Virus record (IMG/VR): IMGVR_UViG_3300015177_000008
Location: 32,001-96,000 of that record
DNA from: a virus
Lineage: Duplodnaviria > Heunggongvirae > Uroviricota > Caudoviricetes
DNA: 64,000 nt
Reading direction: 5' to 3' (one strand)
In this document: positions 1 to 64,000 of the stretch, piece by piece
How the letters are laid out: every line of letters starts with the position of its first letter
Position numbering within the stretch: the first letter of the stretch is position 1
Made by a program: the position numbers and the translations under genes
Notes under the pieces: generated by a model
Seen by the model: only the letters and a program-made list of their open reading frames with translations
Told to the model about the DNA's origin: nothing
Databases searched by the model: none

Positions 1-2
1 CA

Positions 3-194
3 CGTCGTGACTTTTTTAAGATATGTCGTCAGGCTTACCAAAACGGCAAATCTATAAGGGTCTACATGGCAGACGGTCGTGAAATAGAAGGGATATCAAG
101 AGGCGTTGATGCTTGCCAGGTCACTCTTAAGTTAGAAGACGGCAGAAAAACACTTGTATTCTTCGATTGGGTTGAACGAATTTTACCGTTTTGA
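3..194 (+). CDS. Partial CDS, C-terminal fragment (N-terminus outside window); hypothetical protein
   Basis: Frame open from window start to TGA at 192-194; translation ...KSIRVYMADGREIEGISRGVDACQVTLKLEDGRKTLVFFDWVERILPF; not in ORF track because truncated. Confidence 0.3.
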   Translation, partial: RRDFFKICRQAYQNGKSIRVYMADGREIEGISRGVDACQVTLKLEDGRKTLVFFDWVERILPF

Positions 195-197
195 GTT

Positions 198-494
198 ATG
201 AAATCGATACTATTGACATCTTTATTTTTAGTTTACTCAATTTCGGCCAATGCAAAGGATGATATCGCAATTATTCAGTCGCTGATGAATGACGTATGCT
301 CAACGTCTCAGAATGTACCAGTTTGCATGTTTAAACTTTCAGCAGCTGTAAAATTAGGGATAAACATTGGTAAGACCGCTCAACTATGTGAACAAGTGGA
401 AAATTATGAACCATGTGAATCGAACAACTCTTCTGTGCAGTTCGTTGATGCGTTATTTGACACCAATCGTAAGGCTGTAGAGTCAGTCCGATAA
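198..494 (+). CDS. Small secreted protein (signal peptide, several Cys), function unknown
   Basis: 98-aa ORF; hydrophobic N-terminus MKSILLTSLFLVYSISANA consistent with a signal peptide. Confidence 0.45.
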   Translation: MKSILLTSLFLVYSISANAKDDIAIIQSLMNDVCSTSQNVPVCMFKLSAAVKLGINIGKTAQLCEQVENYEPCESNNSSVQFVDALFDTNRKAVESVR

Positions 495-787
495 ATGTAT
501 AAGGGTAATAACCGGCTAAGTCCGGTTATTTTTTTAAATGCCATTTATTAAATACACCTCCAATTCTACTCCGTATAAACATATAAGGTTATAAGCCGGA
601 ATTAATTATTTATTTAGGGAACACCTTCGACGATCTCGCTTTTATTTCTAGGACTTTCGTCCCTGCAAAAAACTAAAAAAAACACTTGCAATCTTTTTTT
701 GCGTATCGATAATTGAACTCGTCGAAAGCGAACTGGCTAACGACAGTAAAAAATAAATTCATTTTAATTTTTGTAAGGAATAAAACC

Positions 788-1438
788 ATGACCAATATTA
801 TCTTATCTAAAAAATCCATCGTTGAAGCTGCGCGTGTTGTAACAAATGAATTAAAAGAAAAAGCAGATCTGGCAACTCAAACATATAACGAATATTATAA
901 AAATGGTACGCACACCAAAGCAGATAAAGCAAATATGCAAGCTGCTACCACTAAACTTGCTTACTTCATCAACAACGTTGTAAACGCTGTTGAAGACGAA
1001 AAATTATGCTCTGTTTTCTACTATGCGATTAAAGCAAGCAAACAAGCGCCAGAAGTATTTTTCCGTGATGCAATGACTAATAGTTATTCACTGGAAAAAC
1101 TGGTTTATCTGGTTAAATCCATTAAAGCTGGTAAATGCGTTTATTCCGTCGCTGATATGTCAGGATCTCGTGTATTCGCTTTAATCGATATGATTAACGA
1201 CGAGATCGACACGTTCACTAATGGCGCTGTTTTCGATTTAATGAATGAAGCTAAAAAAGCGTGCGAAATTAAATTGGACGCTGGCTATACTCAAGCCAAC
1301 CAGTTGATCAATCTTTGCGAACGTCTTGGACTTGTTGAGAAAGTCAAAGGAATGGGAAGCGCAAAAGCTGGTACGCAGCAATATCGCTTTATTAAAAATG
1401 ATTTCTATAACTATCTGGCTGATGCTTTCAAAGCGTAA
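788..1438 (+). CDS. Hypothetical protein (about 217 aa)
   Basis: ORF 713-1438; start moved to ATG 788 (MTNIILSKK) preceded by aaggaataaaacc; hairpin terminator follows. Confidence 0.55.
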   Translation: MTNIILSKKSIVEAARVVTNELKEKADLATQTYNEYYKNGTHTKADKANMQAATTKLAYFINNVVNAVEDEKLCSVFYYAIKASKQAPEVFFRDAMTNSYSLEKLVYLVKSIKAGKCVYSVADMSGSRVFALIDMINDEIDTFTNGAVFDLMNEAKKACEIKLDAGYTQANQLINLCERLGLVEKVKGMGSAKAGTQQYRFIKNDFYNYLADAFKA

Positions 1439-1450
1439 TTAATGGAATCT

Positions 1451-1472
1451 GGCGCCCACTATGGGCGCTTTT
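1451..1472 (+). terminator. Intrinsic terminator-like hairpin (ggcgcccactatgggcgc + TT)
   Basis: Perfect inverted repeat GGCGCCCA/TGGGCGCC with short T stretch right after the 788-1438 stop. Confidence 0.5.
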
Positions 1473-1485
1473 AAGGAGCTTAATC

Positions 1486-1716
1486 ATGTTTATGATTATC
1501 GCTGGCGTTAACGTGCGCAATGAATATTTTGTTAATCGCATCGCTGGGATCGCTGGTTACGCTGGGCGCGCAGTCGAGCTTATAGATGAAACGACGCGCA
1601 AAATTGACTTATTGAGCGACCAGGAGCGAAAAAAAGCAGACGTGAATGACGCTGATATATTTTTAATGTTAAAAGCGTTTGTAGAAATGGGATTTGAAAT
1701 CAGTTTACATAAATAA
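1486..1716 (+). CDS. Small hypothetical protein (76 aa)
   Basis: ORF with SD taaggag 8 nt upstream of ATG; followed by hairpin plus T-run. Confidence 0.5.
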   Translation: MFMIIAGVNVRNEYFVNRIAGIAGYAGRAVELIDETTRKIDLLSDQERKKADVNDADIFLMLKAFVEMGFEISLHK

Positions 1717-1721
1717 AATCG

Positions 1722-1746
1722 AGCGCCCACTATGGGCGCTTTTTTC
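1722..1746 (+). terminator. Rho-independent terminator (same hairpin as 1451-1468, then TTTTTT)
   Basis: agcgcccactatgggcgct followed by tttttcg immediately after stop of 1486-1716. Confidence 0.65.
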
Positions 1747-1769
1747 GTTTCCAATACTTCCACCATAAC

Positions 1770-1793
1770 GCGCCAATGATGGCGCTTTTTTTT
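1770..1793 (+). terminator. Second rho-independent terminator (gcgccaatgatggcgc + T8)
   Basis: GC-rich hairpin followed by 8 T. Confidence 0.6.
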
Positions 1794-2207
1794 ATTGTCT
1801 TTGACTCACTCCAACAACATAAAAATAAGCGCAAAAATAACGCCATAGACGAGCTTTTATATCCTTACCAGCATATACCCATTACTTAGCGCATTAACGC
1901 GCTTAAAACGCGTTATATTGCGTTATGGTGTATGGTTAATCATTGGCTTTTAGTCTTGCTTTATGATCCGCGTTTATTTGTCGGCGCGGATCGGCATTTT
2001 GTTTTGTTCCGTATCCGCTCGCGTATTATGTGCGCGTGATTTTTCACATAATCACACCACTTAATCACGTATGTGATTACGCTACGAAAGAAATCTGGAT
2101 GTCTCAGGCGACGAAAGTCATCATGATTTCCCCGCTCACCTGTCCGACAACCGCTGGTTGGATTCCACCAGCTTCCCGATGTTTTTTCTACATAAAGGCG
2201 AATGCAG

Positions 2208-2281
2208 CCGTTTCCCGAAAAAATCCTGGCCGTTTCCCGTCGGCTCATGAATACGTTCCTCGCCGTTTCTGAAAATTTCCC
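2208..2281. repeat. Three direct copies of CCGTTTCCCG-type motif (same family as the array at 6694-6831)
   Basis: ccgtttcccgaaa (2208), ccgtttcccgtc (2230), ccgtttctgaaaatttccc (2262) in a convergent intergenic region. Confidence 0.4.
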
Positions 2282-2332
2282 TGCGGCAGCTGGTGGCTAT
2301 AGAGAAAGGGCCGTTTCTGGCCCTCTTCTCAG

Positions 2333-2815
2333 TTACACGCCATCAAGGATGTGGATGCGGTTGCTTGCGTATACATTCAACATAAAGTTAGCGCAAAACA
2401 GTTTCCATGTATCAACGCCAGCGGCATACGTAATGTTTTTGCATTTTATTGCATTGTTGGCGATCCGCATCCCCTGCGATACTGCTTTATCGTCGGAAAA
2501 TTTGAACGACGATTGAGTTTTAATCCAGACAGAAATCTGCGTAGCGAACTCAATCAGCTTGGACTGGCAGAATCGCCCGGAGCGCACCGGAAAGACGAAC
2601 GTTCCGAATCCAGAATTTACCACATACGCTTTCTCAAATACCCGCGAGTAACGACGATTGCCAATGATGTCGCGTGCAATAATGCATTTTTCTTGTGCTG
2701 ACAGTTCTACCGTCTCATTGTCGCGCCATGCACCAAGTACTCGTTTTTCAATGTCAGAGAACGTTACAGCGATATTGCCATGTGCGGGTGCGTTTACAGT
2801 AGCGATAAAATTCAT
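2333..2815 (-). CDS. Hypothetical protein (160 aa)
   Basis: ORF; AAACAA..TTGTTT motif 22-40 nt upstream of ATG. Confidence 0.55.
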   Translation of the reverse strand: MNFIATVNAPAHGNIAVTFSDIEKRVLGAWRDNETVELSAQEKCIIARDIIGNRRYSRVFEKAYVVNSGFGTFVFPVRSGRFCQSKLIEFATQISVWIKTQSSFKFSDDKAVSQGMRIANNAIKCKNITYAAGVDTWKLFCANFMLNVYASNRIHILDGV

Positions 2816-3018
2816 GATTAATTCCTTATCGTAAATAACAAATTGTTTTCTTGTTGGTGTTAATTATCGTTGTACGAATAAGGCGTCAAAGTGGAAAGTT
2901 GCGGTAGCCGGACGGGAACAGGTGGGTTTGTCGGTTGCCTGGAGGTAAGAGGTTGGTGTTTTTAGCCTGCGGGGAACAGGATGGTCATTTAAGGCCACCA
3001 CTGCTGGTGGCCTTGTTT

Positions 3019-3951
3019 TCAACTGGAATAAGAATAATCTGTATTGATGAGTAAAGGCGCATCATCCACTAATCCTGACAGAAACCAGCGAGCAGTCCCG
3101 TAAAGTTCAAGGGCGTCAAGATAGCCTTCATGCAGTGCACCAACCCCAAACACATCATTATCAGCCATAGCTACCGCATCTACGGCCAGATACTCTATGA
3201 GTTCTTCCATGCTTTTTATATTTATATCGTCTAAATTCTCCAGTTTGTTCTCAATCTCATTGAAAGGGATATCCGGCATCGAATGCACTATGATTTTTGG
3301 CACATCATTCTCATTATTTACCTCCACAATAACAATTCCATACTCTGTAAAAAGAGAACTAAAGAATCTATTAAACTCTAAATTAACAAAAGATGCCGAA
3401 CCATTTAAACGCTCAACATATGGGGAACGAAAAGCTGAATGTAAATTATTTTTTCTACTTTCCTTGCCATATTCTATAATCAACTCTTTATTTTTGATCT
3501 TCTCGAGTATTCCACCTAGCTCCTCTACAATTAAAGCGCCAGTGTTTTCTCTTTCTTTTGATACTATAGTTGAAAGACTGATCAAGGCTTCTGTTATACT
3601 GTTATTAGAAACGATCAGATGAAATAGCTCCAGCATAGCCAATCGACCACTATCAGTGAACGTAACAAAGTTTATTGCATCTATTTCATTTTTAATCGCA
3701 AGAAACTCACATTTATTTTTGATGTTTTCCCGAATTGACATCTCCACACGCTGTCTTATTCTCAACACCTGCTTAAAGTAAGTATTTTCAAAACATTCGA
3801 CAGAAAATGTCTTCTTACCATCATTCACAATAGCCAATCTGTATTCATATTCAAGACCATTAAGTTCAAGGCAATCACTGTCATATTGGGACCCATCTTT
3901 AACTGAAAACAATTCACTAATGTCAATTTGTCCCAAAAATACTGGTTTCAT
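3019..3951 (-). CDS. Hypothetical protein (310 aa), AT-rich
   Basis: ORF with SD gagga upstream of ATG; no recognisable motifs. Confidence 0.55.
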   Translation of the reverse strand: MKPVFLGQIDISELFSVKDGSQYDSDCLELNGLEYEYRLAIVNDGKKTFSVECFENTYFKQVLRIRQRVEMSIRENIKNKCEFLAIKNEIDAINFVTFTDSGRLAMLELFHLIVSNNSITEALISLSTIVSKERENTGALIVEELGGILEKIKNKELIIEYGKESRKNNLHSAFRSPYVERLNGSASFVNLEFNRFFSSLFTEYGIVIVEVNNENDVPKIIVHSMPDIPFNEIENKLENLDDINIKSMEELIEYLAVDAVAMADNDVFGVGALHEGYLDALELYGTARWFLSGLVDDAPLLINTDYSYSS

Positions 3952-4088
3952 TTTTAATTCCTCGTTTGTTTTCGATGTGATAATTATCGCTGAATGAAAT
4001 AGGCTAAAAAGAAGATTTGTAAGGCAACTATCTGGAAGTAAGGCAAAGGGTGGTCATTTAAGGCCACCAGCATTGGTGACCTTATTCT

Positions 4089-4370
4089 TCAGTGGAGCAG
4101 ACCGATGTCGATGGTATCCCCTGAATCATCCACACGGATCATCAGCATGGCAAAGGCGTTTAGTGGATAGCTTGCGTGCCATTCAGGGAAGCGGTCATCT
4201 CGCATGAAGTCGGCAATGTCATAAACGCATCCCTCAAAGTGGAAGAATCGCGTGCTTACCTGCTCGTCATAATCCACATGATCCATTTCTTGCTGTTCTT
4301 TTTCCGGCAAATCCAGCCATGATTCAAGGAATACATTTTGTGCTTTAGTGGTAATGGTGAAGTCAGTCAT
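4089..4370 (-). CDS. Hypothetical protein (93 aa)
   Basis: ORF with SD ggaggtg; follows a 46-codon ORF in operon-like arrangement. Confidence 0.5.
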   Translation of the reverse strand: MTDFTITTKAQNVFLESWLDLPEKEQQEMDHVDYDEQVSTRFFHFEGCVYDIADFMRDDRFPEWHASYPLNAFAMLMIRVDDSGDTIDIGLLH

Positions 4371-4374
4371 TCTT

Positions 4375-4515
4375 CACCTCCATTTTGATAGAAAATCATC
4401 CATCTCAAGATAGCCATTAAGCTCCTGCTCTGACATGATGATGTTTTCCATGCTTCTGATAGCCTCAAGTAACGACTCCCGATCTGACGAAGCGACAGTA
4501 ACAATGTATTCCATA
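4375..4515 (-). CDS. Small ORF (46 aa), hypothetical
   Basis: ATG at 4515 (MEYIVTVASSDRES...) downstream of motif copies at 4533-4596; below ORF-track length cutoff. Confidence 0.3.
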
Positions 4516-4641
4516 TTATTTCACCACCTAATAAACACGTTGTTTTCTTGTTGTTGTAATTATCGCGGTGTAGATAAGGCAGAAAACAAATTGTTATCGG
4601 GTATAAGAAAATGGCGCGGTTTACGCGCCATTCAAAGAGGA

Positions 4642-5037
4642 TTAAGCGAATACGCTTTCAGGGATTAAGGTGTCAGCAGGAATGCCGGATGTAATGCGCA
4701 GACCATACTGACCAATCCAGGTGGTGCTGGTGTTCAGGCTGGAGGTGAATACGGAATTAACCATATTCATCATGGTTTCAAACACCTCTTCATCAACCTG
4801 GCGGAAGTAGTTCTCGATTTTCAGCAGCAGCGGGTCAGTTGCATCGAGAATGGACTGGTATTGAGTCGCGTACTCGCCGCCGGAGGCATCACCTTTACGC
4901 ACGATCGTACTGGCCTGTACTTCGGCACCAGTTTCGGTGTTGTACGTAACAACGGTGATTTTTGCCACATTCTTACCTTCGGCGGTTTCAGAGGCATAGT
5001 AAACATCAACTGTCAGTTTTTCGCGTTTAACGGTCAT
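4642..5037 (-). CDS. Hypothetical protein (131 aa)
   Basis: ORF; upstream palindrome gtaagtatgtacttac (5081-5096) and TATAAAATA box. Confidence 0.55.
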   Translation of the reverse strand: MTVKREKLTVDVYYASETAEGKNVAKITVVTYNTETGAEVQASTIVRKGDASGGEYATQYQSILDATDPLLLKIENYFRQVDEEVFETMMNMVNSVFTSSLNTSTTWIGQYGLRITSGIPADTLIPESVFA

Positions 5038-5101
5038 TTCACTCTCCGTAGTGTCTTGATTATTTTTCTATTTTATAGCCGTAAGTATGTACTTACAATA
5101 C

Positions 5102-5129
5102 AAAAAAGCCCCGTAAGGATGGCGGGGCT
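5102..5129 (-). terminator. Rho-independent terminator (minus strand)
   Basis: On the minus strand agccccgccatccttacggggct followed by TTTTTT; lies just downstream of the 5164-5475 gene. Confidence 0.55.
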
Positions 5130-5163
5130 GTCGTACTGTCGACTAATTACCACTTGCACATTA

Positions 5164-5475
5164 TCAGGCTATTGCCATCACTGATGCTCTCTGAATTTCT
5201 TGCTGGGCCACGCGGTTAACTTCCATCAAAGCCAGTTCGAGCTGATGTTCCGGCCACATTCTTTGAAATGCCACCCAGCCTTTTCCACGCTGGCGACGAA
5301 CATTCATTACATAACGAGTAAAGGTGTTTTTATCGAAAGACACCGCTGTTTCACGGAACAGACGAATAGAGGTCCCATTGGCAACGATGTCCAGCAAAGT
5401 TAATTGAGCAACCAGTGCAGGCTTCTCTTTTCTCTTCTGGTCTTTGTCCAGACCAAGAACCAATGATTTTTTCAT
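5164..5475 (-). CDS. Hypothetical protein (103 aa)
   Basis: ORF 5164-5505 trimmed to ATG 5475 (MKKSLV); motif AAACAACTTGTTT 12 nt upstream. Confidence 0.5.
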   Translation of the reverse strand: MKKSLVLGLDKDQKRKEKPALVAQLTLLDIVANGTSIRLFRETAVSFDKNTFTRYVMNVRRQRGKGWVAFQRMWPEHQLELALMEVNRVAQQEIQRASVMAIA

Positions 5476-5628
5476 CACAACTCCGTAAACAACTTGTTTT
5501 CTCAATGGCGTAAATAATACCAGTAAGAAAACGGCTACAAAGCATATTGATCAGGCGCATGAGCGATATGCAGGTTCTTCCCTGCGGCTATAGAGAAATT
5601 AAGCCAGCAATGCTGGCTTTGGTTGGGG

Positions 5629-5958
5629 TTACTCGAATACTTCAAGAAACTCCTGAACGTCCCAATGCTGGACGAGGTGAAGATAGACCTTAGAAATCAC
5701 GTCATTTTCGCTATCGCATGTGAAGTAGTACTTCTGGCTGCGGTTGTATGTGTCCACACAAAATTCGCTCATATCCATAAAGTCAGCATCTTCACCCATG
5801 TCGCAAATCATCAAAGCAGGTGCGTCATCACGAGTCATCAGCTCCAGCACCCATCTTGAATTGATCAGAGTGGAAGACCAACCTTCTAACTCATAAAACT
5901 GATCAAACTCTTTTTGAGTTAATTTCTTGATTTGGTTGATGTCGATATTTGTAAACAT
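5629..5958 (-). CDS. Hypothetical acidic protein (109 aa)
   Basis: ORF 5629-6024 trimmed to ATG 5958 (MFTNID); motif AAACATGTTGTTT 13 nt upstream. Confidence 0.5.
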   Translation of the reverse strand: MFTNIDINQIKKLTQKEFDQFYELEGWSSTLINSRWVLELMTRDDAPALMICDMGEDADFMDMSEFCVDTYNRSQKYYFTCDSENDVISKVYLHLVQHWDVQEFLEVFE

Positions 5959-6096
5959 AAAGCAATCCTTAAACATGTTGTTTTCTGAATTGCGTAAACA
6001 ATACCAGTAAGAAAACGGCCACAAAGTATATCGTTACGGTGTTGCGCTGCCCGGAGGTTAATAGCGACAAAAGCCACCGTGCTGGTGGCCTCACTC

Positions 6097-6315
6097 TTAA
6101 TCTTCGTCGCCCGGGAACTCGCTGTGTACCGCGTCCACCAGCTCCCGCTTTTCATCTTCACTCAGCAGGTGCCAGATATCCTTCCCCTTGGGCGGTTCCC
6201 CTTCTGCCGGGACGAACGACCACAACTTGCGGTACAACTCCGGCCCCACTGCATCCAGACACTCAGCCAGGGAATCCACGCCCCACACCTCAACCGTCAC
6301 AGGCATCTTAATCAT
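6097..6315 (-). CDS. Hypothetical acidic protein (72 aa)
   Basis: ORF starting atgattaag with SD gaggatg; motif copy at 6348-6365. Confidence 0.45.
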   Translation of the reverse strand: MIKMPVTVEVWGVDSLAECLDAVGPELYRKLWSFVPAEGEPPKGKDIWHLLSEDEKRELVDAVHSEFPGDED

Positions 6316-6693
6316 CTCTTCATCCTCACTTCGTTTATATAACGTCTAAACATGTTGTTTACTTGTTGGTGTTATTATCGCAATAAGACAAAGGCGGAAA
6401 AGGATTTTATGTCGGGAAAGCCAGGCGGGTAGTGAGTATCCGGGAACGACACGGGAACCAGTATTTACGATATTCTGCTCTACGCGCGCCGCAGGGCTGG
6501 TGGGCAGAATTTTCTTCTCCCCGAAAACCTACTGAAATCGATTGTGACCCGCTGACTGTCTGGCACAATTACGCTGTAGCTGGGCATTCAGAGGGAATCC
6601 AGCGGTAAGCAAGTCCGCCTACGTGAGCGCCTCTCTTCTTCCCGCACATTACAGGTGGGTAGCCGCAACTCTCCCTCTCGCTATACCGGTACG

Positions 6694-6831
6694 CCGCCGT
6701 TCCTGAACCGGCATCGAGCCTTTTCCCGAAATCCACACAGGCAACTCAACCGTTTCCCTGAAAATCCCCAGCCGTTCCCCGAAGGCAACCCAGCCGTTTT
6801 TGTAGCGGGATGCAGCCTTTTCCCTGTATGG
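6694..6831. repeat. Iteron-like array: six direct repeats of GCCGTT(T/C)CC(C/T)GAA with about 22-bp periodicity
   Basis: Copies start at about 6694, 6718, 6749, 6771, 6793, 6815; inverted CGGGAA copies at 6413-6460. Confidence 0.5.
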
Positions 6832-6959
6832 ACCGAAGGCTGACCGTAGGGGTGTTACGGGGGATAAAATCAGGAGTTGAATAAATACGAAAAAGGAGGC
6901 GACACCCCTCCTTCCCTCCCCACTTATACATACCTGGCTTCTTCGCTATACATGTTGTG

Positions 6960-7500
6960 TTTTATCTGTCTCAACCTCTCTATAGGCGTTAATGCTCACT
7001 CCTTCCAGAATGTTCTATACGGCGACTATTTCTGTTGGTGAATTGGGTGTGTTGTTTTCTCTGTCGGTGTATGTGGTTTCGTTCGTTTTGCGGTGGTTCT
7101 TCTATGGGGTGTTCTCGTCGTTTTGGTGATTGTTCTTCTCCGTGTATGGAGTAATGGCAGGTGGGCGATTCCTTTCGTTGTTGTGTTTGAGTTGTTTGTC
7201 TGGAGTGTGTGAAAGGCTTTTGTAGTTATTCGTGTATTGGGTAATGGCGTTTCCCGTGATTGTTCTGTTTCGTGTCTTTTGGGATTGAGAGAAACCTTGC
7301 GGTTACAGGCTTCGTTGGGGTTTCAGTGATTCTGGTGTTTCTTCGCTGTTTGGGGAATGGCGTGTCGTGGGTATCGCGCGTATGAATGTTTTCGGATTGC
7401 CTGTGAAAGTTAGGTTGGTTGTCCGGTAGCCTGGGAAGAAGAGGTGGGTCTTTTCGGTAGCCTGCCATAAAGAGGTTGGTTGTTTTTGGTAATGGCATAT
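6960..7500. repeat. Strand-skewed (GT-rich on plus) noncoding region with degenerate tandem repeats
   Basis: Recurring core G(T/C)TGT(A/T)T(G/T)GG(A/G)(G/T)AATGGC at about 7141, 7231, 7344, 7485; only low-complexity ORFs. Confidence 0.45.
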
Positions 7501-7897
7501 GTGTTATTTAGTTGTTTTGTTATACCTGAAAATAAGTTGTTTATATGGTTGTGTAACGCAACGGGAGCGATTTTGAGCGTGTGTTTTTGTTGGTAGTGTG
7601 TTTGGTCGTCTGCGGTGAAAATTGGACGCTGTGGCGCTGTCTGCTGCGTAGAATTACGGGTATAAGCAGTGATGTGTGAAAACGTCAATTTTTTAGACCA
7701 AATCGGGTGAAAGCGTTGATGTTTCGTTGATCTGTTATTCAGTTGTTTTCTTGATTGTATAAACAACCATAACTTATTGATATTTAAGGATATGATTGCG
7801 GGTATGGAAGGGGAGTAGTGGCGATCAACGGATTCTTATAGAAAAGAATCAAATTGTGACCGCCATTATCAACTGATTGATTTGTTTACTTGTGTAG

Positions 7898-8296
7898 TCA
7901 GTTCTCGAAATGAATAGGGTCAACGTAATGCCGCTCACCGCTTTTACCATTACACAGCACTGTAACTTTCGCCTTTTCACTCCAGGCTGAGTATAGAAAG
8001 TTCCCATCAGGTTGAACATGGTAACGAGAGAAGTAAACATCGCCGACTGAGGCGTCGAACATGTTCCTATCTTTTTCACTTTGGGCAAGCGAGATGGATA
8101 TCACCGAATTCCCATTTGGGGAAACGATTTTAAATTTATTCCCTATATCCATAACAATATTGTAACCAGGTAATTGCTTGTGTGTTTCCGGATCTATTTT
8201 CATGCATCGTGGGTACACGATAGTGTTAGGCTCTTCAACTGGCGTGGCATTAGCAGAAAGCACAAAAAATATTAGTGCCAATGGTGCATATTTCAT
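7898..8296 (-). CDS. Secreted protein (signal peptide), function unknown
   Basis: 132-aa ORF; N-terminus MKYAPLALIFFVLSANA; SD gaggg. Confidence 0.5.
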   Translation of the reverse strand: MKYAPLALIFFVLSANATPVEEPNTIVYPRCMKIDPETHKQLPGYNIVMDIGNKFKIVSPNGNSVISISLAQSEKDRNMFDASVGDVYFSRYHVQPDGNFLYSAWSEKAKVTVLCNGKSGERHYVDPIHFEN

Positions 8297-8408
8297 TTAT
8301 CCCTCACAATTTCCAATTTTCCAGACCATCTTCTATTTCAGCGTCAGGGTGGAATTGTACCGCATCAAATCCTACATCGAGCACCTTTCGAATGTTCTTG
8401 ATGGTTTG

Positions 8409-8597
8409 CTATGTGACACCGTAATCACGCAGCTTTTCTTCCCTCCCCTGACTCCCCCATACTCCGTTTCTGTACCCAATTGAGTCCGAGATCGTATGGT
8501 GCTCGAAACAGATATTTGGTAGACACTCAGAGTCATGCTGTGTAACGAGGGTAGGGCTACTAACTGTCGTCTTATACAATTTGGTGAGTTTCAGCAT
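8409..8597 (-). CDS. Small hypothetical protein (62 aa), translationally coupled to upstream gene
   Basis: ATG overlaps stop of 8591-8839 gene (ATGCTGA arrangement). Confidence 0.4.
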   Translation of the reverse strand: MLKLTKLYKTTVSSPTLVTQHDSECLPNICFEHHTISDSIGYRNGVWGSQGREEKLRDYGVT

Positions 8598-8839
8598 TTT
8601 ACCACCCCGTTCGGAAACAACTCATTCGCCGTAGTTGATATAACCTCCCAATTAACGCCGACATCAGCGTTATGGCATTGTCTGATTTTTTGCATCACCT
8701 GTACGCATTGTTCATCAGTGAGATCTGTCCTTACTTCAGCAATATCTTCTTTGTGCCACATAACCATGAGTAAGGGTTCGTCTTCTGGATAGTTTTTCAG
8801 TTTCTCGATGATTTCTTTTGCTGTTCCAAACATCTTCAT
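8591..8839 (-). CDS. Hypothetical protein (82 aa)
   Basis: ORF with aggagATGaagATG start context; motif copies at 8847-8864 and 8893-8910. Confidence 0.5.
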   Translation of the reverse strand: MKMFGTAKEIIEKLKNYPEDEPLLMVMWHKEDIAEVRTDLTDEQCVQVMQKIRQCHNADVGVNWEVISTTANELFPNGVVKC

Positions 8840-8846
8840 CTCCTAA

Positions 8847-8910
8847 ATAATTTGTTTTCTTATGTGGCTTATTATCTCAATCAACAAAAGGTAGAAAACA
8901 AATTGTTTTA
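8847..8910. promoter_or_regulatory. Inverted pair of AAACAA..TTGTTT motifs at the left backbone/chromosome junction
   Basis: aataatttgttttcttat (8847-8864) and agaaaacaaattgtttta (8893-8910) in opposite orientation, upstream of gene 8591-8839. Confidence 0.45.
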
Positions 8911-8992
8911 GGGCTTGTGTAAATTAGGAGGGATTGTGTCTATATGAAAATGCCCAGCGTGTTGCCGGGCATTGTGAAGAATGGTTGTTTAG

Positions 8993-28506: not shown

Positions 28507-28926
28507 TTACAACTTCTTAGCGCCCTTGAGTAGTGCACTACGTACAAATTGAGCCGCTTTTTTCAAAGTTTCTTCACTGGTTTCACAGACAATCGGATCT
28601 TTCCACTTACCTGACGCAGTATTGAGAATATTGATTTGGTTGCTATCCAGACAAACAGAGATATAAAGCACCGTGCCACCAGCCAGCATCAAATGCATAG
28701 GAAACAGAGGCTTTTTACTGTCTTCACTGAACTGAGACATGGCGATGTTAATGGCTTCACCCACTTGTGTACCAACAAGCCCCTGCGCAGTTTCGAATAT
28801 GGCACGAATAGCCAGACGAGCCTCTCGATCGCTCATAAGCGACCGGGAATGTTCGTCCGCTACACGAATCAAAGCCTCTGTTGTTTTCCGATCCAGTTCA
28901 TCTTCAAGCAACATTTCACTAAACAT
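28507..28926 (-). CDS. Hypothetical protein (139 aa)
   Basis: ORF-track ORF; weak SD aaggat. Confidence 0.5.
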   Translation of the reverse strand: MFSEMLLEDELDRKTTEALIRVADEHSRSLMSDREARLAIRAIFETAQGLVGTQVGEAINIAMSQFSEDSKKPLFPMHLMLAGGTVLYISVCLDSNQINILNTASGKWKDPIVCETSEETLKKAAQFVRSALLKGAKKL

Positions 28927-28987
28927 TTTTTATCCTTAACCCATTTTGAGAGTTTTATTGTCGCAATGTCGAAGAGGCGAACAATTT

Positions 28988-29632
28988 CTAATGAACGGTC
29001 ACTCGGCCACAGAACCGGTTTTCTATCTTTTCTACAGCGTTATCTAGCATTCTCATCACTGATCTGGCTCTTGCTTCAACCGTGCGATATCGGTTGGAAA
29101 CGACGAAGGTTTGCAGATCCCCCCTTTGCGGATGCAGGTGAATTTTTGTCAGTTCCCCGCACATCAACGCATCAATACGAGCGACATACAGACGGTCTAA
29201 TGATGCTCGTTGTGATCGCAAGTAATCTCGCTCTGAGAGAGCGACTCCCGGGCGTAGGCCAGCAATGGCGTTAAAGTTTGAAATAGCAGTTTTGTGGCAA
29301 AACTTTTCGATATCGAGGGCTAACTCAATACATCGATCTTCATTGGTATGGCCGACCAAATCCAACGTGTAGGCCATAACATCAGCAGGTGTGCGATCGA
29401 TAACAAAGCCTTCAACACCACGCGTAAGTAGCTCTATATGCTTTGCTATTTCCATTTGAATCTGAAGCCGCTCATATAGAGACATAGACTCACCTACTCG
29501 AACACCGAGTCGGCTCATCAAACTTCCGACACCAGCATCCACGTAAGGGATTCCGTAATGTTTGTCGATATATTTTGCCAGGGTTGTTTTCCCACTGCCC
29601 TGAGCACCAGTGATCCCAATCCGGTAATCCAT
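28988..29632 (-). CDS. P-loop NTPase, putative (deoxy)nucleotide kinase
   Basis: Walker A GITGAQGSGKTTLAKY at N-terminus; ATG overlaps the DHFR stop (TAATG). Confidence 0.6.
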   Translation of the reverse strand: MDYRIGITGAQGSGKTTLAKYIDKHYGIPYVDAGVGSLMSRLGVRVGESMSLYERLQIQMEIAKHIELLTRGVEGFVIDRTPADVMAYTLDLVGHTNEDRCIELALDIEKFCHKTAISNFNAIAGLRPGVALSERDYLRSQRASLDRLYVARIDALMCGELTKIHLHPQRGDLQTFVVSNRYRTVEARARSVMRMLDNAVEKIENRFCGRVTVH

Positions 29633-30108
29633 TACGACCTTCTGTATACGATCTGCGAAAAGCCAGGCTCTTCCTCGCTGGCTCGTTGGGTATAAGCTGT
29701 TTCAACAGGCACAAAGCCTAAATTACGCATCATGCTTGCCGGGAAGAATGCATCGGCGTTTGGCACATCAACGCCGATGTGGGAGAGCCAAATCTCTTCA
29801 ACATGCGGCATGAATAGCGAGTAAATTTGTTCCCCGCCAATCACCCACACAGGCTCTGGTAATCGCAACACATCATCCACACCAGCAGGGTAGAATCCAT
29901 TTGGTACAAAGCCATGAGAGCGCGTCAAAACGAGGTTATGACGCTCTGGAAGAGGGCGTTTGAGACTTTCCATCGTTTTACGCCCCATAACGACAGTGGC
30001 GTTTTTGGTGAGTCTCTTAAATAGCTTCAGATCGGTAGAACAACGCCAGGGCAGTTCGTTCGCTATGCCGATCTCATAGTTACGGCCAACAGCAGCTATC
30101 ATCTTCAT
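29632..30108 (-). CDS. folA: Dihydrofolate reductase
   Basis: 158 aa; MIAAVGRNYEIG, ELPW, VVMGRKT, WVIGGEQIY motifs typical of DHFR. Confidence 0.9.
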   Translation of the reverse strand: MKMIAAVGRNYEIGIANELPWRCSTDLKLFKRLTKNATVVMGRKTMESLKRPLPERHNLVLTRSHGFVPNGFYPAGVDDVLRLPEPVWVIGGEQIYSLFMPHVEEIWLSHIGVDVPNADAFFPASMMRNLGFVPVETAYTQRASEEEPGFSQIVYRRS

Positions 30109-30518
30109 TTGCTCACCTCATAGATGACCGGTCTATGATGAGAGTCAGCTAAGGCGGCACGGAGTCGAGGATCGTGCACCAGCGCAGCGATAAGCAGATC
30201 GCCTTTATGCTCCGCTAATGTGCGCTTAATATGCTTCTCATAACTGGTGCCATTCGGTACGAGATGAAGCCAGTCATAATCAACGCCAAAATCTTTCAGC
30301 CATCGTTTAGTTGGCGCTTCAAGAGTTTCAGAGCGGCTACTGATAAGCACCACTTCAGCCCCTGAGCGAGCAAAACCACGCAACATACGGCTGGTGGGGA
30401 AAATGAGTTCATCACCGGCAATGAGCTGGCCTGCATCCGCGTCAGATACTGATTTACGATGGCTGGCATTTGCCAGCACACCTTCAATTTCGCATAAGAC
30501 ATACATACCTCTTGCCAT
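30105..30518 (-). CDS. Hypothetical protein (138 aa), possibly HAD-like
   Basis: ORF trimmed to ATG 30518 (MARGMYV), 1 nt after the thyA stop. Confidence 0.45.
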   Translation of the reverse strand: MARGMYVLCEIEGVLANASHRKSVSDADAGQLIAGDELIFPTSRMLRGFARSGAEVVLISSRSETLEAPTKRWLKDFGVDYDWLHLVPNGTSYEKHIKRTLAEHKGDLLIAALVHDPRLRAALADSHHRPVIYEVSK

Positions 30519-30519
30519 A

Positions 30520-31623
30520 TCACACCGCCACTGGAACCTTGATCCACGGTAGAGGGTCATAGCCAAGAATTAAAACCTCGTCCCATTTGAAATCATCCAA
30601 CTCTGACCATTCATGAGGGAAAATAACGACCGGATCTGAATGCTCTGGAGCCTGTCGTTTCATTAGCTCACACACACCTTCCATGTGGTTGTTGTACAAA
30701 TGCACGTCAAAGCCAAAATGCACAAATGCACCGGCCATGTGACCCGTAATCTTCGCGAGAAAATGAGTGAGAATGCCATAGCCAGCAATATTGAATGGCA
30801 TACCAACAAAAGTGTCTACGCTACGCTGTACGAGGCAGGAGTTGAGGATGCGTTTGGGGATTCCAAGTTCATCCAGTTCAGCTTCAGTAACACTGCCGTC
30901 CATCTCCAGATCGTATAGCATCTTGGTGTAGATAGACTCGTAACCGAGGCGACTGTGTTGAAGACCAATGTCAGTTGCCATCGTTAAACGGGTTTCAAAA
31001 TCCAGCTCACGACTCCACAAAGAGAAGACAAAGTGGCAAGGTGGCAGTTTCATATCCTCAAGCTCGCCTACGTTCCATGCGTTAAGCATGATGCGACGAT
31101 CGGTAGGGTTCGTGCGCAGTGTATCGACAATACGCTGTAGCTGATCGATTTCACGGGACAGCACTACGCGATCTTCACTGATACCCAGGTATCCCTCGAC
31201 TTTGTACCCGCGTTCACGGAAAGTAGCGATCTTGCTCAGATATTCACTATGGCTCACGATGCGGGTATCTTCCCATCGACGCCACTGCTTACCGGAAACC
31301 GGCCCCAAATCGCCATTCTCATCGGCCCATGCATCCCAAATCTTAACGCCGTTATCCTTGAGAAATTGGATGTTGCCCGTGCCTTTCAGATACCACTCAA
31401 GTTCGACAAGCAGTGGCTTAAGATTTACCGCCTTTCCAGAAATAAGCGGCACAGTCCCACCAGTAAGCATGTAGTAAGAGGGAACGTAGCAGGTGCTTAA
31501 AGTACCAGTGCCTGTGCGATCATCAGCCTGCACGCCGCTTTTAAGCACCGTCTCAATAACTTTTGCATACGATGCGTTTGTTACCTGACCGTTCGTATGC
31601 TCACGATTCAAAAGGAGTGACAC
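30520..31623 (-). CDS. thyA: Thymidylate synthase family protein with an approximately 50-aa insertion
   Basis: DRTGTGT, IWDAWADENGDLGPVSGKQWR, PPCH (catalytic Cys), PFNIAGY, HLYNNH; start assigned to GTG 31623 after SD gagg (uncertain). Confidence 0.85.
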   Translation of the reverse strand: MSLLLNREHTNGQVTNASYAKVIETVLKSGVQADDRTGTGTLSTCYVPSYYMLTGGTVPLISGKAVNLKPLLVELEWYLKGTGNIQFLKDNGVKIWDAWADENGDLGPVSGKQWRRWEDTRIVSHSEYLSKIATFRERGYKVEGYLGISEDRVVLSREIDQLQRIVDTLRTNPTDRRIMLNAWNVGELEDMKLPPCHFVFSLWSRELDFETRLTMATDIGLQHSRLGYESIYTKMLYDLEMDGSVTEAELDELGIPKRILNSCLVQRSVDTFVGMPFNIAGYGILTHFLAKITGHMAGAFVHFGFDVHLYNNHMEGVCELMKRQAPEHSDPVVIFPHEWSELDDFKWDEVLILGYDPLPWIKVPVAV

Positions 31624-31706
31624 AAAAACCTCACAAAGATAAGTAATCACTTATTCATTAAGTGAGTTTACATTTATTGAGGGAACAAGGCCAGATAGAT
31701 AAAAAA

Positions 31707-31728
31707 TGGTGGCCTATGGCCACCAAAA
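31707..31728. terminator. Bidirectional hairpin terminator
   Basis: tggtggcctatggccacca flanked by A-runs on both sides. Confidence 0.5.
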
Positions 31729-31793
31729 ACGAATAGTTGCTTCAGGAATTTAACGCGCCAACACAATATACATAGATAGATAACTACCTACAA

Positions 31794-32663
31794 TTATTTT
31801 TTGATCATTCCGTACATTGCTGAGGCTTTAGCTTGCTCAACAAAGGAGGATAAATCGACATCACTATAGGTTGGAGACTTCAGAATCTTTCCATCGGAAA
31901 TTCGAAAACCGATCATCTTATCGGTACCATCAGCATGGCGAAATCCCAGGTCTGAAGAGTCGTATTTGCAGTTGGCCACAGCCTGGCGACGTTCCTCGAC
32001 ATCAGCAGGCCATAATTTTGTCATGTTAGACCGATGAATTTCGCCAACCAGCTCGACTACATTGATGCCGAGGAAATCAGCCAGTCGATAGGTCATCATG
32101 CACGCCACATAGATTTTGTTCATGACACGGCGCAGTTCCTGAATCAGCTCAGAATCCTTAACAGTCTTGTTCTCAAGTTTATCTGCCAGCTCTTCGAGCA
32201 TACATGACGCCTCACGAGCTTCCTGAAATGGCATTGCCATATCATCGAAAACAGTGTTACCGGGCACAAAAATTGTCTGAATAAAGCGATCAATGCTCTG
32301 TTCCTGCGTGTAATAGGTCATGCCGGTAGAAATACCACCTTTGATGGCGACCATCGTACCAACACCAACGTATAAAAAGTCGGCCATTGCATCCAGCAGT
32401 TGCTCAATATCCCCATTCATTGCGGCTGGAATACCTTCCACTACAGCTTCTTCATGAATCAGGCTTGCACGGAGACGAAGCAGCTCTGGTGTCGGCATAA
32501 CGCGTCTCGGATGCTGGAAGAGTTCATGAAACTGATCGACCATCTTGTAAATACTTTCAGTAGCTACACCATGACCTTCATGCAACTCATATGGTTCTGG
32601 CTTAAATCCAATGAGTCGCTCGGTGGCAAGTTTCAGGTGGTCAGTCAGTTTGGTAAAGTTCAT
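31794..32663 (-). CDS. MazG-like nucleoside triphosphate pyrophosphohydrolase (tandem domains), tentative
   Basis: Two helical segments with E-E-x-x-D pattern resembling MazG/NTP-PPase; 289 aa. Confidence 0.5.
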   Translation of the reverse strand: MNFTKLTDHLKLATERLIGFKPEPYELHEGHGVATESIYKMVDQFHELFQHPRRVMPTPELLRLRASLIHEEAVVEGIPAAMNGDIEQLLDAMADFLYVGVGTMVAIKGGISTGMTYYTQEQSIDRFIQTIFVPGNTVFDDMAMPFQEAREASCMLEELADKLENKTVKDSELIQELRRVMNKIYVACMMTYRLADFLGINVVELVGEIHRSNMTKLWPADVEERRQAVANCKYDSSDLGFRHADGTDKMIGFRISDGKILKSPTYSDVDLSSFVEQAKASAMYGMIKK

Positions 32664-32740
32664 GCTAGTTTTGTTCCTTCTTAATTCTTGTGATCCATTG
32701 TGGCCCAGCGTTGCCAGGCCACATAATGCTTTGTATCGGT

Positions 32741-33883
32741 TTACAGGTCTGCAAACTGGCTTAGAGAAGCCTTATCCACGGTAGAATCGATCTGACCTAC
32801 CAGATATGTGCTTTGCTCTGCCTCTTGTGGTGCAATTTGCAGTGTGTCGGTTAACAACCACTTGTTCATCCAGACCAGCGGATCTGTGGTAACTTCTGGA
32901 AATAAAGCCTTCAGGCCAAGACGATTCATAGCCAGATTGGTTCGGTATTTTACATAGGTCTTCAGAATATCCGCGTTTAAACCAATCATCGAACCGTCTT
33001 TGAAGAGATAGTCTGCCCAGTTCATTTCTTGTTCGGCGACTGATTTCATGGTGTCGTAAATGACGCTTTCTTCATCAGCAGCAATCTCTTTCCACAATAA
33101 ACCTTCGCGACCGGTACGCATGAAGCGGATCATGCGTTCAGTTCCTTCGCAATGCAGAGCTTCATCACGAGCAATAAAGCGCATAATTTTGGTGTTACCC
33201 TCAAGCAACTTCCGTTCGCCAAAGGCAAACGTACATGCAAAACTTACATAGAAACGGATCGCCTCAAGCGCATTAATGGACACCAACGTGCGGAAAAGCT
33301 GACGGTGCAAAGGGTATGGCTCCCAGCCATATTCATTTACGTACAGACGTTCAAACTCTTTCTCACCTAACGACTGGCGCTCGCAGGTCATCCCATAAAG
33401 CCTGTCATATTCAGCAGAGATACTGATCGCTCGGTTGATGATTTCTTCATCCGTAACAATACCGTCAAAAACAATGCTCGGATCGTCCACCATGCCACGA
33501 ATAATGTGGGTGTAGCTGCGGCTATGGATAGTCTCAGAGAAAGACCATGTTTCAACCCACGTTTCCAGTTCAGGAATAGAGATAAGCGGCAGCAGCGTTG
33601 CATTTGGGCTACGTCCCTGAACTGAGTCGAGTAACGTTTGATAACGGAGATTGCTCAGAAAAATGTGACGTTCGTGGTCCCGCAGCTTCGTGTTGAAGTC
33701 GATACGATCGCTCGAAATATCAACTTCTTCCGGCCGCCAGAAGAAAGACAATTGACGTTCAATCAACTTTTCAAAATCACGGTATTTTTGCTGATCGTAA
33801 CGTGCCACGTTGACAGATTGTCCGAGGAACATAGGCTCTTTGGTTGCATCATTAGCACCCAAACGGAACGTTGAATATGACAT
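32741..33883 (-). CDS. nrdB: Ribonucleotide reductase class Ia beta subunit (NrdB)
   Basis: MSYSTFRL... with [48 protein letters not shown]; strongly resembles E. coli NrdB; start ATG 33883. Confidence 0.93.
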
Positions 33884-33913
33884 GTGTTTTTCCTTTTGCT
33901 TTTTGATGTGTTT

Positions 33914-33932
33914 AAACAAGTTGTTATCTTAT
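33914..33932 (-). promoter_or_regulatory. Family-1 motif upstream of nrdB, with adjacent TTGTTTAAACAA palindrome
   Basis: aaacaagttgttatcttat followed by tttgtttaaacaagg in the nrdA-nrdB intergenic region. Confidence 0.45.
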
Positions 33933-33987
33933 TTGTTTAAACAAGGCTTACAAATCAAAGAGAAGGTGGGATACACCCCACCATATG

Positions 33988-36303
33988 TCAGATTTTGCAG
34001 GCTCCGTCGCACTCATCTTCTGGCTCGACGGCTACAGCTTGCGTCATTGGATTCTGCGGTTCGTCGTCATCACGCTTTCCTGCCCCATCTCTGGTGTTGT
34101 GGTAGTAAAGCGTTTTAACTCCCATCTTGTAGGCGAGAAGCAAATCTGACAGTAGCGTCATCATTGGGACTTTATCGCCTTCAAAGCGAGAAGGGTCATA
34201 GTTGGTATTGGCTGAAATAGCCTGGTCAAAGAACTTCTGGATGATCGCCACCTTTGTCAGATAGCCGCGGTTGTCCGGCATATCCCACAGGTATTCATAC
34301 TGTTCCTTCAGTTTTTCAAACTCAGGCACGACCATCTTAACGATGCCGTCCTTAGAAGATTTCACCGACACCGGGCCACGAGGCGGTTCGATGCCGTTGG
34401 TGGAATTAGTGATCTGGCTGGAAGTCTCGCATGGCATTTGTGCCGTCAGTGTGGAGTTGCGAAGACCGTATTTTGCAATACGTTCACGCAGTTCTTCCCA
34501 CGGCATCTTTAACTCAAAGTTGGTTTCGCCACTTTCGTCTAATGAAGAACGATAATGGTCGATCGGCAACTGACCAATTGCGTACTTGGTCTGCTCAAAC
34601 CAGTCACACTCACCTTTTGCTTCAGCAAGTCGGCAGCTGGCATCAAGAAGGTAATACTGGATAGCTTCGAACGTTTCATGCACCAGTTTATTGCCAGCGG
34701 TATCAGAATAACGAACGCCATTCTTTGCCAGGTAATAAGCAAAGTTGGTTACACCGATTCCCAGGCTACGGCGAGCTTTGGCTGGCACTTCGGCTGCCTC
34801 CATCGGATAGTCTTGATAATCCAGTAACGAATCCAGTGCAGCAACGGCATAGAACGCCACCTCTTTAAGAGACTCCAGTGAACGGATGGCTCCGAGGTTA
34901 AAAGCGGATAAAGTGCAAAGCGCGATCTCACCGTTCGGGTCGTCGGTAAATGCCAGTGGACGAGTGGGTAGAGTGATCTCCATGCACAGGTTTGACTGGC
35001 GAACAGGTGCAAGAGCAGGAATGAAAGCGCCATGCTCGTTAATATGATCGACGTTCGCAATATAAATTCGGCCCGTGGACGCTCGTTCCTGCATCAGAGA
35101 TGAGAACAGCTCAATGGCAGGTACTGACTTCTTGCGAATTGAATCATCGGCTTCGTATTTATGGTACAGCTTTTCAAACAGATCCTGGTCTGTGAAGAAG
35201 GCTTCGTACATATCAGGCACATCACGCGGGCTGAACAGAGTGATGTTCTCGCTTCTGACGAGTCGACGGTACATTAGACGGTTACTCATGACGCCGTAAT
35301 CAAGATGGCGAACGCGGTTTTCATCAATACCACGGTTATTTTTCACCACCAGCAGACTTTCAACTTCAAGATGCCAGATCGGGTAAAACGCTGTTGCTGC
35401 GCCACCACGAACACCACCTTGCGAACAAGATTTAACAGCCGTCTGGAAATGCTTCAGGAATGGAATAACTCCGGTATGGGTGGCTTCACCATTGCGGATC
35501 TCGCTGCCCAGCGCACGGATACGGCCAAAACCAATACCAATTCCAGCACGACGTGAAACGTAGTCGATAATTGCGGCTGAAGCTGCACTAATCCCTTTCA
35601 GACTATCGCCAGACTCAATCAGCACACAACTGGAGAACTGACGGGTTGGAGTACGGACGCCGGCCATGATTGGTGTGGGCAGAGACAGTTTGAACGTACT
35701 TGTAACGTCATAGAAACCTTTGACCATCTCCATACGTGTTTTGCCAGCGCAGTCGTCTTCCCAATTCTGGAACAGACACATGCCTACCAGCATATAGATA
35801 TGTTGCGGCCCCTCATGAATCTCACCAGTAACGCGGTTTTGAACGAGGTATTTGCTTTGCAATTGCACCGTAGCTGCATAGCCAAAAAGATCGTCACGTT
35901 TAGGCTTAATGTAATTGCCGAGTTCTTCGATCTCTTCAAATGAATAATGTGTCAGCAAATCCTTGTCATAAACGCCCTTGTTAACGTTCTTGACAATGTG
36001 TTGGTAGAAGTTCGGATAGTCGTAACGACCGAAGGCATCTTTGCGGATTTTAAAAATGTTCAGGCGGGCAGCCACCTGTGAGTAATTTGGTGCTTCTGGT
36101 GAGATCAAATCAGCGGCAGATTTAACCAAAGCCTCATGCAACTGGCTGGTGGTAATCCCATCAAAAATGCTGGCCGCAGCTCCCATTGCTACAGCGGATG
36201 CGCTTACGCCACGAATGTCTTCTACGCCATACATTACGACGCGGTTGTATTTATCTTCGGATAACGGCTCTGTTTGGCCGTTACGTTTTACGATGCTTAT
36301 CAT
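33988..36303 (-). CDS. nrdA: Ribonucleotide reductase class Ia alpha subunit (NrdA)
   Basis: 771 aa; ATP-cone N-terminus, FSSCVLIE, GGVRGGAAT, NLCMEI, C-terminal Cys pair; very similar to E. coli NrdA. Confidence 0.95.
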   Translation of the reverse strand: MISIVKRNGQTEPLSEDKYNRVVMYGVEDIRGVSASAVAMGAAASIFDGITTSQLHEALVKSAADLISPEAPNYSQVAARLNIFKIRKDAFGRYDYPNFYQHIVKNVNKGVYDKDLLTHYSFEEIEELGNYIKPKRDDLFGYAATVQLQSKYLVQNRVTGEIHEGPQHIYMLVGMCLFQNWEDDCAGKTRMEMVKGFYDVTSTFKLSLPTPIMAGVRTPTRQFSSCVLIESGDSLKGISAASAAIIDYVSRRAGIGIGFGRIRALGSEIRNGEATHTGVIPFLKHFQTAVKSCSQGGVRGGAATAFYPIWHLEVESLLVVKNNRGIDENRVRHLDYGVMSNRLMYRRLVRSENITLFSPRDVPDMYEAFFTDQDLFEKLYHKYEADDSIRKKSVPAIELFSSLMQERASTGRIYIANVDHINEHGAFIPALAPVRQSNLCMEITLPTRPLAFTDDPNGEIALCTLSAFNLGAIRSLESLKEVAFYAVAALDSLLDYQDYPMEAAEVPAKARRSLGIGVTNFAYYLAKNGVRYSDTAGNKLVHETFEAIQYYLLDASCRLAEAKGECDWFEQTKYAIGQLPIDHYRSSLDESGETNFELKMPWEELRERIAKYGLRNSTLTAQMPCETSSQITNSTNGIEPPRGPVSVKSSKDGIVKMVVPEFEKLKEQYEYLWDMPDNRGYLTKVAIIQKFFDQAISANTNYDPSRFEGDKVPMMTLLSDLLLAYKMGVKTLYYHNTRDGAGKRDDDEPQNPMTQAVAVEPEDECDGACKI

Positions 36304-36320
36304 GTATCACCAAATAAAGA

Positions 36321-36342
36321 GGGCCACTATATTTAGTGGCCC
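36321..36342. other. Hairpin gggccactatatttagtggccc in the nrdA leader
   Basis: 9-bp stem between the family-2 palindrome and the nrdA start codon. Confidence 0.35.
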
Positions 36343-36349
36343 ATATTAA

Positions 36350-36369
36350 TAGATAAGCACTTACCTATC
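36350..36369. promoter_or_regulatory. Family-2 palindrome TAGATAAGCACTTACCTATC upstream of nrdA
   Basis: About 45 nt upstream of nrdA ATG; family recurs before other operon-leading genes. Confidence 0.5.
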
Positions 36370-36376
36370 AATGAGA

Positions 36377-36946
36377 TCAAATGAGAGACTTGAGAACATC
36401 GCGCACCTGGCGAAACTGATCTGTTTGCATACCGGTATGGATGGCAGCCACCGCATCAGCCAAATGTTCGTTTTTGTTCACGAGAACATCCTGTCCAGAT
36501 TGCTTACGACGCAGCCACGGTGCTTTAGGGTGTTTTTTCGTAGCCCACTGGATAATCTCTTCTTTCGATGTTGTAAGTTTATTGCCGATAAAATGTTTAA
36601 TTTCGTTTGGAGTAACCTGGATCAATGGCTTATCTACGCACGCAAGTACACCGATGCAAATACCGTAAGACGTCTGCGAACGAGAGTTTTGGCTCCCAAC
36701 CGGTAGCTCACAAAAAACCATATTTGCCTTATCAATGATTGGCTTCGCAACACGCCATATTTCACTGGCACGGCGCAGATCGTCACTGTTCACACGAACG
36801 GTCTTTTTGTTACTCCCCGCTTTAGTCTCAACAAGAGTAAGGCCGTGAATCTCAAGTTCGTCCGTTTCAAGGTCTAAAGTGCCCACAGCAAGCCCAAAGT
36901 TGCTCATTGAGGGATCAACACCAACTACGCTGATTTTTTTACTCAT
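36377..36946 (-). CDS. RuvC-like Holliday junction resolvase
   Basis: 189 aa; N-terminal VVGVDPSMSNFGLAV resembles the RuvC/RNase H-fold catalytic start; SD aaggagac. Confidence 0.65.
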   Translation of the reverse strand: MSKKISVVGVDPSMSNFGLAVGTLDLETDELEIHGLTLVETKAGSNKKTVRVNSDDLRRASEIWRVAKPIIDKANMVFCELPVGSQNSRSQTSYGICIGVLACVDKPLIQVTPNEIKHFIGNKLTTSKEEIIQWATKKHPKAPWLRRKQSGQDVLVNKNEHLADAVAAIHTGMQTDQFRQVRDVLKSLI

Positions 36947-36955
36947 ATAGTCTCC

Positions 36956-37699
36956 TTACCATGTTCCCCATATAGGGTTTTCCAATAATCTCGCCTCCAA
37001 CGAATTGGTTACTATTGCCGTTTGCAACGTTGGTTGGGGATAGTTTGCAAAGTCTGAATACTCATTTTCCTGCGTGACACGTTTATCTACGGCATGTTTA
37101 ACGCCACTTGCTATGAAATGACGCATGATGCCCAACAGCCTCCGACTGTCTGCACTATCGTTTGCTAAAACATGAGGGAGCTGAAGTTCGATTTCCACCA
37201 TTTCCCCATACTTACCAACAAACTGTAGTTTGTCCGCACTGTACTTTTTATCCCTCCTTTGGATAAGGAAACCAGTAAAAGCATCACCTGGCGATGCCAA
37301 ACTATCCACCCGCTTATTGGCAAGTCGAATAAGGTTCGTGAAAGCCATACAGTGATGCGCACCCATTCCCCCAAAGAACCCTTCGCTATTAATGTTAAGA
37401 TCTTCAGTTTCATGGGATGCAATAAACCCAGGCCCGACGTTGGGAAGATACCCCCCCTCAACAAAAGGATTAATCAGGATCGGCGCAATACATCCAGGTG
37501 GTAGTGATTTCAAACTTTGCATCAATGGTGTCTCGGATATTAGACCAAGCAACGCGGCGAATTGTACTCCGTCAATATTGTTGCTGCCCCACAGAATACG
37601 TGGAGCCGCACCATTGGAAGTATGCCCATTGATCAGTTTTATCGACTGCATCACTGCAAATACCTGCAAAAACTGCGAGCGGCTTAATTTAAACGACAT
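36956..37699 (-). CDS. Hypothetical protein (247 aa)
   Basis: ORF between resolvase and SbcC-like genes. Confidence 0.5.
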   Translation of the reverse strand: MSFKLSRSQFLQVFAVMQSIKLINGHTSNGAAPRILWGSNNIDGVQFAALLGLISETPLMQSLKSLPPGCIAPILINPFVEGGYLPNVGPGFIASHETEDLNINSEGFFGGMGAHHCMAFTNLIRLANKRVDSLASPGDAFTGFLIQRRDKKYSADKLQFVGKYGEMVEIELQLPHVLANDSADSRRLLGIMRHFIASGVKHAVDKRVTQENEYSDFANYPQPTLQTAIVTNSLEARLLENPIWGTW

Positions 37700-39605
37700 A
37701 GCTGCGCCCCTCTTTAACTTCCAGCGTAATAGTTTCCCGGAACCATGACTTCATCTCTTTATGGGAGATAATCAGCACAGTACCTCGCTCGCGAGCTTTG
37801 GACTCCAGAATACCCATGAGGCGTTCAAGACCGGCTGTATCGAGTGCATCGTCAATTTCGTCGCCGATAAACAAATCGATGTTTTTACTCGCCCGGTTAC
37901 TAACCAGATCCTGCAATGCCAAAGAACACGCAATGCGAACCTTCCGCTTCTCACCACCAGAGAGGGTTTGGAACGACTTACTTGAACCTTTCTTCTGCAC
38001 ACTAATGTTGAATTTGTCGCGATACTCACCTTTTTTAGTGACATCCATCGTCGACCACTCAGCAGTAATGTTCCCGTCAGACAACGTATTGAGATATTCG
38101 GCTGTGCGTGTATTCAGGAAAGGCGTAACAGACGTCAAAATATGAGAACGCACCCCGGCAGGAGAGTAGACCTGACGAGCTTTTTCCAATAGCAACGTTT
38201 GTTCCTGAATAGCCTTCAACTCATCTTTTAAGGACTTGAAGGTAGACTTACTGGATACCAGGTTATCTTCGTGTCTGGCGATAAGAGCAATAAACGGATT
38301 AATCTCTTTTGATATACGATCGACCTCAGTGCGAGCACGAGTCACAAGAGACTCAATAGCAACAACCTCCTTCTCACGATGACGCAAAGATGAGAGTTGT
38401 TTCGTAAGCTCTTCAATCCGGGCAATGATAGCAGTTACATCAGGTGTCGTTTTAACAAGGGCAGACTCAATGCTTAACGCTTTCTCAAGATTCGTTTTGT
38501 GTTTAGCCATTGCCTCTGCAAGTGTCTTCGCCTGACCAATTTCCTGACGTGCTTGTTCAATGAAATTCTCCTTCACCGTTGATAGATCTTCTTCGCAGTA
38601 GGCTTTGCCACAAGTAGGGCATGGTGATCCCACTTTAGTACCAACCTCTTCTGCTTTGGTCTTAAAATTACGCGCGCGGTTCATTGCATCAGCCTGACTA
38701 TTTTCTGTAGCTTTGATGCTTGCCCGAATATCAGTTATCGCACCACGAACTTTGAGCAACTTGGCGTCATGTTCTTCTTTTGAGGCTAACTTTTTGCGCT
38801 CCCTTTCGATTGCCTTCTCGGTATCACGTATCTGTTCGGGAAGAGTGCGGATCTCAAGTTCAACTTCCGTTAACTCAACTTCGGCACTGGCCAGCCCAGC
38901 CTGGGCATCGTCATAACGTTTAGAACGCTCTTGCTCCCATGATTCAGAGGAGGCTTTCGCTGACTCAATTTCTGACTGTGTTGCCTCAATGGTCGAGATT
39001 GTCGACTCCAATTTGGTTTTAACCACATCCATACGTGCGGCAGCTGCATTAGCTCGCTCACGAGCAATAGCGTAGGCGCGTGTCAGTCTGTCAACGCCAG
39101 CGGCTTCTTCTACGATGGTTTTGAGGTTTTTGTCGGACATTCCAGGTAAATCTGGCATAGCTTCTTGGCTCGCATAGATGGAAGCCATGAAAACCTCTTT
39201 AGATGCACCGATCAGACGCTCGACGAACTCCTGCGTCAGCGCATCTTTGCCTTTCGTCATATCGCCATCTTCACCACGAACGATAAGACGATTTTTGAAC
39301 TCTTTGTGTTTACGGTGACGAATGATTGCGTATCTCTTGCCTTCATCCTCGATGGTTACTGCAACACGACAGTTCTTTTCATGGTCGGTAGACAACACAT
39401 CGTCACCCTTCACACCATGAGCTGTTTCGCCATAAAGACACCACATCAGGCTATTCATTAGAGTTGACTTTCCAGAGCCATTACTTGATGCGGAACTATC
39501 ATCACTATTAACACCCTGAATGAGCACTAAACCACGCTGATCTAACTCGACCTCCGCGCTGGCGATAGCCATAAAATTCTCAACCTGGAGCTTTAAAAAC
39601 TTCAT
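37689..39605 (-). CDS. SbcC/Rad50-like recombination ATPase (T4 gp46-like)
   Basis: Walker A GVNSDDSSASSNGSGKST, long coiled-coil middle with CPTCG zinc hook, C-terminal ABC signature and Walker B. Confidence 0.88.
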   Translation of the reverse strand: MKFLKLQVENFMAIASAEVELDQRGLVLIQGVNSDDSSASSNGSGKSTLMNSLMWCLYGETAHGVKGDDVLSTDHEKNCRVAVTIEDEGKRYAIIRHRKHKEFKNRLIVRGEDGDMTKGKDALTQEFVERLIGASKEVFMASIYASQEAMPDLPGMSDKNLKTIVEEAAGVDRLTRAYAIARERANAAAARMDVVKTKLESTISTIEATQSEIESAKASSESWEQERSKRYDDAQAGLASAEVELTEVELEIRTLPEQIRDTEKAIERERKKLASKEEHDAKLLKVRGAITDIRASIKATENSQADAMNRARNFKTKAEEVGTKVGSPCPTCGKAYCEEDLSTVKENFIEQARQEIGQAKTLAEAMAKHKTNLEKALSIESALVKTTPDVTAIIARIEELTKQLSSLRHREKEVVAIESLVTRARTEVDRISKEINPFIALIARHEDNLVSSKSTFKSLKDELKAIQEQTLLLEKARQVYSPAGVRSHILTSVTPFLNTRTAEYLNTLSDGNITAEWSTMDVTKKGEYRDKFNISVQKKGSSKSFQTLSGGEKRKVRIACSLALQDLVSNRASKNIDLFIGDEIDDALDTAGLERLMGILESKARERGTVLIISHKEMKSWFRETITLEVKEGRSYVV

Positions 39606-39834
39606 ATAACACCTCTGATACCGTGTGTTAGCTTTTGGCCTTCTTTCAATCTGAACTCCGTATGCGCCGGGAAGGATCTGCGCCTCAATACGCCTTTTCT
39701 TGTTAACCTTCCAAGATAAAACGCTACGGGATTTCCTTGTGGGGGGTAGGGCTTGTGAAACATCACCGTCTGGCCTCGTTCAAGTCTTTTCATCGTGATG
39801 GCAAAGTCTCGAAAGCTCCCATAACGACTTTGCT

Positions 39835-40920
39835 TCACACAGCCTCCGAACTCTCCGCTTCGGTGAGGATTTCCTGACACAAAATATCCAATTTGCTCAG
39901 ATCAAATCCGCCGTCAGTATCGTGGACAATCTTGCAATAAGCAGATACCGACTCTCCCAGGCTATCGATTTTGCTGGTTTCAGTTGTGCTGGCTGTCCCT
40001 TCCATCATTGATGACTTACGGATGAAGTTGCACACGACACCTTTTGCACCCATTGTTTTGAGGATGTTCTGGTACTTAATGCCTTCTTCATCGTTCTCAA
40101 TTACGGCGCGGAAACGCACGTAGTTGCCGCGAATTTGGTCATCAGCAACATCATCTTCCAGGTTAATGAATTTAGGCGCACTGGTTTCGTAGTGACTGAA
40201 ACTGCCGTCCGGGTTTACGATCATGTAGCCAGCCAGAGATCCAACATCTCCCCAATTTTGATGAGTCAGTGCACCGACACTGATAACTCCAGGAATGACC
40301 TCTTTGTGGTTGTGGTAATGCCCACTAAGCACGAGACGAAAGCCGATATCCTTTAACTCCTGCGCATCGATACCGACGTCAGGCATTGTTGGAATGGCTT
40401 TGTTAATGGATGTATGGATAACAACGTCATGGTTATCACCTTCTACGCTCTTACGTAATGCTTTCAGATCGCTGATAAGCTCCGCATGATTGTTACGCCA
40501 GCTAATCAGGTGGACAGTCACATCACCAATTTTTATTGAGTGTGGGCGCTTGCCACATACGATTACCACGCCGATAGAACTCAGCGATGCTGCTGCGTTG
40601 GCGCTATATACTGAATCGTTGGTTTCAAGATCGTGATTACCGGCCAGCATTACTACTGTCAGATCAAGCTCGTTGATAATCCACTTGTACGTTTCAGTTA
40701 CGTAATGCAAAACAGAAGGGGACACAGTTCCTCGGACGTGAAATGTATCACCGGCAACCAACATGTACTTACAACCGGCCTTCTTCATGGCGATGGCTGC
40801 TTCTTTCGTTGCTTCCAACTGTATTTCAAGTCTGGAGTTAAGCCCCTCAGCGTTCGTCGTGGAGAACGCATCCCATTTGTGGTAGTGGCAGTCAGAAATG
40901 ACGCCGTATGGCAAAGTCAT
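39835..40920 (-). CDS. SbcD/Mre11-like nuclease (T4 gp47-like)
   Basis: Calcineurin-like phosphoesterase motifs SDCHYH, GDTFH, GNHD, GHYH. Confidence 0.9.
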   Translation of the reverse strand: MTLPYGVISDCHYHKWDAFSTTNAEGLNSRLEIQLEATKEAAIAMKKAGCKYMLVAGDTFHVRGTVSPSVLHYVTETYKWIINELDLTVVMLAGNHDLETNDSVYSANAAASLSSIGVVIVCGKRPHSIKIGDVTVHLISWRNNHAELISDLKALRKSVEGDNHDVVIHTSINKAIPTMPDVGIDAQELKDIGFRLVLSGHYHNHKEVIPGVISVGALTHQNWGDVGSLAGYMIVNPDGSFSHYETSAPKFINLEDDVADDQIRGNYVRFRAVIENDEEGIKYQNILKTMGAKGVVCNFIRKSSMMEGTASTTETSKIDSLGESVSAYCKIVHDTDGGFDLSKLDILCQEILTEAESSEAV

Positions 40921-41033
40921 GTATTTTTCCTTTGTGGTTATTTTGATACAAATTCTAAGAGCAATGAGGAGGTAAACAACTATGCATAACGGTATGTTAG
41001 GAATGAAACGAGTGCCTTAATATACAAAATTTA

Positions 41034-41053
41034 TAAGTAAGTATATACCTATT
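41034..41053. promoter_or_regulatory. Family-2 palindrome upstream of the sbcD-sbcC operon
   Basis: ataagtaagtatatacctat within the AT-rich leader. Confidence 0.4.
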
Positions 41054-41174
41054 TATTTTGGCGTGAAGTTGCTTGTCTATATGGCTAAAAATAAGACAAC
41101 GTCACTGTAGAACGAAATGAGAGCGATTTTGAGGAGGCGTAGATTCTATCTACGCCAATATGCGATCTGGAGGG

Positions 41175-41819
41175 TTACAGCGCGTCAGTGGTCTTTTTAC
41201 GCGCTGCGTTTATGCTTATGACGCCAGCTTTTGGACGTGGGTCAACAAGGTTAAGTTCTTCTTCACTGTGGTATTCGAGGTCGAACTCACGTTTTACATG
41301 TCTGATGTAGATTGCGGTGAGCAGGCTATCTTTGGTCAGAAAGTGTCCGTAGGATTTGCGGATCACTTCTTCTACCTTCTCGATTTTCTCACCACCCATA
41401 CAGAGATGATTAAACCGGCTGTGTTTCCGCAACATTTCGTCTACTGGGCCTGAGTAAACCTTGTCTACTTTCCCAAAACGGATGATTTTTCCTGTGTCTG
41501 CGGATACGAGGCAAATCAGCTTGTCTGGTGATAAACGATCTCGCCACGTCACACCTGAACGGAGTGTGTTGAAGTAGGGGGCATCCAATCCGATGATCGG
41601 TTTACGAAATGCGAGTAATGGAACGTACCTGATGCAACTGTTTAAATGAAAATTCACACCAGCCTTATCAAGTTTAATTCTGGTTTCGTAGATCGGGCAC
41701 TTCGCCGCTATACCGCAGATGTCACAAAGCAACTTCTGCTTATTCAGGTTGGAATTTGATTCGATAGTGTAGGAGCCGTCTTCAAGACGACGAACCCAGC
41801 GCGTGCGTTTTAGATCCAT
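41175..41819 (-). CDS. Hypothetical protein (214 aa) with Cys cluster
   Basis: ORF-track ORF; CDICGIAAKCP motif. Confidence 0.5.
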   Translation of the reverse strand: MDLKRTRWVRRLEDGSYTIESNSNLNKQKLLCDICGIAAKCPIYETRIKLDKAGVNFHLNSCIRYVPLLAFRKPIIGLDAPYFNTLRSGVTWRDRLSPDKLICLVSADTGKIIRFGKVDKVYSGPVDEMLRKHSRFNHLCMGGEKIEKVEEVIRKSYGHFLTKDSLLTAIYIRHVKREFDLEYHSEEELNLVDPRPKAGVISINAARKKTTDAL

Positions 41820-41897
41820 ATGTCATTTTTCTGTGATTGTTAGCCGAGGCAACGATAACCCACCAGGTGCGCCGAAGGTAGTAAATGCCTGTTTTAA

Positions 41898-41978
41898 TTA
41901 TTCACATATCCACAGGATAGATCCTAATAAAGAGATCCATAGATAGATCCTTGTATAGATCAAATAAGATCCCCGATC
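41898..41978. promoter_or_regulatory. Origin-like region: two DnaA-box-like 9-mers plus six GATC sites in 59 bp
   Basis: TTATTCACA (41898-41906) and ATATCCACA (41906-41914); GATC at 41920, 41934, 41946, 41958, 41968, 41975 within AGATCC-type heptamers. Confidence 0.6.
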
Positions 41979-42018
41979 GCTGTAAGCCGCGCCACGACTG
42001 GTCTGAAGCCATGTTCAT

Positions 42019-42120
42019 GTATGCTGTCAGCGGTAATTGATAGTCTGTCAGCGGTTCACCGTATGCTGCCAACTGTTTTTGGTATTCTGTCAGCGGCAAA
42101 TCAAGTATGCTGTCAGCGGT
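42019..42120 (+). repeat. Upstream iteron array (5 copies of GTATGCTGTCAGCGGT, 22-bp spacing)
   Basis: Copies at 42019, 42041, 42061, 42083, 42105 immediately upstream of repA. Confidence 0.75.
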
Positions 42121-42140
42121 TGAATGACAAAGGTGTCCAC

Positions 42141-43235
42141 ATGTCCACAAAAAATAAAAAAGGTAAAAATAACAAAGAAGTAGAAGATAATCTCGACAAC
42201 TTTGAAGAAGGTTCCCTTGAATTGTACACAGGGGAACTTGTCCCTAATAGCAACAATACAGTCCAACCAATTGCGTTGATGCGGCTGGGATTGTTCGTGC
42301 CCACGCTCAAGGGGACAAAATACAGCAAGCGTAACAAGCCAAATGAGATCGATGCTTCAAAGGAGCTTGTTCAGCTCGAAGTAGCCCGTTCTGAAGGCTA
42401 TTCCGATATCAAGATAACCGGTCCTCGTCTCGACATGGATCATGATTTCAAAACGTGGGTGGGCGTTGTGCGTTCGCTGGCAGAATACGGCGAACCTAAC
42501 GGTCGTGTCGAGTTAAGCATCACGAAATTTGCGAAGTTTTGTGGCTATCCATCGTCACAGATCCGCAAAACACTCCGCGACCGGCTTACAAACAGTCTTT
42601 TGAAGATCATGCGTACAACTCTGTCTTTCCAGAGAACATATGAAGAAAAGAACGTCGACGGCTCTAACAAGATCTCGCTTCTGATGGTGCACCTCATCAA
42701 TAGCGTGGACTACAACGAGCAGAAAGATACGGTGGTGTTCTATGCAGAACCGAAGCTGGCCGAACTATATCGCTTTGACCATAAGGTTCTTTTGCAGTTA
42801 AAGGTTATCAATAAGCTACCACGCAAAGAAACAGCACAGGCTCTGTACACCTTCATCGAAAGTCTTCCAACCAAGCCTGCGCCGGTGTCGCTTGCTCGAT
42901 TGCGTGCGCGACTCAATTTGAGTAGCAGGAATGTCAGCTCGCAGAATCAGACTATACGCAACGGCTTAAAAGCTCTCCAAGATTTGGGCTATCTCGAATA
43001 CAGCGAGATTAAGCGAGGGCGGTCGATCTATATCCAGATTCACAGCCGTAATCCAAAACTTAAAGTCGCACCGCCAAAACCTGAAGACATCGAACCCAAA
43101 AAAACAGATGAGAAAGCCGGGGAAATTGATGCTAAACAGAACATTATCAACAAGATAACTGAGCTTTCGCAGAATTTGACGCCTGAAAATATCAAGATGA
43201 TTGAGATCCTTTCCAATAGTCTCAAACTGCTTTGA
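42141..43235 (+). CDS. repA: Iteron-type plasmid replication initiator (RepA-like), 364 aa
   Basis: ORF flanked on both sides by arrays of the same iteron; start at ATG 42141 with SD aaaggtg; basic Lys-rich N- and C-termini. Confidence 0.8.
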   Translation: MSTKNKKGKNNKEVEDNLDNFEEGSLELYTGELVPNSNNTVQPIALMRLGLFVPTLKGTKYSKRNKPNEIDASKELVQLEVARSEGYSDIKITGPRLDMDHDFKTWVGVVRSLAEYGEPNGRVELSITKFAKFCGYPSSQIRKTLRDRLTNSLLKIMRTTLSFQRTYEEKNVDGSNKISLLMVHLINSVDYNEQKDTVVFYAEPKLAELYRFDHKVLLQLKVINKLPRKETAQALYTFIESLPTKPAPVSLARLRARLNLSSRNVSSQNQTIRNGLKALQDLGYLEYSEIKRGRSIYIQIHSRNPKLKVAPPKPEDIEPKKTDEKAGEIDAKQNIINKITELSQNLTPENIKMIEILSNSLKLL

Positions 43236-43766
43236 TATGCTGTCAGCGGTGAAATGTATGCTATCAGCGGCTATTTTTCTGAAAAGTATGCTGTGAACGG
43301 TTAAAGATATGCTACCAGCGGTATAGTGAGATGAACGTATGCTGTGAGCGGTAAATCATCTATCACCACTCAATGCTCTGTCATACCTCCCCAGTGGTTA
43401 CTAACCTCGAAGAGTGCATTCCATATAGGTTTGCGCTCACTAACATTCTATTGCTATTGCGCTGATTGCTTGTAGTGAAAGGCATTTATTGCCTGCTGCT
43501 CCCTGATAGAACGTATGCTGTCAGCGGTGTTTTATTGAGGAATTTTTGTTTGGATATGCTATCAGCGGTAATTAATGGTATATGTCAGACCTTCGTATGC
43601 TGCCAGCGGTAATTTTGTTCTGGTTATACCCATACCGGTACACATTATTCATGCAATGTCTTAAGTATGCTGTCAGCGGTAAAAAATCGAGTAAAGTATG
43701 CTGTGAGCGGTGAGATAGACTCTCGATATGCTATCAGCGGTAGTTGATTGTGTATGCTGTCAGCGG
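43234..43766 (+). repeat. Downstream iteron array (about 12 copies in two groups), incA-like
   Basis: Copies at 43234, 43256, 43286, 43306, 43336, 43512, 43553, 43594, 43664, 43694, 43724, 43749; first overlaps the repA stop. Confidence 0.8.
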
Positions 43767-43814
43767 TGACGACTATGAAATATGACTGCGGAACGTGCCG
43801 CAGTCAGTTTGCAT

Positions 43815-44027
43815 TTAGTGTATTTTCTTTAACAGACCCCAAAGTGTTCCGGCTTTTGTAGTCAGTTTTCCTGTTTCTGGATCGTACATACGCCATTCAC
43901 GCCGCTGGTGGACGATATACCCATCTTCACGTTCCAGACGCTCAAGAATGCCAGGTTGCTTGAAACCCTTAGCACGCCAGTAGCCGCTTGTTTTCTCGAT
44001 TTCCAGACCTGCCAGTGTTAATGCCAT
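43815..44027 (-). CDS. Hypothetical protein (70 aa)
   Basis: ATG overlaps stop of the upstream gene (TAATG). Confidence 0.45.
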   Translation of the reverse strand: MALTLAGLEIEKTSGYWRAKGFKQPGILERLEREDGYIVHQRREWRMYDPETGKLTTKAGTLWGLLKKIH

Positions 44028-44362
44028 TATTCAACCTCCTTGCAGTCATCGAAAAGGTAGCTTTGCTGAGAAGCGTGAACGCCATAGAAGCCCTTGTATT
44101 TGTTGTATACGAAGTGGTCTTCTCCGACGCCGGTTAATTTGCCATTACGGTTTGTGAGATATGGGGATGACAACACTCGATCGTCACGCACAACATAGAA
44201 CTGGTCGCCGCTGTCTACGACCATCGCTCCATATGGTGCTTTTATGACGTCGGTAAGAGCGCCATTCTTAACGTCGGCTACAGACATTTCACACTGATAA
44301 ACAGTGGTGTCGGCCACAACGATCGAAGAAAGGAACAACAGCGCGAATGGGATGGCCTTCAT
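44027..44362 (-). CDS. Secreted protein (signal peptide), function unknown
   Basis: MKAIPFALLFLSSIVVA signal-like N-terminus. Confidence 0.5.
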   Translation of the reverse strand: MKAIPFALLFLSSIVVADTTVYQCEMSVADVKNGALTDVIKAPYGAMVVDSGDQFYVVRDDRVLSSPYLTNRNGKLTGVGEDHFVYNKYKGFYGVHASQQSYLFDDCKEVE

Positions 44363-44538
44363 GCTGCCACCTCTTTGATTACATCAAATGCTGAATTAAA
44401 TACGAGCACGATAGCCAAAGCGTTTATGACTACGTCGTTCACCGGGGAAAAGACTTTACGAATGACACCGGTGAAAATGCAGTCGATGACAAAAGCTATT
44501 GAAACGATGAGTAACAAGTATTCAATAAAAATCTTCAT
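44359..44538 (-). CDS. Small membrane protein (59 aa), hypothetical
   Basis: Not in ORF track; stop overlaps next ATG (ATGA); two hydrophobic segments. Confidence 0.35.
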   Translation of the reverse strand: MKIFIEYLLLIVSIAFVIDCIFTGVIRKVFSPVNDVVINALAIVLVFNSAFDVIKEVAA

Positions 44539-44577
44539 GATAGGTAGATACTAACTTATATAAATTTTACTGTAAAC

Positions 44578-44853
44578 TCACTCAAAAGTGCTGATGCTTA
44601 AAATACGCTCAAGATGTGCGGCATCTTCATCACTGATTTGTTGAGTCTCTTCTACGTACCAACAGTTGCCGTTATGCCAACAAACACCATCATCATCAAC
44701 CATCACTGAATCAGCGTCATGACCTGTATATTCAACGAGAATACGCTGGATCAGCGCGTCAGTTTCTTCGTCGTTAAGGCCATCGGCTTTGACCATAAAA
44801 ACCGGAAACACGTCATAGACAGTGCTGGTAACGATTCGAACTAAAACTCTCAT
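44578..44853 (-). CDS. Hypothetical acidic protein (91 aa)
   Basis: ggaaaaacacATG start context. Confidence 0.45.
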   Translation of the reverse strand: MRVLVRIVTSTVYDVFPVFMVKADGLNDEETDALIQRILVEYTGHDADSVMVDDDGVCWHNGNCWYVEETQQISDEDAAHLERILSISTFE

Positions 44854-44908
44854 GTGTTTTTCCTTTTGTGGTTAGTGTTTACTTATTTTGTTAGTTATGA
44901 ATAGGCGA

Positions 44909-45334
44909 TCAATCTTCTTGTTTAGGGAAAAACTGTTCAATAACTCTGTCAACGGCTGTGTCTATATGGAGTAGATGCCACACAACCATATCTTTGCTTC
45001 CCATGCCTTGTGTGAATATCACGTCATACTTACGCCATGCGCAGTGGAACCAATATGCTGAGTCATCAATTGGTAAATCCTCTCCCGCCTCTTTGAAGTA
45101 TTTCAGCAGCATTGCCTGCTCTGCCGTTGGCGTTGGGCCTATTTCCTGAGCGTACATACGGATGAATCGCTGCCAGTCTGTCTCGTCGGGAGTTGGATCT
45201 GGTGGATTCATTTCGGCGATAGCTTTTCGCAGCTGATGCGCCCAATCAGGTTCAGGAAAGCCTTTTGCTACTTCATCATCAATAACATCCAGAGCCACGT
45301 TTGCGGCATCGTAGAGTTTCTTAATAGCTGTCAT
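44909..45334 (-). CDS. Hypothetical protein (141 aa)
   Basis: Motif aaacaagttgttttcttaa at 45351-45369. Confidence 0.5.
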   Translation of the reverse strand: MTAIKKLYDAANVALDVIDDEVAKGFPEPDWAHQLRKAIAEMNPPDPTPDETDWQRFIRMYAQEIGPTPTAEQAMLLKYFKEAGEDLPIDDSAYWFHCAWRKYDVIFTQGMGSKDMVVWHLLHIDTAVDRVIEQFFPKQED

Positions 45335-45383
45335 GTTTTCTTAACCCTTTAAACAAGTTGTTTTCTTAATAGGATAATTGCGA

Positions 45384-45409
45384 TAAAAAAGGCGTCCAAC
45401 TGGACGCCT
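45384..45409 (-). terminator. Rho-independent terminator (minus strand)
   Basis: On the minus strand aggcgtccagttggacgcct followed by TTTTTT; downstream of the 45426-46256 gene. Confidence 0.55.
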
Positions 45410-45425
45410 GAACTTTTAAGGGGAG

Positions 45426-46256
45426 TTATTTCACTGTAATGAAAGGAGTGTTAGCCCCTTGAGTCATGTACTGCGGTAACTGGCCATTCCATTTATTGAT
45501 GGCTTCCAGCTCCATAACGTTCGGGTTTTGACGCAGAGCTTCACCGCGCAGACGAATGGCGTCTGCTTCTGCTTGCGCACGAGCACGGATAGCATCAGCT
45601 TCACCATTAGCCTGTTCACGCAGCATATTCGCCTCAGCTTTACGTTGTTCAACTTCCTGCTGACGTTGCAGAGTACGCTGGTTAGCCGTTACTTTGGCGT
45701 TAATAGATTCAATGACGGTTTTTGGGTAATCAGGCTTTCCAACCCATGACAAGCTCAGTACCTCAATACCAACCGGAGACATCTCTTTCTGAATATCTTT
45801 CAGTGCGTTGTCCAGCAATTGTGCCTTACCACCGTCGATAAATGAGTCAGTGGTCATACGGCTGGCCAAACGGTTTAGAGAGTCGGCAATTTTCTGACGC
45901 AGATCTGATTCGGTGATATCGTCTACGCCTTTGCGATAGGTCTGGAACACCGTCGTTACCTTGTCACGATTAACCAGATACGCAACGCCAATTTTGTGAC
46001 CAATAGCAGTACCGTCACTCATCTGGAATGTGAACGGCTCGTCGTAGGTCTTCATTTGTTTGAAGGTCGGGAATACGTAAAGTTCGGTGTTAAGACCTGT
46101 CCATTGGCGACCAACGCCAACCACTTCACCAATCCCTTTGTCTTCACCTAATTTGTTTACTTTGATGCCAACGTATCCAGACTCCACGCGATCGCAGCCA
46201 GTAAGACCCATTGTGCAAATAGCCGCCAGAGCAACTGCAAGTAAACCTTTCTTCAT
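45426..46256 (-). CDS. SPFH/band-7 (prohibitin-like) domain lipoprotein
   Basis: Lipobox-like LTGC at N-terminus; SPFH-like core; C-terminal Ala/Glu/Arg-rich coiled coil. Confidence 0.65.
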   Translation of the reverse strand: MKKGLLAVALAAICTMGLTGCDRVESGYVGIKVNKLGEDKGIGEVVGVGRQWTGLNTELYVFPTFKQMKTYDEPFTFQMSDGTAIGHKIGVAYLVNRDKVTTVFQTYRKGVDDITESDLRQKIADSLNRLASRMTTDSFIDGGKAQLLDNALKDIQKEMSPVGIEVLSLSWVGKPDYPKTVIESINAKVTANQRTLQRQQEVEQRKAEANMLREQANGEADAIRARAQAEADAIRLRGEALRQNPNVMELEAINKWNGQLPQYMTQGANTPFITVK

Positions 46257-46259
46257 TAC

Positions 46260-46460
46260 TTATTTCCCCTTTGCTTTGATTAATGAGTTGATAAACTTAC
46301 GACCAGCAATAAGACCGATTACAGGAGCACCAAAACCAACGATAACTCCAAACATGACGGCTAAATCACTCTTGGTAGAAATCAGCGACGGAACCAGTAA
46401 TCCGTAGATGAGAGCCACTGAAAGGCCTGTGGCTACTGCCAATAGATAGATTTTGATCAT
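46260..46460 (-). CDS. Small membrane protein (66 aa), possible partner of the SPFH protein
   Basis: Two hydrophobic helices; 3 nt upstream of the SPFH gene start. Confidence 0.45.
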   Translation of the reverse strand: MIKIYLLAVATGLSVALIYGLLVPSLISTKSDLAVMFGVIVGFGAPVIGLIAGRKFINSLIKAKGK

Positions 46461-46491
46461 GTGTTTTCCTATGTGGTTGTTATGTGAAAAT

Positions 46492-46509
46492 GATAAGTAA
46501 GTACTTATA
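46492..46509. promoter_or_regulatory. Family-2 palindrome ATAAGTAAGTACTTAT
   Basis: Perfect 7-bp arms ATAAGTA/TACTTAT about 35 nt upstream of gene 46260-46460. Confidence 0.45.
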
Positions 46510-46522
46510 TATTTTCAAGAAA

Positions 46523-46547
46523 TAAAAAAGGCGTCCTGTGGACGCCT
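46523..46547 (-). terminator. Rho-independent terminator after recA (minus strand)
   Basis: On the minus strand aaggcgtccacaggacgcct followed by TTTTTT. Confidence 0.55.
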
Positions 46548-46552
46548 TGTGT

Positions 46553-48892
46553 TTACTCTTCTACTGACTCGGTGGGATTGTCTTTTGATCTCCGGTCGTC
46601 GATTGCCTGTAAAGCCGCAATGATTTCAGCTAGTGGCTTCTCCCGATACATCTCGACGATCTGTGATTTGGTGTATTTCTTGTCACCAATTTCTACTCGA
46701 CCGCTGGCGTTCTTTGGCAGGTATCCTTCTTCCAGCATGTACTCGACGAGCGACTCGATAACGTCGAGGCCACGAGTAGGATCGAAGTAGAATTTCCAGG
46801 TGCATTTGCCATACGGTGGTGCAACTTTGTTTTTGATGCACTCTGCGCCTACGTCCTGACCGATCTTCTCTTTCCCATCCTTCATCACCGATGCACCGAG
46901 ACGGATGCGCACAGAAGCGTAAAACTTCGGTGAATCGCCGCCTGGAGACGTAGTAGGGTCGCCAAACATTACACCGATTTTTGTGCGAACCTGATTCAAG
47001 AAGATGATGCAGGCGTTGTATTTGCGTGCCCACAAAGCCAGAGTGGGGAAGTTCGCACTCGTCGCACGAGCCAGCGCCGTATTGTCGTTCATGTTTAGCT
47101 GATCTTTGTCTTTGGCAGTGCCTTCAGCCATCTTTTCGAACTTCTCGGCTTTGGAGTTCGGAACCATAGACGCAAGTGAGTCAGCCACGATACAGATAGG
47201 TGCTGATTCAGGAATAAGCTCTTCATCACGTACCAATTTAAGAATTGTGCCGATCAACTCTACAGAGTCTTCGAAGGTATCAGGCTGCTTGTATACCCAC
47301 TGACCGTCATCCTCATCTGCATTCAAACCATTGGCTACAGCCAGGCCAACGTCAAAACTGTTTTCATGATCGAGGAATACCGCCAGACCATCTTGTTTTT
47401 GAGCGGAGATCATCGCTGCTGTTGCAAGGAATGTGTTGTGGCTGATAATCCCGTTAGACCAGAAAGAGTGTGTTTCCGGCATCGCTACGTCGAACGTTGG
47501 TGCTTCACCTTCCTCAATAGCCACGACTTCGTCGTAGAACAAGTTAGAGCCAATTACCGCTGCCAGTTGTGCAAACAGATGCTCGTTAAAACGATTCTTT
47601 CTGCCAATGAAGGAGACATAGATTTCTCGCAGTTTGTCTATTCCGACACGATCGCCGCGGCCAATAACGTGGTCTACCAGAGCGTAGTCTTCACGGGTGG
47701 TCTTGGTGAGCGACTCGTAGAGTGATTTCACTAAGCCGCTGATGTGCGGAACATAGCCTGAGTAAGTGCGGTCAAAACCAATGTCCCGTTTGGTTGCCAC
47801 TGATAAACGTGCCGGAGATTCGAAACCAATCGTTGACAGAAAAAGGTCGTAATTAGAGCCACTGAATGACAGCCGGTAATATGTATTTTCATAACCCGCG
47901 ACGTGTTTTTCAGAGATAGTTGACGTAATCCCCAGATTCAGGAGCATGAGGCGAATTTGCTGTAGCAGCAGCCCACTCGCGCTCACAACCTCAATGCAGC
48001 GACCATCATTGACGTGGCATTCCAGCTCAAAGTAGCCGCGAAGGAATGCAATTTGAGCCTCGCTATTGGCGCGACGCACACTCAACGGAACCTGCTTGCC
48101 AGCAGCTTTCTCATACTCCAGACCATATTCTTTAAAAAGCAGCGAACGCACCTCTTTGCTAAACAGCACATGGTCTTCCGAGCCGTTATGTTTTCTCGTA
48201 ACTGGCATCTTGTCTGATACCAGCGAAATGAGGCGGTAGTACTCATCCTTGATGAAAGGATCTGTGTTAGAAAAATTCACTGAATTTTCAGAGGCCACGT
48301 ATCCGTCAGCAATTAAATAGCCCATCAGTTTTGCGATATTGGCATCCAGGTGCTGATCGCCGAATTGATGTGTGCCAACCATTGAAGGAATCGTGTCGCC
48401 TACACTGATTTTTTCAGCATGTCGCCAGACGACATTACCTAAGTCGTCAACCACACGGATTGGGTGACGGAACGTAGCCTCGATATAACCGCCTGATGCC
48501 AGCTTAATACGCTTGAATTTGCGACGGTTGTTCCATGTCAGGTGTGAGGTCTTCTCTATCACGCCATTTTCATTGATGAGTCCAACGTTATGCTCTACAT
48601 CGCGAGTAGTGCATGTCGCTTTGTACCCTTCAATCTCAAACAACTCTTTCACTGTTACCATTCCACGCTCCGTCAGCAGCATGGTGTCTGCGGTAACACA
48701 TTTCCCCGCACTTGGAGGACCGAATACTTCGACGATACGACCACATGGGAAGCCGCCATCGTAACGACCAGAAATAGCTTTGTTTAACGGTGGAAAGCCT
48801 GTATCAATCCAATGAGTTACTTTCTGAATTTCGTCGTTGCTACCGATTTTCTTTTTCAGAGCAAGTGCCAGTGCGGATTTTCCTTTTGCCAT
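46553..48892 (-). CDS. recA: RecA-family recombinase interrupted by an intein (779-aa precursor, about 357-aa mature protein)
   Basis: N-extein ends GPPSAGK; C-extein has IFLNQVRTKIGVMFGDPTTSPGG and KFYASVRIRLG, closely RecA-like; SD aggagcc. Confidence 0.9.
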   Translation of the reverse strand: MAKGKSALALALKKKIGSNDEIQKVTHWIDTGFPPLNKAISGRYDGGFPCGRIVEVFGPPSAGKCVTADTMLLTERGMVTVKELFEIEGYKATCTTRDVEHNVGLINENGVIEKTSHLTWNNRRKFKRIKLASGGYIEATFRHPIRVVDDLGNVVWRHAEKISVGDTIPSMVGTHQFGDQHLDANIAKLMGYLIADGYVASENSVNFSNTDPFIKDEYYRLISLVSDKMPVTRKHNGSEDHVLFSKEVRSLLFKEYGLEYEKAAGKQVPLSVRRANSEAQIAFLRGYFELECHVNDGRCIEVVSASGLLLQQIRLMLLNLGITSTISEKHVAGYENTYYRLSFSGSNYDLFLSTIGFESPARLSVATKRDIGFDRTYSGYVPHISGLVKSLYESLTKTTREDYALVDHVIGRGDRVGIDKLREIYVSFIGRKNRFNEHLFAQLAAVIGSNLFYDEVVAIEEGEAPTFDVAMPETHSFWSNGIISHNTFLATAAMISAQKQDGLAVFLDHENSFDVGLAVANGLNADEDDGQWVYKQPDTFEDSVELIGTILKLVRDEELIPESAPICIVADSLASMVPNSKAEKFEKMAEGTAKDKDQLNMNDNTALARATSANFPTLALWARKYNACIIFLNQVRTKIGVMFGDPTTSPGGDSPKFYASVRIRLGASVMKDGKEKIGQDVGAECIKNKVAPPYGKCTWKFYFDPTRGLDVIESLVEYMLEEGYLPKNASGRVEIGDKKYTKSQIVEMYREKPLAEIIAALQAIDDRRSKDNPTESVEE
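47435..48700 (-). mobile_element. Intein (422 aa) with LAGLIDADG-type homing endonuclease domain, inserted in the RecA P-loop
   Basis: Starts with Cys (CVTADTMLL), ends IISHN followed by Thr+1; LAGLIDADG-like blocks LMGYLIADGYV and LRGYFELECHVNDG. Confidence 0.85.
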
Positions 48893-48894
48893 GA

Positions 48895-49167
48895 TCAGGC
48901 TCCTTTTGTTTCGTTGATTCGTTTTAAAGCGGCGGATTCATCGAATACAATCGCATCGTGGTTAAGGAGTCTGGATACACGAGCGAGGATTTTTACGACT
49001 TGCTCGCTGACTAATCCAAACTCGCGATCTGTCGCTTTCATTCCGACAGCGCCCAGAATTGACGGCAGTGCGATGACAGCGTACTCACCGTGATAAAAGA
49101 CAATCTCTTTTGCCAGTTGGGCAGGGGTGGTTGTAGCGCCATTGATAATCGATTTAAGCATTAGCAA
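48895..49167 (-). CDS. Hypothetical protein (90 aa)
   Basis: Start overlaps the FEN gene stop. Confidence 0.45.
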   Translation of the reverse strand: MLMLKSIINGATTTPAQLAKEIVFYHGEYAVIALPSILGAVGMKATDREFGLVSEQVVKILARVSRLLNHDAIVFDESAALKRINETKGA

Positions 49168-50105
49168 TACCTTTCGAATGGAAGAACAAACACTTCAAGG
49201 TCTTCAAGGAACGAACGGAAATTCAGCTCGTAGCACAGTTGCTCGAATGCTTTCACGTCACGATTGCCTTTGATTGTTTCGATTTCGGTAGGCGGAAACT
49301 TCGTCTCAATCAGGTTCATTAGCGTGATGTTTCTCTTGAACGCTTCGAGCATTCGACAGCCTGTTTTCTCGTTGAAGGCATTCTTCGCTAGTTTGTTGAA
49401 GGCGGTCTTATGACGCCCTTTATTAACCACGATTGAGCCGTCGTTGATGCCGCGTACCATCGTTGCGACACTTCCCCATTCATGCAGCAGCTCTTTCGCA
49501 CCGCCAGCACCAATGCCACCAACACCGCTAATGTTGTCCGAGTTATCGCCTTGTAATGCTTTTGCTTCCAAAAATGCGCGAGGCGTGGCGAATCCTGTCA
49601 GCTCCGCAAATTGCTCAAAATTAACCTGCTTGTTTTTGGCGTCTTCACGCAGGCTTACCCAGCTTACGTTTTCACGAACTAACTGAAGCCAGTCGCTATC
49701 GCCTGTTAACAGATAGATGTGTTCAACGGTTGGCTGCGGTGCCATGCGGGATACCAGCAGCCCGGCCAGATCATCCGCTTCTGCATCTTTTGCAATGAGT
49801 TGGGTAACTCCAAGCGCGGTCATCATTTTGAGGATGTATGGCTTCTGGATAGCAAAGCCTTCCTTCATCTTTTTCATATCAGGATCGCCGTCGCGATTTG
49901 CTTTGTAGTCCGGGTAAAAGTCGCGACGCTTGTCACTAAATCCATCCCAAAGAATCATAGGTCGGGCATGGAGGATGGAGGCATAACGACGGACGTTCTT
50001 AACAAAGCCGAAAGCAGCCTGTACTTCCATTTCGCCGTTGTGCAATTTGTCAGATTGTTGATGGTAATAACCCAGGCTATTGCCATCTACGAAGAGATAA
50101 TTCAC
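49161..50105 (-). CDS. 5'-3' exonuclease / flap endonuclease (FEN, T4 RNase H-like)
   Basis: NYLFVDGNSLGYY, LTGDSDWLQL, helix-hairpin-helix region GVGGIGAGGA; start moved to GTG 50105 after SD ggaagg because a terminator hairpin occupies 50124-50150. Confidence 0.8.
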   Translation of the reverse strand: MNYLFVDGNSLGYYHQQSDKLHNGEMEVQAAFGFVKNVRRYASILHARPMILWDGFSDKRRDFYPDYKANRDGDPDMKKMKEGFAIQKPYILKMMTALGVTQLIAKDAEADDLAGLLVSRMAPQPTVEHIYLLTGDSDWLQLVRENVSWVSLREDAKNKQVNFEQFAELTGFATPRAFLEAKALQGDNSDNISGVGGIGAGGAKELLHEWGSVATMVRGINDGSIVVNKGRHKTAFNKLAKNAFNEKTGCRMLEAFKRNITLMNLIETKFPPTEIETIKGNRDVKAFEQLCYELNFRSFLEDLEVFVLPFERYC

Positions 50106-50123
50106 CGGTACATTCCTTCCAAA

Positions 50124-50150
50124 AAGTAAGGCGTCCGTAGACGCCTTACT
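50124..50150 (-). terminator. Rho-independent terminator after the SSB gene (minus strand)
   Basis: On the minus strand cagtaaggcgtctacggacgccttac followed by TTTTT. Confidence 0.5.
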
Positions 50151-50165
50151 GGTCACGTAATGGGA

Positions 50166-51194
50166 TTACAGAGAGTCCAGCTCTCTCAGTAGGTCATCCA
50201 GACCTTCATCTTCCGTCGCAGATGCGGTTGCTACAGATGTCGCTGCGACTGCTTCAGACTCTTTGACTGATACGGCAACGGCAGCGGAACTTGCCTCTGG
50301 TTTAAATTCAGTTTCAACGGCACGGAGGATTTCTTCATCAACCAGACTGGTTGGTTCAGAAGCCGGTGTGTGCGCGGTTGCTACAGCCGTCGCTCCTTCT
50401 GTATGACCAGTGACAGAGCCAAATCCAGGTAGTGCCGCAGCCGATGTTTTCGCGGTTGAGGAAATTGCTGGTGCAGATGCTGCGGCAGTTGGTGCAGCGA
50501 TGCCAATCAGACGACCCATAGTGCGAACTGTCGACAGAAGACGAGTTTCATCAGCCTGATTTGCGTATGCGATCAGATCATGCTGGGTGTTCCAGAATTT
50601 ATCTTCGATATCGCCTTTGTAGACTTTACGCTTAGGCGAGACGTCATATTTGGTATCGCGACCAGAGCCAGTACGTTTAATCAGGAATGCGTAGCCTTCC
50701 TCTTTGCTCAGTGGATTGCCGATATCATCAGCGATGTCTTCGGTGATTGCTTTGCAGATATCATCGAATACAGTAGACGGCAGCTCGATTAACTGGCATT
50801 TCTCAGCATCTGCGAAATCCTCACGAGCAGAAAGAATGCCGTTGACCAGGTAGCGAGGAGTGGCACGCATTTGACCGATGCGTTCTTCCATTGCTTTGTT
50901 ACCCTTGTGACGAGCGCGACCTTCCATAACCATTTCGCATAGCTGACAAGCGCGACCGTGAGTATGTTGCTCACAAATATAAGCGTTGGTTGCTTCTTTA
51001 CCTTCCTCGTTCTGATACTTAACGTAGTGCATACCGAAAGTCTGGAAGAACTTACCGTTTGGGTCGTCTTTATTCGGGAAGATGCGGATATAGTTGACGC
51101 CGTCTTTTAAGCGAGTCAGATCAACGTTGTTGCCACGTTTGGCGGCAATGTCTTCACGAGTTTTGTTAAGCAAATCAAGTAATGTCTTAGACAT
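50166..51194 (-). CDS. Single-stranded DNA-binding protein, T4 gp32-like
   Basis: Cys/His cluster CEQHTHGRACQLC (Zn subdomain-like), Ala/Ser/Thr-rich linker, acidic C-terminal tail; SD aaggag. Confidence 0.65.
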   Translation of the reverse strand: MSKTLLDLLNKTREDIAAKRGNNVDLTRLKDGVNYIRIFPNKDDPNGKFFQTFGMHYVKYQNEEGKEATNAYICEQHTHGRACQLCEMVMEGRARHKGNKAMEERIGQMRATPRYLVNGILSAREDFADAEKCQLIELPSTVFDDICKAITEDIADDIGNPLSKEEGYAFLIKRTGSGRDTKYDVSPKRKVYKGDIEDKFWNTQHDLIAYANQADETRLLSTVRTMGRLIGIAAPTAAASAPAISSTAKTSAAALPGFGSVTGHTEGATAVATAHTPASEPTSLVDEEILRAVETEFKPEASSAAVAVSVKESEAVAATSVATASATEDEGLDDLLRELDSL

Positions 51195-51277
51195 GTGTTT
51201 CTCCTTGTTGTGATTTGGCCGATGGCGCTATGCGCGTTGGGCTTTCGTTCATTCGTGGCTCTTTCGAGCTGTTAAAT

Positions 51278-51306
51278 GATAGATCAGTACTTACTTATTA
51301 TCTATC
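51278..51306. promoter_or_regulatory. Family-2 palindrome GATAGATCAGTACTTACTTATTATCTATC upstream of the SSB gene
   Basis: Nested inverted repeats about 85 nt upstream of the SSB start. Confidence 0.45.
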
Positions 51307-51311
51307 AAAAA

Positions 51312-51743
51312 TCAACGGGGAGTAATAAAGCGTTCAGAGCCTAATCGCTCTAATTCAACGATGGCCATCTTTGACGCCTGAACGATCATGTCTCGGCGAT
51401 GCGAAAAGGCGGCGACAGCATGTTTGTATATGTCTGCGATGTGCCGTGCTTCATCCAACTTCTGCCGTTTAGACAGATACTGTGGGTTTGTTTTAACCTT
51501 AGCGTCCAGTACAGACTCGTTGAACTTAATGCCGTTCATACTCAAGTTCTTACGCTCTGTGTCGTATAGCTTTGCTTCAACAGCTTCAAGGTTAAGTTTT
51601 GCCTCTGCGACATCTCGATCTGCCTGCGCTAGTTTTGACCCATACTCCATTAAAAGCCGTGGCTGTTTACGCCATACTTCCTCAAGGTTGTCGCGGTCGA
51701 ACTCCAGATCGGCCATGATTTTAGAAAAAATATCAGTGTTCAC
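51312..51743 (-). CDS. Hypothetical protein (143 aa); position suggests a recombination mediator (UvsY-like), speculative
   Basis: ORF upstream of and co-oriented with the SSB gene. Confidence 0.45.
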   Translation of the reverse strand: MNTDIFSKIMADLEFDRDNLEEVWRKQPRLLMEYGSKLAQADRDVAEAKLNLEAVEAKLYDTERKNLSMNGIKFNESVLDAKVKTNPQYLSKRQKLDEARHIADIYKHAVAAFSHRRDMIVQASKMAIVELERLGSERFITPR

Positions 51744-51997
51744 TCTAATAGGTTCCTACTTATAAAATCTGTATCAATTATATCAAACAGAGAACGGGTT
51801 TATGGCGTCATGTCAACTTTGTTCAGGGGAAAATATTGAGATCACCGAAGATAATTAGTTGTCTTATTTTGGTAAGCTGTGCTGACCATCTTTAGGTCAC
51901 ATACATGAGATGGATGGGGGTGTGGCATGAACGGATGAAATTCAGTCGCCGTTGACAGATGTCAACACTGTGAATAGAATACTATTATCGGAGGCGA

Positions 51998-52222
51998 ATG
52001 AAGCAACATCCGAATAAGCATATTCAAGCAGCCATTGACTATGCATTAAGTAAAGGCTGGATCTGGGTAGCAGCTGGTGGTGCTGCACATTGTTTTTGCA
52101 GACTGCGATGCGGTAATCCAGAAGGTGAACACAAAACTCACCAAATGAGCGTATGGTCGACTCCGGGTAATCCCGAAAACCATGCCAAACAGATCAAACG
52201 AATGGTTGATCGTTGTAAATGA
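51998..52222 (+). CDS. Small protein, possibly HicA-like toxin (tentative)
   Basis: 74 aa; LSKGW...GGAAH...STPGNP pattern loosely resembles HicA; terminator ggcggcattagccgcc follows. Confidence 0.3.
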   Translation: MKQHPNKHIQAAIDYALSKGWIWVAAGGAAHCFCRLRCGNPEGEHKTHQMSVWSTPGNPENHAKQIKRMVDRCK

Positions 52223-52282
52223 TTTCAAGGCGGCATTAGCCGCCTTTTGCAGAAACTGTCCAACTATCTTCAAAGGAAAACT

Positions 52283-52846
52283 ATGGCGCTTTATAACTTC
52301 ACTCTGACGCTCTCAGGCGTATCGTATGAGACGGAAGGACTGGAAGACGCGCTGTACCAAAACGGCTGTGACGATGCGCTAATTTGCGCATATGGAAACT
52401 CCGTCTATGTAGAATTTGACCGCGAAGCACAATCACTTGATGCAGCTATCGCATCTGCGGTCGACAATATTGAATCAGCCGGTATCGGTGCAATTGTTGA
52501 ATCCGTCGACTCGGCTCTTGTGGGCTTAAGCGATATCGCGGAACTGACAGACCTGTCTCGCCAGGCAGTGGCGTTGCTCAAAGACGGTAAGCGCGGAAGC
52601 GGCGACTTCCCTTGCCCTGTACAACGCATAAAAGGCCAGTCTCCTCTCTGGGATTGGGCTGATGTGGCTGAATGGCTCATGAATAACGGACGACTTAAAG
52701 AGGGCGATCAAATTGTCCAAAATGCCCGAACTTTGAGTAAATGGAATCTGGCGCTTCGAAACAGCGTCTCGAAAGATTTCAACGAAATAGAGCAAATTGC
52801 GGAGAAACTGATTAAACGCCGCAAAGATATTGCGAAATGCGCATAA
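52283..52846 (+). CDS. Hypothetical protein with helix-turn-helix-like segment (about 187 aa)
   Basis: ORF 52247-52846 trimmed to ATG 52283 (MALYNF) after SD aaaggaaaa. Confidence 0.5.
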   Translation: MALYNFTLTLSGVSYETEGLEDALYQNGCDDALICAYGNSVYVEFDREAQSLDAAIASAVDNIESAGIGAIVESVDSALVGLSDIAELTDLSRQAVALLKDGKRGSGDFPCPVQRIKGQSPLWDWADVAEWLMNNGRLKEGDQIVQNARTLSKWNLALRNSVSKDFNEIEQIAEKLIKRRKDIAKCA

Positions 52847-52847
52847 T

Positions 52848-52871
52848 GATGCCCGCCAATTGGCGGGCATC
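52848..52871 (+). terminator. Hairpin terminator-like element
   Basis: gatgcccgccaattggcgggcatc directly after the stop of 52283-52846. Confidence 0.45.
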
Positions 52872-53175
52872 TGTTCTCTGTAAAGGTGTCTGGCATCGTC
52901 TGGTTCGTTAACGTTTACTAAACCAATGGTGACAAAAATTAGTTATCTTTGAAAAATAAAGGTTGCATGAAAAGAAGGGGTATGCGTTAATAGCATCGTT
53001 GGTTTGCAAGACAGACCTTATGTAAGCAGTTTTAGTAAAGCAGTCTCAGTTCAGTGTTATCTTCTGATTTCCCTTCTTCGTGAGTCTCCTCCTTAAGTGC
53101 CTAAGTAAGTCCCAATCTATACAGATCAAATTCTCGCCGCACTATGTGGCTCACAAAATTAAGAAGGTAATATCT

Positions 53176-53391
53176 ATGTCTAATAAAATGACTGGTTTAG
53201 TAAAATGGTTTAACTCTGATAAAGGCTTTGGCTTTATTTCTCCTGCTGATGGCAGTAAAGATGTTTTTGTACATTTTTCGGCAATTCAGAGTAATAATTT
53301 CCGCACTTTGGAAGAAGGCCAGCAGGTCGAATTCTCTATCGAGAATGGGGCTAAAGGCCCAGCAGCAGCAAATGTCGTTGCTCTAAGCTGA
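53176..53391 (+). CDS. cspA: Cold-shock protein, CspA family
   Basis: [38 protein letters not shown] with RNP1/RNP2 motifs; long 5' leader upstream. Confidence 0.85.
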
Positions 53392-53667
53392 TTCAACGCT
53401 GATGATCCTCATTTCTACAATAACGAAGACGGTGTAAGCCTGAGTGGATAGATTTGTAGGATTGTACAAGTTGAATAAATTAGCATGGTAAGGCCATGCT
53501 AATTAAATCGACACAACGGCCAGTTTATTCCATAAAAGTGAATTGCCCATTGTGGCGAAATGCGGGGTTGCCGCATGAATAGTCAAAGGCAGAAGCTAAC
53601 TGCCGGCATGGCAAAACAAAGTGCGTAAGAGGAGTGACTTCCTCAACAAGCGCCATAATTCTTTATA

Positions 53668-53693
53668 AACCCGCCAACAGGCGGGTTTTCTTT
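53668..53693. terminator. Bidirectional hairpin terminator next to the dnaE stop
   Basis: aaacccgccaacaggcgggttt flanked by T/A runs. Confidence 0.5.
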
Positions 53694-53694
53694 A

Positions 53695-56600
53695 TTACTT
53701 ATTTATTGTCTCCGCGATATCAGCCAGAATGGCCTCCAGTCGCTCTCCTTCTTCCGGTCGGAAGTACAGGATATTCGGGTTAAATCCGTAGAAGACGGTT
53801 GCATCAAGCTCTGGGAAGTACTCCTTACGACCAATCAGATCTGATGGTTTACTCTTATTGTTAAATAGTGCGGTTGAACGACTACCACACGTCAAAATGT
53901 AGGTTGGTCGTACAAGATTAATTTCTTCCCGCATAAAGTCTGTGAACTGGCCTATCTCGTCTTTGGTATAGTCTTTCTCTTTGTCCTTAACCTTCTTACA
54001 AACACCCGTGACATAAAGATCGCCCATGCGCAGATCTCCAACTGTCAGTAGTTTTGCCTTAAAGTCGTCGTATCCGTTCTCCATGAAGTAGCCGGTACGA
54101 GCGTCATTGCCGTTCGCATTGTCCAGAATGATCATGATTTTGGGTTTAATACCAATAGTCGGGCGTATCAACTCCTCACCCAAGCCCATTTCAGCCGCCA
54201 TACGTGTCATGAGTACGTTGATTTCGGCAGAACGCTTAGGATTCATTTCGAACGGACGTGATGCTTTAACAGCGTCAATGATGAGATTGCCCATCAGCTC
54301 AGCCTGGTCGCGCAGTCGTTCAGGATCAGTTGCTGGCAGACTGCCTGGCTCAATTGACGCAAAAGCCCCTACTTTATGAAGCGACTCGCGTACACGACTG
54401 TTACATGCACGCTTCTCGACCGCTTCATCGAATTGTGCCACTGACTCGAATTTGCCACCAACTTTCTCACGCGCACGCATAATTGCCTGACAACCATTTT
54501 CAGAACAGCCTTTCACAGCAGAGAATGGCGCATACAGTGCCTGACTGCCGTCTTCGAGTGTGCGGATCTCAATTCGGTTAGATGACACATTAACGTCTGG
54601 TGGCAATACGCGAATGCCATAGGTCAGCGCATCCTTCACCAGCCCCTGATGCTTATCCTCGCCCAGAATGGTGAGCGCAGCTGCGAAGAACTCAGCAGGG
54701 TAGTGCGTCTTTAGCCACATAGACTGATAACTGATTAAAGAATAAGCAACGGAGTGTGATTTATTGAACTGATAGGCTCCGTTTTTCTCAAATGCGGTCC
54801 AGATCTCCTTCGCTTTCATCTCTGATAGCCCTGGATGTGACGCTGTAACGCGTACTGCGTTTATAGGTAGTTTTGCGCCGTGCTCAAGTGCCTCTTCGAC
54901 AGTTTTCAGAGTTCCGTCTTCGCATTTAAAATGTTCCGCACGGTGAATGCGCTGTGTAGTGCCATCTTCCAGCTCAACGTCTATCCAGCCAGCTTGAGCC
55001 TGAACGATGAACTTCTCGCCCATGCTCTTCATTTTTTCCATGTTCTTCTTACCGATTGCGGAACGCACAGCGTCAGCTTCAGCCATTGTGAAGCCGGCAA
55101 GCAATCGAGTCGCGTTCATCGTCTGTTCCTGATAGAGAATCACGCCATTTGTTTCCGCGGTAAGTTTATCAAGAACGGGGTGTAATGATTCCGGCGTCAT
55201 AAAGCCTTTGGCGACAGAAACATAGTCATCCAACATGCCTGATTGAATTGGCCCCGGCCGGAAGAGCGCAGTTGTAGCGACGACCGTTTTAAAGCTCATT
55301 GGCTCAATTCCACCACCTAAATCTTTAAGCAGCTTGCGCATTGGGCCTGATTCAAGCTGGAAAACACCTTGAGTGTACCCAGCAGCAAAACCATCCAGCA
55401 CCTTGCGATCTTCAAGAGAAATGGCATCAAGATTGATATCTTCACCTGTGTTCTCTTTTATGTAGCGTTTTGCACTATCGAGCAAATCGAGAGTTGCCAG
55501 GCCAAGCACGTCCAGCTTAATTAGGCCCATAGCCTCGCAGTAACGCTTGTCAAATGCGATACAACGCGCGTCACCACGGCGCTCAACCGGTGTACGTTCT
55601 GTCAGAGGAACACCTGCTACGATCATCCCTGCCGCATGTCTACCAAAGCCACGCATAAGGCTTTGTAACTTGCAGGCTGCATTGAATGCATCAGGATATT
55701 TTGTTGCGTATTTGTCGAGACTTGCCAGTTGTTCGCGCAGTTCTTCCAATGGAAGGCTATCATCCTCAGCGTTCTTCAGTTCTTTTGATACCGCCATATC
55801 TGCGGACTCCACACCATAAATACGAGCGGTGTCACGTAGTGCAGAGGCTGCGCCCAGGTAGGTGAAGTTCGGAATGCCTGCAACGTAATCTTCGCCGTAG
55901 CGTTCATTCAGATACTCGATCACCTCATGGCGACGTGCCTGGCTGAAGTCCAAATCCGCATCTGGCAAGTCGAGACGCTCAGGGTTGATGAAACGCTCAA
56001 ACAGAAGACCGTGACGGATTGGGTCGACGTTGGTTATGCCTATGCACCACGCCACCAGAGAACCGGCAGAGGAACCACGACCAGGCCCAACGGGAATGCC
56101 AGTTTCACGACTATGATTCATCAGATCGCGCACCATCAGGAAGTAACCACAGAATCCCAGGCGAGTCAGCGTGTCCATTTCGTACTTTAGCCGCTCAACA
56201 TAAACCCTGTTCTCAGAAGCAGGTGGTGTGTATCCAAACTCTTTTGTGGTAAGACGTTTACGCAGCCCTGCAACAGCCAGTTTCATAAGCGTTGCAGGCT
56301 CGTCGTCTGCCATCTTTGGCAGTGCTGGCGGCAATTCATGCCAGCGCCATGTGCAGGCATCGATAATGGTATCCTGCGTTGTTGAGGCCATTGCAGCTGT
56401 TACCGGCACATCCATGCGAACGGAGAAGGCTTTAAGCGCCTCAAGGAGATGGCGGCGACCATTGACGGCGTTATCTCGCTGGTGGGGGATACGCAGACGA
56501 TGCGGCTGGTCGATTTTGATGTTGTTCGTAACCATGTGCGCAATGTCTTTAATGTCTGCATCGTCGATCGATTCGTAATAAGCGGGATAGAACGCCACTG

Positions 56601-64000: not shown

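What the first reader, a model, noticed from the sequence alone, without database searches (positions are those of the whole stretch)
2333..8839. Modular array of small unknown genes, each with its own motif and hairpin
Between 2.3 and 8.9 kb at least ten minus-strand ORFs (46-310 aa, no recognisable domains, several AT-rich) are arranged as repeating units: family-1 motif, start codon, gene, GC-rich hairpin. Some hairpins recur almost verbatim, for example ggtcatttaaggccacc at about 2983 and 4051. This cassette-like organisation is typical of accessory or anti-defence hotspots in mobile elements.
Basis: partly seen in the sequence, partly recalled or inferred. Interest (0 to 1): 0.55.

Follow-up and report, generated by a model that had tools for sequence, protein, structure and literature searches.

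The report
Self-contained gene cassettes in a phage-plasmid
This is the variable accessory-gene region of an SSU5-like phage-plasmid of E. coli, where most small genes of unknown function carry their own promoter, a shared palindromic control site and their own terminator, and where relatives gain and lose genes at those repeated signals.

Summary
The window is an SSU5/pHCM2-like phage-plasmid of E. coli (100% identical over window 1-9000 to a 113.7-kb plasmid, about 95% to phage Cyrano).

Ten minus-strand ORFs lie in 2333-8839. Seven strongly match phage protein families of unknown function. Six transcription units carry a conserved module, and a seventh carries half of it: an extended -10 promoter followed by the palindrome AAAACAA-N-TTGTTT. 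Seven gene ends have stable GC-rich hairpins. The two genes next to metG have no hairpin, and a conserved 1.5-kb non-coding stretch interrupts the array.

The palindrome is not specific to the array. About 18 copies lie across the element (13 in the window against 0.8 expected by chance) and 21 lie in Salmonella phage SSU5. They sit at the same genes in both: the gene before terL (annotated only as hypothetical here), parA-like, dnaB-like, nrdB and cobT-like. I read it as the operator of an element-wide regulon, probably a repressor. This is inferred, and the binding protein is not identified.

Insertions and deletions among 11 relatives end inside the repeated modules and hairpins (8 of 13 ends fall in 10.7% of the sequence). 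Three hairpins contain the Chi octamer, and seven Chi sites lie within 4.3 kb.

The closest analogue is the PeSL promoter/stem-loop cassette of T4-like phages. No evidence supports an anti-defence role. I rate it a new variant of a known kind, of moderate interest.

The parts
2333..2815 (-). 160-aa basic protein (pI 9.4), phrog_1641. It is the conserved core gene of the array, present in SSU5 and in Klebsiella relatives.
   Evidence: AF2 model pLDDT 80.9 with no fold match
2298..2328 (-). Terminator-like hairpin after the 160-aa gene
   Evidence: dG -17.7 kcal/mol, z -4.3
2831..2896 (-). Promoter/operator module of the 160-aa gene: -10 GATAAT, then the palindrome at 2835-2849
2978..3014 (-). 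Hairpin after the 310-aa gene, with Chi at 3003-3010 (+). It is the left copy of the direct repeat that flanks the 310-aa cassette.
   Evidence: D10, I1; dG -18.5
3019..3951 (-). 310-aa acidic ORFan (36% GC), a cassette present in only some relatives
3960..4011 (-). Degenerate module of the 310-aa gene: -10 GATAAT plus the left half-site GAAAACAAA only
   Evidence: (D1)
4047..4084 (-). Hairpin after the 93-aa gene, with Chi at 4064-4071 (-). It is the right copy of the repeat that flanks the 310-aa cassette.
   Evidence: (dG -16.5)
4089..4514 (-). Two-gene unit: a 46-aa ORF (4374-4514; not annotated, no family) and a 93-aa acidic protein (4089-4370, phrog_1845)
4528..4603 (-). Two-operator promoter module: O1 at 4532-4546 and an inverted O2 at 4583-4597, 51 bp apart, flanking the -35/-10. 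It is a recurrent indel breakpoint (4532/4572).
4608..4632 (-). Terminator hairpin after the 131-aa gene
   Evidence: dG -15.6, z -5.6
4642..5037 (-). 131-aa acidic protein, phrog_2473. It has its own sigma70-like promoter (TTGTAA-17-TAAAAT at 5098-5070) and no palindrome.
5098..5125 (-). Terminator hairpin plus T-run after the 103-aa gene
   Evidence: dG -15.1
5164..5475 (-). 103-aa basic protein (pI 10.5), phrog_5125. The model is a four-strand sheet plus a C-terminal helix, with no helix-turn-helix.
5482..5547 (-). Promoter/operator module (TGG-TATTAT extended -10; the best-scoring palindrome, at 5486-5500)
   Evidence: (D3)
5601..5619 (-). Terminator hairpin after the 108-aa gene
   Evidence: dG -12.4
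5629..5955 (-). 108-aa acidic protein, phrog_7645
5966..6031 (-). Promoter/operator module, 88% identical to 5482-5547. One end of the in/out event for the 72-aa cassette.
   Evidence: (D3)
6065..6090 (-). Hairpin after the 72-aa gene, with Chi at 6081-6088 (+)
   Evidence: dG -16.6
6097..6315 (-). 72-aa acidic protein, phrog_6757. It is a 377-bp cassette absent from 7 of the 11 close relatives compared.
6343..6402 (-). Promoter/operator module of the 72-aa gene; the other end of the cassette in/out event
6403..7897 (-). Conserved stretch without a credible gene. It includes an 850-nt A/C-rich segment (6930-7780: A 40, C 29, G 14, T 17% on the minus strand), a palindrome copy at 7529-7543, a degenerate module at 7731-7770, a hairpin at 6890-6916 and AGCCGTTTCCC-type repeats at 6717-6824.
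7898..8296 (-). 132-aa protein with a signal-peptide-like N-terminus. It has no module and no hairpin and lies in the most variable slot.
8591..8839 (-). 82-aa protein (annotated DUF1380 in RefSeq; phrog_10258)
8840..8926 (-). Two-operator promoter module: O1 at 8844-8858 and an inverted O2 at 8895-8909, 51 bp apart. It is a breakpoint of the variable slot (8840).
   Evidence: (I18)
1..194 (+). 3' end of a FljA-family (PF03614) regulator gene that flanks the array. It is a candidate, not shown, binder of the palindrome.
   Evidence: (E 3e-82, full length)
2165..6503 (.). Cluster of seven Chi octamers: 2165-, 2289+, 3003+, 4064-, 6081+, 6135-, 6496+

Best explanation
The region is the hyperplastic accessory-gene region of an SSU5-like phage-plasmid.

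Most of its small genes are autonomous transcription units. Each has a sigma70 promoter with a strong or extended -10 (TGnGATAAT or TGGTATTAT). This is followed 11-12 bp later by a 13-17-bp palindrome, AG-AAAACAA-N-TTGTTT(A/T), then a Shine-Dalgarno site, the ORF and a GC-rich terminator hairpin.

The palindrome is one of about 18 copies spread over the whole element. The others sit 11-32 nt upstream of the start codons of the gene before terL (annotated only as hypothetical here) and of the parA-like, dnaB-like, nrdB and cobT-like genes, among others. I infer that it is the operator of an element-encoded dimeric DNA-binding regulator. From its position just downstream of the likely start site, and from the promoters that have a second, inverted copy upstream of the -35, the regulator is most likely a repressor that keeps these strong promoters low in the plasmid state.

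Because the same 40-70-bp regulatory modules and related hairpins (three of which carry Chi) recur between genes, they also serve as short homologies. Recombination at these homologies inserts, deletes or swaps whole expression-ready cassettes.

Shown here: the anatomy, the enrichment and cross-species conservation of the motif, and the coincidence of indel ends with the repeats.

Inferred: promoter activity, start sites, repression, the identity of the binder, the recombination pathway and any role of Chi. What the proteins do is unknown. Early-expressed host-interaction functions are a guess.
For: Identity of the element.

Motif enrichment: 13 copies against 0.83 expected. A position-weight-matrix scan of the 113.7-kb element gives about 18 sites, 9 of them in this 6.5-kb stretch.

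Palindromic conservation: C at -3 in 17 of 18 sites and G at +3 in 16 of 18.

Arguments for recognition as DNA: the second copies at 4583-4597 and 8895-8909 lie upstream of the -35 and are inverted, so that the AG-extended arm of both sites faces the promoter. A further copy at 7529-7543 is far from any start codon.

Cross-species conservation: the module is nearly unchanged in SSU5 and in Klebsiella pJN2-26 while the coding sequence is only about 75% identical. SSU5 has 21 sites, including sites at the same genes (two before terS, parA-like, dnaB-like, cobT-like, nrdB).

Hairpins.

Indel ends at 3014|4047 (hairpin repeat), 5986|6347 (operator repeat), 4532/4572 and 8840: 8 of 13 distinct ends fall in elements that cover 10.7% of the region (binomial P about 1e-5).

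ORFan status of the 310-aa gene.

Chi: 15 in the window against 1.4 expected, 7 of them within 4.3 kb, 3 of them in hairpin stems; the clustering is conserved in relatives.

Expression: in RNA-seq of the 95%-identical Cyrano lysogen, the motif-bearing array genes give 6.7-25 normalised reads. Two array genes without a gene-proximal copy of the palindrome, CYRAN_102 and CYRAN_109, give about 57 (PMC9928086 S1 Table).

Precedents: PeSL cassettes (PMC2839356) and the 22 dispersed C1 operators of P1 (PMC8546580).
Against: - There are no transcription start-site or binding data. The consensus promoter scan did not call these promoters, because their -35 regions are poor.
- The site also precedes a parA-like gene and the packaging operon, which is odd for a simple lysogeny repressor.
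- No copy lies at the promoter of any candidate regulator, so there is no sign of autoregulation.
- The gene-proximal copies share an orientation-specific asymmetry (AG on the left, A at +7) and always lie just upstream of the Shine-Dalgarno site. This would also fit an RNA-level leader element.
- The breakpoint statistic uses intervals defined after looking at the data. The ends are not independent events, and BLAST alignments tend to end in repeats.
- Chi sites occur in both orientations, and their clustering may partly reflect the sequence of one repeated hairpin.
- Three of the ten ORFs lack the module, and two lack a hairpin.
Confidence: 0.6

Rival explanations
1. The palindrome works in the mRNA, not in the DNA. 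It would be a 5'-leader element placed just upstream of the Shine-Dalgarno site. Either it is a translational operator for the FljA-family protein encoded next to the array (FljA is reported to block fliC mRNA translation), or it is a generic A/U-rich translation or stability enhancer.
For: - Gene-proximal copies are always 11-32 nt upstream of the start codon and in one orientation.
- The flanking gene is a full-length FljA-family member (PF03614, E 3e-82), with weak sub-threshold Hfq/LSM-like hits in its C-terminal part.
- That gene is expressed in Cyrano lysogens.
- FljA-type proteins prevent fliC mRNA translation (PMC2652032).
- The Salmonella and Citrobacter fliC 5'UTR contains AACATCAAGTTGTAATTGATAAGGA, which shares CAAGTTGT with the motif at a similar distance from the start codon.
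- From memory only: the T7 gene 10 leader AAATAATTTTGTTTAAC resembles the motif.
Against: - At least five copies are not in a 5'UTR next to a Shine-Dalgarno site: the inverted upstream copies at 4583-4597 and 8895-8909, the copy at 7529-7543, and SSU5 copies directly after hairpins.
- There are no compensatory changes. Deviations from the consensus break the pairing, and the potential stem is only 5-6 A-U-rich pairs (sequence).
- The E. coli fliC leader lacks the 8-mer.
- Sharing 7-8 bases with one 62-nt leader has a chance probability of about 0.004-0.007. That is suggestive, not decisive.
Confidence: 0.2
2. The palindromes are binding sites of a partition-type protein that also regulates globally, in the manner of KorB (the ParB-type protein of plasmid RK2). 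The candidates are the two ParB-like proteins upstream of the array, or the 117-aa partner of the MipZ/ParA-like ATPase. On this reading the dense cluster in the array would act as a centromere-like or silencing region rather than as a set of simple operators.
For: - One copy lies directly upstream of the parA-like gene in both the E. coli element and SSU5.
- Two ParB-family genes lie about 6 kb upstream of the array.
- Half of all sites are concentrated in 6.5 kb.
- The RK2 KorA/KorB regulon, with palindromic operators dispersed over a plasmid, is an established precedent (my own knowledge).
Against: - The sites are tied to promoter position (fixed distance from a -10) and are not arranged as tandem centromere repeats.
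- The motif does not resemble known parS sequences (my own knowledge).
- The 117-aa protein has no recognisable DNA-binding domain in Pfam.
Confidence: 0.1
3. The array is an integron-like system. The hairpins would be attC-type recombination sites, and a tyrosine recombinase would move the cassettes site-specifically.
For: - The organisation looks like cassettes, with a hairpin at each gene end.
- The element does encode a tyrosine recombinase elsewhere.
Against: - The hairpins are 19-31-nt GC-rich stem-loops directly after stop codons. They are not 55-140-nt attC sites with conserved core sites (sequence).
- Most cassettes carry their own promoter, unlike integron cassettes.
- No integrase gene is adjacent. 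The only one is on the far side of the element, about 50 kb away, next to a helix-turn-helix gene.
- Half of the breakpoints lie in promoter/operator modules rather than in hairpins.
Confidence: 0.03

Closest known systems
PeSL (promoter-early stem-loop) regulatory cassettes in the hyperplastic regions of T4-like phages (Arbiol et al. 2010, PMC2839356; Comeau et al. 2014, PMC4122927)
   Same: - Repeated intergenic units combine a strong sigma70-type promoter with a terminator stem-loop.
- The units flank small ORFan genes in a variable region.
- Insertions, deletions and replacements between close relatives end inside the repeats. The shuffled cassettes therefore arrive with their own promoter and terminator.
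   Different: - The host element is a temperate siphovirus phage-plasmid, not a virulent T4-like myovirus.
- The promoter and the stem-loop are separate, 30-110 nt apart, rather than interleaved.
- The module includes a palindromic operator shared with about nine non-array promoters of the element.
- Three hairpins carry Chi.
- Mini-circle formation has not been tested.
Dispersed C1 operators of phage-plasmid P1 (22 operators on the genome; PMC8546580)
   Same: One short site is repeated about 20 times over a roughly 100-kb phage-plasmid, at the promoters of many separate operons. This implies control of many operons by one regulator.
   Different: - The P1 operator is an asymmetric 17-mer (ATTGCTCTAATAAATTT), whereas this site is a palindrome of unrelated sequence.
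- The binding protein here is unknown.
- Here the site also precedes parA-like and packaging genes.
Phage morons (genes with their own promoter and terminator inserted in prophages)
   Same: Single genes are bracketed by their own promoter and terminator in a temperate phage genome.
   Different: - Morons are defined by expression from the repressed prophage and are not thought to move by means of conserved flanking repeats (discussion in PMC2839356).
- In the Cyrano lysogen only two genes of this region exceeded five times the background (PMC9928086).
Leading-region anti-defence gene arrays of conjugative plasmids
   Same: Clusters of small, often acidic proteins of unknown function in a mobile element, one of them annotated DUF1380.
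   Different: - There is no transfer origin, no ssDNA promoter and no recognisable anti-defence gene (ardA, psiB, ssb or klcA were not found).
- The order in which this phage DNA enters the cell is unknown.

Membership tests
PeSL-type regulatory cassettes (T4-like hyperplastic regions) | Repeated intergenic composite of a sigma70-like promoter and a stable stem-loop | tested here: met
   Seven modules (six complete, one half) and seven hairpins. The promoter and the stem-loop are adjacent but not interleaved.
PeSL-type regulatory cassettes (T4-like hyperplastic regions) | Association with small non-essential or ORFan genes in a variable region | tested here: met
   No ORF has an annotated family. 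The 310-aa gene has 3 relatives among 5.8 billion proteins. Gene content differs among 13 related loci.
PeSL-type regulatory cassettes (T4-like hyperplastic regions) | Indel and replacement ends between close relatives lie in the repeats | tested here: met
   Ends at 3014|4047, 5986|6347, 4532/4572 and 8840. Eight of 13 ends fall in 10.7% of the sequence. The intervals were defined after looking at the data.
PeSL-type regulatory cassettes (T4-like hyperplastic regions) | Demonstrated promoter and terminator activity, and mini-circle formation | not testable with these tools
   Needs reporter fusions and inverse PCR.
PeSL-type regulatory cassettes (T4-like hyperplastic regions) | Located in a T4-like myovirus genome with the PeSL consensus sequence | tested here: not met
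   The element is an SSU5-like phage-plasmid and the module sequence is unrelated. It is therefore an analogue, not a member.
Integron gene-cassette array | Adjacent integron integrase, attC sites at cassette ends, promoterless cassettes | tested here: not met
   No integrase lies in or next to the array. The hairpins are 19-31 nt and directly follow stop codons. Most cassettes have their own promoter module.
P1 C1-type dispersed operator regulon | Many copies of one operator at the promoters of separate operons across a phage-plasmid | tested here: met
   About 18 sites in this element and 21 in SSU5, at a fixed distance from -10-like hexamers.
P1 C1-type dispersed operator regulon | An identified repressor that binds the sites and is inactivated on induction | not testable with these tools
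   The binder is unknown. The candidates are the FljA-family protein, helix-turn-helix proteins and ParB-like proteins.
P1 C1-type dispersed operator regulon | Operator sequence related to ATTGCTCTAATAAATTT | tested here: not met
   The consensus here is AGAAAACAANTTGTTT(A/T).
Moron | Own promoter and terminator, and expression from the repressed prophage | tested here: inconclusive
   The anatomy fits. In the related Cyrano lysogen only CYRAN_102 and CYRAN_109 of this region exceed five times the background.
Anti-defence gene hotspot | Presence of recognisable anti-defence genes, or proteins shown to inhibit defence systems | tested here: inconclusive
   No hits in Pfam, NCBIfam, PADLOC, PDB sequences or fold searches. 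No dedicated anti-defence library was available, and function can only be tested experimentally.
FljA family (PF03614), for the flanking regulator gene only | Full-length match to the Flag1_repress model above its cut-off | tested here: met
   E 3.1e-82, 274.9 bits against a cut-off of 24, residues 4-170 of 173.

The most novel reading that the evidence does not exclude
The AAAACAA-N-TTGTTT element and the FljA-family protein encoded next to the array may form a previously unrecognised global regulon of SSU5-like phage-plasmids, acting on DNA, on mRNA leaders, or on both. The 'repressor of phase-1 flagellin' family would then be in origin a phage-plasmid master regulator, and its fliC target (CAAGTTGT in the Salmonella leader) one more site of the same kind. 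In addition, the Chi-bearing terminators may mark cassette borders where RecBCD-stimulated recombination swaps ready-to-express ORFans.
Probability: 0.15. Interest if true: 0.7.

Novelty: new variant of a known kind. Interest (0 to 1): 0.45.

Why it matters
SSU5-like phage-plasmids are common in clinical E. coli, Klebsiella, Salmonella and Yersinia (783 plasmid records match this region). Their regulation is essentially undescribed.

A single palindrome at about 20 promoters, conserved from E. coli to Salmonella elements, gives a concrete handle on how such an element controls many operons at once. It is directly testable with reporter fusions and binding assays.

The array also shows that shuffling of expression-ready ORFan cassettes, so far documented in virulent T4-like phages, occurs in a temperate phage-plasmid. 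This would help explain how these elements acquire new accessory genes, and it marks a set of conserved unknown proteins worth screening for host-takeover or anti-defence activity.

Tried and rejected
- Annotation of the ten ORFs: Pfam, NCBIfam and PADLOC gave no usable hit, and PDB sequence searches of the 160-aa and 310-aa proteins gave none. PHROGs gave only 'unknown function'.
- I tested whether the basic 103-aa protein could be the operator binder. Its model is a beta-sheet plus one helix with no helix-turn-helix or ribbon-helix-helix, so I dropped it as a leading candidate.
- Rfam, at gathering and at E-value thresholds, found nothing in 1800-9000 except a chance mir-190 row on the 8839-8915 inverted repeat. 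There are no tRNAs.
- Tandem-repeat search gave nothing relevant.
- I considered that the AGCCGTTTCCC repeats at 2206-2238 and 6717-6824 might be the plasmid iterons. Rejected: the RepB-family initiator at 42021-43235 is flanked by 13 copies of a different iteron, GTATGCTGTCAGCGGT.
- Host transcription-factor sites such as KdgR, PurR, IHF, LexA or parS were recalled from memory. None fits the spacing or sequence, and none was formally tested.
- I looked for autoregulation at the FljA-like gene promoter and found no palindrome there.
- The E. coli fliC leader does not contain the 8-mer shared by the Salmonella leader and the motif.
- Literature searches for the motif sequence and for descriptions of this region in SSU5/pHCM2 elements found nothing.
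- The 881-nt A/C-rich stretch folded as RNA is not more structured than shuffles (z -1.06).

Full report
**What the window is**

Window 1-9000 is 100% identical to a 113.7-kb E. coli plasmid (NZ_JBTZOT010000003.1). It is about 95% identical, in blocks, to many plasmids of about 110 kb and to Escherichia phage Cyrano. More distant matches are Salmonella phage SSU5 and Klebsiella phage-plasmids. All E. coli matches are on plasmids and none is on a chromosome. The element carries phage structural genes, a RepB-family plasmid replicon, and its own metG and apbC. The finding therefore lies in an SSU5/pHCM2-type phage-plasmid. It sits between the element's metG (8993-11155, minus strand) and a FljA-family regulator gene that ends at window 194.

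**Check of the observation**

- All ten minus-strand ORFs exist.
- Seven strongly match PHROGs families of unknown function (E 3e-26 to 5e-96). One matches weakly. The 310-aa and 46-aa ORFs match nothing.
- Pfam, NCBIfam and PADLOC give nothing usable.
- Stable hairpins follow seven gene ends (dG -12.4 to -18.5 kcal/mol; z -2.9 to -5.5). The two genes nearest metG have none.
- The repeated motif, read on the minus strand, is roughly CTTTnnnGCCnTTnTCTTAnTG(C/G)GATAAT-(11-12 nt, often TAACACCAACA)-AG-AAAACAA-N-TTGTTTA, followed after 11-32 nt by the start codon.
- It is complete in front of the genes that start at 2815, 4514 (a two-gene unit), 5475, 5955, 6315 and 8839. It is half-present in front of the 310-aa gene. 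It is absent from the 131-aa gene, which has a different sigma70-like promoter, and from the 132-aa gene.
- A stretch of 1.5 kb (6316-7897) has no credible gene.

The 'repeating unit' picture therefore holds for about seven of nine transcription units. I call the observation partly confirmed.

**The motif is an element-wide site, not an array-specific one**

- AAAACAANTTGTTTT with up to two mismatches occurs 13 times in the window against 0.83 expected.
- A weight-matrix scan of the whole 113.7-kb element gives about 18 sites, nine of them in this 6.5-kb stretch.
- The other sites lie 11-32 nt upstream of the start codons of these genes: dnaB-like helicase, MipZ/ParA-like ATPase, the gene preceding terL (two copies; annotated only as hypothetical here), nrdB, the cobT-like gene that heads the operon with dnaE, a TerB-family gene, a DUF7238 gene and a 189-aa gene.
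- SSU5 has 21 sites. They include sites at the same genes: two before terS, and one each before the parA-like, dnaB-like, cobT-like and nrdB genes.
- Inside the array, the module is almost unchanged in SSU5 and in Klebsiella pJN2-26, although the neighbouring coding sequence is only about 75% identical. This is a strong phylogenetic footprint.

**How the site most likely works**

- The 13-bp core is a true palindrome. C at -3 is present in 17 of 18 sites and G at +3 in 16 of 18. This points to a dimeric protein.
- A -10-like hexamer, often GATAAT or TATTAT preceded by TGn, ends 9-12 bp upstream of the site. The palindrome would then cover about +4 to +20 of the transcript, a classic repressor position.
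- Two promoters (4528-4603 and 8840-8926) have a second copy 51 bp upstream, beyond the -35. It is inverted, so that the AG-extended arm of each copy faces the promoter. The same arrangement is kept in SSU5 and pJN2-26.
- These upstream copies, and a copy at 7529-7543 far from any gene start, argue for recognition as DNA.
- Expression data exist only for the 95%-identical Cyrano in strain LF82. In overnight LB cultures the motif-bearing array genes give 6.7-25 normalised reads. Two array genes without a gene-proximal copy of the palindrome give about 57. Only those two passed the authors' five-fold 'moron' cut-off (PMC9928086). Low output from promoters that look strong fits repression, but this is indirect.

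I therefore read the site as the operator of a global, probably repressing, regulator. P1, another phage-plasmid, has 22 dispersed C1 operators (PMC8546580).

**Who binds it is open**

- The flanking gene is a full-length FljA-family member (PF03614, E 3e-82). It is conserved in this position in relatives and is expressed in lysogens.
- FljA-type proteins block translation of fliC mRNA (PMC2652032).
- The Salmonella and Citrobacter fliC leader carries AACATCAAGTTGTAATTGATAAGGA, which shares CAAGTTGT with the motif. The E. coli leader does not. The chance of such a match is roughly 0.004-0.007, so it is a lead, not a result.
- The FljA-like gene has no palindrome at its own promoter.
- The basic 103-aa array protein models as a beta-sheet plus a helix, with no DNA-binding motif.
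- ParB-like proteins and the partner of the ParA-like ATPase remain possible, by analogy with KorB of plasmid RK2 (my own knowledge).

**The array is hyperplastic, and changes happen at the repeats**

I compared window 1-9000 with 11 E. coli and E. albertii relatives.

- The 310-aa gene is present or absent, with ends at 3014 and 4047. The two flanks overlap by 33-37 bp, which is the repeated hairpin (D10).
- The 72-aa gene is present or absent, with ends at 5986 and 6347. These overlap by 17 bp, which is the operator.
- The slot between 4370 and 4532/4572 holds nothing, a 46-aa ORF, or a 757-bp alternative.
- The slot between about 7880 and 8605/8840 holds at least five different gene sets.
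- E. albertii plasmids carry a RelE/ParE pair in the array.
- Eight of 13 distinct ends fall in modules or hairpins that cover 10.7% of the region (binomial P about 1e-5).
- Caveats: the intervals were defined after looking at the data, the ends are not independent events, and alignments tend to stop in repeats.
- The 310-aa gene is an ORFan. It has three clusters among 5.8 billion proteins and three representatives among 1.84 billion.
- The 103-aa and 160-aa families are confined to contigs the size of phage-plasmids.

This is the behaviour described for PeSL elements of T4-like phages. There, repeated promoter/stem-loop units flank ORFans and mediate modular shuffling by recombination at short homologies (PMC2839356; PMC4122927).

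**Chi sites**

- GCTGGTGG occurs 15 times in the window against 1.4 expected from shuffles. Seven of them lie within 2165-6503.
- The rest of the element has about one per 5 kb, close to the E. coli chromosomal density as I recall it.
- Three sit in the stems of the related hairpins at 3003, 4064 and 6081.
- The clustering recurs in SSU5 and pJN2-26.
- The sites are in both orientations.
- Whether they protect incoming or rolling-circle DNA, stimulate local recombination, or are a by-product of one repeated hairpin sequence is not known.

**What the proteins do**

This is not known. Seven of the ten products are small and acidic (pI 4.2-4.9) and two are basic. The two AlphaFold models (pLDDT 79 and 81) match no solved fold. 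A recent survey found few known anti-defence systems in SSU5-group elements. The anti-defence reading is therefore neither supported nor excluded.

**Comparison with known systems and novelty**

- The array works like PeSL cassettes but is not a member of that family. The phage lineage and the sequence differ, the promoter and the stem-loop are separate, and the module adds an operator.
- The operator distribution works like the P1 C1 regulon but has an unrelated, palindromic site.
- It is not an integron. There is no adjacent integrase and no attC site, and most cassettes have their own promoter.
- I found no description of this array or motif in the searchable literature.
- My verdict is a new variant of a known kind. 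It is a solid and testable piece of phage-plasmid biology, but not a new principle.

Noticed in passing
window 6885-7780 (minus strand): An A/C-rich stretch of about 850 nt without a credible ORF (A 40, C 29, G 14, T 17%; GC skew +0.34 and AT skew -0.32 on the plus strand). It starts after a degenerate promoter module at 7731-7770 and ends at the hairpin 6890-6916. It is conserved at 92-96% in E. coli relatives and about 67% in SSU5, and is predicted to be unstructured as RNA (z -1.06). Its function is unknown. A C-rich, G-poor transcript would be a strong Rho-loading substrate (my own knowledge).
   Followed up: partly
window 2206-2238 and 6717-6824: All six matches to AGCCGTTTCCC with at most one mismatch lie in these two places, some of them 22 bp apart. 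They are not the plasmid iterons, and their role is unknown.
   Followed up: partly
window 2905-2985 and 7427-7480: Five copies of a roughly 23-nt unit (TAGCCTGnGGGAACAGGTGGT type) at a spacing of about 30 nt. Three lie between a hairpin and the promoter of the 160-aa gene, and two lie in the A/C-rich stretch.
   Followed up: no
window 42015-43767: The plasmid replicon: a RepB-family initiator gene (42021-43235, plus strand) flanked by 13 copies of the iteron GTATGCTGTCAGCGGT. This is a P1-like oriR-rep-inc layout.
   Followed up: partly
L002 8673-9194 (ends at window 194); L019-L028: The gene flanking the array is a full-length FljA ('repressor of phase-1 flagellin') family member. The Salmonella and Citrobacter fliC 5'UTR shares the 8-mer CAAGTTGT with the palindromic motif, at a similar distance from the start codon.
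   Followed up: partly
window 52998-53416: Rfam cspA thermoregulator (185.7 bits) in front of a cold-shock gene carried by the phage-plasmid.
   Followed up: no
window 8993-17061: The phage-plasmid carries its own metG and apbC, a truncated HumD-like gene and a 1416-aa inverse autotransporter gene (12811-17061).
   Followed up: no
window about 27000-45000, compared with record NZ_JBTZOT010000003.1: Mapping the RepB gene shows an offset of about 1.3 kb between the window and the otherwise identical record. This is consistent with one IS3 copy more or less. The record also annotates dfrA51 in its nucleotide-metabolism gene block.
   Followed up: partly
L017 5169-5691 (E. albertii plasmid CP043239.1): In E. 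albertii relatives, which are only 62 kb long and so probably defective, the array holds a RelE/ParE toxin-antitoxin pair and other genes in the slot that the 310-aa cassette occupies here.
   Followed up: no

What the first reader, a model, noticed from the sequence alone, without database searches (positions are those of the whole stretch)
2837..45369. Family-1 palindrome AAACAA(N1-3)TTGTTT immediately upstream of many small backbone genes
A 13-bp palindrome within a conserved 19-mer (AAACAAGTTGTTTTCTTAT on the plus strand) sits 12-45 nt upstream of start codons of minus-strand genes at 2837, 4533, 5487, 5971, 6348, 8847, 22269, 22997, 33914 (nrdB) and 45351, with extra inverted copies at 4581 and 8893. 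It is distinct from family 2 and mostly marks small genes of unknown function. It could be a second operator, a promoter element for an element-encoded factor, or a translational operator in the 5' UTR.
Basis: seen in the sequence. Interest (0 to 1): 0.6.

Follow-up and report, generated by a model that had tools for sequence, protein, structure and literature searches.

The report
Regulon motif at phage-plasmid transcript starts
A conserved, oriented 16-19 base signal (AGAAAACAAnTTGTTT) sits between the likely promoter and the start codon of about 12 genes in this SSU5-like phage-plasmid, and about 20 per related genome, so it is probably the docking site of one element-encoded repressor that controls them together; it appears undescribed, and the protein that binds it is not identified.

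Summary
All 10 listed sites match the 19-mer with 3 or fewer mismatches, all on one strand (0.03 expected by chance). Each lies 11-32 nt upstream of a minus-strand start codon.

The window is an SSU5-like phage-plasmid, 96% identical to E. coli phage Cyrano. The same motif marks about 20 genes in each of Cyrano, SSU5, Klebsiella pJN2-26 and the deep-branching Klebsiella plasmid KpPF25 p2. Acinetobacter and Aeromonas relatives lack it.

In 7 of 10 window sites a -10-like box ends 7-8 nt upstream. The motif would then start at about +1 and the 13-bp palindrome would span about +8 to +20. Two promoters carry a second, inverted copy 51 bp upstream, over the -35 region.

The element is asymmetric and always oriented with the gene: AGA flanks one side in 52 of 76 core sites and never both.

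- **Best reading (0.45):** a DNA operator for an element-encoded repressor. The leading candidate is the ribbon-helix-helix-like protein encoded downstream of parA.
- **Main rival (0.3):** an RNA leader operator for the element's FljA-family protein, which I find to be a tandem Hfq-like fold.

The parts
2836..2854 (-). Family-1 site (ACAAGAAAACAATTTGTTA). Start codon at 2815 (ORF 2333-2815, 160 aa). -10-like GATAAT at 2863-2868 and TTGACG 15 nt further upstream.
4533..4551 (-). Family-1 site. Start codon at 4514 (46-aa ORF 4374-4514). -10-like GATAAT at 4559-4564.
4581..4599 (+). Upstream inverted copy (AGAAAACAAATTGTTATCG). Its palindrome centre is 51 bp from that of site 4533, and it overlaps the -35 region of the same promoter.
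5487..5505 (-). Family-1 site with a perfect palindrome. Start codon at 5475 (ORF 5164-5475, 103 aa). -10-like TATTAT at 5514-5519.
5971..5989 (-). Family-1 site. Start codon at 5958 (ORF 5629-5958, 109 aa). -10-like TATTGT at 5998-6003.
6348..6366 (-). Family-1 site. Start codon at 6315 (ORF 6097-6315, 72 aa). -10-like GATAAT at 6374-6379.
7530..7548 (-). Weak family-1 site (AAACAACTTATTT core) about 28 nt upstream of ORF 7226-7498. No convincing -10.
8845..8863 (-). Family-1 site directly abutting the Shine-Dalgarno AGGAG. Start codon at 8833 or 8839 (ORF ends at 8591). -10-like GATAAT at 8871-8876.
8893..8911 (+). Upstream inverted copy (AGAAAACAAATTGTTTTAG), centre 51 bp from site 8845, overlapping the -35 region.
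22269..22287 (-). Family-1 site with an exact 19-mer. Start codon at 22250 (ORF 21681-22250, 189 aa). -10-like CACAAT at 22295-22300. The orthologous upstream regions of four genomes conserve only the -10, the motif and the ribosome-binding site.
22998..23016 (-). Family-1 site. Start codon at 22973 (TciA/TerB-like protein, 141 aa).
33914..33932 (-). Family-1 site between nrdA and nrdB. nrdB starts at 33883. It follows a terminator-like hairpin and has no convincing -10, so it is an intercistronic type of site.
45351..45369 (-). Family-1 site just downstream of a terminator-like hairpin with a T-run. Start codon at 45334 (ORF 44909-45334, 141 aa).
60853..60871 (-). Weaker family-1 site (CTAGTAAATAATTTGTTTT) upstream of cobT (start 60833). 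-10-like TACATT at 60878-60883. It is a strong site in SSU5.
1..194 (+). 3' end of the FljA-family gene (last 63 codons: the second Sm/Hfq-like domain). This is the candidate trans-acting RNA-binding factor of the rival explanation. The gene is cut by the window start.

Best explanation
The motif is a cis-acting operator shared by a regulon of the phage-plasmid.

In most cases it lies in the first 20 or so transcribed base pairs of a sigma70-type promoter, with the palindrome at about +8 to +20. An element-encoded repressor bound there, and in some promoters also at a second copy centred near -38, blocks initiation or promoter escape. This keeps about 20 transcription units silent, or in the case of parA throttled, in the plasmid (carrier) state.

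My leading candidate for the binding protein is the small ribbon-helix-helix-like protein encoded immediately downstream of parA. It corresponds to CYRAN_29 in phage Cyrano and lies outside this window. It would act like the omega and ParG proteins of type Ib partition systems, which repress their own operon and, in omega's case, other operons.

Shown here: the motif, its placement, its orientation, its conservation and its lineage distribution. Inferred: the transcription start sites, that binding occurs on DNA, and the identity of the binder.
For: **Statistics and conservation**
- 10 of 10 sites lie on one strand against 0.03 expected.
- The same element occurs at about 20 gene fronts in each of Cyrano, SSU5, pJN2-26 and KpPF25 p2, although their proteins are only 35-90% identical.
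- In orthologous upstream regions only the -10, the motif and the ribosome-binding site are conserved.

**Placement**
- The aggregate of 48 sites shows a gATAAT box whose final T is the most conserved upstream base.
- In the window, 7 of 10 sites have a -10-like hexamer (A at position 2, T at position 6) ending 7-8 nt before the 19-mer.
- The motif-to-(-10) distance is fixed, while the motif-to-AUG distance varies from 11 to 32 nt and carries indels between genomes.

**Symmetry**
- The core is a 6-N-6 palindrome with matching information content in both halves.
- Variant bases are not compensated, and the RNA hairpin is worth only -0.7 kcal/mol, no better than shuffles. This is what DNA recognition by a dimer predicts.

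**Second copies**
- Inverted copies sit 51 bp upstream over the -35, outside the transcript of that promoter. They are conserved in the window, Cyrano, SSU5, pJN2-26 and KpPF25.

**Published lysogen RNA-seq of Cyrano**
- Most motif-bearing genes are at background even where the -10 and -35 look good. The parA operon, which also carries the motif, is expressed (PMC9928086, S1 Table).

**Candidate binder**
- The gene after parA has the pattern basic tail / KSRTMS(L/I)EDE strand / helix / helix (FTRSDVIRAAI). The strand is invariant across lineages that are 49-100% identical.
- It gives a weak NCBIfam hit to an archaeal cell-cycle-regulator family, aCcr1, which I take to be ribbon-helix-helix proteins.
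- It is expressed in the lysogen at 89 FPKM and is detectable only in enteric phage-plasmids, like the motif.
- The family-1 motif is the only palindrome conserved upstream of parA in all four genomes.
- That ribbon-helix-helix partition proteins repress the par promoter rests on established knowledge of ParG and omega.
Against: - The element is intrinsically asymmetric and always oriented with the gene. AGA flanks exactly one side in 52 of 76 core sites and never both. A simple homodimer on a palindrome does not predict this.
- Sites in front of the helicase gene, nrdB and terS lie between co-directional genes with no convincing -10.
- The strict sigma70 scan tool did not call the promoters, because the -35 boxes are weak or the spacing is 15-16 nt.
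- No transcription start data exist.
- The AlphaFold model of the ribbon-helix-helix candidate is of low confidence (pLDDT 64), and such a fold cannot form as a monomer. There is no PDB sequence relative.
- Type Ib partition proteins usually bind arrays of repeats, not single dispersed sites.
- The element also encodes an RNA-binding repressor family with the same lineage distribution (see the first rival).
Confidence: 0.45

Rival explanations
1. The motif works in the RNA. It is a leader operator (5'-AGAAAACAAnUUGUUUAAG-3') just upstream of the Shine-Dalgarno sequence. It is bound by the element's FljA-family protein, which blocks translation and thereby exposes the mRNA to decay. This is what Salmonella FljA does to fliC mRNA, and it is analogous to T4 RegA acting on many early mRNAs.
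For: **The element has a suitable RNA-binding protein**
- It encodes a full-length Pfam PF03614 (FljA) protein, E = 1e-80.
- I find this family to be two tandem helix-plus-five-strand Sm domains (alignment; AlphaFold pLDDT 84, pTM 0.80).
- FljA acts post-transcriptionally on fliC (PMC2652032, citing Bonifield and Hughes 2003 and Yamamoto and Kutsukake 2006). The detail that purified FljA binds fliC mRNA is from my memory of the latter paper, which is not held.

**The gene is core to the element, so its target should be internal**
- It is present in all 12 complete SSU5-like phage genomes and in 831 plasmids. These include 341 from Klebsiella (non-flagellate, by my knowledge) and 62 from Yersinia, mostly Y. 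pestis pMT1-type.
- It is expressed in the lysogen, log2 about 7-8 in growing cells.

**The motif looks strand-specific**
- It is strictly sense-oriented and asymmetric.
- It lies 0-20 nt from the Shine-Dalgarno sequence and occurs at intercistronic positions.
- The leaders are otherwise unstructured.

**Shared distribution and sequence hints**
- Both the motif and the FljA-like gene are absent from the Acinetobacter and Aeromonas relatives.
- The Salmonella fliC leader contains CAAGUUGU 20-27 nt upstream of the AUG.
Against: - The perfect 6-N-6 self-complementarity has no explanation for single-stranded RNA recognition. A hairpin is marginal (-0.7 kcal/mol) and shows no compensatory changes.
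- The upstream inverted copies lie outside the mRNA of their promoter.
- Distance is fixed to the -10, not to the AUG.
- The fliC resemblance is statistically weak: PWM rank about 18-35 of 16,000 positions per locus, p about 0.1, and none in E. coli fliC.
- The FljA-like protein is only 36% identical between Cyrano and KpPF25, with a divergent first domain, yet the motif is unchanged.
- parA carries the motif but must be made in the lysogen.
Confidence: 0.3
2. No dedicated element-encoded binder exists. The sequence is either a conserved initial-transcribed or leader module recognised by a host factor conserved in Enterobacteriaceae (for example Hfq, IHF or ribosomal protein S1), or simply the conserved 5' end of a family of duplicated promoter modules that tunes promoter escape or translation efficiency.
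For: - The motif is invariant across hosts and across phage-plasmid lineages whose regulators have diverged strongly.
- It has an A-rich half and a U-rich half, which (from my knowledge of Hfq) resembles Hfq's A-rich (ARN-repeat) and U-tract preferences.
- The six small-gene promoters at 2.8-8.9 kb share extended upstream similarity suggestive of duplication.
Against: - The motif also occurs in unrelated upstream contexts (nrdB, cobT, parA, helicase, terS, site 45351) with about 2 bits per position. This exceeds what host A/U-rich preferences or shared ancestry explain.
- It fits the IHF consensus poorly (judged by eye against the consensus as I recall it; no tool test).
- No Rfam family matches.
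- Acinetobacter and Aeromonas relatives replace it rather than keep it.
Confidence: 0.12
3. This applies to the paired copies only. The upstream inverted copy and the main copy pair with each other in read-through transcripts from the preceding gene. The resulting long stem sequesters the Shine-Dalgarno sequence, so the gene is translated only from its own promoter.
For: - Predicted stems: -28.3 kcal/mol (z = -6.7) for SSU5 88316/88361, including the Shine-Dalgarno sequence.
- -17 to -18 kcal/mol (z about -2) for the two window pairs.
- In KpPF25 site 41971 both copies carry the same deviant flank, GAG.
Against: - It applies to at most a quarter of the sites.
- The complementarity follows automatically from two copies of one consensus.
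- The window pairs score only marginally better than shuffles.
- It is equally well explained as two DNA operators bracketing the promoter.
Confidence: 0.05

Closest known systems
Global operators of plasmid RK2 (KorB site OB, TTTAGC(G/C)GCTAAA; KorA site OA)
   Same: A 13-bp 6-N-6 palindrome repeated at many promoters of one replicon. Some copies are centred near -39 and others lie downstream of the start. It ties backbone genes into one regulon.
   Different: - The sequence is different.
- The present element is asymmetric (AGA flank) and oriented.
- The ParB homologue of this phage-plasmid is a canonical Spo0J-like protein but has zero reads in the lysogen, so it is unlikely to be the carrier-state repressor.
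- Binding was not tested.
Ribbon-helix-helix partition/regulator proteins of type Ib systems (omega of pSM19035, ParG of TP228)
   Same: - A small protein encoded right after a short ParA.
- It has a flexible basic N-terminal tail followed by a strand-helix-helix pattern.
- Half-sites sit 7 bp centre to centre, as for omega heptads.
- The proposed operator lies at the par promoter.
- Omega controls several operons.
   Different: - Omega and ParG bind arrays of 2-10 repeats at a few loci, not single sites at about 20 loci.
- The fold of the candidate here is not confidently modelled.
- There is no detectable sequence homology to solved ribbon-helix-helix proteins.
Phage-plasmid P1 C1 repressor operators
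   Same: In a phage-plasmid, an asymmetric, oriented operator of about 17 bp is scattered in front of many operons around the genome.
   Different: - The consensus is unrelated (ATTGCTCTAATAAATTT, from memory).
- In this element that role seems better filled by the second motif, GTAAGnnCTTAC, together with the cI-like HTH repressor.
Salmonella FljA acting on the fliC 5' UTR, and T4 RegA translational operators
   Same: A small repressor acts on mRNA leaders. An FljA-family gene is core to this element. The motif is sense-oriented and next to the Shine-Dalgarno sequence. RegA also controls many mRNAs through a short A/U-rich operator.
   Different: - FljA has one known target, and its site is not known to me.
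- The similarity to the fliC leader is weak.
- RegA sites overlap the AUG.
- No RegA homologue was found among the 30 proteins scanned against Pfam.
Lambda nut boxB-type leader hairpins
   Same: A sequence-conserved small inverted repeat with asymmetric flanks, in fixed orientation, in the leader just downstream of promoters.
   Different: The stem is A-U rich and barely stable (-0.7 kcal/mol). There is no N-like protein or boxA. It occurs at about 20 promoters rather than two.

Membership tests
DNA operator of a dimeric repressor | Two-fold sequence symmetry, with both half-sites conserved independently | tested here: met
   AAACAA-N-TTGTTT has 1.3-2.0 bits at all 12 positions. Variants are not compensated.
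DNA operator of a dimeric repressor | Overlap with core promoter or start site, at a fixed distance from the -10 | tested here: inconclusive
   7 of 10 window sites have a -10-like hexamer 7-8 nt upstream, and there is an aggregate gATAAT signal. However, nrdB, helicase and terS sites lack one, the strict scan tool calls none of the promoters, and no transcription start data exist.
DNA operator of a dimeric repressor | Orientation independence (symmetric flanks) | tested here: not met
   AGA is on one flank in 52 of 76 core sites and on both flanks in 0 of 76. The sites are always oriented with the gene, except for the -35 copies.
DNA operator of a dimeric repressor | Specific binding by a protein | not testable with these tools
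   Needs EMSA, footprinting or ChIP.
Structured RNA element (hairpin operator or riboswitch-like) | Stable fold with compensatory base changes | tested here: not met
   The motif alone folds at -0.7 kcal/mol (z = 0.1), and the leaders are no more stable than shuffles. Half-site variants such as TTATTT and ATGTTT are uncompensated. No Rfam match.
FljA-type leader operator | An FljA-family (PF03614) protein is encoded by the same element | tested here: met
   E = 1e-80 over the full length. Core in 12 of 12 phages and 831 plasmids.
FljA-type leader operator | Resemblance of the motif to the known FljA target (fliC leader) | tested here: inconclusive
   The Salmonella fliC leader shares CAAGUUGU, but the PWM score is -3.1 and the rank gives p of about 0.1. 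E. coli fliC does not match.
Sigma70 promoter hexamers (is the motif itself the promoter?) | Match to TTGACA or TATAAT at proper spacing inside the motif | tested here: not met
   There is no hexamer with A at position 2 and T at position 6 inside the motif. The -10-like box lies upstream of it.
Intrinsic terminator | G+C-rich stem followed by a T-run | tested here: not met
   The stem has one G-C pair. Terminator-like hairpins, where present, lie upstream of the motif.
LexA (SOS) box | CTGT-N8-ACAG | tested here: not met
   The sequence shows no CTGT or ACAG arms.
Type Ib partition ribbon-helix-helix operator (omega/ParG-like) | A ribbon-helix-helix protein encoded after parA, with its site at the par promoter | tested here: inconclusive
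   The sequence pattern and a weak aCcr1 hit are consistent. The model's secondary structure (disordered tail, helix 48-60, helix 70-84) is compatible, but pLDDT is 64. The motif is the only palindrome conserved upstream of parA.

The most novel reading that the evidence does not exclude
The FljA-family protein of SSU5-like phage-plasmids is a tandem Hfq-like RNA-binding protein. It recognises the AGAAAACAAnUUGUUU leader in about 20 element mRNAs and so imposes genome-wide post-transcriptional silencing in the carrier state.

Salmonella's flagellar phase-variation repressor FljA would then be a domesticated copy of this phage-plasmid regulator. Lysogeny of a very widespread plasmid family (pHCM2 of S. 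Typhi, pMT1 of Y. pestis, and hundreds of Klebsiella and E. coli plasmids) would depend partly on translational rather than transcriptional repression.
Probability: 0.27. Interest if true: 0.85.

Novelty: new member of a known kind. Interest (0 to 1): 0.55.

Why it matters
SSU5-like phage-plasmids are among the commonest large non-conjugative plasmids of clinical Enterobacteriaceae. More than 800 records in PLSDB carry them, including Y. pestis pMT1-type and S. Typhi pHCM2-type plasmids. Their gene regulation is essentially unstudied: I found no paper in the held library that describes their operators.

This work gives a concrete two-motif map:
- **Family 1** lies at transcript starts and is specific to the enteric lineage.
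- **Family 2** lies over the -10 and is shared with the Acinetobacter and Aeromonas relatives.

It also provides named candidate regulators, making the carrier-versus-lytic switch directly testable.

As a by-product, it shows that the FljA flagellin-repressor family has a tandem Hfq/Sm fold. That bears on how flagellar phase variation works.

Tried and rejected
- **fliC-leader similarity.** I fetched 105 fliC upstream regions. The PWM match in Salmonella is not significant and is absent in E. coli. I kept it only as a lead.
- **RNA hairpin.** It is marginal and shows no covariation.
- **ParB/KorB-like binder.** The ParB is canonical, but it and the whole ParB-ABC cluster, including the 88-aa putative winged-helix protein CYRAN_123, are silent in the lysogen. 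They are unlikely to be carrier-state repressors.
- **cI-like HTH repressor (window 61397-61783) as the binder.**
  - Its own upstream region carries the family-2 palindrome, not family 1.
  - Homologues occur in Acinetobacter (tblastn) and, as an annotated HTH gene next to cobT that aligns at 27% identity, in Aeromonas. Both of those elements lack family 1.
  - SSU5 lacks the gene yet keeps family 1.
- **RegA or another known regulator.** None was found among the 30 proteins scanned against Pfam.
- **Phyletic profiling.** Many genes are enteric-only, so this does not single out one regulator.
- **Strict sigma70 scan tool.** It did not call the promoters.
[quoted passage not shown] 2006) could not be read: the first two are not held and the third I did not look up. 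What I say about in vitro RNA binding is therefore from memory.
- **Fold search for the ribbon-helix-helix candidate.** I did not run it, because the model confidence was too low.

Full report
**1. What the window is**

Megablast of window 20000-26000 finds 94-97% identity over its full length to Escherichia phages Cyrano and CMS-2020a and to PhiR41_1. It finds about 80% identity to Salmonella phage SSU5 and to Klebsiella phage-plasmids. The window is therefore about 60% of an SSU5-like phage-plasmid. It carries replication, recombination and nucleotide-metabolism genes, repA with iterons, a cI-like repressor, an integrase, and many small genes. I fetched full annotated genomes of Cyrano, SSU5, Klebsiella pJN2-26, a deep-branching Klebsiella plasmid (KpPF25 p2) and two distant relatives from Acinetobacter and Aeromonas.

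**2.

- The 19-mer matches at the 10 stated places with 3 or fewer mismatches, all on the + strand. Shuffles give 0.03 expected.
- Read in the orientation of the minus-strand genes, it is ATAAGAAAACAACTTGTTT.
- Each site is followed after 11-32 nt by a start codon with a Shine-Dalgarno sequence.
- The spacer in the palindrome is always one base.
- The two extra inverted copies are confirmed.
- There are weaker additional sites upstream of cobT (60853-60871) and of ORF 7226-7498.

**3. It is a conserved, genome-wide signal**

A weight matrix built from the window sites finds about 20 strong sites in each of Cyrano, SSU5, pJN2-26 and KpPF25 p2. These sites again lie in the sense orientation just upstream of genes. 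Besides small genes of unknown function, they precede parA, the replicative helicase, cobT, nrdB, a TerB-like gene and the small terminase gene.

KpPF25 proteins are only 35-90% identical to Cyrano's, yet the motif is unchanged. In an alignment of one orthologous upstream region from four genomes, the invariant columns cluster in a -10-like box, the motif and the ribosome-binding site.

**4. Anatomy**

- **Upstream box.** Aligning 48 strong sites gives the consensus ...gATAAT-(about 4 nt)-CCAAtAAGAAAACAAnTTGTTTAAg. The last T of the box is the most conserved upstream base.
- **Window promoters.** In the window, 7 of 10 sites have a hexamer with A at position 2 and T at position 6 that ends 7-8 nt before the 19-mer. 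If this is the -10, transcription starts at the first A of the 19-mer and the palindrome occupies about +8 to +20. These starts are inferred, not shown.
- **Caveat on the promoters.** The -35 boxes are weak, and the strict scan tool does not call these promoters.
- **Distances.** The distance to the -10 is fixed, whereas the distance to the AUG varies and carries indels between genomes.
- **Intercistronic sites.** Sites before nrdB, the helicase gene and terS have no convincing -10. They lie between co-directional genes of operons that start with the other motif.
- **Second copies.** Two window promoters, and several in the relatives, have a second inverted copy whose centre is 51 bp upstream, over the -35.

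**5. Symmetric core, asymmetric whole**

Both hexamer halves carry 1.3-2.0 bits per position, and deviations are never compensated. The RNA hairpin would be worth -0.7 kcal/mol, no better than shuffled sequence. This favours recognition of duplex DNA.

However, when sites are chosen by the core alone, AGA flanks exactly one side in 52 of 76 cases and never both. That side is always 5' in the sense strand, or faces the promoter in the -35 copies. The functional unit is thus an oriented 16-19-mer, which a plain homodimer on a palindrome does not predict.

**6. Lineage distribution and a second motif**

The Acinetobacter (TerL 59% identical) and Aeromonas (53%) relatives have no family-1 sites. 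They instead have 12-25 copies of AGTAAnnnnTTACT. In the Acinetobacter plasmid these sit immediately upstream of, and overlap, a TATAAT box; I did not inspect the placement in Aeromonas.

The same palindrome, (A/G)GTAAGnnCTTAC(T/C) with flanks gATA...TATcat, occurs about 25-35 times in each enteric genome, mostly before structural and DNA-metabolism operons. One copy (61352-61365) lies 31 nt upstream of the cI-like HTH repressor gene (61397-61783).

That repressor has homologues in Acinetobacter (detected by tblastn) and, more weakly, in Aeromonas: an annotated HTH gene next to cobT that aligns at 27% identity and was not detected by tblastn. The recognition helix is conserved among enteric members. 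SSU5 lacks both the repressor and the integrase.

Family 1 is then a separate layer specific to the enteric lineage.

**7. Expression data from the literature**

In the published LF82 lysogen RNA-seq (PMC9928086, S1 Table):
- Most motif-bearing Cyrano genes are at background. CYRAN_1, 58, 85, 87, 101 and 110 are at about 5-9 FPKM, where 5 means no reads.
- The motif-bearing parA operon is expressed at 50-89 FPKM.
- Regulators expressed in the lysogen include the HTH repressor (96 FPKM), the protein after parA (89) and the FljA-like protein (18, rising to log2 7-8 in growing cells).
- ParB, the ParB-ABC cluster and the 88-aa putative winged-helix protein are silent.

**8. Candidate binders**

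*(a) The 119-aa protein encoded right after parA.*
- It has a conserved MGDLAKR tail, a basic stretch, an invariant KSRTMS(L/I)EDE segment and two helices (…FTRSDVIRAAI…). This is the ribbon-helix-helix pattern of ParG and omega.
- It gives a weak hit to the archaeal aCcr1 cell-cycle-regulator family, which I take to be ribbon-helix-helix proteins.
- The monomer model is of low confidence but has helices in the right places.
- The only palindrome conserved upstream of parA in all four genomes is family 1. Type Ib partition proteins are known to repress their own promoter, and omega also represses other operons.
- The half-site spacing of 7 bp suits adjacent ribbon-helix-helix dimers.

*(b) The FljA-family protein.*
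- It matches Pfam PF03614 at E = 1e-80. Its last 63 codons are at window 1-194.
- The alignment shows two repeats resembling the Hfq helix plus Sm1 motif. The model is confident (pLDDT 84, pTM 0.80).
- The family is described as a post-transcriptional repressor of fliC.
- Because the gene is core even in Klebsiella and Y. pestis plasmids, its target is probably within the element.
- Its resemblance to the fliC leader (shared CAAGUUGU) is not statistically convincing.

**9. Verdict**

The finding is real, non-random and conserved, and to my knowledge undescribed.

- **DNA operator (0.45).** I rank first a DNA operator at the start of about 20 transcription units. The reasons are the palindromic core without covariation, the fixed register to the -10, the conserved second copies over the -35, and the silence of good-looking promoters in the lysogen. 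The ribbon-helix-helix partition protein is the most plausible binder.
- **RNA leader operator for the tandem-Hfq-like FljA homologue (0.3).** This reading explains the strict orientation, the asymmetry, the proximity to the ribosome-binding site and the intercistronic sites. It does not explain the symmetry or the -35 copies.
- **Host-factor or promoter-module reading (0.12), and read-through stem for the paired copies (0.05).** These are less likely.

The two main readings make opposite predictions for transcriptional versus translational fusions and for DNA versus RNA binding assays. The question is directly testable.

Noticed in passing
window 18921-18934, 23892-23905, 31642-31655, 36352-36365, 41036-41049, 46496-46509, 58691-58704, 61352-61365 (and about 25-35 per related genome): A second dispersed palindrome, (A/G)GTAAGnnCTTAC(T/C), usually flanked gATA...TATcat so that its 3' arm runs into a -10-like box. 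It lies before structural and DNA-metabolism operons. The Acinetobacter and Aeromonas relatives share it as AGTAAnnnnTTACT. One copy sits 31 nt upstream of the cI-like HTH repressor gene.
   Followed up: partly
[not shown]
   Followed up: yes
window 42019-42122 and 43235-43769: Fourteen copies of an 18-mer (GTATGCTGTCAGCGGTAA, up to 3 mismatches), all in one orientation. They flank repA (42021-43235) and are presumably iterons of the plasmid origin.
   Followed up: partly
window 60887-60919: Inverted repeat CTGCGCGAA-N15-TTCGCGCAG just upstream of the cobT promoter. SSU5 has CTGTACGAACAG-N9-CTGTTCGTACAG at the same place, so both arms have changed together. Function unknown.
   Followed up: no
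window 52998-53416 (+): Full-length match to the Rfam cspA thermoregulator (RF01766, 186 bits). The element carries a cold-shock-protein gene together with its regulatory leader.
   Followed up: no
window 22250, 22973, 33883, 45334 and others: Many genes share an unusually uniform translation start context, AAGGAAAACACATG. AAAACACATG occurs 7 times in the window.
   Followed up: no
L005 (SSU5 42525-42761) compared with window 61397-62881: Phage SSU5 lacks the integrase and the cI-like repressor present in the window, Cyrano, pJN2-26 and KpPF25, yet it keeps both operator-like motif families. This would fit SSU5 being a repressor-less derivative.
   Followed up: partly
L239 24664-25329 (Acinetobacter pDETAB1); L243 21907-22224 and L242 47317-47601 (Aeromonas plasmid): The distant relatives carry regulators that the enteric elements lack. 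The Acinetobacter plasmid has a sigma70-family sigma factor. The Aeromonas plasmid has its own Hfq and an HU-like protein.
   Followed up: no
L002 40268-40822 (Cyrano CYRAN_43; near the end of the window region): In the published lysogen RNA-seq this 184-aa protein of unknown function is by far the most expressed gene of the element (about 7000 FPKM, roughly 700 times background).
   Followed up: no

What the first reader, a model, noticed from the sequence alone, without database searches (positions are those of the whole stretch)
6316..7897. 1.6-kb noncoding stretch with a 22-bp-periodic iteron-like array and strongly strand-skewed degenerate repeats
No convincing ORF lies between 6316 and 7897. 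At 6694-6831 six direct repeats of GCCGTT(T/C)CC(C/T)GAA recur with about 22-bp spacing, with three more copies at 2208-2281. Then 6960-7500 is GT-rich on the plus strand with four or more degenerate units sharing the core ..TGG(A/G)(G/T)AATGGC... Candidates are a partition centromere (parS-like), a second origin, or a C-rich/G-poor Rho-loading region for minus-strand transcripts.
Basis: partly seen in the sequence, partly recalled or inferred. Interest (0 to 1): 0.6.

Follow-up and report, generated by a model that had tools for sequence, protein, structure and literature searches.

The report
Conserved non-coding control locus of phage-plasmids
A 1.6-kb gene-free stretch kept in over 800 SSU5-type phage-plasmids of gut bacteria combines protein-binding repeat arrays with a one-strand A+C-rich tract that most likely stops transcription through the host factor Rho, but its function has never been studied.

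Summary
The window is an E. coli SSU5/pSLy3-type phage-plasmid. Positions 6316-7897 hold no conserved ORF. The six-copy 22-bp iteron array, three more copies at 2207-2275, and the extreme strand skew are all real. The skew is G+T 0.70-0.76 on the plus strand, against 0.50 ± 0.04 for the window.

The locus is syntenic and alignable in 836 plasmids of Escherichia, Klebsiella, Enterobacter, Salmonella and others. A similar architecture recurs in an Acinetobacter phage-plasmid and in distant metagenomic relatives.

Read on the minus strand it has three parts:
- a block of invariant binding boxes with an early-promoter motif;
- a 620-nt tract that is 74% A+C, ORF-less and structure-free, with repeated GCCATTAC…ACACGGAGAAGAAC units, ending in a hairpin;
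- the phased iterons.

Best reading (confidence 0.4): the tract is a Rho-loading transcription barrier or attenuator, flanked by regulator sites. In the LF82/Cyrano homologue the region sits at the RNA-seq floor between expressed neighbours, with no intrinsic terminator at its entry.

The arrays could instead be a centromere or part of a lytic origin. I rejected a structured RNA, a GcvB, Hfq or CsrA sponge, a RepA iteron array and a lambda-like cos site. No paper found in the searched library mentions it.

The parts
7870..7882 (-). IHF-consensus-like site AATCAATCAGTTG (WATCAANNNNTTR) at the upstream edge of the locus
   Evidence: Read directly from the sequence. The family consensus here is aatcAA..CGTTGA, partly at 90% or more, in 26 diverged homologues. 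Binding was not tested.
7819..7865 (-). Block A: invariant 9-bp inverted repeat TGGCGGTCA / TGATCGCCA around a TATAAG box (7835-7840), with CGTTGA boxes
   Evidence: Both arms are identical in 19 of 19 distinct homologues, so there is no covariation; this fits a DNA site rather than an RNA helix. The exact pattern occurs once per genome in 64 IMG/VR contigs.
7714..7759 (-). Block B, part 1: H-type early promoter / 5'-UTR motif (TACAAT, AAGAAAACAA) followed by two TCAACG boxes (7725-7730, 7714-7719)
   Evidence: The same motif precedes at least 10 minus-strand genes of the window. It is at least 90% conserved in the family consensus.
7658..7688 (-). Block B, part 2: TTGACG, 17 nt, TTATAC(CC). 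Either a sigma-70-like promoter with a weak -10, or a GTTGAC box plus an inverted TATAAG box
   Evidence: The hexamers are invariant and the spacer varies in 13 diverged homologues. The strict promoter scan does not call it. TATAAG lies on the plus strand at 7661-7666.
7030..7650 (-). A+C-rich tract (A 41%, C 33%, G 13%, U 14%), ORF-less and without predicted structure: the putative Rho-loading / barrier RNA
   Evidence: Composition. It is conserved in 26 homologues at about 65% identity. There is no conserved ORF. Consensus folding energy is near 0 and the structure conservation index (SCI) is 0-0.15, except 0.29 in one window (7160-7041). The MFE is -122.7 kcal/mol for 776 nt, z = -1.2.
7571..7578 (-). 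GCTCAAAA word inside a conserved segment (CGCTCAgAA.cGCTC.CgTTGCGTT)
   Evidence: Shared with distant relatives L178, L180-L182, L185, L195 and L196; in L180, L182, L195 and L196 it lies about 100 nt before the first small ORF.
7424..7485 (-). Two tandem 31-nt units ACC(C/A)ACCTCTT..CAGGCTACCG, plus a partial third
   Evidence: Conservation is 0.80-0.86. A second pair at 2902-2963 lies just upstream of the -35 of the 160-aa gene.
7129..7158 (-). Best-conserved unit GCCATTACTCCATACACGGAGAAGAACAAT. Further GCCATT(A/C)C units lie at 7489-7496, 7354-7361 and 7241-7248
   Evidence: Four to five same-orientation copies sit at conserved positions in all homologues. The block scores 0.91 for conservation. 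CATACACGGAGA(GT)AGAACAAT is shared with Acinetobacter plasmid NZ_CP115642.1.
6890..6928 (-). TATAAG box (6923-6928) and a G·U-rich hairpin (6890-6916). The hairpin reads as an intrinsic terminator in the E. coli clade
   Evidence: Terminator-like call. Ten pairs are kept in 18-21 of 21 homologues with G-C / G-U / A-U changes, but there is no clean double compensation.
6696..6828 (+). Array of six direct repeats GCC(G/T)TT(T/C)(C/T)C, about 22 bp apart (two helical turns)
   Evidence: The repeats are conserved and the spacers vary across clades.
6406..6660 (.). Variable cassette. It is non-coding here and in Klebsiella types (with a Chi site at 6496-6503), and is replaced by an 80-aa plus-strand ORF in the SSU5 / pHCM2 / Enterobacter types
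6344..6402 (-). H-type promoter / 5'-UTR of the 72-aa gene (6097-6315)
   Evidence: Repeated in several intergenic regions of the relatives and of the window.
2207..2275 (+). Second, three-copy array of the same iteron, 4.5 kb away and downstream of the 160-aa gene

Best explanation
The stretch is a conserved, protein-non-coding control locus of the SSU5-type phage-plasmid backbone, read on the minus strand like all its neighbours.

Shown:
- It opens with a block of invariant protein-binding boxes (an IHF-like site, a 9-bp inverted repeat, TATAAG and GTTGAC boxes) that carries an early-promoter motif.
- It continues with about 620 nt that are 74% A+C, poor in G and U, ORF-less and free of conserved secondary structure.
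- It ends with a hairpin and six helically phased iterons.

Inferred:
- Any minus-strand transcript that enters is untranslated, unstructured and has C far above G. It may come from the variable accessory gene upstream or from the locus's own promoter.
- Host Rho would therefore load on it and terminate it. The tract would act as a transcription barrier or attenuator, insulating the upstream accessory and replication operons from the downstream cassette of small early genes.
- The flanking boxes and iterons would bind phage-plasmid or host proteins that decide when the barrier is passed.

The proteins involved, and any antitermination, are unknown.
For: - The region is non-coding.
- The minus strand is C 33% and G 13%, while the rest of that strand in the window has G>C.
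- This composition is kept in 26 homologues that have drifted to about 65% identity.
- There is no conserved RNA structure in the tract on either strand, and the folding energy is very low. This is what the established definition of a rut region requires: roughly 80 nt or more, C-rich, G-poor, unstructured and untranslated.
- Directly after block A, every clade has about 30 nt that are C-rich and G-free, although the sequence itself varies.
- Both flanking genes, the promoter motifs and the terminal hairpin all point the same way, on the minus strand.
- In the 94%-identical Cyrano plasmid of E. coli LF82, the two ORFs annotated inside the region stay at log2 2.3-4.7 in all 10 RNA-seq samples. 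The floor is about 2.3. The flanking genes reach 9.2 and 7.8 (PMC9928086 supplement).
- No intrinsic terminator lies between the expressed upstream gene and the tract.
- The region is present in essentially every Enterobacteriaceae plasmid that carries the family's terminase.
Against: - There is no direct evidence for Rho, and none that the tract is transcribed in the lytic cycle.
- A rut site needs about 80 nt, not 620.
- Composition alone does not explain the conserved GCCATTAC…ACACGGAGAAGAAC units, one of which is shared with Acinetobacter.
- The sigma-70-like element has a poor -10 and may be only a pair of binding boxes.
- U is depleted as well as G, which Rho does not need.
- The low RNA level in lysogens is equally explained by a repressed promoter plus an unrecognised terminator.
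- The downstream genes have promoters of their own, so what the barrier protects is unclear.
Confidence: 0.4

Rival explanations
1. The phased arrays are the centromere of the phage-plasmid's type Ib-like partition system (ParA of 222 aa plus a 117-aa partner). The arrays are the six iterons here, the three at 2207-2275, and perhaps the other boxes. They would be dispersed away from the par operon, as in N15. This concerns mainly 6696-6828 and can coexist with the best explanation.
For: - The direct repeats sit two helical turns apart, with conserved repeats and free spacers.
- Distant relatives carry, at the same place, 6-9 CCTATAAGG boxes at 12/22/33/55-nt spacing, plus a 3-copy cluster.
- An IHF-like site is present.
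- The par operon has no repeat array next to it.
- The 117-aa partner and the region have the same genus distribution, and both are missing from Yersinia pMT1.
- A degraded 64-kb E. albertii plasmid without structural genes keeps both the par genes and the region.
Against: - The arrays are not adjacent to parAB.
- The co-distribution is what common descent alone would give.
- The iteron motif is absent from the par promoter, where type Ib centromere-binding proteins usually autoregulate.
- The idea does not explain the skewed tract.
Confidence: 0.2
2. The locus is the lytic replication origin, or a bipartite ori/crr-like pair of sites. A repressible promoter would transcribe into the strand-asymmetric tract next to iterons bound by an unidentified initiator. 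RNase HI and the UvsW-like helicase of the element would process the transcript.
For: - There are helically phased iterons in two arrays 4.5 kb apart. This recalls P4 ori and crr (own knowledge).
- An IHF-like site is present.
- A promoter motif points into the tract.
- The element encodes its own replisome, RNase HI and a UvsW-like helicase, but no lytic origin is annotated.
- The locus keeps a fixed position 5-9 kb from that helicase across very distant relatives.
- It is silent in lysogens.
Against: - There is no AT-rich unwinding element beside the iterons; GC is 0.48-0.59.
- No initiator gene is adjacent.
- The RNA made from the minus strand would be C/A-rich, which is unfavourable for a stable R-loop.
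- No plus-strand promoter was found.
Confidence: 0.15
3. The tract encodes a trans-acting long non-coding RNA of about 0.75-0.85 kb, made in the lytic cycle. Its structure-free A/C sequence and repeated units would bind or titrate a host or phage factor, for example Rho itself or an RNA-binding protein such as the element's FljA-like protein.
For: - The tract has the anatomy of its own cassette: a promoter motif, a tract and a terminal hairpin, like the neighbouring one-gene cassettes.
- The repeated units are conserved as sequence, and one of them as far as Acinetobacter.
- An FljA-family RNA-binding regulator is encoded 6 kb away.
- A prophage-encoded anti-sRNA (AgvB) is a known precedent (own knowledge).
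Against: - The RNA is not detectable in lysogens.
- There is no Rfam match.
- The sponge ideas I tested failed. GcvB complementarity exists only in the E. coli clade and is below chance elsewhere. There is no (ARN)n enrichment for Hfq. There is no significant similarity to the fliC leader.
- An RNA that loads Rho is translocated along and released, not held.
Confidence: 0.1
4. The locus marks the virion DNA end or a packaging / entry region, like the repeat-rich, promoter-bearing, A/C-rich left end of T7.
For: - It contains arrays of short boxes plus promoters and a long leader, and it lies at the border between gene modules.
- TerL is of the T4 type, not the lambda type.
Against: - The locus is 12 kb from terS/terL.
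- No deposited phage record starts here.
- No terminal repeat was seen.
Confidence: 0.05

Closest known systems
Rho-dependent terminators with rut sites in untranslated phage leaders (lambda nutR-tR1; Rho silencing of prophage genes). From own knowledge.
   Same: The RNA is untranslated, C-rich, G-poor and unstructured. It lies just downstream of a repressible early promoter region and of an expressed gene. RNA is lost across it without an intrinsic terminator.
   Different: It is about eight times longer than a rut site. It is also poor in U. It carries conserved repeated words and is framed by repeat arrays. No nut- or put-like element or antiterminator was identified, and Rho dependence was not tested.
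Iteron arrays of plasmid and phage-plasmid replicons (P1 incC/incA, F ori2/incC) and the two-site P4 ori/crr. From own knowledge.
   Same: Direct repeats lie about 22 bp apart in helical phase, in two arrays a few kb apart. The repeat sequence changes between clades as if co-evolving with a binding protein.
   Different: No initiator gene lies between or beside the arrays. There is no AT-rich unwinding element. The element's known RepB-type initiator has other iterons 35 kb away.
Dispersed centromere sites of the phage-plasmid N15, and the repeat-array centromeres of type Ib/II partition systems (pB171 parC1/parC2, R1 parC). From own knowledge.
   Same: Phased short repeats sit away from, or on both sides of, a transcription unit. 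The par operon has no adjacent repeats.
   Different: Binding by the 117-aa partner is unknown. The motif is not in the par promoter. The arrays flank a non-coding tract, not par genes.
Left end of phage T7 (CCTAAAG repeat series, early promoters, long leader). From own knowledge.
   Same: It has a series of short same-orientation boxes (CCTATAAGG in distant relatives), promoters, and a long untranslated A/C-rich leader before small early genes.
   Different: There is no evidence that a genome end lies here, and the element is maintained as a circle.

Membership tests
Rho-dependent terminator / rut region | The RNA is not translated | tested here: met
   No conserved ORF, indels not in threes, no 3-nt periodicity. 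PGAP annotates none.
Rho-dependent terminator / rut region | At least ~80 nt that are C-rich, G-poor and unstructured | tested here: met
   C 33% and G 13% over 621 nt; YC dimers 13.5 per 100 nt against 9.8 for the window. MFE -0.16 kcal/mol per nt, z = -1.2. Consensus structure energy about 0.
Rho-dependent terminator / rut region | Transcripts end in or after the tract without an intrinsic terminator | tested here: inconclusive
   In the Cyrano homologue the RNA falls from log2 6-9.2 to 2.3-4.3 with no terminator-like hairpin at the entry. These are gene-level counts in lysogens only; no 3'-end mapping was done.
Rho-dependent terminator / rut region | Termination is relieved by bicyclomycin or rho/nusG mutations | not testable with these tools
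   Needs an experiment.
Iteron-type replication origin | Three or more direct repeats in helical phase | tested here: met
   Six copies at about 22 bp, conserved across clades.
Iteron-type replication origin | An adjacent AT-rich unwinding element | tested here: not met
   GC is 0.48-0.59 in 200-nt windows on both sides of the array.
Iteron-type replication origin | A cognate initiator gene next to the iterons, with the same repeats at the known origin | tested here: not met
   The RepB-type gene lies about 35 kb away, and its iterons are TATGCTGTCAGCGG. The neighbouring proteins have no Pfam hit. The 160-aa protein shows no known fold.
Partition centromere (parS / parC) | An array of binding repeats | tested here: met
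Partition centromere (parS / parC) | Located beside or inside the par operon | tested here: not met
   ParA (PF09140, PF13614, PF01656) and its 117-aa partner lie outside the window, tens of kb away. That operon has no repeats of its own.
Partition centromere (parS / parC) | Bound by the centromere-binding protein; stabilises a plasmid in cis | not testable with these tools
   The only indication is the same genus distribution for the 117-aa protein and the region.
Any described RNA family (Rfam 15) | A covariance-model match at the gathering score | tested here: not met
   No hit in the region at gathering score. Only chance-level hits at E values up to 10.
Structured non-coding RNA | A conserved secondary structure with covariation | tested here: not met
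   The structure conservation index (SCI) is 0-0.15 in the tract on the minus strand, except 0.29 in one window (7160-7041), and no z is below -3 in the tract on either strand. Outside the tract only a G·U-rich hairpin and an invariant inverted repeat are seen.
GcvB sponge / anti-sRNA (SroC, AgvB type) | Conserved complementarity to GcvB R1 | tested here: not met
   A 10-13-nt match exists only in the E. coli clade. In the other clades the counts do not exceed those of shuffles.
Type III toxin-antitoxin antitoxin RNA | Tandem repeats of about 30-45 nt, then a terminator and a ToxN-like toxin gene | tested here: not met
   There are only 2.3 copies of 31 nt. No PF13958-type toxin is present, and the neighbours have no Pfam hit.
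Lambda-type cosB (terminase small-subunit R sites) | A lambda-like terminase, with the site next to it | tested here: not met
   TerL is of the T4 type (PF03237 / PF17289) and lies 12 kb away. The shared CGTTTCC core is recalled from memory only.

The most novel reading that the evidence does not exclude
The locus could be a so-far undescribed, lineage-wide cis/trans control device of large siphovirus phage-plasmids. It would combine box arrays that bind a dedicated protein in helical phase on both sides of a deliberately structure-free A/C strand. Once de-repressed, that strand would work either as a transcription-activated lytic origin or as a decoy RNA that occupies Rho (or another single-strand binder) at the switch to lytic growth.
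Probability: 0.2. Interest if true: 0.8.

Novelty: new variant of a known kind. Interest (0 to 1): 0.55.

Why it matters
SSU5-type phage-plasmids (the SSU5_pHCM2, pSLy3 and pKpn groups) are common in clinical E. coli, Klebsiella, Enterobacter and Salmonella, and some carry resistance genes. How they choose between plasmid life and lytic growth is essentially unknown.

This locus is their largest conserved gene-free segment in the window. It is retained in about 800 sequenced plasmids. Its architecture, and a few short sequence words, reappear in Acinetobacter and in environmental relatives. Annotation pipelines leave it blank.

Whichever reading is right (transcription barrier, centromere or lytic origin), it is a defined 1.6-kb target for deletion and reporter experiments. 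Those experiments would expose a control point of the whole family. They would also give a natural example of selection for a structure-free A/C strand.

Tried and rejected
- **Rfam.** At gathering score and at permissive thresholds there is nothing in the region.
- **Single-sequence and alignment folding, both strands.** There is no structure beyond what composition gives.
- **Coding potential.** None. tblastx against the rest of the window finds only the promoter module.
- **RepA titration array (incA-like).** The repA iterons are different.
- **GcvB sponge.** A 13-nt perfect match at 7190-7178 raised this idea, but it is confined to the E. coli clade.
- **Hfq (ARN)n sponge.** ARN runs are no more frequent than in shuffles.
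- **CsrA sponge made of the GGA-containing iterons.** The expression is far too low.
- **Mimic of the fliC leader for the FljA-like protein.** Only a 9-mer is shared, which is not significant.
- **Type III antitoxin repeats.** There is no toxin.
- **Lambda cosB-like R sites.** The terminase is of the wrong type.
- **Mini-replicon built on the 160-aa gene that the other repeat copies frame.** The model is confident (pLDDT 86) but has no Rep-like or any known fold.
- **Motif scan of IMG/VR with ATACACGGAGA..AGAACA.** Apart from SSU5-type and Acinetobacter-type contigs, the hits show no skew and look like chance.
- **A fragment in 210-250-kb Klebsiella plasmids.** It is an IS-flanked remnant.
- **Literature searches.** Nothing was found on this region; one of the searches was badly framed and wasted.
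Full report
**What the window is**

The region matches 661 plasmids by megablast and 836 by the more sensitive blastn. Nearly all are non-mobilizable replicons of about 110 kb from Escherichia, Klebsiella, Enterobacter, Salmonella, Citrobacter, Cronobacter and Shigella. It also matches the phages SSU5, Cyrano and PhiR41_1. The tested 881-nt stretch 7000-7880 is 100% identical to NZ_CP117002.1.

This is the SSU5 super-group of phage-plasmids; the E. coli members are called the pSLy3 group (PMC11652158).

The locus lies between the packaging, ParB-like and helicase genes on one side and the long minus-strand array of early, nucleotide-metabolism and replication genes on the other. Both direct neighbours are on the minus strand (6097-6315 and 7898-8296).

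**Check of the observation**

All three statements hold.

- *No gene.* PGAP leaves the stretch empty in the closest records. The ORFs that some phage records annotate differ between relatives. Pairwise indels are mostly 1, 2, 11 or 19 nt. No frame is conserved and there is no 3-nt periodicity.
- *Array.* Six copies of GCC(G/T)TT(T/C)(C/T)C start at 6696, 6718, 6749, 6771, 6793 and 6815. Three more lie at 2207-2275. Four strict matches fall within 140 bp; the largest cluster in any of 300 shuffles was 3, and that occurred once.
- *Skew.* Over 6950-7650 the plus strand is 70-76% G+T, against 50.3 ± 4.1% for 300-nt windows of the whole window. The rest of the window has C>G on the plus strand, so this tract runs against the genome trend.

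**Conservation**

A syntenic stretch of 1.6-1.8 kb without conserved genes exists in all clades, and it aligns over its whole length at about 65% identity. The neighbouring 72-aa gene is about 90% identical.

Per-column conservation in 13, and then 26, diverged homologues shows sharply conserved islands separated by drifting sequence. The A+C richness of the minus strand is kept in every homologue: A 34-41%, C 30-34%, G 13-19%, T 14-18%.

The counts per genus equal those of plasmids that carry the family's terminase, with two exceptions. Yersinia pMT1 has the terminase but lacks the region. Acinetobacter is too distant for blastn.

**Anatomy on the minus strand**

1. *7886-7655: invariant words.* This part holds:
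   - an IHF-consensus-like site;
   - a 9-bp inverted repeat identical in 19 of 19 homologues, around a TATAAG box;
   - a copy of the motif that precedes at least ten minus-strand genes of this element, a -10-like hexamer plus AAGAAAACAA;
   - two TCAACG boxes;
   - TTGACG, 17 nt, TTATAC, with invariant hexamers and a variable spacer.

   The last element looks like a sigma-70 promoter with a weak -10. The strict scan does not call it, and it can also be read as a GTTGAC box plus an inverted TATAAG box. The exact block A pattern occurs once per genome in 64 viral contigs.

2. *7650-7030: the A/C tract.* It contains:
   - two tandem 31-nt units at 7485-7424, with a second pair at 2902-2963 just upstream of the promoter of the 160-aa gene;
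   - four to five same-orientation units GCCATTAC…ATACACGGAGAAGAAC at conserved positions.

3. *6928-6890: end of the tract.* A TATAAG box and a G·U-rich hairpin lie here. The hairpin reads as an intrinsic terminator in the E. coli clade and stays pairable in 21 homologues.

4. *6828-6696: the iterons.* The repeats are conserved and the spacers are free.

5. *6660-6406: a variable cassette.* SSU5, pHCM2 and Enterobacter types carry an 80-aa plus-strand ORF here.

6. *6402-6344: the promoter module of the 72-aa gene.*

**RNA or DNA?**

The tract has no conserved secondary structure on either strand. On the minus strand the consensus energy is about 0 and the structure conservation index (SCI) is 0-0.15, with one window at 0.29. 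The 776-nt minus-strand RNA folds at only -122.7 kcal/mol, z = -1.2.

A and C cannot pair with each other, whereas the complementary G/U strand folds well at -204.9 kcal/mol. I therefore infer that selection acts on the minus-sense single strand to stay unstructured.

Rfam gives nothing.

**Expression**

In the 94%-identical Cyrano plasmid of E. coli LF82, a re-analysis of GSE154648 is available in the supplement of PMC9928086. It lists the two ORFs annotated inside the region (CYRAN_103 and CYRAN_104) at log2 2.3-4.7 in all ten samples. The upstream gene CYRAN_102 reaches 9.2 and the downstream gene CYRAN_105 reaches 7.8.

Between CYRAN_102 and the tract there is no intrinsic-terminator-like hairpin. 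Immediately after block A, every clade has a G-free, C-rich stretch whose sequence varies.

**Best explanation**

The tract is untranslated, C-rich, G-poor and unstructured, and it is co-directional with its neighbours. These are the established requirements for Rho loading. The expression gap without a terminator fits this.

I therefore take the tract to be a Rho-dependent barrier or attenuator, with regulator-binding boxes around it, at confidence 0.4.

This does not explain three things: the 620-nt length, the conserved words, and the depletion of U.

**The arrays**

The arrays are a separate question. The element's RepB-type initiator lies 35 kb away and has other iterons.

The only partition ATPase (222 aa, MipZ/ParA family) and its 117-aa partner lie outside the window, and no repeats sit next to them. 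The partner has the same genus distribution as the region.

A centromere therefore remains possible (0.2). An origin is less likely (0.15), because there is no AT-rich element and no initiator gene. The 160-aa protein framed by the other repeat copies gives a confident model with no known fold.

**Deep relatives**

- *Acinetobacter.* The phage-plasmid NZ_CP115642.1 has a TerL only 59% identical. It shows the same gene order and a 1.85-kb CDS-free gap at the same place. The gap has same-strand A/C richness and three collinear short matches (BLAST E 0.17-3.3), including CATACACGGAGA(GT)AGAACAAT.
- *IMG/VR contigs.* Using the UvsW-like helicase as an anchor, 80 distant contigs were fetched. In many of them the strongest G+T window of the 20-kb locus lies 5-9 kb downstream of the helicase.
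- *A subset examined in detail.* These relatives show 2-3 CCTATAAGG boxes, then a leader rich in A and C and poor in U that contains GCTCAAAACG, then either small ORFs or 6-9 more boxes at 12/22/33/55-nt spacing, then a further 3-copy cluster.
- *Caveat.* In the most distant relatives part of the skew may be coding.

The architecture (boxes, asymmetric tract, phased array, small second array) is thus older than the Enterobacteriaceae clade, and the repeat word changes between clades.

**Verdict**

This is a real, conserved and unannotated composite element.

No paper found in the searched library deals with this region.

Its parts resemble known kinds of element (a rut region, iterons), but their combination, the length of the tract and the conserved words are not described. 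I therefore rate it a new variant of a known kind, with interest 0.55.

Noticed in passing
window 2852, 4549, 5499, 5985, 6363, 7752, 8861, 8908, 22285, 23010, 45367 (minus strand): A family-specific promoter / 5'-UTR module sits 20-40 nt before many minus-strand genes, and before parA in NZ_CP019283.1. It consists of a -10-like GATAAT/CAATTA followed by AAGAAAACAAnnTGTTTA, which is often a palindrome. It could be the operator of a global regulator or of a translational repressor.
   Followed up: partly
window 2165-6503; hairpins at 2984-3012 and 6070-6095: Chi (GCTGGTGG) occurs 15 times in the window against 1.4 expected from shuffles. Seven of these lie within 4.4 kb, and several are built into terminator hairpins GGCCACCA…TGGTGGCC.
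   Followed up: partly
window 1-194 (3' end of the gene; full gene at L003:6333-6857): The element encodes a full-length FljA-family protein (PF03614, E = 5e-81), with a weak Hfq-like match in its C-terminal part. FljA is the RNA-binding repressor of phase-1 flagellin.
   Followed up: partly
window 8993-11155 (-) and 11184-12284 (+): metG (methionyl-tRNA synthetase) and apbC/mrp lie divergently side by side. From own knowledge, this is their arrangement on the E. coli chromosome, which suggests a captured chromosomal segment.
   Followed up: no
window 52998-53416 (+): A full-length cspA thermoregulator 5'-UTR (RF01766, 185.7 bits) is present.
   Followed up: no
window 42019-42120: The plasmid-origin iterons are five copies of TATGCTGTCAGCGG at a 21-bp period, next to the RepB-type initiator gene.
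   Followed up: yes
window 61145-61396; also 41032, 44560, 46509, 51764, 58671: The immunity region has GGTAAGnnCTTACC operator-like palindromes. A class of TATAAGT -10-like boxes recurs at several early-gene starts.
   Followed up: partly
window 7178-7190 (minus strand): There is 13-nt perfect complementarity (CAAACACAACAAC) to the GU-rich R1 seed region of the host sRNA GcvB. It occurs only in the E. coli clade, with P about 0.01 against shuffles, so it may be chance.
   Followed up: yes
window 1717-2332: A second non-coding stretch of about 600 bp lies where plus- and minus-strand genes converge. It holds GTGATT/AATCAC inverted repeats, the three-copy iteron array and a bidirectional terminator.
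   Followed up: no
window 7898-8296 and the equivalent position in relatives: The gene just upstream of the locus differs between relatives: 132 aa here, 396 aa in NZ_CP019283.1, a coiled-coil protein in Cyrano, and ArdA in Acinetobacter. This makes it an accessory-gene hotspot. The Cyrano gene is expressed in lysogens.
   Followed up: partly
L039 (NZ_CP034165.1, E. albertii, 63.8 kb): A decayed derivative, full of IS elements and lacking the structural genes, still keeps repA, parA with its partner, and this region at 93% identity.
   Followed up: partly
[not shown]
   Followed up: yes

What the first reader, a model, noticed from the sequence alone, without database searches (positions are those of the whole stretch)
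41898..43766. P1-type iteron replicon: DnaA boxes and GATC cluster, 5 iterons, repA, then about 12 more iterons
A 16-bp unit ((G/A)TATGCTGTCAGCGGT) occurs five times at 22-bp spacing upstream of a 364-aa ORF and about twelve times downstream of it. The upstream array is preceded by two DnaA-box-like 9-mers and six GATC sites in 59 bp. From established plasmid biology this is the layout of the P1 plasmid replicon (oriR with Dam sites and incC iterons, repA, incA copy-control iterons) and of F RepFIA-type replicons. It indicates the element replicates as a low-copy plasmid.
Basis: partly seen in the sequence, partly recalled or inferred. Interest (0 to 1): 0.6.

Follow-up and report, generated by a model that had tools for sequence, protein, structure and literature searches.

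The report
P1/RepFIB-type plasmid replicon of phage-plasmid
This is the plasmid-maintenance replication module (origin, initiator gene repA and copy-control repeats) of a common ~110-kb E. coli phage-plasmid; it is a clear relative of the textbook phage P1 / RepFIB replicon and already catalogued as a replicon type, so it is real but ordinary.

Summary
Window 41898-43767 holds two tandem DnaA boxes and six GATC sites in 59 bp, the only such cluster in 64 kb. Five direct iterons follow (spacing 21/21/21/23), then a 364-aa repA and 12 more iterons, all direct, in two clusters.

RepA is 43.5-46% identical to P1/P7 RepA (E 2e-64 to 2e-72), passes Pfam Rep3_N, and models as a winged-helix initiator (best fold matches RctB and RepE). 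The 114-bp DnaA-box/GATC/GC-spacer segment aligns with P1 oriR at 75% DNA identity, with GATC spacing nearly preserved.

The host element is an SSU5-supergroup phage-plasmid, not P1. The region is 98.6% identical to p09EL50, whose RepA is reported identical to that of pECOH89. I therefore infer, without running the typing tool, that it is PlasmidFinder type IncFIB(H89-PhagePlasmid). It occurs in 119 of 5426 complete E. coli genomes, always on plasmids.

Differences from P1:
- a different iteron sequence, so a different incompatibility specificity is predicted;
- all downstream iterons direct (P1 has 3 direct and 6 inverted);
- a C-terminal RepA tail of about 55 aa;
- no adjacent parAB.

Function (RepA/DnaA initiation, Dam/SeqA control, handcuffing by the downstream array) is inferred by homology and was not tested. 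Interest is low.

The parts
41898..41914 (+). Two tandem DnaA boxes (TTATTCACA, ATATCCACA) at the outer edge of the origin
   Evidence: 0 and 1 mismatch to TTWTNCACA. They are positionally homologous to the annotated DnaA binding site of P1, K02380 729-746. They are conserved in the Klebsiella, Cronobacter, SSU5 and p0111-type relatives.
41915..41978 (.). A+T-rich segment with six GATC sites: five in AGATC(C/A) heptamer-like repeats plus CGATCG. Presumed Dam/SeqA-controlled unwinding region.
   Evidence: six GATC in 59 bp, unique in the window, 67% A+T. The spacing 14,12,12,10,7 compares with SSU5 13,12,12,10,7, Klebsiella 14,12,12,10,7 and P1 (23),11,10,7. P1 annotates four of its five GATC sites as Dam sites.
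41979..42018 (.). G+C-rich spacer (…GCCGCGCCACG.CTGG…) between the GATC cluster and the iterons
   Evidence: GCCGCGCCACG is identical in P1, the p0111-type, Klebsiella and Cronobacter relatives. A+T is 42% here.
42019..42120 (+). Five direct origin iterons (incC-like), spacing 21/21/21/23 bp. Also the presumed repA operator.
   Evidence: P1 incC has five iterons at 21/21/21/22. Only 20 nt separate the last iteron from the repA ATG, so the repA promoter must overlap the array (sequence).
42128..42147 (+). Two tandem TGTCCACA motifs (weak DnaA-box-like, 2 mismatches each) overlapping the repA ribosome-binding site and start codon. Tentative.
   Evidence: sequence. The Klebsiella relative has GTATCCACA (1 mismatch) at the same place. 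P1 has CTATCCACA between incC and repA. Conservation could equally reflect the ribosome-binding site or coding sequence.
42141..43235 (+). repA, a 364-aa iteron-binding initiator of the P1 RepA / RepFIB family. It has a winged-helix core and a C-terminal tail of about 55 aa.
   Evidence: Pfam PF01051; PHROG 775 with E 5e-133; 43.5-46% identity to P1 RepA. The AlphaFold model has mean pLDDT 71, with Foldseek hits to RctB domains 2-3 at E 5e-8 and RepE at 3.5e-5. The ribosome-binding site AAGGTG lies 5 nt before ATG 42141.
43235..43352 (+). Downstream iteron cluster 1: five direct iterons (spacing 21, 30, 21, 30). The first overlaps the repA stop codon.
   Evidence: This is the same position as the start of P1 incA, at the repA stop codon (K02380 1866).
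43353..43512 (.). 160-bp iteron-free spacer between the two downstream clusters
   Evidence: It is not alignable with the Cronobacter relative (alignment stops at 43270). The relatives also have an iteron-free gap, but of different length (start-to-start 87 in Klebsiella and 192 in Cronobacter, against 176 here). There is no significant relic SSU5- or P1-type iteron.
43513..43767 (+). Downstream iteron cluster 2: seven direct iterons (spacing 41, 41, 70, 31, 30, 26). With cluster 1 it forms the presumed incA-like copy-control and incompatibility locus.
   Evidence: Phage PhiR41_1 lacks 87 bp between the identical iterons at 43666 and 43753, leaving 9 downstream iterons.
43783..43806 (.). G+C-rich hairpin (terminator-like on both strands) that bounds the replicon next to the convergent backbone gene at 43815-44027
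   Evidence: Backbone homology to SSU5 resumes at 43817.

Best explanation
Window 41898-43767 is the plasmid-prophage replicon of an SSU5-supergroup phage-plasmid (pECOH89/p09EL50 lineage). It is built like the P1 oriR-repA-incA and RepFIB replicons.

Inferred mechanism, taken from P1 and RepFIB:
1. Monomeric RepA binds the five in-phase origin iterons.
2. Host DnaA binds the flanking boxes. Together they open the adjacent A+T-rich GATC segment and load DnaB.
3. The GATC sites make initiation depend on Dam methylation, and hemimethylated DNA is sequestered by SeqA after firing.
4. RepA bound to the origin iterons also occludes its own promoter, giving autorepression.
5. The 12 downstream iterons bind RepA and pair with origin iterons in cis or in trans (handcuffing, plus some titration). 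This holds copy number low and sets incompatibility.

Because the iteron sequence differs from those of P1 and SSU5, the replicon should form its own incompatibility group.

Shown here: the sequence anatomy, RepA homology and fold, DNA-level homology of the origin's left half, conservation across relatives, and exclusive plasmid location. Inferred: every biochemical step.
For: Repeat statistics.

RepA homology: 43.5-46% identity to P1/P7 RepA with E 2e-64 to 2e-72. Pfam Rep3_N is above its cut-off.

Fold: the best matches are the iteron initiators RctB and RepE.

Match to the annotated P1 record: DnaA site, Dam sites, five incC repeats, repA, and incA starting at the repA stop codon.

Origin homology: the 114-bp DnaA/GATC/spacer segment is 75% identical to P1, 80% to a p0111-type P1-like plasmid, 70% to SSU5 and 79% to same-specificity relatives. 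The iteron block is only 52-56% identical to P1 and SSU5 but 82-86% identical to the same-specificity relatives.

Conservation across relatives: five upstream iterons at 21/21/21/23 and the same iteron consensus are kept in Klebsiella and Cronobacter relatives whose RepA is 86-87% identical. The downstream number varies between 9 and 12.

Plasmid location: 119 of 5426 complete E. coli genomes carry it, with 0 chromosomal places. In PLSDB, 136 of 143 matching records are non-mobilizable plasmids.

Control role of the downstream array in the related FIB replicon: the downstream iteron block alone displaces the replicon, while the upstream block alone does not (PMC11983097).

Iteron spacings are mostly whole helical turns: 21, 30-31 and 41 bp.
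Against: - No experiment on this replicon was found, and no paper describing its iterons turned up in the library.
- The simple sigma-70 scan found no promoter upstream of repA, so autoregulation is argued from geometry only.
- All 12 downstream iterons are direct, whereas P1 incA has 3 direct and 6 inverted. The looping geometry may therefore differ.
- The window covers only 64 kb of a roughly 113-kb element, so a second replicon elsewhere cannot be excluded.
- The element's own Dam-like gene is disrupted in this copy, so any Dam dependence would have to rest on host Dam.
Confidence: 0.9

Rival explanations
1. The replicon is a functional origin, but the downstream repeats act mainly as a RepA titration sink or as a transcriptional barrier rather than by handcuffing. 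Copy control would then differ mechanistically from P1.
For: All 12 repeats are direct and split into two clusters by a non-conserved 160-bp spacer. Their number varies between 9 and 12 among otherwise near-identical elements, which a simple dosage sink would tolerate.
Against: In P1 and in FIA/FIB replicons, the downstream iterons inhibit by pairing with origin iterons (PMC11983097; the Das & Chattoraj 2004 reference is seen only as a citation). With autoregulated RepA, pure titration is not expected to control copy number (established plasmid biology, from memory).
Confidence: 0.12
2. The replicon is a vestigial or silent module, like the F-plasmid FIB replicon, and the element is maintained by another replicon outside the window or by its phage-type replication genes (dnaE, helicase and others).
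For: F's FIB replicon is naturally inactive through a poor translation start (PMC11983097). The backbone encodes its own DNA polymerase III alpha subunit, ligase and nucleotide-metabolism genes. Only 64 kb of the element is in view.
Against: repA is intact, with ATG and a good ribosome-binding site (AAGGTG). The region is 97-100% conserved across 115 or more plasmids. The iteron arrays are maintained in relatives about 77% identical at the DNA level (RepA 86-87% identical). This is the replicon by which typing tools recognise these plasmids (PMC12838234).
Confidence: 0.05
3. The repeats are a partition centromere or the binding sites of another DNA-binding protein, not RepA sites. Alternatively, the region is the lytic-cycle origin.
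For: Direct binding was not tested. Arrays of direct repeats also occur in centromeres such as F sopC (from memory).
Against: The same repeat forms the five-unit, helically phased array directly upstream of repA, exactly as in P1 incC. The iteron consensus is kept where RepA is 86-87% identical and differs where RepA is 44-47% identical. No ParA/ParB homolog lies in the window. P1's lytic origin is a separate repL system (PMC6906374).
Confidence: 0.03

Closest known systems
Phage P1 / P7 plasmid replicon (oriR with DnaA boxes, Dam heptamers and incC iterons; repA; incA)
   Same: RepA is homologous: 43.5-46% identity, E 2e-64 to 2e-72. The order of parts is identical. The left 114 bp of the origin is 75% identical at DNA level, with near-identical GATC spacing. 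There are five origin iterons at 21-bp phasing. The second array starts at the repA stop codon.
   Different: - The iteron sequence is unrelated, and no P1-type iteron is present.
- There are 12 downstream iterons, all direct, in two clusters, against 9 in P1 (3 direct and 6 inverted).
- There are six GATC sites against five.
- The last iteron is 20 nt from the ATG, against 57 nt in P1.
- RepA carries a C-terminal tail of about 55 aa that P1 RepA lacks.
- There is no parABS next to it.
- The host element is an SSU5-like phage backbone (siphovirus morphology is reported for its relative Cyrano, PMC9928086), not P1.
RepFIB replicons of IncF plasmids (P307, F, pO157)
   Same: rep is flanked by origin-associated upstream iterons and control-associated downstream iterons, with a DnaA site (PMC11983097). 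Database homologs at about 50% identity are named 'RepFIB replication protein A'. Many homologs of 325-345 aa also extend beyond the P1 RepA C-terminus.
   Different: It sits in a phage-plasmid rather than a conjugative F-like plasmid. I did not compare it directly with the P307, F or pO157 sequences. It co-resides with IncFIB(AP001918) plasmids in the same isolates (PMC12838234), so it is a separate specificity.
SSU5 / pHCM2 / pMT1 / pLF82 (Cyrano) replicon of the same phage-plasmid supergroup
   Same: It occupies the same genomic slot between the same backbone genes. The DnaA/GATC module is the same at 70% identity. Backbone homology at about 77% runs up to window 41979 and resumes at 43817. 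RepA shares the C-terminal tail.
   Different: RepA is only 47-48% identical, and the iteron is different (A(A/T)CCACTGTAGAGAG). SSU5 and pMT1 have mixed-orientation downstream iterons and a second, degenerate origin-like copy upstream of repA. The literature lists the two types under separate PlasmidFinder names: IncFIB(pLF82-PhagePlasmid) and IncFIB(H89-PhagePlasmid).
F RepFIA (ori2/incB iterons, repE, incC) and Vibrio cholerae chromosome-2 RctB
   Same: Both have the overall design of origin iterons, initiator gene and control iterons. The winged-helix initiator fold is shared: Foldseek RctB 5tbf at E 5e-8 and RepE 2z9o at 3.5e-5.
   Different: No sequence-level similarity to RepE or RctB is detectable. 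This is analogy and superfamily membership, not close family.

Membership tests
P1-type plasmid replicon (oriR-repA-incA) | Initiator homologous to P1 RepA | tested here: met
   tblastn gives 43.5% identity over aa 32-309 with E 2e-64. P1 RepA against the window gives 46% with E 2e-72. See also alignment A3.
P1-type plasmid replicon (oriR-repA-incA) | Tandem DnaA boxes at the outer end of the origin | tested here: met
   The boxes at 41898 and 41906 align with the annotated P1 DnaA site at 729-746.
P1-type plasmid replicon (oriR-repA-incA) | Cluster of GATC-containing heptamers in an A+T-rich stretch between the DnaA boxes and the iterons | tested here: met
   There are six GATC in 59 bp at 67% A+T. 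The spacing 14,12,12,10,7 compares with P1 (23),11,10,7.
P1-type plasmid replicon (oriR-repA-incA) | Five direct origin iterons, about two helical turns apart, immediately upstream of repA (incC) | tested here: met
   There are five iterons at 21/21/21/23, against P1's 21/21/21/22.
P1-type plasmid replicon (oriR-repA-incA) | repA promoter embedded in the origin iterons (autorepression) | tested here: inconclusive
   The consensus scan found no promoter upstream of repA. Only 20 nt lie between the last iteron and the ATG, so a promoter must overlap the array. TGgTATTCT at 42080-42088 is a possible extended -10, but it is not conserved in the Klebsiella relative.
P1-type plasmid replicon (oriR-repA-incA) | Second iteron array directly after repA (incA) | tested here: met
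   There are 12 iterons starting at the stop codon. Their orientation differs from P1: all direct, against 3 direct and 6 inverted.
P1-type plasmid replicon (oriR-repA-incA) | P1 iteron sequence (IncY specificity) | tested here: not met
   The P1 iteron pattern gives only 2 chance-level hits in the window, neither of them in the origin or downstream iteron arrays. The iteron block is 56% identical to P1 incC. It is therefore a P1-like design but not the P1 incompatibility group.
P1-type plasmid replicon (oriR-repA-incA) | parA-parB-parS operon adjacent to incA | tested here: not met
   P1 ParA and ParB have no tblastn hit in the 64-kb window. The downstream neighbours are small backbone genes on the opposite strand. 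The pECOH89 paper reports parA and parB elsewhere on that plasmid.
P1-type plasmid replicon (oriR-repA-incA) | Dependence on Dam methylation, DnaA and DnaK/DnaJ/GrpE; handcuffing by incA | not testable with these tools
   This requires genetics or biochemistry. The expectations come from established P1 biology (from memory) and from FIB data (PMC11983097).
Rep_3 winged-helix iteron initiators (Pfam PF01051; RepE, pi, pPS10 RepA) | Profile match above the curated threshold and a WH1-WH2 fold | tested here: met
   PF01051 scores 37.4 bits against 22.4. The AlphaFold model has pLDDT of about 80-92 over residues 71-210, about 55-77 over 211-270 and 84-90 over 271-300. The top Foldseek hits are RctB domains 2-3, RepE and the MSBI1.176 WH1 domain. 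No sequence-only PDB hit was found.
RepFIB replicon | rep flanked by upstream origin iterons and downstream control iterons; RepA of the FIB family | tested here: met
   For the layout. Homologs at about 50% identity are named RepFIB replication protein A by their sources. A direct comparison with P307 or F RepFIB was not made.
F RepFIA (RepE) | Initiator is a sequence homolog of RepE | tested here: not met
   Neither phmmer nor the profile search gave any RepE hit at E up to 1. The similarity is at fold level only.
SSU5/pHCM2/pLF82-type replicon | Same RepA and iteron specificity | tested here: not met
   RepA is 47-48% identical. The SSU5 iteron pattern is at chance level in the window. It does occupy the same genomic slot.
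IncFIB(H89-PhagePlasmid) replicon type (pECOH89/p09EL50) | Near-identity to the pECOH89/p09EL50 repA region | tested here: met
   The region is 98.6% identical over 1881 bp to NC_018651.1, the 109,274-bp plasmid of E. coli O104:H4 2009EL-2050, which I take to be p09EL50. The pECOH89 RepA is reported as 100% identical to that of p09EL50 and 48% to that of pLF82 (PMC3999498). HG530657 itself is not in the collections, so the link is transitive, and the typing tool was not run.

The most novel reading that the evidence does not exclude
The replicon may be modular. On this reading, a host-interface cassette (DnaA boxes, GATC heptamers and GC spacer) is kept at 70-80% identity across the P1, p0111-type, SSU5 and H89 lineages. 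An adjacent specificity cassette (origin iterons, repA and control iterons; window about 41980-43816) has been exchanged or has diverged rapidly inside an otherwise collinear SSU5 backbone.

That would let related phage-plasmids escape each other's incompatibility. The all-direct, two-cluster array of 9-12 iterons and the C-terminal RepA tail would then mark a control geometry different from P1.
Probability: 0.25. Interest if true: 0.35.

Novelty: already known. Interest (0 to 1): 0.15.

Why it matters
It confirms that this 64-kb window comes from a plasmid-prophage and locates its maintenance origin.

Practical uses:
- It gives exact coordinates for the origin, the iterons and the likely correct repA start. 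Public records annotate none of the origin features, and RefSeq calls a 404-aa ORF that begins inside an iteron.
- It predicts an incompatibility specificity distinct from P1 (IncY), from pLF82/SSU5-type phage-plasmids and from F-type FIB.
- It points to the downstream iteron block as the natural curing or incompatibility tool against these elements, some of which carry CTX-M-15.

It does not open a new biological question.

Tried and rejected
- Sequence search of RepA and of a 7-member family profile against PDB chains gave no initiator hits. The fold had to be tested by AlphaFold and Foldseek instead.
- NCBIfam gave no hit for RepA or for the upstream 214-aa protein.
- The sigma-70 promoter scan found nothing upstream of repA, so the promoter is left unresolved.
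- I tested whether the 160-bp spacer between the downstream clusters holds relic SSU5-type iterons. There is one 3-mismatch hit at 43385-43399, but the pattern is near chance window-wide (20 found against 11.8 expected), so I rejected the idea. No P1-type iterons were found in the origin or downstream arrays.
- I looked for parA/parB in the window using the P1 proteins and found none. The AAA_5 ATPase (57394-58629) and the CobT/VWA protein (58725-60833) are not partition genes.
- pECOH89 (HG530657) is not in the collections, and the P1 genome paper (PMC523184) is not held.
- The 2026 preprint on heteroresistance caused by RepA-linked copy-number mutations concerns an unrelated 49-kb phage-plasmid family.
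- The longer 404-aa repA reading frame was rejected. It starts within iteron 1 and reads through all five origin iterons. The 42141 start has a ribosome-binding site, matches the phage PhiR41_1 annotation, and matches the 364-366-aa cluster representatives.
Full report
**1. Checking the observation**

The 15-mer TATGCTGTCAGCGGT, allowing 3 mismatches, occurs 17 times in this interval, always on the + strand. The whole 64-kb window has 20 matches, against 1.56 expected, and 0 of 100 shuffles reached 20.

Five copies precede the ORF, starting at 42020, 42041, 42062, 42083 and 42106. Their spacing is 21, 21, 21 and 23 bp rather than a uniform 22.

Exactly twelve follow the ORF, in two clusters. 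The first is 43236, 43257, 43287, 43308 and 43338. The second is 43514, 43555, 43596, 43666, 43697, 43727 and 43753. A 160-bp iteron-free gap separates them.

Column information content shows a 16-nt core, (G/A)TATGCTGTCAGCGGT, with a weakly A-rich 3' flank. Spacings are mostly whole helical turns: 21, 30-31 and 41 bp.

The two DnaA-box-like 9-mers are TTATTCACA at 41898 (perfect to TTWTNCACA) and ATATCCACA at 41906 (one mismatch).

The six GATC sites (41920-41978) are the only such cluster in the window. The next-densest 59-bp span has two. They sit in a 67% A+T stretch, against 54.6% overall.

The ORF at 42141-43235 encodes 364 aa.

**2. What the protein is**

- Pfam places it in Rep3_N (PF01051, 37.4 bits against a cut-off of 22.4).
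- PHROGs places it in phrog_775 at E 5e-133. That family is labelled 'replication helicase', which looks like a misnomer.
- tblastn against phage genomes gives 43.5% identity to P1 and P7 RepA over residues 32-309 (E 2e-64). The reciprocal search with P1 RepA gives 46% identity and E 2e-72.
- Identity is 47-48% to the RepA of SSU5, pMT1 and Cyrano/pLF82, and 85-87% to Klebsiella and Cronobacter phage-plasmid RepAs.
- No solved structure is detectable by sequence, even with a family profile.
- An alignment-based AlphaFold model has mean pLDDT 71. By 10-residue blocks, pLDDT is about 80-92 over residues 71-210, about 55-77 over 211-270, and 84-90 over 271-300. It shows a two-winged-helix core. 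Its best PDB matches are iteron-binding initiators: V. cholerae RctB domains 2-3 (E 5e-8), F RepE (3.5e-5) and the MSBI1.176 WH1 domain.
- After the core come a disordered linker (309-328) and two helices (329-363). This tail is shared with SSU5/pMT1 RepA. Many RepFIB-type homologs of 325-345 aa also extend beyond the P1 C-terminus, but P1 RepA itself lacks the tail.

**3. Comparison with the P1 replicon**

The GenBank record of the P1 replicon (K02380) annotates the following, in order:
1. a DnaA binding site;
2. four Dam sites;
3. five incC repeats carrying the repA -35 and -10 signals;
4. repA;
5. incA, starting at the repA stop codon.

The window has the same parts in the same order.

The left 114 bp (DnaA boxes, GATC heptamers and a GC-rich spacer containing GCCGCGCCACG) aligns base by base with P1 oriR at 75% identity. 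It is 80% identical to a p0111-type P1-like plasmid, 70% to SSU5, and 79% to the Klebsiella and Cronobacter relatives. A distant BLAST also picks up this segment alone at about 83% in many P1-like plasmids of about 95 kb.

The GATC spacing is nearly fixed across lineages:
- window: 14, 12, 12, 10, 7
- SSU5: 13, 12, 12, 10, 7
- Klebsiella: 14, 12, 12, 10, 7
- P1: (23), 11, 10, 7

The iteron block behaves differently. It is only 52-56% identical to those of P1 and SSU5, but 82-86% identical to relatives with a similar RepA. P1-type and SSU5-type iteron patterns are at chance level in the window.

So the host-factor part of the origin is conserved across lineages. The iterons track RepA: the consensus is kept where RepA is 86-87% identical, and differs where RepA is 44-47% identical.

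**4. Context**

The flanking genes are those of the SSU5 supergroup of phage-plasmids:
- an SbcD-like metallophosphoesterase and a conserved 214-aa protein upstream;
- small conserved genes downstream;
- further out nrdAB, thyA, DHFR and dnaE in the window, plus a DNA ligase in the reference plasmid just beyond the window's end.

Homology to SSU5 itself, at about 77%, runs up to window 41979, through the GATC cluster, and resumes at 43817. The diverged cassette is therefore iterons-repA-iterons.

The region is 97-100% identical in 115 or more complete E. coli plasmids of about 100-115 kb. It occurs in 119 of 5426 complete genomes and never on a chromosome. In PLSDB, 136 of 143 matching records are non-mobilizable. 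Three phage records also carry it, PhiR41_1 and two records of CMS-2020a.

One record, NZ_JBTZOT010000003.1, is 100% identical over the replicon.

The region is 98.6% identical to NC_018651.1, the 109,274-bp plasmid of E. coli O104:H4 2009EL-2050, which I take to be p09EL50. The pECOH89 paper reports that its RepA is identical to that of p09EL50 and 48% identical to that of pLF82 (PMC3999498). That 48% matches my measurement.

I therefore infer that this replicon is what typing tools call IncFIB(H89-PhagePlasmid). I did not run the typing tool. The literature distinguishes that type from IncFIB(pLF82-PhagePlasmid), and reports it co-residing with IncFIB(AP001918) F-type plasmids in the same isolates (PMC12838234).

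**5. How it most likely works (inference from homologs)**

In P1 and RepFIB, RepA monomers bind the origin iterons. DnaA binds the flanking boxes, and the A+T-rich GATC region opens. Dam methylation is required, and SeqA sequesters hemimethylated DNA. RepA represses its own promoter inside the iterons. These points are established P1 biology, cited from memory.

The downstream iterons pair with the origin through RepA (handcuffing) to limit copy number and cause incompatibility. For FIB replicons, this last point is supported by the finding that the downstream block alone displaces the replicon while the upstream block does not (PMC11983097).

The anatomy here fits each step:
- The iterons are in helical phase.
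- The last iteron lies only 20 nt from the ATG, so the promoter must overlap the array.
- The ribosome-binding site AAGGTG lies 5 nt before the ATG.
- The downstream array begins at the stop codon.

A simple promoter scan did not find the repA promoter. TGgTATTCT at 42080-42088 is a possible extended -10, but it is not conserved in the Klebsiella relative.

Two TGTCCACA motifs overlapping the start codon may be weak right-hand DnaA boxes, which P1 has. Their conservation could equally reflect the ribosome-binding site or coding sequence.

The related SSU5-type phage-plasmid Cyrano was measured at 5.5 copies per cell (PMC9928086). 'Low copy' is therefore reasonable but was not shown for this element.

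**6. Differences from P1**

- The iteron sequence differs.
- All downstream iterons are direct, whereas P1 has 3 direct and 6 inverted and SSU5/pMT1 are mixed.
- The downstream number varies among relatives: 12 here, 11 in Cronobacter, 9 in Klebsiella, and 9 in phage PhiR41_1. PhiR41_1 has lost 87 bp by recombination between two identical iterons.
- RepA has a C-terminal tail.
- There is no adjacent par operon.

**7. Verdict**

However, this is a catalogued replicon of a well-known, widespread phage-plasmid family, built on a textbook design.

Its origin anatomy is not annotated in the public records I examined. I found no paper dissecting it. The coordinates given here may therefore be of practical use.

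Interest is low.

Noticed in passing
window 25504-26006 (- strand): The element's own Dam-like N6-adenine methyltransferase gene is broken in this copy. Compared with the intact 197-aa gene of NZ_CP027358, about 88 nt are missing. The loss removes the NPPY catalytic motif and creates a TAG after '...AFLNP'. A second frame change lies in the A-run near 25520-25530. Methylation of the origin GATC sites would therefore depend on host Dam. A sequencing error in the homopolymer run is not excluded.
   Followed up: partly
window 42021-43235; L001 6222-7436: RefSeq annotates repA as 404 aa starting at an ATG inside the first origin iteron, so the ORF reads through all five iterons. The 364-aa start at 42141 has a ribosome-binding site and agrees with the PhiR41_1 annotation and with the 364-366-aa cluster representatives. 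Separately, PHROGs and some phage records label this initiator 'replication helicase'.
   Followed up: yes
L004 (SSU5) 2270-2500 and 2650-2900; L007 (pMT1) likewise: SSU5 and Yersinia pestis pMT1 carry two tandem origin-like segments upstream of repA, each with DnaA boxes, a GATC-type heptamer run and iterons. In the repA-proximal copy most GATCs have decayed to GAACC or GACCC. The window has only one copy.
   Followed up: partly
L002 (phage PhiR41_1) 4060-4075, equivalent to window 43680-43752: The phage PhiR41_1 (host field: E. coli K-12 MG1655) lacks 87 bp between two identical iterons. It therefore has 9 rather than 12 downstream iterons, making it a natural copy-control variant.
   Followed up: partly
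window 46553-48892 (- strand): This 779-aa ORF is a RecA-family recombinase interrupted by an intein with a LAGLIDADG homing endonuclease. Intein_splicing spans residues 73-486, LAGLIDADG_3 spans 279-356, and RecA spans 484-703. The Cronobacter and Klebsiella relatives have an uninterrupted recombinase of about 360 aa.
   Followed up: partly
window 41979/41980 and 43816/43817: DNA homology to the SSU5 backbone stops just after the last origin GATC and resumes at the end of the first downstream backbone gene. This delimits the iteron-repA-iteron block as the only strongly diverged segment in this neighbourhood.
   Followed up: partly
window 57394-58629 and 58725-60833 (- strand): An AAA_5 (MoxR/dynein-like) ATPase lies next to a CobT/VWA-domain protein. 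This gene pair has no known role in the phage-plasmid backbone and is not a partition system.
   Followed up: no

What the first reader, a model, noticed from the sequence alone, without database searches (positions are those of the whole stretch)
43815..46460. Envelope-targeted cluster: secreted proteins, SPFH/band-7 lipoprotein and small membrane partner
Immediately after the replicon and before recA lie co-oriented genes for a secreted 111-aa protein, a 59-aa membrane protein with overlapping stop and start, an SPFH-domain lipoprotein and a 66-aa two-helix membrane protein. SPFH proteins with small membrane partners occur in membrane-remodelling and some phage-exclusion contexts, so this may be an element-encoded envelope or superinfection-exclusion module.
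Basis: inference. Interest (0 to 1): 0.35.

Follow-up and report, generated by a model that had tools for sequence, protein, structure and literature searches.

The report
Phage-plasmid SPFH membrane cassette plus neighbours
The genes are real and several do target the cell envelope, but they are already-annotated, function-unknown accessory genes of a common E. coli SSU5-like phage-plasmid and form two separate units rather than one exclusion module.

Summary

The window is an SSU5-like phage-plasmid, 97-98% identical to Escherichia phages CMS-2020a, PhiR41_1 and Cyrano.

The interval is not one module. It has three parts:
- **SPFH cassette (46548-45390).** This is a promoter, a 66-aa gene, the SPFH lipoprotein gene and a terminator. 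It sits behind the recA terminator, whose hairpin is duplicated at both ends. A Klebsiella relative lacks it. The same small-protein-plus-SPFH pair recurs in P1-like, P2-like, lambdoid, N4-like, rV5-like and Burkholderia phages.
- **Two cytoplasmic genes** (DUF7238 and a 91-aa protein).
- **A coupled trio.** It encodes a 59-aa two-helix membrane protein, a 111-aa secreted beta-barrel and a 70-aa P1 Cra-like protein, with its own promoter-like site. The 111-aa gene is specific to SSU5-like elements.

The SPFH protein has a lipobox with Asp at +2. Its model has the full HflK/C-prohibitin cage architecture. The partner is not NfeD-like, and no protein matches a known defence system.

Published RNA-seq of Cyrano shows both units silent in LB and induced in macrophages, while recA stays silent.

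Superinfection exclusion is untested. My best reading of the SPFH pair is a periplasm-facing cage on the inner membrane with unknown payoff. Interest is low to moderate.

The parts
46528..46548 (-). Intrinsic terminator directly after the recA stop (AAGGCGTCC-ACA-GGACGCCTT plus a T-run). It is the upstream boundary of the SPFH cassette.
   Evidence: Terminator scan. The same hairpin is the single terminator at the empty site in Klebsiella phage ST13-OXA48phi12.3.
46490..46518 (-). Sigma-70-like promoter of the cassette (TTGAAA, 17 nt, TATCAT).
   Evidence: Best-scoring site of the scan, 10 of 12 matches. It is conserved in Cyrano and SSU5. In Cyrano RNA-seq there is a roughly 12-fold step up from recA to the 66-aa gene at 6 h in macrophages.
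46260..46460 (-). 66-aa two-helix inner-membrane partner of the SPFH protein. Layout: basic N-terminus, helix 1, an invariant Pro in the motif LLVPSLISxKSD, helix 2, basic tail.
   Evidence: phrog_1130, E=2e-25. Hydropathy. A homologous small ORF lies upstream of SPFH in 193 of 207 assessable loci. Alignment A4. pN is below pS against the SSU5 and Cyrano orthologues.
45426..46256 (-). SPFH/Band-7 lipoprotein, 276 aa. Lipobox LTGC with Asp at +2, an SPFH domain, then a 65-residue helix (179-243).
   Evidence: Pfam Band_7 8.7e-30. phrog_200 2e-107. AlphaFold2 model with pLDDT 76. Foldseek top hits are HflK/C 7vhq (E 1.3e-13), prohibitin, erlin, stomatin, flotillin and QmcA.
45390..45409 (-). Intrinsic terminator after SPFH (AGGCGTCC-AGTT-GGACGCCT plus a T-run). 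It is a second copy of the recA terminator hairpin and the downstream boundary of the cassette.
   Evidence: In Cyrano RNA-seq there is a roughly 10-fold drop from SPFH to the DUF7238 gene at 6 h in macrophages.
44909..45334 (-). DUF7238 protein, 141 aa, acidic, with no export signal. It is not an envelope protein.
   Evidence: Pfam PF23885 5e-38. Homologues occur in T4-like and rV5-like virulent phages. It is absent from the Klebsiella relative. It stays near background in Cyrano RNA-seq.
44578..44853 (-). 91-aa acidic protein of unknown function, with no clear export signal.
   Evidence: phrog_2209 2.5e-56. Composition. Only remnants remain in the Klebsiella relative.
44548..44576 (-). Promoter-like site for the trio (TTTACA, 17 nt, TAGTAT). 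It ends 10 nt before the 59-aa ATG, and no Shine-Dalgarno sequence is visible.
   Evidence: In Cyrano RNA-seq there is a roughly 13-fold step up from the 91-aa gene to the 59-aa gene.
44359..44538 (-). 59-aa membrane protein with two hydrophobic helices. First gene of the coupled trio.
   Evidence: phrog_2535 1.4e-31. Hydropathy. ATGA overlap with the next gene. Conserved in the Klebsiella relative.
44027..44362 (-). 111-aa secreted protein. The mature part is an all-beta barrel of about 94 aa. Cys24 is invariant and Cys107 nearly invariant.
43815..44027 (-). 70-aa basic cytoplasmic protein related to P1 Cra (Cre-associated, function unknown). Last gene of the trio.
   Evidence: phrog_804 6.5e-34. 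43.5% identity to P1/P7 Cra, and found only in P1-like and SSU5-like phage-plasmids. 94% identical to the SSU5 orthologue, dN/dS 0.03.
43783..43806 (-). Terminator-like hairpin closing the trio, just before the iterons of the replication origin.
   Evidence: 9-bp stem with a weak T tail. Iterons at 43234-43772.

Best explanation
The interval is the accessory region between recA and the origin of an E. coli SSU5-like phage-plasmid. It holds two independent envelope-directed transcription units with two cytoplasmic genes between them.

**Unit 1 (46548-45390).** This is a self-contained cassette of promoter, 66-aa gene, SPFH gene and terminator. It sits just behind the recA terminator, whose hairpin is found at both cassette ends.
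- SPFH protein (inferred from sequence): it is exported and lipid-modified at Cys21. It is retained in the inner membrane by Asp at +2, so its SPFH domain and long coiled-coil helix face the periplasm.
- Assembly (inferred from the model and from solved relatives): it has the complete architecture of the cage-forming SPFH proteins (HflK/C, prohibitin, erlin). It most likely oligomerises into a ring or dome on the outer face of the inner membrane.
- Partner (inferred from conserved gene pairing): the 66-aa protein has both ends in the cytoplasm and a short conserved periplasmic loop around an invariant proline. It is the cage's dedicated membrane partner, either as anchor or as enclosed client.
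- Role (not shown): together they would create a phage-made inner-membrane microdomain. The pair is a mobile two-gene module used by many temperate and virulent phages. Its benefit is therefore most likely to phage development or to the infected cell's envelope integrity. Candidates include resistance to secondary phage DNA entry or to membrane damage. A lysogen-specific trait is less likely.

**Unit 2 (44576-43783).** This is a translationally coupled trio with its own promoter-like site: a 59-aa two-helix membrane protein, a secreted disulfide-capable beta-barrel and a P1 Cra-like protein. It is conserved next to the origin in all SSU5-like elements examined. Its function is unknown. The barrel fold is shared with small periplasmic binding or inhibitor proteins.
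For: **Identity of the element.** 97-98% identical to phages CMS-2020a, PhiR41_1 and Cyrano, and 76% to SSU5, with the same gene order.

**Cassette boundaries.**
- Strong terminators at 46548-46528 and 45409-45390, and the best promoter match at 46518-46490.
- Klebsiella phage ST13-OXA48phi12.3 has recA, one terminator and then the downstream sequence with no cassette. Both window terminators align to that single one.

**Separate evolutionary histories.**
- SPFH is found in 415 phage records.
- The 111-aa gene is found only in 12 SSU5-like records.
- DUF7238 is found in 416 mostly virulent phage records.
- Cra-like genes are found only in P1-like and SSU5-like elements.

**Pair conservation.**
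- A small two-helix ORF with the proline motif lies upstream of SPFH in 193 of 207 assessable loci from three clades. In most of the distinct variants listed it overlaps the SPFH start by 4 nt.
- It is present in P88, phiP27 (unannotated there), KpCHEMY26, PVP-SE1, phi1026b, a P1-like phage and Klebsiella phage P12620-1.
- Alignment A4.

**Protein features.**

**Expression** (Cyrano RNA-seq, PMC9928086 Table S1; values are log2(FPKM+5)).
- The 66-aa and SPFH genes are at 2.3-4.3 in stationary LB and 7.3-7.7 at 6 h in macrophages.
- The trio is at 2.3-3.8 in LB, 6.0-7.4 in the MB1 samples and 8.3-9.0 at 6 h in macrophages.
- recA stays at 3.1-4.2 and DUF7238 at 2.3-4.2.

**Purifying selection** on all seven genes.
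Against: - No experiment on this family was found in the searchable literature. Localisation, oligomerisation and partner binding are all inferred.
- The +2 Asp rule is established for E. coli lipoproteins in general (my background knowledge) and was not tested for this protein.
- The AlphaFold2 model is a monomer with moderate confidence (pLDDT 76, pTM 0.57). It was built from a shallow alignment in which every sequence is at least 71% identical to the query.
- The duplicated terminator is equally compatible with loss of the cassette in the Klebsiella lineage as with gain in the E. coli and Salmonella lineage.
- The RNA-seq is from a 97%-identical relative, not this element.
- Induction of the SPFH pair at 6 h tracks the major capsid gene. 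The signal could come from a minority of induced cells rather than from lysogens.
- Promoter-like sites are no more frequent in this region than in shuffled sequence (8 found, 9.3 expected).
- Some distant SPFH-bearing phages (phiEa104, Pseudomonas Ab22) lack a recognisable partner at the adjacent position.
Confidence: 0.55

Rival explanations
1. One reading: the whole interval is one co-functional, element-encoded envelope or superinfection-exclusion module.
For: All seven genes are co-oriented and closely spaced, and four of them are envelope-targeted. Both envelope units rise in macrophages in Cyrano. PVP-SE1 also places a small secreted protein and a two-helix protein right after its SPFH gene.
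Against: - Terminators bracket the SPFH pair.
- The pair is absent, while the trio is present, in the Klebsiella relative.
- The genes have unrelated phyletic ranges.
- The two units show different kinetics in RNA-seq: the trio is already up in the MB1 samples, the SPFH pair only at 6 h.
- Two intervening genes are cytoplasmic and stay silent.
Confidence: 0.08
2. The 66-aa plus SPFH pair is a superinfection-exclusion system. It would be made early in infection or on induction and block genome entry of secondary phages at the inner membrane, as T4 Imm/Sp or HK97 gp15 do.
For: - Small inner-membrane proteins and lipoproteins are the usual form of exclusion proteins (background knowledge).
- The pair sits in early or accessory regions of both virulent and temperate phages.
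- It behaves as a mobile cassette.
- The partner gene lies in a locally divergent patch, while SPFH is nearly identical between close relatives.
Against: - No homology to any known exclusion or defence protein.
- No phenotype has been reported.
- In the Cyrano lysogen the pair is near background in LB, so a resident prophage would not be protected under standard conditions.
- The wide host range of carriers (Escherichia to Caulobacter and crAss-like phages) argues against a receptor-specific mechanism.
Confidence: 0.2
3. The phage SPFH protein acts on the host FtsH-HflK/C system by mimicking or competing with HflK/C on the periplasmic face. This would change degradation of membrane or regulatory proteins, for example lysis-lysogeny factors or phage membrane proteins.
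For: HflK and HflC are the best sequence and structure matches (NCBIfam E 2e-7; PDB 7vhq E 0.007; Foldseek E 1.3e-13). The protein would sit on the same side of the same membrane. HflK/C-FtsH controls lambda CII (background knowledge).
Against: - Similarity to prohibitin, erlin and stomatin is equally strong, and scores are far below the HflK/C family cut-offs.
- The protein has no transmembrane helix and there is only one SPFH gene, not a K/C pair.
- The module is abundant in virulent phages that make no lysogeny decision.
Confidence: 0.12
4. The units are lysogenic-conversion genes that help the bacterial host under host-associated stress, as virulence or fitness factors inside macrophages.
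For: Both units are induced in LF82 inside macrophages, where Cyrano virions were not detected above background. A prophage-encoded HflK/C-like protein of Pasteurella multocida was reported to affect virulence, capsule and serum sensitivity (PMC9872710). Homology of that protein to this family was not checked.
Against: - The SPFH pair is widespread in strictly virulent phages.
- It was not among the 13 Cyrano genes classed as morons in LB.
- Many other Cyrano genes also rise in macrophages, including capsid and tail genes.
- No mutant data exist.
Confidence: 0.1

Closest known systems
HflK/HflC of E. coli (periplasm-facing SPFH cage around FtsH; PDB 7vhq, 7wi3, 9cz2)
   Same: It is the best sequence and structure match. 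It shares the SPFH domain followed by a long wall-forming helix. It would face the same side (periplasm) of the same membrane.
   Different: - The anchor is an N-terminal lipid rather than a transmembrane helix.
- There is a single gene rather than a K/C heterodimer.
- It scores 30 and 19 bits against the family cut-offs of 134 and 159.
- The partner is a 66-aa two-helix protein, with no evidence for FtsH.
SPFH-NfeD operons (QmcA-YbbJ, YqiK-YqiJ; PDB 8z5g)
   Same: A two-gene operon of a small membrane protein followed by an SPFH protein, often translationally coupled. QmcA is a structural match.
   Different: The partner has no NfeD or OB-fold domain and is only 66 aa. QmcA faces the cytoplasm, whereas this lipoprotein must face the periplasm.
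Phage families phrog_200 (SPFH 'lipoprotein') and phrog_1130 ('membrane protein'), e.g. Cyrano CYRAN_57/56, SSU5_062/061, P88 gp12/gp11, phiP27 L05, PVP-SE1 gp117/gp115
   Same: Direct membership (E 2e-107 and 2e-25). Same gene order and coupling.
   Different: Nothing substantive. This copy differs from Cyrano mainly in a roughly 400-bp divergent patch over the 66-aa gene.
Morons of temperate phages (promoter-gene-terminator insertions)
   Same: Own promoter-like site, flanking terminators, presence or absence between otherwise collinear relatives, and transcription uncoupled from neighbours.
   Different: It is near background in the lysogen in LB. The same genes are ordinary early-region genes in virulent phages and in the P88 early operon.
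Small periplasmic eight-to-ten-stranded barrels (PliC/MliC/PhiA lysozyme inhibitors, YceI-like lipid binders) and the Cap15 barrel
   Different: 3-14% identity and no Pfam hit. The resemblance is at fold level only, so no function can be transferred.

Membership tests
SPFH / Band 7 superfamily (Pfam PF01145) | Band_7 domain above the Pfam gathering score | tested here: met
   104.5 bits against 23.6, E 8.7e-30, covering residues 24-209.
SPFH / Band 7 superfamily (Pfam PF01145) | N-terminal membrane anchor, and a long coiled-coil helix after the SPFH domain that builds the cage wall | tested here: met
   Lipobox LTGC with Cys21. Model helix 179-243. Full-length Foldseek matches to HflK/C, PHB1/2, erlin1/2, stomatin and flotillin.
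SPFH / Band 7 superfamily (Pfam PF01145) | Homo- or hetero-oligomeric ring or cage on a membrane | not testable with these tools
   Only monomer prediction was available. This needs native gels, cryo-EM or a multimer prediction.
HflK/HflC (FtsH modulators) | Score above the NCBIfam equivalog cut-offs (TIGR01932, TIGR01933) | tested here: not met
   30.2 bits against 134.4, and 18.7 bits against 159.4.
HflK/HflC (FtsH modulators) | Paired K and C genes, each with an N-terminal transmembrane helix | tested here: not met
   There is one SPFH gene with a lipoprotein signal and no transmembrane helix beyond the signal peptide.
HflK/HflC (FtsH modulators) | Physical association with FtsH | not testable with these tools
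   Requires co-purification.
SPFH-NfeD operon | Partner protein carries an NfeD or OB-fold domain (Pfam NfeD family) | tested here: not met
   The 66-aa protein has no Pfam hit at E up to 0.1. It consists only of two helices and a basic tail.
Phage SPFH lipoprotein plus two-helix partner module (phrog_200 and phrog_1130) | Both proteins match the PHROG profiles and are adjacent, with the partner first | tested here: met
   E 2e-107 and 2e-25. The gap is 3 nt. A partner ORF is found upstream of SPFH in 193 of 207 assessable loci.
Known anti-phage defence systems (PADLOC-DB v2) | Any of the seven proteins matches a defence-system model | tested here: not met
   No hits at E up to 0.1.
Superinfection-exclusion proteins (T4 Imm/Sp, HK97 gp15, P22 SieA, Cor/Llp) | Sequence-family membership | tested here: not met
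   No Pfam, NCBIfam or PHROG hit to such families for any of the seven proteins.
Superinfection-exclusion proteins (T4 Imm/Sp, HK97 gp15, P22 SieA, Cor/Llp) | Expression blocks infection by a second phage | not testable with these tools
   Needs plating and DNA-entry assays.
Moron | Autonomous promoter and terminator, and insertion between genes that are adjacent in a related element | tested here: met
   Step changes in the Cyrano RNA-seq at both cassette ends.
Moron | Expressed from the repressed prophage | tested here: inconclusive
   In Cyrano the pair is near background in LB and is not on the moron list. It is induced in macrophages, but in parallel with the capsid gene.
PliC/MliC periplasmic lysozyme inhibitors (for the 111-aa protein) | Family profile match or conserved inhibitory loops | tested here: inconclusive

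The most novel reading that the evidence does not exclude
The lipid-anchored, periplasm-facing SPFH protein and its two-helix partner form a previously uncharacterised, widely distributed phage inner-membrane cage system. It is carried by phage-plasmids, P2-like and lambdoid prophages, and N4-, rV5- and LUZ24-type virulent phages. Its job would be to shield the infected cell's inner membrane, for example by blocking genome entry of competing phages or by neutralising membrane-disrupting abortive-infection effectors.
Probability: 0.25. Interest if true: 0.65.

Novelty: already known. Interest (0 to 1): 0.3.

Why it matters
As a sequence feature it is ordinary.
- The SPFH-cassette query gave a match in 373 of 5,426 complete E. 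coli genomes.
- In 195 of those genomes at least 80% of the cassette is covered. The full-coverage hits listed are all on plasmids of about 106-114 kb.
- RefSeq annotates the two genes as an SPFH domain-containing protein and a hypothetical or membrane protein.

What is worth keeping is the general point. A two-gene module for a periplasmic SPFH lipoprotein and a tiny two-helix protein is shared by hundreds of temperate and virulent phages of Proteobacteria. I found no experimentally assigned function for it in the literature available here. SPFH cages are now known to enclose and regulate membrane clients. A phage-made cage on the periplasmic face would be a new way for viruses to remodel the host envelope. 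The cassette described here, with a defined promoter, terminators and a natural empty-site control, is a convenient unit to clone and test.

Tried and rejected
- **NfeD-like partner:** rejected. No Pfam hit, and the protein is only 66 aa.
- **Known defence system:** rejected. PADLOC gave no hits.
- **Non-coding RNA in the interval:** Rfam gave only one hit, far below threshold (24 bits against a gathering score of 229).
- **Direct tblastn with the 66-aa protein:** found only close relatives. Its conservation had to be shown by scanning the sequence upstream of SPFH genes.
- **My first locus script:** missed the 77% identity class because of a start-motif filter. I redid it with tblastn coordinates.
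- **Sequence search of the 111-aa and DUF7238 proteins against PDB:** nothing significant.
- **Fold search against afdb50:** the library was unavailable. BFVD was used instead.
- **Regulator boxes:** I looked by eye for PhoP- or CpxR-like boxes in the two promoters. Only weak half-site resemblance was seen, so no claim is made.
- **Shared 9-mer TATATAAGT in both promoters:** it is enriched (3 found, 0.3 expected), but the longer shared pattern was not found elsewhere, so no regulon is claimed.
- **Literature searches** for SPFH with prophage, superinfection exclusion, holin, defence or phage resistance gave no functional study of this family.
- **Pasteurella PM0222** is only a lead. Its sequence could not be compared.


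Full report
**What the window is.** The region 43.7-46.6 kb is 98.4% identical to Escherichia phage CMS-2020a, 97% to PhiR41_1 and Cyrano, and 76% to Salmonella phage SSU5. Gene order matches the annotated records of Cyrano and SSU5. The window is therefore an SSU5-like phage-plasmid of E. coli.

**Gene order.** All genes of the finding are on the minus strand. In reading order they are as follows:
- recA, interrupted by a LAGLIDADG intein (48892-46553)
- a terminator (46548-46528)
- a promoter-like site (46518-46490)
- the 66-aa gene (46460-46260)
- the SPFH gene (46256-45426)
- a terminator (45409-45390)
- DUF7238 (45334-44909)
- a 91-aa gene (44853-44578)
- a promoter-like site (44576-44548)
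- the 59-aa gene (44538-44359)
- the 111-aa gene (44362-44027)
- a 70-aa P1 Cra-like gene (44027-43815)
- a hairpin (43806-43783)
- at least 11 iterons (43234-43772)
- repA on the other strand (42021-43235)

**Observation check.**
- The SPFH call is solid: Band_7, E 8.7e-30.
- The lipobox is LTGC with Cys21 followed by Asp22. Cys21 and Asp22 are each present in at least 90% of 21 homologues.
- The 66-aa and 59-aa proteins each have two strongly hydrophobic segments.
- The 111-aa protein has a cleavable-looking signal (VVA|D). Cys24 is invariant and Cys107 nearly invariant.
- The start/stop overlaps are ATGA and TAATG.
- All seven ORFs belong to PHROG families.
- All seven show far fewer non-synonymous than synonymous differences against SSU5 (pN 0.04-0.26, pS 0.63-0.89). 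They are real genes.
At least two of these, DUF7238 and the 91-aa protein, have no export signal.

**The interval is not one module.** Four lines of evidence split it.
1. *Signals.* The two strongest terminator-like hairpins bracket the 66-aa/SPFH pair exactly. The best promoter match lies between the first hairpin and the 66-aa gene.
2. *A natural empty site.* In the SSU5-like Klebsiella phage ST13-OXA48phi12.3, recA is followed by one terminator. After two tiny ORFs come the 59-aa, 111-aa and 70-aa genes. There is no SPFH pair, no DUF7238 and no 91-aa gene. Both window terminators align to that single Klebsiella terminator. The sequence after the second window terminator continues the Klebsiella sequence. 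The roughly 1.14-kb cassette of promoter, two genes and terminator is therefore a discrete insertion or deletion unit flanked by a duplicated hairpin. I cannot tell gain from loss.
3. *Phyletic ranges differ.* SPFH occurs in 415 phage records. The 111-aa gene occurs only in 12 SSU5-like records and on contigs of about 100-112 kb in Enterobacterales. DUF7238 occurs in 416 records, mostly T4-like and rV5-like virulent phages. Cra-like genes occur only in P1-like and SSU5-like phage-plasmids.
4. *Published RNA-seq of Cyrano in E. coli LF82* (PMC9928086, Table S1; values are log2(FPKM+5)). The paper states that BLB is stationary LB and that the macrophage profile is 6 h post-infection. I infer the B1, B6 and MB1 labels.
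   - recA stays at 3.1-4.2 in all ten samples.
   - The 66-aa gene goes from the floor (2.32) in LB to 7.6-7.7 at 6 h in macrophages.
   - SPFH goes from 3.0-4.3 to 7.3-7.4.
   - DUF7238 stays at 2.3-4.2.
   - The 91-aa gene stays at or below 5.7.
   - The 59-aa, 111-aa and 70-aa genes go from 2.3-3.8 to 8.3-9.0, and are already at 6.0-7.4 in MB1.

The step changes fall exactly where the promoter-like sites and terminators are predicted. The two units also have different kinetics. None of these genes is among the 13 Cyrano genes that the authors call morons in LB.

**The SPFH pair.**

*The SPFH protein.* Asp at +2 is the classical inner-membrane retention signal for E. coli lipoproteins (background knowledge). 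The mature protein should therefore hang from the outer leaflet of the inner membrane into the periplasm.

The AlphaFold2 model (pLDDT 76) has an SPFH domain followed by a single 65-residue helix (179-243) and a short C-terminal helix. Foldseek aligns the full length to HflK/HflC (E 1.3e-13), prohibitin 1/2, erlin 1/2, stomatin, flotillin and QmcA. All of these were solved as closed rings or cages. By sequence the nearest solved chain is HflK, only weakly (E 0.007). NCBIfam HflC and HflK scores are far below their cut-offs.

*The partner.* It evolves fast: 59% identity to SSU5 against 94% for SPFH. Direct searches found only close relatives. Scanning upstream of SPFH genes in fetched loci found a small two-helix ORF with the same layout in 193 of 207 assessable loci from three SPFH clades. 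In most of the distinct variants listed it overlaps the SPFH start by 4 nt.

Individually checked cases:
- P88 gp11.
- An unannotated 62-aa ORF in phiP27.
- The Stx-type prophage class.
- The N4-like virulent phage KpCHEMY26.
- rV5-like PVP-SE1, where it lies one gene removed.
- Burkholderia phi1026b.
- A P1-like phage, where the pair sits between tRNA genes next to the ban helicase.
- Klebsiella phage P12620-1.

The alignment shows one invariant proline at the end of helix 1, followed by a conserved L-I-S-x-K-D/S loop. Distant carriers such as phiEa104 and Pseudomonas Ab22 have no recognisable partner at the adjacent position, and phiCbK has a larger multi-helix protein there.

The partner is not NfeD-like, and nothing matches PADLOC.

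**The trio.**
- The 111-aa protein is confidently modelled as an all-beta barrel (pLDDT 87, about 92-96 across the mature part).
- In BFVD it resembles small phage lipoproteins and secreted proteins (TM about 0.7).
- In one Salmonella homologue, probably from the pHCM2 plasmid, a deletion fuses the first helix of the 59-aa protein to the core of the barrel (P0168). This fits both proteins acting at the same membrane face.
- The 70-aa protein is 43.5% identical to P1 Cra, whose function is unknown. It is the most conserved gene of the interval (dN/dS 0.03).
- The trio keeps its place next to the origin in every SSU5-like element I inspected.

**How it most likely works.**
- *Shown:* gene structure, domain content, cassette boundaries, conserved pairing, and independent transcription in a close relative.
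- *Inferred:* the SPFH protein is lipid-anchored in the inner membrane facing the periplasm. It oligomerises into a cage like its solved relatives and works with the 66-aa protein as anchor or client.
- *Not shown:* what this achieves.

The module sits in early or accessory regions of many virulent phages as well as prophages. I therefore favour a role in phage development or envelope integrity of the infected cell over a lysogen-specific trait.

Superinfection exclusion is a reasonable specific version, and I give it about 0.2. Interference with FtsH-HflK/C gets about 0.12. A host-fitness role in macrophages gets about 0.1.

One caveat applies to the RNA-seq. SPFH induction at 6 h parallels the major capsid gene (2.9 to 7.4-7.8). 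It may therefore reflect a few induced cells rather than lysogens.

**Comparison with the known, and novelty.** The proteins are members of the SPFH superfamily and of phrog_200 and phrog_1130. They are not HflK/C, not an SPFH-NfeD pair, and not a catalogued defence system.

The SPFH-cassette query matched 373 of 5,426 complete E. coli genomes. In 195 of them at least 80% of the cassette is covered. The full-coverage hits listed are all on plasmids of about 106-114 kb, annotated as an SPFH domain-containing protein plus a hypothetical or membrane protein. As a feature it is already known and ordinary.

Its function is open. A 2026 paper still calls the presence of SPFH in phage genomes unexplained, and my literature searches found no functional study.

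**Verdict.** Interest is low to moderate at 0.3. The residual value is that a widespread, uncharacterised phage membrane module is here packaged as a cleanly bounded, testable cassette.

Noticed in passing
window 46553-48892 (-): The element's recA is split by an intein carrying a LAGLIDADG homing endonuclease (779 aa in total). The SSU5 recA gene (1077 nt) is too short to contain it, whereas the Cyrano gene is the same length as here.
   Followed up: partly
window 46260-46640: Against Cyrano the region 43.8-49.1 kb is above 93% identical everywhere except a roughly 400-bp patch (69-88%). The patch covers the recA 3' end, the terminator, the cassette promoter and the 66-aa gene. The partner is 73% identical while the adjacent SPFH is 99.6% identical, which suggests a recombination patch.
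   Followed up: partly
L049, L077 and related prophage loci, about 30 nt upstream of the SPFH start; protein P0021: A poly-A tract (six or seven A) at the 3' end of the partner gene changes its C-terminus. P0021 (347 aa, 8 member sequences) is an in-frame fusion of the partner and SPFH. This is either a homopolymer sequencing artefact or a real slippage-prone site.
   Followed up: no
protein P0168 (Salmonella, seen on up to 1000 contigs, longest 108 kb; probably pHCM2); corresponds to window 44538-44027: A 101-aa fusion of the N-terminal helix of the 59-aa protein to the conserved core of the 111-aa barrel, with the first strands of the barrel deleted.
   Followed up: partly
window 46503-46511, 44554-44562 and 17505-17513 (all minus strand): The 9-mer TATATAAGT occurs in both cassette promoters and once more upstream of a large adhesin gene (3 copies against 0.3 expected). 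It could be a shared regulatory site or just AT-rich promoter sequence.
   Followed up: partly
window 44536-44576 (-): The 59-aa gene has no visible Shine-Dalgarno sequence. The predicted -10 element (TAGTAT) ends 10 nt before its ATG, so the trio mRNA may be leaderless or nearly so.
   Followed up: no
window 12811-18085 (-): A 1416-aa ORF whose repetitive sequence looks, by eye, like an invasin/intimin-type adhesin. It is preceded by a 162-aa ORF that looks like a MarR-type regulator. No domain search was run on either. It appears to be accessory cargo unrelated to this finding.
   Followed up: no
L214 2285-3328 (Escherichia phage vB_EcoM-813R1, P1-like): The same partner-plus-SPFH pair sits between tRNA-Thr and tRNA-Met, next to the replicative helicase gene of a P1-like phage-plasmid. 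This is another independent insertion context.
   Followed up: partly
L086 2398-2847 (Salmonella phage PVP-SE1 gp118, gp119): Directly after its SPFH gene, this virulent phage encodes a small Cys-containing protein annotated as a one-helix membrane protein (the helix could be a signal peptide) and a protein annotated with two membrane helices. This echoes the 111-aa/59-aa theme, although no sequence similarity was tested.
   Followed up: no

What the first reader, a model, noticed from the sequence alone, without database searches (positions are those of the whole stretch)
46553..48892. RecA-family recombinase split by a 422-aa LAGLIDADG intein in the P-loop
The RecA-like ORF is 779 aa. Residues 65-486 start with Cys, end with His-Asn followed by Thr, and contain LAGLIDADG-like blocks; removing them restores a continuous GPPSAGK-TFLATAAM Walker A region. 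Insertion at the nucleotide-binding loop means recombinase activity depends on protein splicing.
Basis: partly seen in the sequence, partly recalled or inferred. Interest (0 to 1): 0.6.

Follow-up and report, generated by a model that had tools for sequence, protein, structure and literature searches.

The report
Known intein in phage-plasmid RecA P-loop
The gene really is a RecA-like recombinase interrupted in its ATP-binding loop by a self-splicing, mobile protein element (intein), but this exact intein was already catalogued in 2015, so it is a correct and ordinary finding.

Summary
ORF 46553..48892 (-) encodes 779 aa. Residues 65-486 form a canonical intein (Cys1, block B TxxH, two LAGLIDADG motifs, His-Asn, Thr+1) inserted between the Lys and Thr of the Walker A motif GPPSAGK|T of a RecA-family recombinase. 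A natural intein-less allele (phage CMS-2020a) encodes exactly the predicted 357-aa spliced product (356/357 identical), so the boundaries are exact.

The element is not new. Topilina et al. [quoted passage not shown] RefSeq names some copies "intein-containing recombinase RecA".

What I add:
- The host gene is not chromosomal recA. It is the recombinase of an SSU5-like phage-plasmid and lies next to gp32-like SSB, a weakly UvsY-like protein and an exonuclease.
- The intein is a presence/absence polymorphism: 114 occupied versus 129 empty sites in complete E. coli genomes.
- The intein is 97-99.8% identical between alleles whose exteins are saturated at synonymous sites.
- Short flanking co-conversion tracts accompany it.

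Together these indicate recent homing. Splicing and endonuclease activity are inferred, not shown. Interest is low.

The parts
46553..48892 (-). Precursor gene: RecA-family recombinase with intein, 779 aa (about 86.6 kDa)
   Evidence: ORF. Pfam RecA + LAGLIDADG_3 + Intein_splicing. phrog_9666 matched end to end, 1-779/779. 100% identical to NZ_CP117002.1 4413-6752.
48701..48892 (-). N-extein, aa 1-64, ending in Walker A GPPSAGK
   Evidence: Aligns to E. coli RecA ...GPESSGK.
47435..48700 (-). Intein, aa 65-486 of the precursor (422 aa, 47.5 kDa)
   Evidence: Boundaries, confirmed by the empty-site allele. Same coordinates (65-486) in Table 1 of PMC4513877.
48371..48700 (-). N-terminal splicing region of the intein: block A with Cys1 (CVTADTMLLT); block B GGYIEATFRHPIRVV with Thr76/His79 (intein numbering)
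   Evidence: TIGR01445 intein_Nterm 65-147. Motif positions. Blocks conserved in relatives. Beta-strand-rich in the model. The inner boundary is approximate.
47546..48352 (-). LAGLIDADG homing-endonuclease domain plus the helical region that follows it (intein residues about 117-385)
   Evidence: Pfam LAGLIDADG_3 at 279-356. phmmer alignment to the TliVMA intein and PI-PkoII over intein 117-283. Foldseek matches to 7qss, 1dq3, 2cw7. Boundaries are approximate.
48296..48328 (-). LAGLIDADG motif 1, LMGYLIADGYV, acidic residue Asp132 (intein numbering)
   Evidence: Aligned to ...GYLIADG... of 7qsu.
48011..48046 (-). LAGLIDADG motif 2, FLRGYFELECHV, acidic residue Glu227, with Cys in place of the usual Gly
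   Evidence: Glu227 aligns with the motif-2 Asp of 7qsu. ELEC/ELES is conserved in relatives P0005, P0006, P0008, P0009.
47435..47545 (-). C-terminal splicing region: block F PTFDVAMPETHSF and block G WSNGIISHN (His421, Asn422)
   Evidence: TIGR01443 intein_Cterm 466-487.. Nearly invariant columns P401, T402, D404, V405, T410, S412, F413.
46553..47434 (-). C-extein, aa 487-779, beginning with Thr+1 (the Walker A Thr), plus the stop codon
   Evidence: RecA core aligns through this region.
48895..49167 (-). Small conserved ORF directly upstream of the recombinase (same operon-like block), function unknown
   Evidence: phrog_2207, E=3e-53, unknown function. Conserved in the Klebsiella and Enterobacter loci.
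49161..50156 (-). 5'-3' exonuclease (FEN-type), part of the recombination module
   Evidence: Pfam 5_3_exonuc_N E=2.2e-24 and 5_3_exonuc E=7e-12. phrog_107.
50166..51194 (-). T4 gp32-like single-strand DNA-binding protein
   Evidence: Pfam gp32 E=1.7e-66. phrog_1192 E=9.9e-116.
51312..51743 (-). Possible UvsY-like recombination mediator (weak support)
   Evidence: phrog_2058 (unknown function) E=5.7e-69. phrog_231 UvsY-like only E=1.9e-4. No Pfam hit. Annotated UvsY in phage Cyrano.

Best explanation
This is a canonical (class 1) mobile intein with a nested double-motif LAGLIDADG homing endonuclease. It is inserted between the Lys and Thr of the Walker A motif of the RecA-family recombinase of an SSU5-like phage-plasmid of E. 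coli. The gene is translated as an ~86.6-kDa precursor that cannot bind or hydrolyse ATP properly because the P-loop is split. The inferred splicing path is: Cys1 makes the N-S acyl shift; Thr+1, which is also the Walker A Thr, attacks the thioester; Asn422 cyclises; and the 39-kDa recombinase is released with an intact GPPSAGKT loop, together with a free 47.5-kDa intein. The free intein is inferred to act as a homing endonuclease that cuts intein-less alleles of the same gene when two related phage-plasmids meet in one cell. Repair from the intein-bearing copy then spreads the element. The architecture, exact boundaries, empty-site alleles and population pattern are shown here. Splicing chemistry and DNA cleavage are inferred from conserved residues and evolutionary signatures.
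For: - Architecture and catalytic residues. Cys1, Thr76/His79 (block B), Asp404/His411 (block F), His421-Asn422, Thr+1, and Asp132 and Glu227 in the two LAGLIDADG motifs.
- Fold: AlphaFold model with pLDDT 79.8 and pTM 0.83. Its best PDB matches are whole endonuclease-bearing inteins: TliVMA 7qss (E=2.5e-19, TM 0.68), PI-PfuI, PI-PkoII, PI-SceI.
- Exact excision: the intein-less allele in phage CMS-2020a equals the predicted ligated extein, 356/357 residues.
- Polymorphism: in complete E. coli genomes 114 plasmids carry the occupied gene and 129 an uninterrupted site, none chromosomal. In PLSDB, 240 are occupied versus 565 uninterrupted.
- Horizontal movement: the intein is 97.0% identical (dS 0.09) between the window and a Klebsiella allele whose exteins are 78.6% and 81.1% identical (C-extein dS about 2, N-extein beyond the correction limit). 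The Klebsiella and Enterobacter inteins are 99.8% identical on exteins that are 84-85% identical (dS 1.0-1.3). Each extein lineage has its own intein-less twin at 97-99.5% identity.
- Co-conversion: all occupied alleles share GCG GGG AAA|ACA at the junction. Empty alleles have GCA GGG AAA|ACG (E. coli type) or GCT GGT AAA|ACC (Klebsiella type). The lineage-specific sequence resumes within about 15 nt upstream and 8 nt downstream.
- Constraint: intein dN/dS is about 0.15.
- Relatives: inteins 28-45% identical sit at the same GxxxxGK|C...HN|T site in other RecA proteins.
- Biology: an occupied element (Cyrano/pLF82) produces virions and is induced by genotoxic stress (PMC9928086).
- Prior description at the same coordinates: PMC4513877.
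Against: - No experiment shows splicing or DNA cleavage for this intein. The only paper in the searched library that discusses it reports modelling only, as data not shown.
- LAGLIDADG motif 2 has Cys where Gly is usual, so full endonuclease activity is not guaranteed.
- The C-terminal 14 residues of the model have low confidence (pLDDT 46-50), so active-site geometry could not be checked.
- The intein dN/dS rests on only 38 substitutions.
- Because the intein arrived recently in each lineage, the strong purifying selection on the exteins mostly predates it. It does not by itself prove that occupied alleles still yield active recombinase.
Confidence: 0.85

Rival explanations
1. The intein still splices but its endonuclease is dead. 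It is inherited vertically, or moved passively by ordinary homologous recombination between co-resident phage-plasmids, and not by endonuclease-driven homing.
For: Motif 2 reads ELEC rather than the usual D/E-G. More distant relatives (P0007, P0012, P0013) have clearly degenerate endonuclease regions, showing that this intein family does lose the nuclease. No cleavage data exist.
Against: Both catalytic acidic residues are present and align with those of solved inteins. ELEC/ELES is conserved among relatives that keep full-length nuclease domains. The intein is 97-99.8% identical on exteins with saturated dS, and conversion tracts are only a few to ~15 nt. That pattern is hard to obtain by RecA-type recombination between flanks only ~80% identical, and it is typical of double-strand-break repair at the insertion site. 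Intein dN/dS is about 0.15 across the whole intein, with substitutions spread through the nuclease region.
Confidence: 0.12
2. The intein no longer splices, so occupied alleles are in effect recombinase pseudogenes tolerated by the phage-plasmid.
For: Splicing has never been shown. The recombinase may be dispensable, since some plasmids carry IS-disrupted copies (L007 C-extein, L008 intein).
Against: All splicing residues are intact. The 779/780-aa frame is open in every occupied allele examined across E. coli, Klebsiella and Enterobacter, and RefSeq annotates them as intact CDS in the listed hits. About 47% occupancy in E. coli without accumulation of frameshifts argues against a decaying gene. 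The occupied phage-plasmid Cyrano is a productive phage.
Confidence: 0.05
3. The intein has been co-opted as a conditional post-translational switch. Splicing, and hence recombinase activation, would be triggered by a signal such as ssDNA, DNA damage, redox state or temperature, as shown for the archaeal Pyrococcus horikoshii RadA intein at the equivalent P-loop site. This is not exclusive of the best explanation.
For: The insertion point is the same as that of the Pho RadA intein, whose splicing is controlled by its native exteins (PMC4513877). The intein has Cys1 plus three further cysteines (30, 228, 235) that could in principle form a redox trap. The host element switches between plasmid maintenance and lytic growth and is induced by genotoxic stress.
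Against: There are no data. Roughly half of otherwise near-identical elements lack the intein, so it is not needed for regulation. Recent horizontal spread fits a selfish element. Topilina et al. report that a Pho RadA-like extein-intein arrangement is sterically not feasible for the E. coli precursor model.
Confidence: 0.1

Closest known systems
RecA 'c2' intein of Enterobacteriaceae (Topilina, Novikova, Stanger, Banavali & Belfort, Nucleic Acids Res 2015, PMC4513877, Table 1)
   Same: Identical insertion coordinates (65-486) and the same P-loop site. The strains listed include E. coli MS 145-7, whose plasmid NZ_CP146657.1 carries this gene at 98.3% identity over 100% of its length, with an intein that is 100% identical. 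This is the same element.
   Different: The paper files it as a bacterial RecA intein. It does not report, in the text read here, that the host gene is plasmid/phage-plasmid borne. It also does not report the empty-site polymorphism, the intein/extein divergence contrast or the co-conversion tracts. No splicing experiment on this intein was reported there.
Pyrococcus horikoshii RadA intein (insertion point c1; PDB 4e2t)
   Same: Same position at the end of the recombinase P-loop (GxxxxGK|T) with Thr as the +1 residue. The splicing domain matches structurally (Foldseek E about 1e-4). The host protein belongs to the RecA/RadA superfamily.
   Different: Pho RadA carries a mini-intein without an endonuclease. 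Sequence similarity is low, and independent invasion was inferred by Topilina et al.. Conditional splicing is demonstrated for Pho RadA and is untested here.
Mycobacterium tuberculosis / M. leprae RecA inteins (sites a and b)
   Same: Inteins in a RecA-family recombinase. The Mtu RecA splicing domain is a weak structural match (2in0/3ifj, E about 2e-3).
   Different: Different insertion sites (252-691 and about 206-570), not the P-loop. The host is the chromosomal housekeeping recA. The NCBIfam model for that protein (NF007072) scores 100.8 bits against a cut-off of 1024 here.
Endonuclease-bearing archaeal inteins TliVMA (7qss), PI-PfuI (1dq3), PI-PkoII (2cw7); yeast PI-SceI
   Same: Same two-part architecture (HINT splicing domain with a nested double-LAGLIDADG nuclease). 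These are the best whole-chain structural matches (E=2.5e-19 to 3.5e-15, TMq 0.59-0.68 for the four archaeal entries 7qss, 1dq3, 7qsu and 2cw7; PI-SceI chains are weaker, E about 1e-8 and TM about 0.42) and the only sequence-level PDB matches.
   Different: 15-22% sequence identity for the archaeal entries (9-12% for PI-SceI). Different host proteins (V-ATPase, RNR, DNA polymerase) and different organisms.
Intein-less recombinase of SSU5-like phage-plasmids (e.g. Escherichia phage CMS-2020a, Klebsiella phage ST13-OXA48phi12.3)
   Same: Same gene and synteny. Exteins are 97-99.5% identical within a lineage.
   Different: Uninterrupted Walker A. Different synonymous codons at the three positions flanking the insertion point.

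Membership tests
Intein (canonical class 1) | In-frame insertion in a host protein, with no stop codon and continuous translation through both junctions | tested here: met
   Single 779-aa ORF.
Intein (canonical class 1) | Nucleophilic Cys/Ser at intein position 1 | tested here: met
   Cys65 of the precursor is intein Cys1. It is conserved in all relatives that include the junction.
Intein (canonical class 1) | Block B TxxH motif | tested here: met
   ATFRHP, Thr76/His79. The AT..H motif is kept in five of the six relatives that cover block B; P0007 has Pro-Thr there.
Intein (canonical class 1) | C-terminal His-Asn followed by Cys/Ser/Thr at +1 | tested here: met
   His485-Asn486 | Thr487. TIGR01443 scores 17.8 bits against a cut-off of 15.6.
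Intein (canonical class 1) | HINT splicing-domain profile and fold | tested here: met
   Pfam Intein_splicing 44.3 bits (cut-off 35.8). TIGR01445 35.5 bits (cut-off 24.5). Foldseek matches to mini-inteins and Hedgehog HINT domains.
Intein (canonical class 1) | Precise removal restores a conserved, contiguous host protein | tested here: met
   The natural empty allele equals the predicted ligated extein at 356/357 residues. The RecA Pfam hit becomes continuous. 129 E. coli genomes have the uninterrupted site.
Intein (canonical class 1) | Autocatalytic protein splicing | not testable with these tools
   Needs expression and detection of the 39-kDa ligated product and the 47.5-kDa intein.
LAGLIDADG homing endonuclease (double-motif, intein-nested) | Two LAGLIDADG motifs, each with a catalytic acidic residue | tested here: met
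   LMGYLIADGYV (Asp132) and FLRGYFELECHV (Glu227). They align to the motifs of 7qsu. Pfam LAGLIDADG_3 scores 63.4 bits against a cut-off of 22.5. Motif 2 ends in Cys, not Gly.
LAGLIDADG homing endonuclease (double-motif, intein-nested) | Alpha-beta-beta-alpha-beta-beta-alpha nuclease fold inserted in the HINT domain | tested here: met
   The model (pTM 0.83) matches 7qss, 1dq3, 2cw7 and I-DmoI.
LAGLIDADG homing endonuclease (double-motif, intein-nested) | Site-specific cleavage of the intein-less allele, leading to homing | not testable with these tools
   Only indirect support: the occupied/empty polymorphism, a near-identical intein on diverged exteins, and short co-conversion tracts.
RecA 'c2' intein allele (PMC4513877) | Insertion after the Lys of the RecA Walker A, residues 65-486, in Enterobacteriaceae | tested here: met
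   Same coordinates. The plasmid of strain MS 145-7 named in the paper carries the gene with a 100% identical intein.
Housekeeping bacterial RecA (TIGR02012 equivalog) | Score above the curated equivalog cut-off | tested here: not met
   153.7 bits for the spliced extein against a cut-off of 325.3.
Housekeeping bacterial RecA (TIGR02012 equivalog) | RecA core ATPase domain (Pfam PF00154) | tested here: met
   145.7 bits against a cut-off of 27. Closest solved relatives are bacterial RecA proteins, E=1e-31 to 1e-35.
Housekeeping bacterial RecA (TIGR02012 equivalog) | RecA C-terminal domain (PF21096) and chromosomal location | tested here: not met
   No PF21096 hit at E<=0.01, whereas relatives P0007-P0009 and P0012 carry it. 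All 253 E. coli places are on plasmids, 0 on chromosomes.
T4 UvsX-type phage recombinase | Closer to UvsX than to RecA by sequence | tested here: inconclusive
   phrog_97 'UvsX-like recombinase' E=1.6e-83. Against solved structures, however, T4 UvsX (3io5) scores only E=1.1e-5 and another phage UvsX (9gbg) E=2.2e-9, versus 1e-31 or better for RecA.
T4 UvsX-type phage recombinase | Genomic association with gp32-type SSB and a UvsY mediator | tested here: inconclusive
   gp32 is clear (Pfam E=1.7e-66). The UvsY-like assignment is weak (phrog_231 E=1.9e-4; no Pfam hit).

The most novel reading that the evidence does not exclude
The intein is not merely a passenger. Its endonuclease is currently active in clinical Enterobacteriaceae and is sweeping through SSU5-like phage-plasmids. 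It would act as an interference-competition weapon: it cuts the recombinase gene of intein-less rivals that enter the same cell, and incompatible phage-plasmids must compete there. In addition or instead, the P-loop intein may gate recombinase activation to the lytic or damage-induced state by conditional splicing. Either would make this a tractable E. coli system for intein homing and intein-based regulation in a natural mobile element.
Probability: 0.15. Interest if true: 0.5.

Novelty: already known. Interest (0 to 1): 0.2.

Why it matters
As an annotation matter, the finding is correct and useful. RefSeq labels most occupied copies 'LAGLIDADG family homing endonuclease' or 'hint domain-containing protein', which hides the fact that the gene is a recombinase. 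Empty copies are labelled 'recombinase RecA'. Biologically the intein was catalogued in 2015, so its existence is not news.

The modest added value is context. It is one of the very few inteins native to E. coli and its relatives. It sits on a widespread family of phage-plasmids found in about 4-5% of complete E. coli genomes. It is polymorphic, roughly half occupied. It also shows sequence signatures of recent horizontal spread. That would make it a convenient natural system for studying intein homing and possible conditional splicing in a model organism, if someone tests it.

Tried and rejected
- **Literature.** Searches for 'intein'+'SSU5' found 0 papers. 'intein'+'UvsX', 'intein'+'phage-plasmid' and 'intein'+'pHCM2' gave no relevant description; the hits read were irrelevant. 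The search 'RadA intein'+'P-loop' led to the paper that already lists this intein. 'coli RecA intein' and 'RecA intein'+'Enterobacter' found no further relevant paper, so I found no experimental splicing data. One paper reading failed on a term that was too short, and no supplements were held.
- **Protein search.** The search for homologous proteins with the intein returned only 13 clusters, probably because of its word index. It was enough to show relatives at the same site, but not for a phylogeny.
- **Window identity.** I assumed the window was identical to NZ_CP117002.1 throughout. That is wrong: the first ~6.3 kb differ (86-97% identity with rearrangements) and the rest is 99.6-99.8% identical.
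- **Host protein.** I considered that it is a true UvsX. I rejected this as a firm label because solved RecA proteins are far closer than T4 UvsX. I also rejected 'housekeeping RecA'.
- **Other kinds of insert.** A bacterial intein-like (BIL) or Hedgehog-type HINT domain, or a free-standing endonuclease splitting the gene, was rejected. The insert has His-Asn|Thr+1, a nested LAGLIDADG domain and an uninterrupted reading frame.
- **Extein selection test.** Using extein dN/dS to prove that occupied alleles are functional was rejected as uninformative, because most extein divergence predates the recent intein arrival.
- **Active-site geometry.** It was not assessed, because the C-terminal residues of the model have pLDDT below 50.
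Full report
**Observation**

GPPSAGK occupies residues 58-64 and Cys is residue 65. Ser-His-Asn ends at residue 486 and Thr is residue 487. The insert is 422 aa (window 47435..48700). Deleting it gives a 357-aa, 39.0-kDa protein with a continuous GPPSAGKTFLATAAM; the free insert would be 47.5 kDa.

Profile searches rule out chance:
- On the full ORF, Pfam reports RecA (E=3.4e-36, split in two stretches), LAGLIDADG_3 (63.4 bits, cut-off 22.5) and Intein_splicing spanning 73-486 (44.3 bits, cut-off 35.8).
- NCBIfam reports intein_Nterm at 65-147 and intein_Cterm at 466-487, both above their cut-offs.
- After in-silico excision, the RecA Pfam match becomes a single stretch, 27-281, and rises to 145.7 bits.

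**Exact boundaries from natural alleles**

A megablast of the gene against phage records found occupied copies in Escherichia phages PhiR41_1 and Cyrano and in Klebsiella phage vB_KpnS_p4727. It also found two records of Escherichia phage CMS-2020a that match in two pieces covering 46% of the query. The CMS-2020a allele (L001 3001-4074) is 1074 nt. It translates to a 357-aa protein that is 356/357 identical to the predicted ligated extein. The DNA alignment shows a clean 1266-nt difference between the AAA (Lys64) and ACN (Thr) codons. This is the strongest evidence obtainable without an experiment that residues 65-486 are a discrete inserted element with the boundaries proposed.

**Anatomy of the intein**

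The conserved intein blocks are all present:
- Block A: CVTADTMLLT (Cys1).
- Block B: GGYIEATFRHPIRVV (Thr76, His79).
- LAGLIDADG motif 1: LMGYLIADGYV (Asp132).
- LAGLIDADG motif 2: FLRGYFELECHV (Glu227).
- Block F: PTFDVAMPETHSF (Asp404, His411).
- Block G: WSNGIISHN (His421, Asn422), followed by Thr+1.

In a phmmer alignment to the Thermococcus litoralis VMA intein (7qsu/7qss), Asp132 and Glu227 align with the acidic residues of the two LAGLIDADG motifs. The residue after Glu227 is Cys rather than the usual Gly.

An AlphaFold2 model built on an alignment of ten sequences has mean pLDDT 79.8 and pTM 0.83. It shows a beta-rich splicing domain interrupted by a helical/beta nuclease region. Foldseek against the PDB returns whole endonuclease-bearing inteins as best hits: TliVMA 7qss (E=2.5e-19, TM 0.68), PI-PfuI, PI-PkoII, PhoVMA and PI-SceI. 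Mini-inteins follow, including Pho RadA and Mtu RecA, then Hedgehog HINT and I-DmoI. The last ~14 residues are of low confidence, so I did not assess active-site geometry.

**The host protein**

The spliced extein is a RecA-family ATPase. Its closest solved relatives are bacterial RecA proteins (E=1e-31 to 1e-35). Its GPPSAGKT aligns with GPESSGKT of E. coli RecA. T4 UvsX (3io5) scores only 1.1e-5 and another phage UvsX (9gbg) 2.2e-9.

It is nevertheless not the housekeeping RecA:
- It scores 153.7 bits against the TIGR02012 equivalog cut-off of 325.3.
- It lacks a detectable RecA C-terminal domain.
- Every one of the 253 matching places in 5,426 complete E. coli genomes is on a plasmid, none on a chromosome.

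PHROGs places it in phrog_97, 'UvsX-like recombinase'. A dedicated family, phrog_9666, matches the 779-aa precursor end to end.

Upstream on the same strand lie:
- a small conserved ORF of unknown function;
- a FEN-type 5'-3' exonuclease;
- a T4 gp32-like SSB (Pfam E=1.7e-66);
- a 143-aa protein only weakly similar to UvsY (annotated UvsY in Cyrano).

The window is 99.6-99.8% identical, from position 6347 onward, to plasmid p108_MLI108-3 of E. coli MLI108K3 (NZ_CP117002.1, 108 kb). That plasmid carries RepB, DnaE, NrdAB, ThyA and other phage replication genes. It is related to Cyrano/pLF82, an SSU5-like phage-plasmid that produces virions and is induced by genotoxic stress (PMC9928086). The gene is therefore the recombinase of a phage-plasmid recombination module.

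**Evidence for mobility**

Presence/absence:
- In complete E. coli genomes, 251 carry the gene.
- 114 match at least 80% of the occupied gene.
- 129 have an uninterrupted 200-nt junction probe.
- In PLSDB, 240 plasmids carry the intein (at least 80% of the intein query covered; 248 have any match) and 565 carry the uninterrupted site.
- All 248 PLSDB records with any intein DNA match are at least 90% identical to the window's intein (239 of them at least 95%). They are in Escherichia (123), Klebsiella (71), Enterobacter (41), Citrobacter, Shigella, Cronobacter, Kluyvera and Salmonella. None is in Yersinia, although 63 Yersinia plasmids have the recombinase.

Divergence by segment:

| Comparison | Intein identity | Intein dS | Extein identity | Extein dS |
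|---|---|---|---|---|
| Window vs Klebsiella occupied allele (CP034047) | 97.0% | 0.09 (dN/dS 0.15) | N-extein 78.6%, C-extein 81.1% | about 2 or saturated |
| Klebsiella vs Enterobacter occupied alleles | 99.8% | 0.003 | 84-85% | 1.0-1.3 |

Each extein lineage has an intein-less twin: CMS-2020a for the E. coli type (97.1-99.5% identical) and ST13-OXA48phi12.3 for the Klebsiella type (98.4-99.0% identical).

At the junction, all occupied alleles share GCG GGG AAA|ACA. The empty alleles read GCA GGG AAA|ACG or GCT GGT AAA|ACC. In the Klebsiella and Enterobacter occupied alleles the lineage-specific sequence resumes within about 15 nt upstream and 8 nt downstream.

A young, nearly uniform intein on old, diverged exteins, with a few flanking nucleotides carried along, is the expected footprint of endonuclease-initiated homing. 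It is hard to explain by vertical descent.

**Relatives at the same site**

The intein-only protein search returned few clusters. Those at 28-45% identity are all inteins in RecA proteins, inserted at the same GxxxxGK|C...HN|T(T) position. One sits on a 550-kb contig and has a bona fide RecA C-terminal domain. Three (P0007, P0012, P0013) have lost LAGLIDADG motif 1, the usual decay stage of the intein life cycle.

**Mechanism**

What is shown here: the architecture, the boundaries, the conserved catalytic residues, the empty sites and the population pattern.

What is inferred:
- The ~86.6-kDa precursor lacks a functional P-loop, because Lys and Thr of Walker A are 422 residues apart.
- Splicing proceeds through Cys1, Thr+1 and Asn422, using the Walker A Thr itself as the +1 nucleophile, and restores the 39-kDa recombinase.
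- The excised 47.5-kDa intein cleaves intein-less alleles when related phage-plasmids meet, and repair copies the intein.

I put 0.85 on this canonical reading. Rivals:
- A splicing-competent intein with a dead nuclease (0.12).
- A non-splicing pseudogene (0.05).
- As a non-exclusive add-on, a conditional-splicing switch like the Pho RadA intein (0.10).

**Comparison with what is known**

The decisive point for novelty is in the literature. Topilina, Novikova, Stanger, Banavali and Belfort (Nucleic Acids Res 2015; PMC4513877) mined RadA/RecA inteins. Their Table 1 lists insertion 'c2 (65-486)' for eight E. coli strains (including MS 145-7), Enterobacter cloacae BWH 29, Enterobacter sp. MGH 26 and Salmonella enterica 557928. 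[quoted passage not shown]

The plasmid of strain MS 145-7 (NZ_CP146657.1) carries this gene at 98.3% identity with a 100% identical intein. RefSeq already names the Enterobacter copies 'intein-containing recombinase RecA'. The finding is therefore a correct rediscovery.

In the searched library I found no paper that places the intein on phage-plasmids, documents the polymorphism or the homing signature, or tests splicing. The library is incomplete, so this absence is weak evidence.

**Verdict**

Novelty is 'already known'; interest is 0.2. The residual interest is that this is a polymorphic, apparently still-mobile intein native to E. coli-group phage-plasmids. It would be easy to test experimentally, and its current database names are misleading.

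Noticed in passing
window 7000-7700 (+): About 700 nt of strongly G/T-rich sequence on the + strand: GC skew +0.34 and AT skew -0.32 in the 7001-8000 bin, sequence. It lies in a gap with no annotated gene in the near-identical plasmid NZ_CP117002.1. It contains no tandem repeat. Function unknown.
   Followed up: partly
window ~8994-17056: Chromosome-like cargo inside the phage-plasmid: metG (methionine-tRNA ligase), apbC and a 4.2-kb inverse-autotransporter (intimin/invasin-type) gene, per RefSeq annotation of the 99.8% identical record. It is followed by a low-GC stretch at 17001-19000 (GC 0.31-0.35).
   Followed up: no
window ~29632-30108 (-): A dihydrofolate reductase sits in the thymidylate synthase / nrdAB nucleotide-metabolism block. 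RefSeq names it 'trimethoprim-resistant dihydrofolate reductase DfrA51'. It looks like a phage housekeeping gene carrying a resistance label.
   Followed up: no
window 51998-52222 (+) and the ORF after it: A HicA/HicB-like toxin-antitoxin pair lies divergently next to the recombination module. The 74-aa ORF is; it is annotated HicA toxin / HicB antitoxin in phage Cyrano.
   Followed up: no
L008 (CP059946.1) 1932-2702: In one E. coli plasmid the intein itself is interrupted by a 771-bp insertion. The insertion has IS1-like ends and transposase fragments and an 8-bp target duplication, AATTTTTC, at gene nt 616-623.
   Followed up: partly
L007 (Escherichia albertii CP043255.1) 4580-5742: On a 62-kb plasmid the intein is intact (94% identity), but the C-extein is broken at gene nt ~1770 by a 1163-bp element with transposase-like ORFs. 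The recombinase is therefore dead while the intein reading frame persists.
   Followed up: partly
window 46553-48892 (-) and homologous records: Database naming is inconsistent. RefSeq calls occupied copies 'LAGLIDADG family homing endonuclease' or 'hint domain-containing protein', and a few 'intein-containing recombinase RecA'. Empty copies are 'recombinase RecA', and phage PhiR41_1 has 'hypothetical protein'.
   Followed up: yes
window 1-6346: The first ~6.3 kb of the window differ from the otherwise 99.6-99.8% identical plasmid NZ_CP117002.1: blocks at 86-97% identity with gaps and offsets. This indicates a variable accessory or mosaic region.
   Followed up: no
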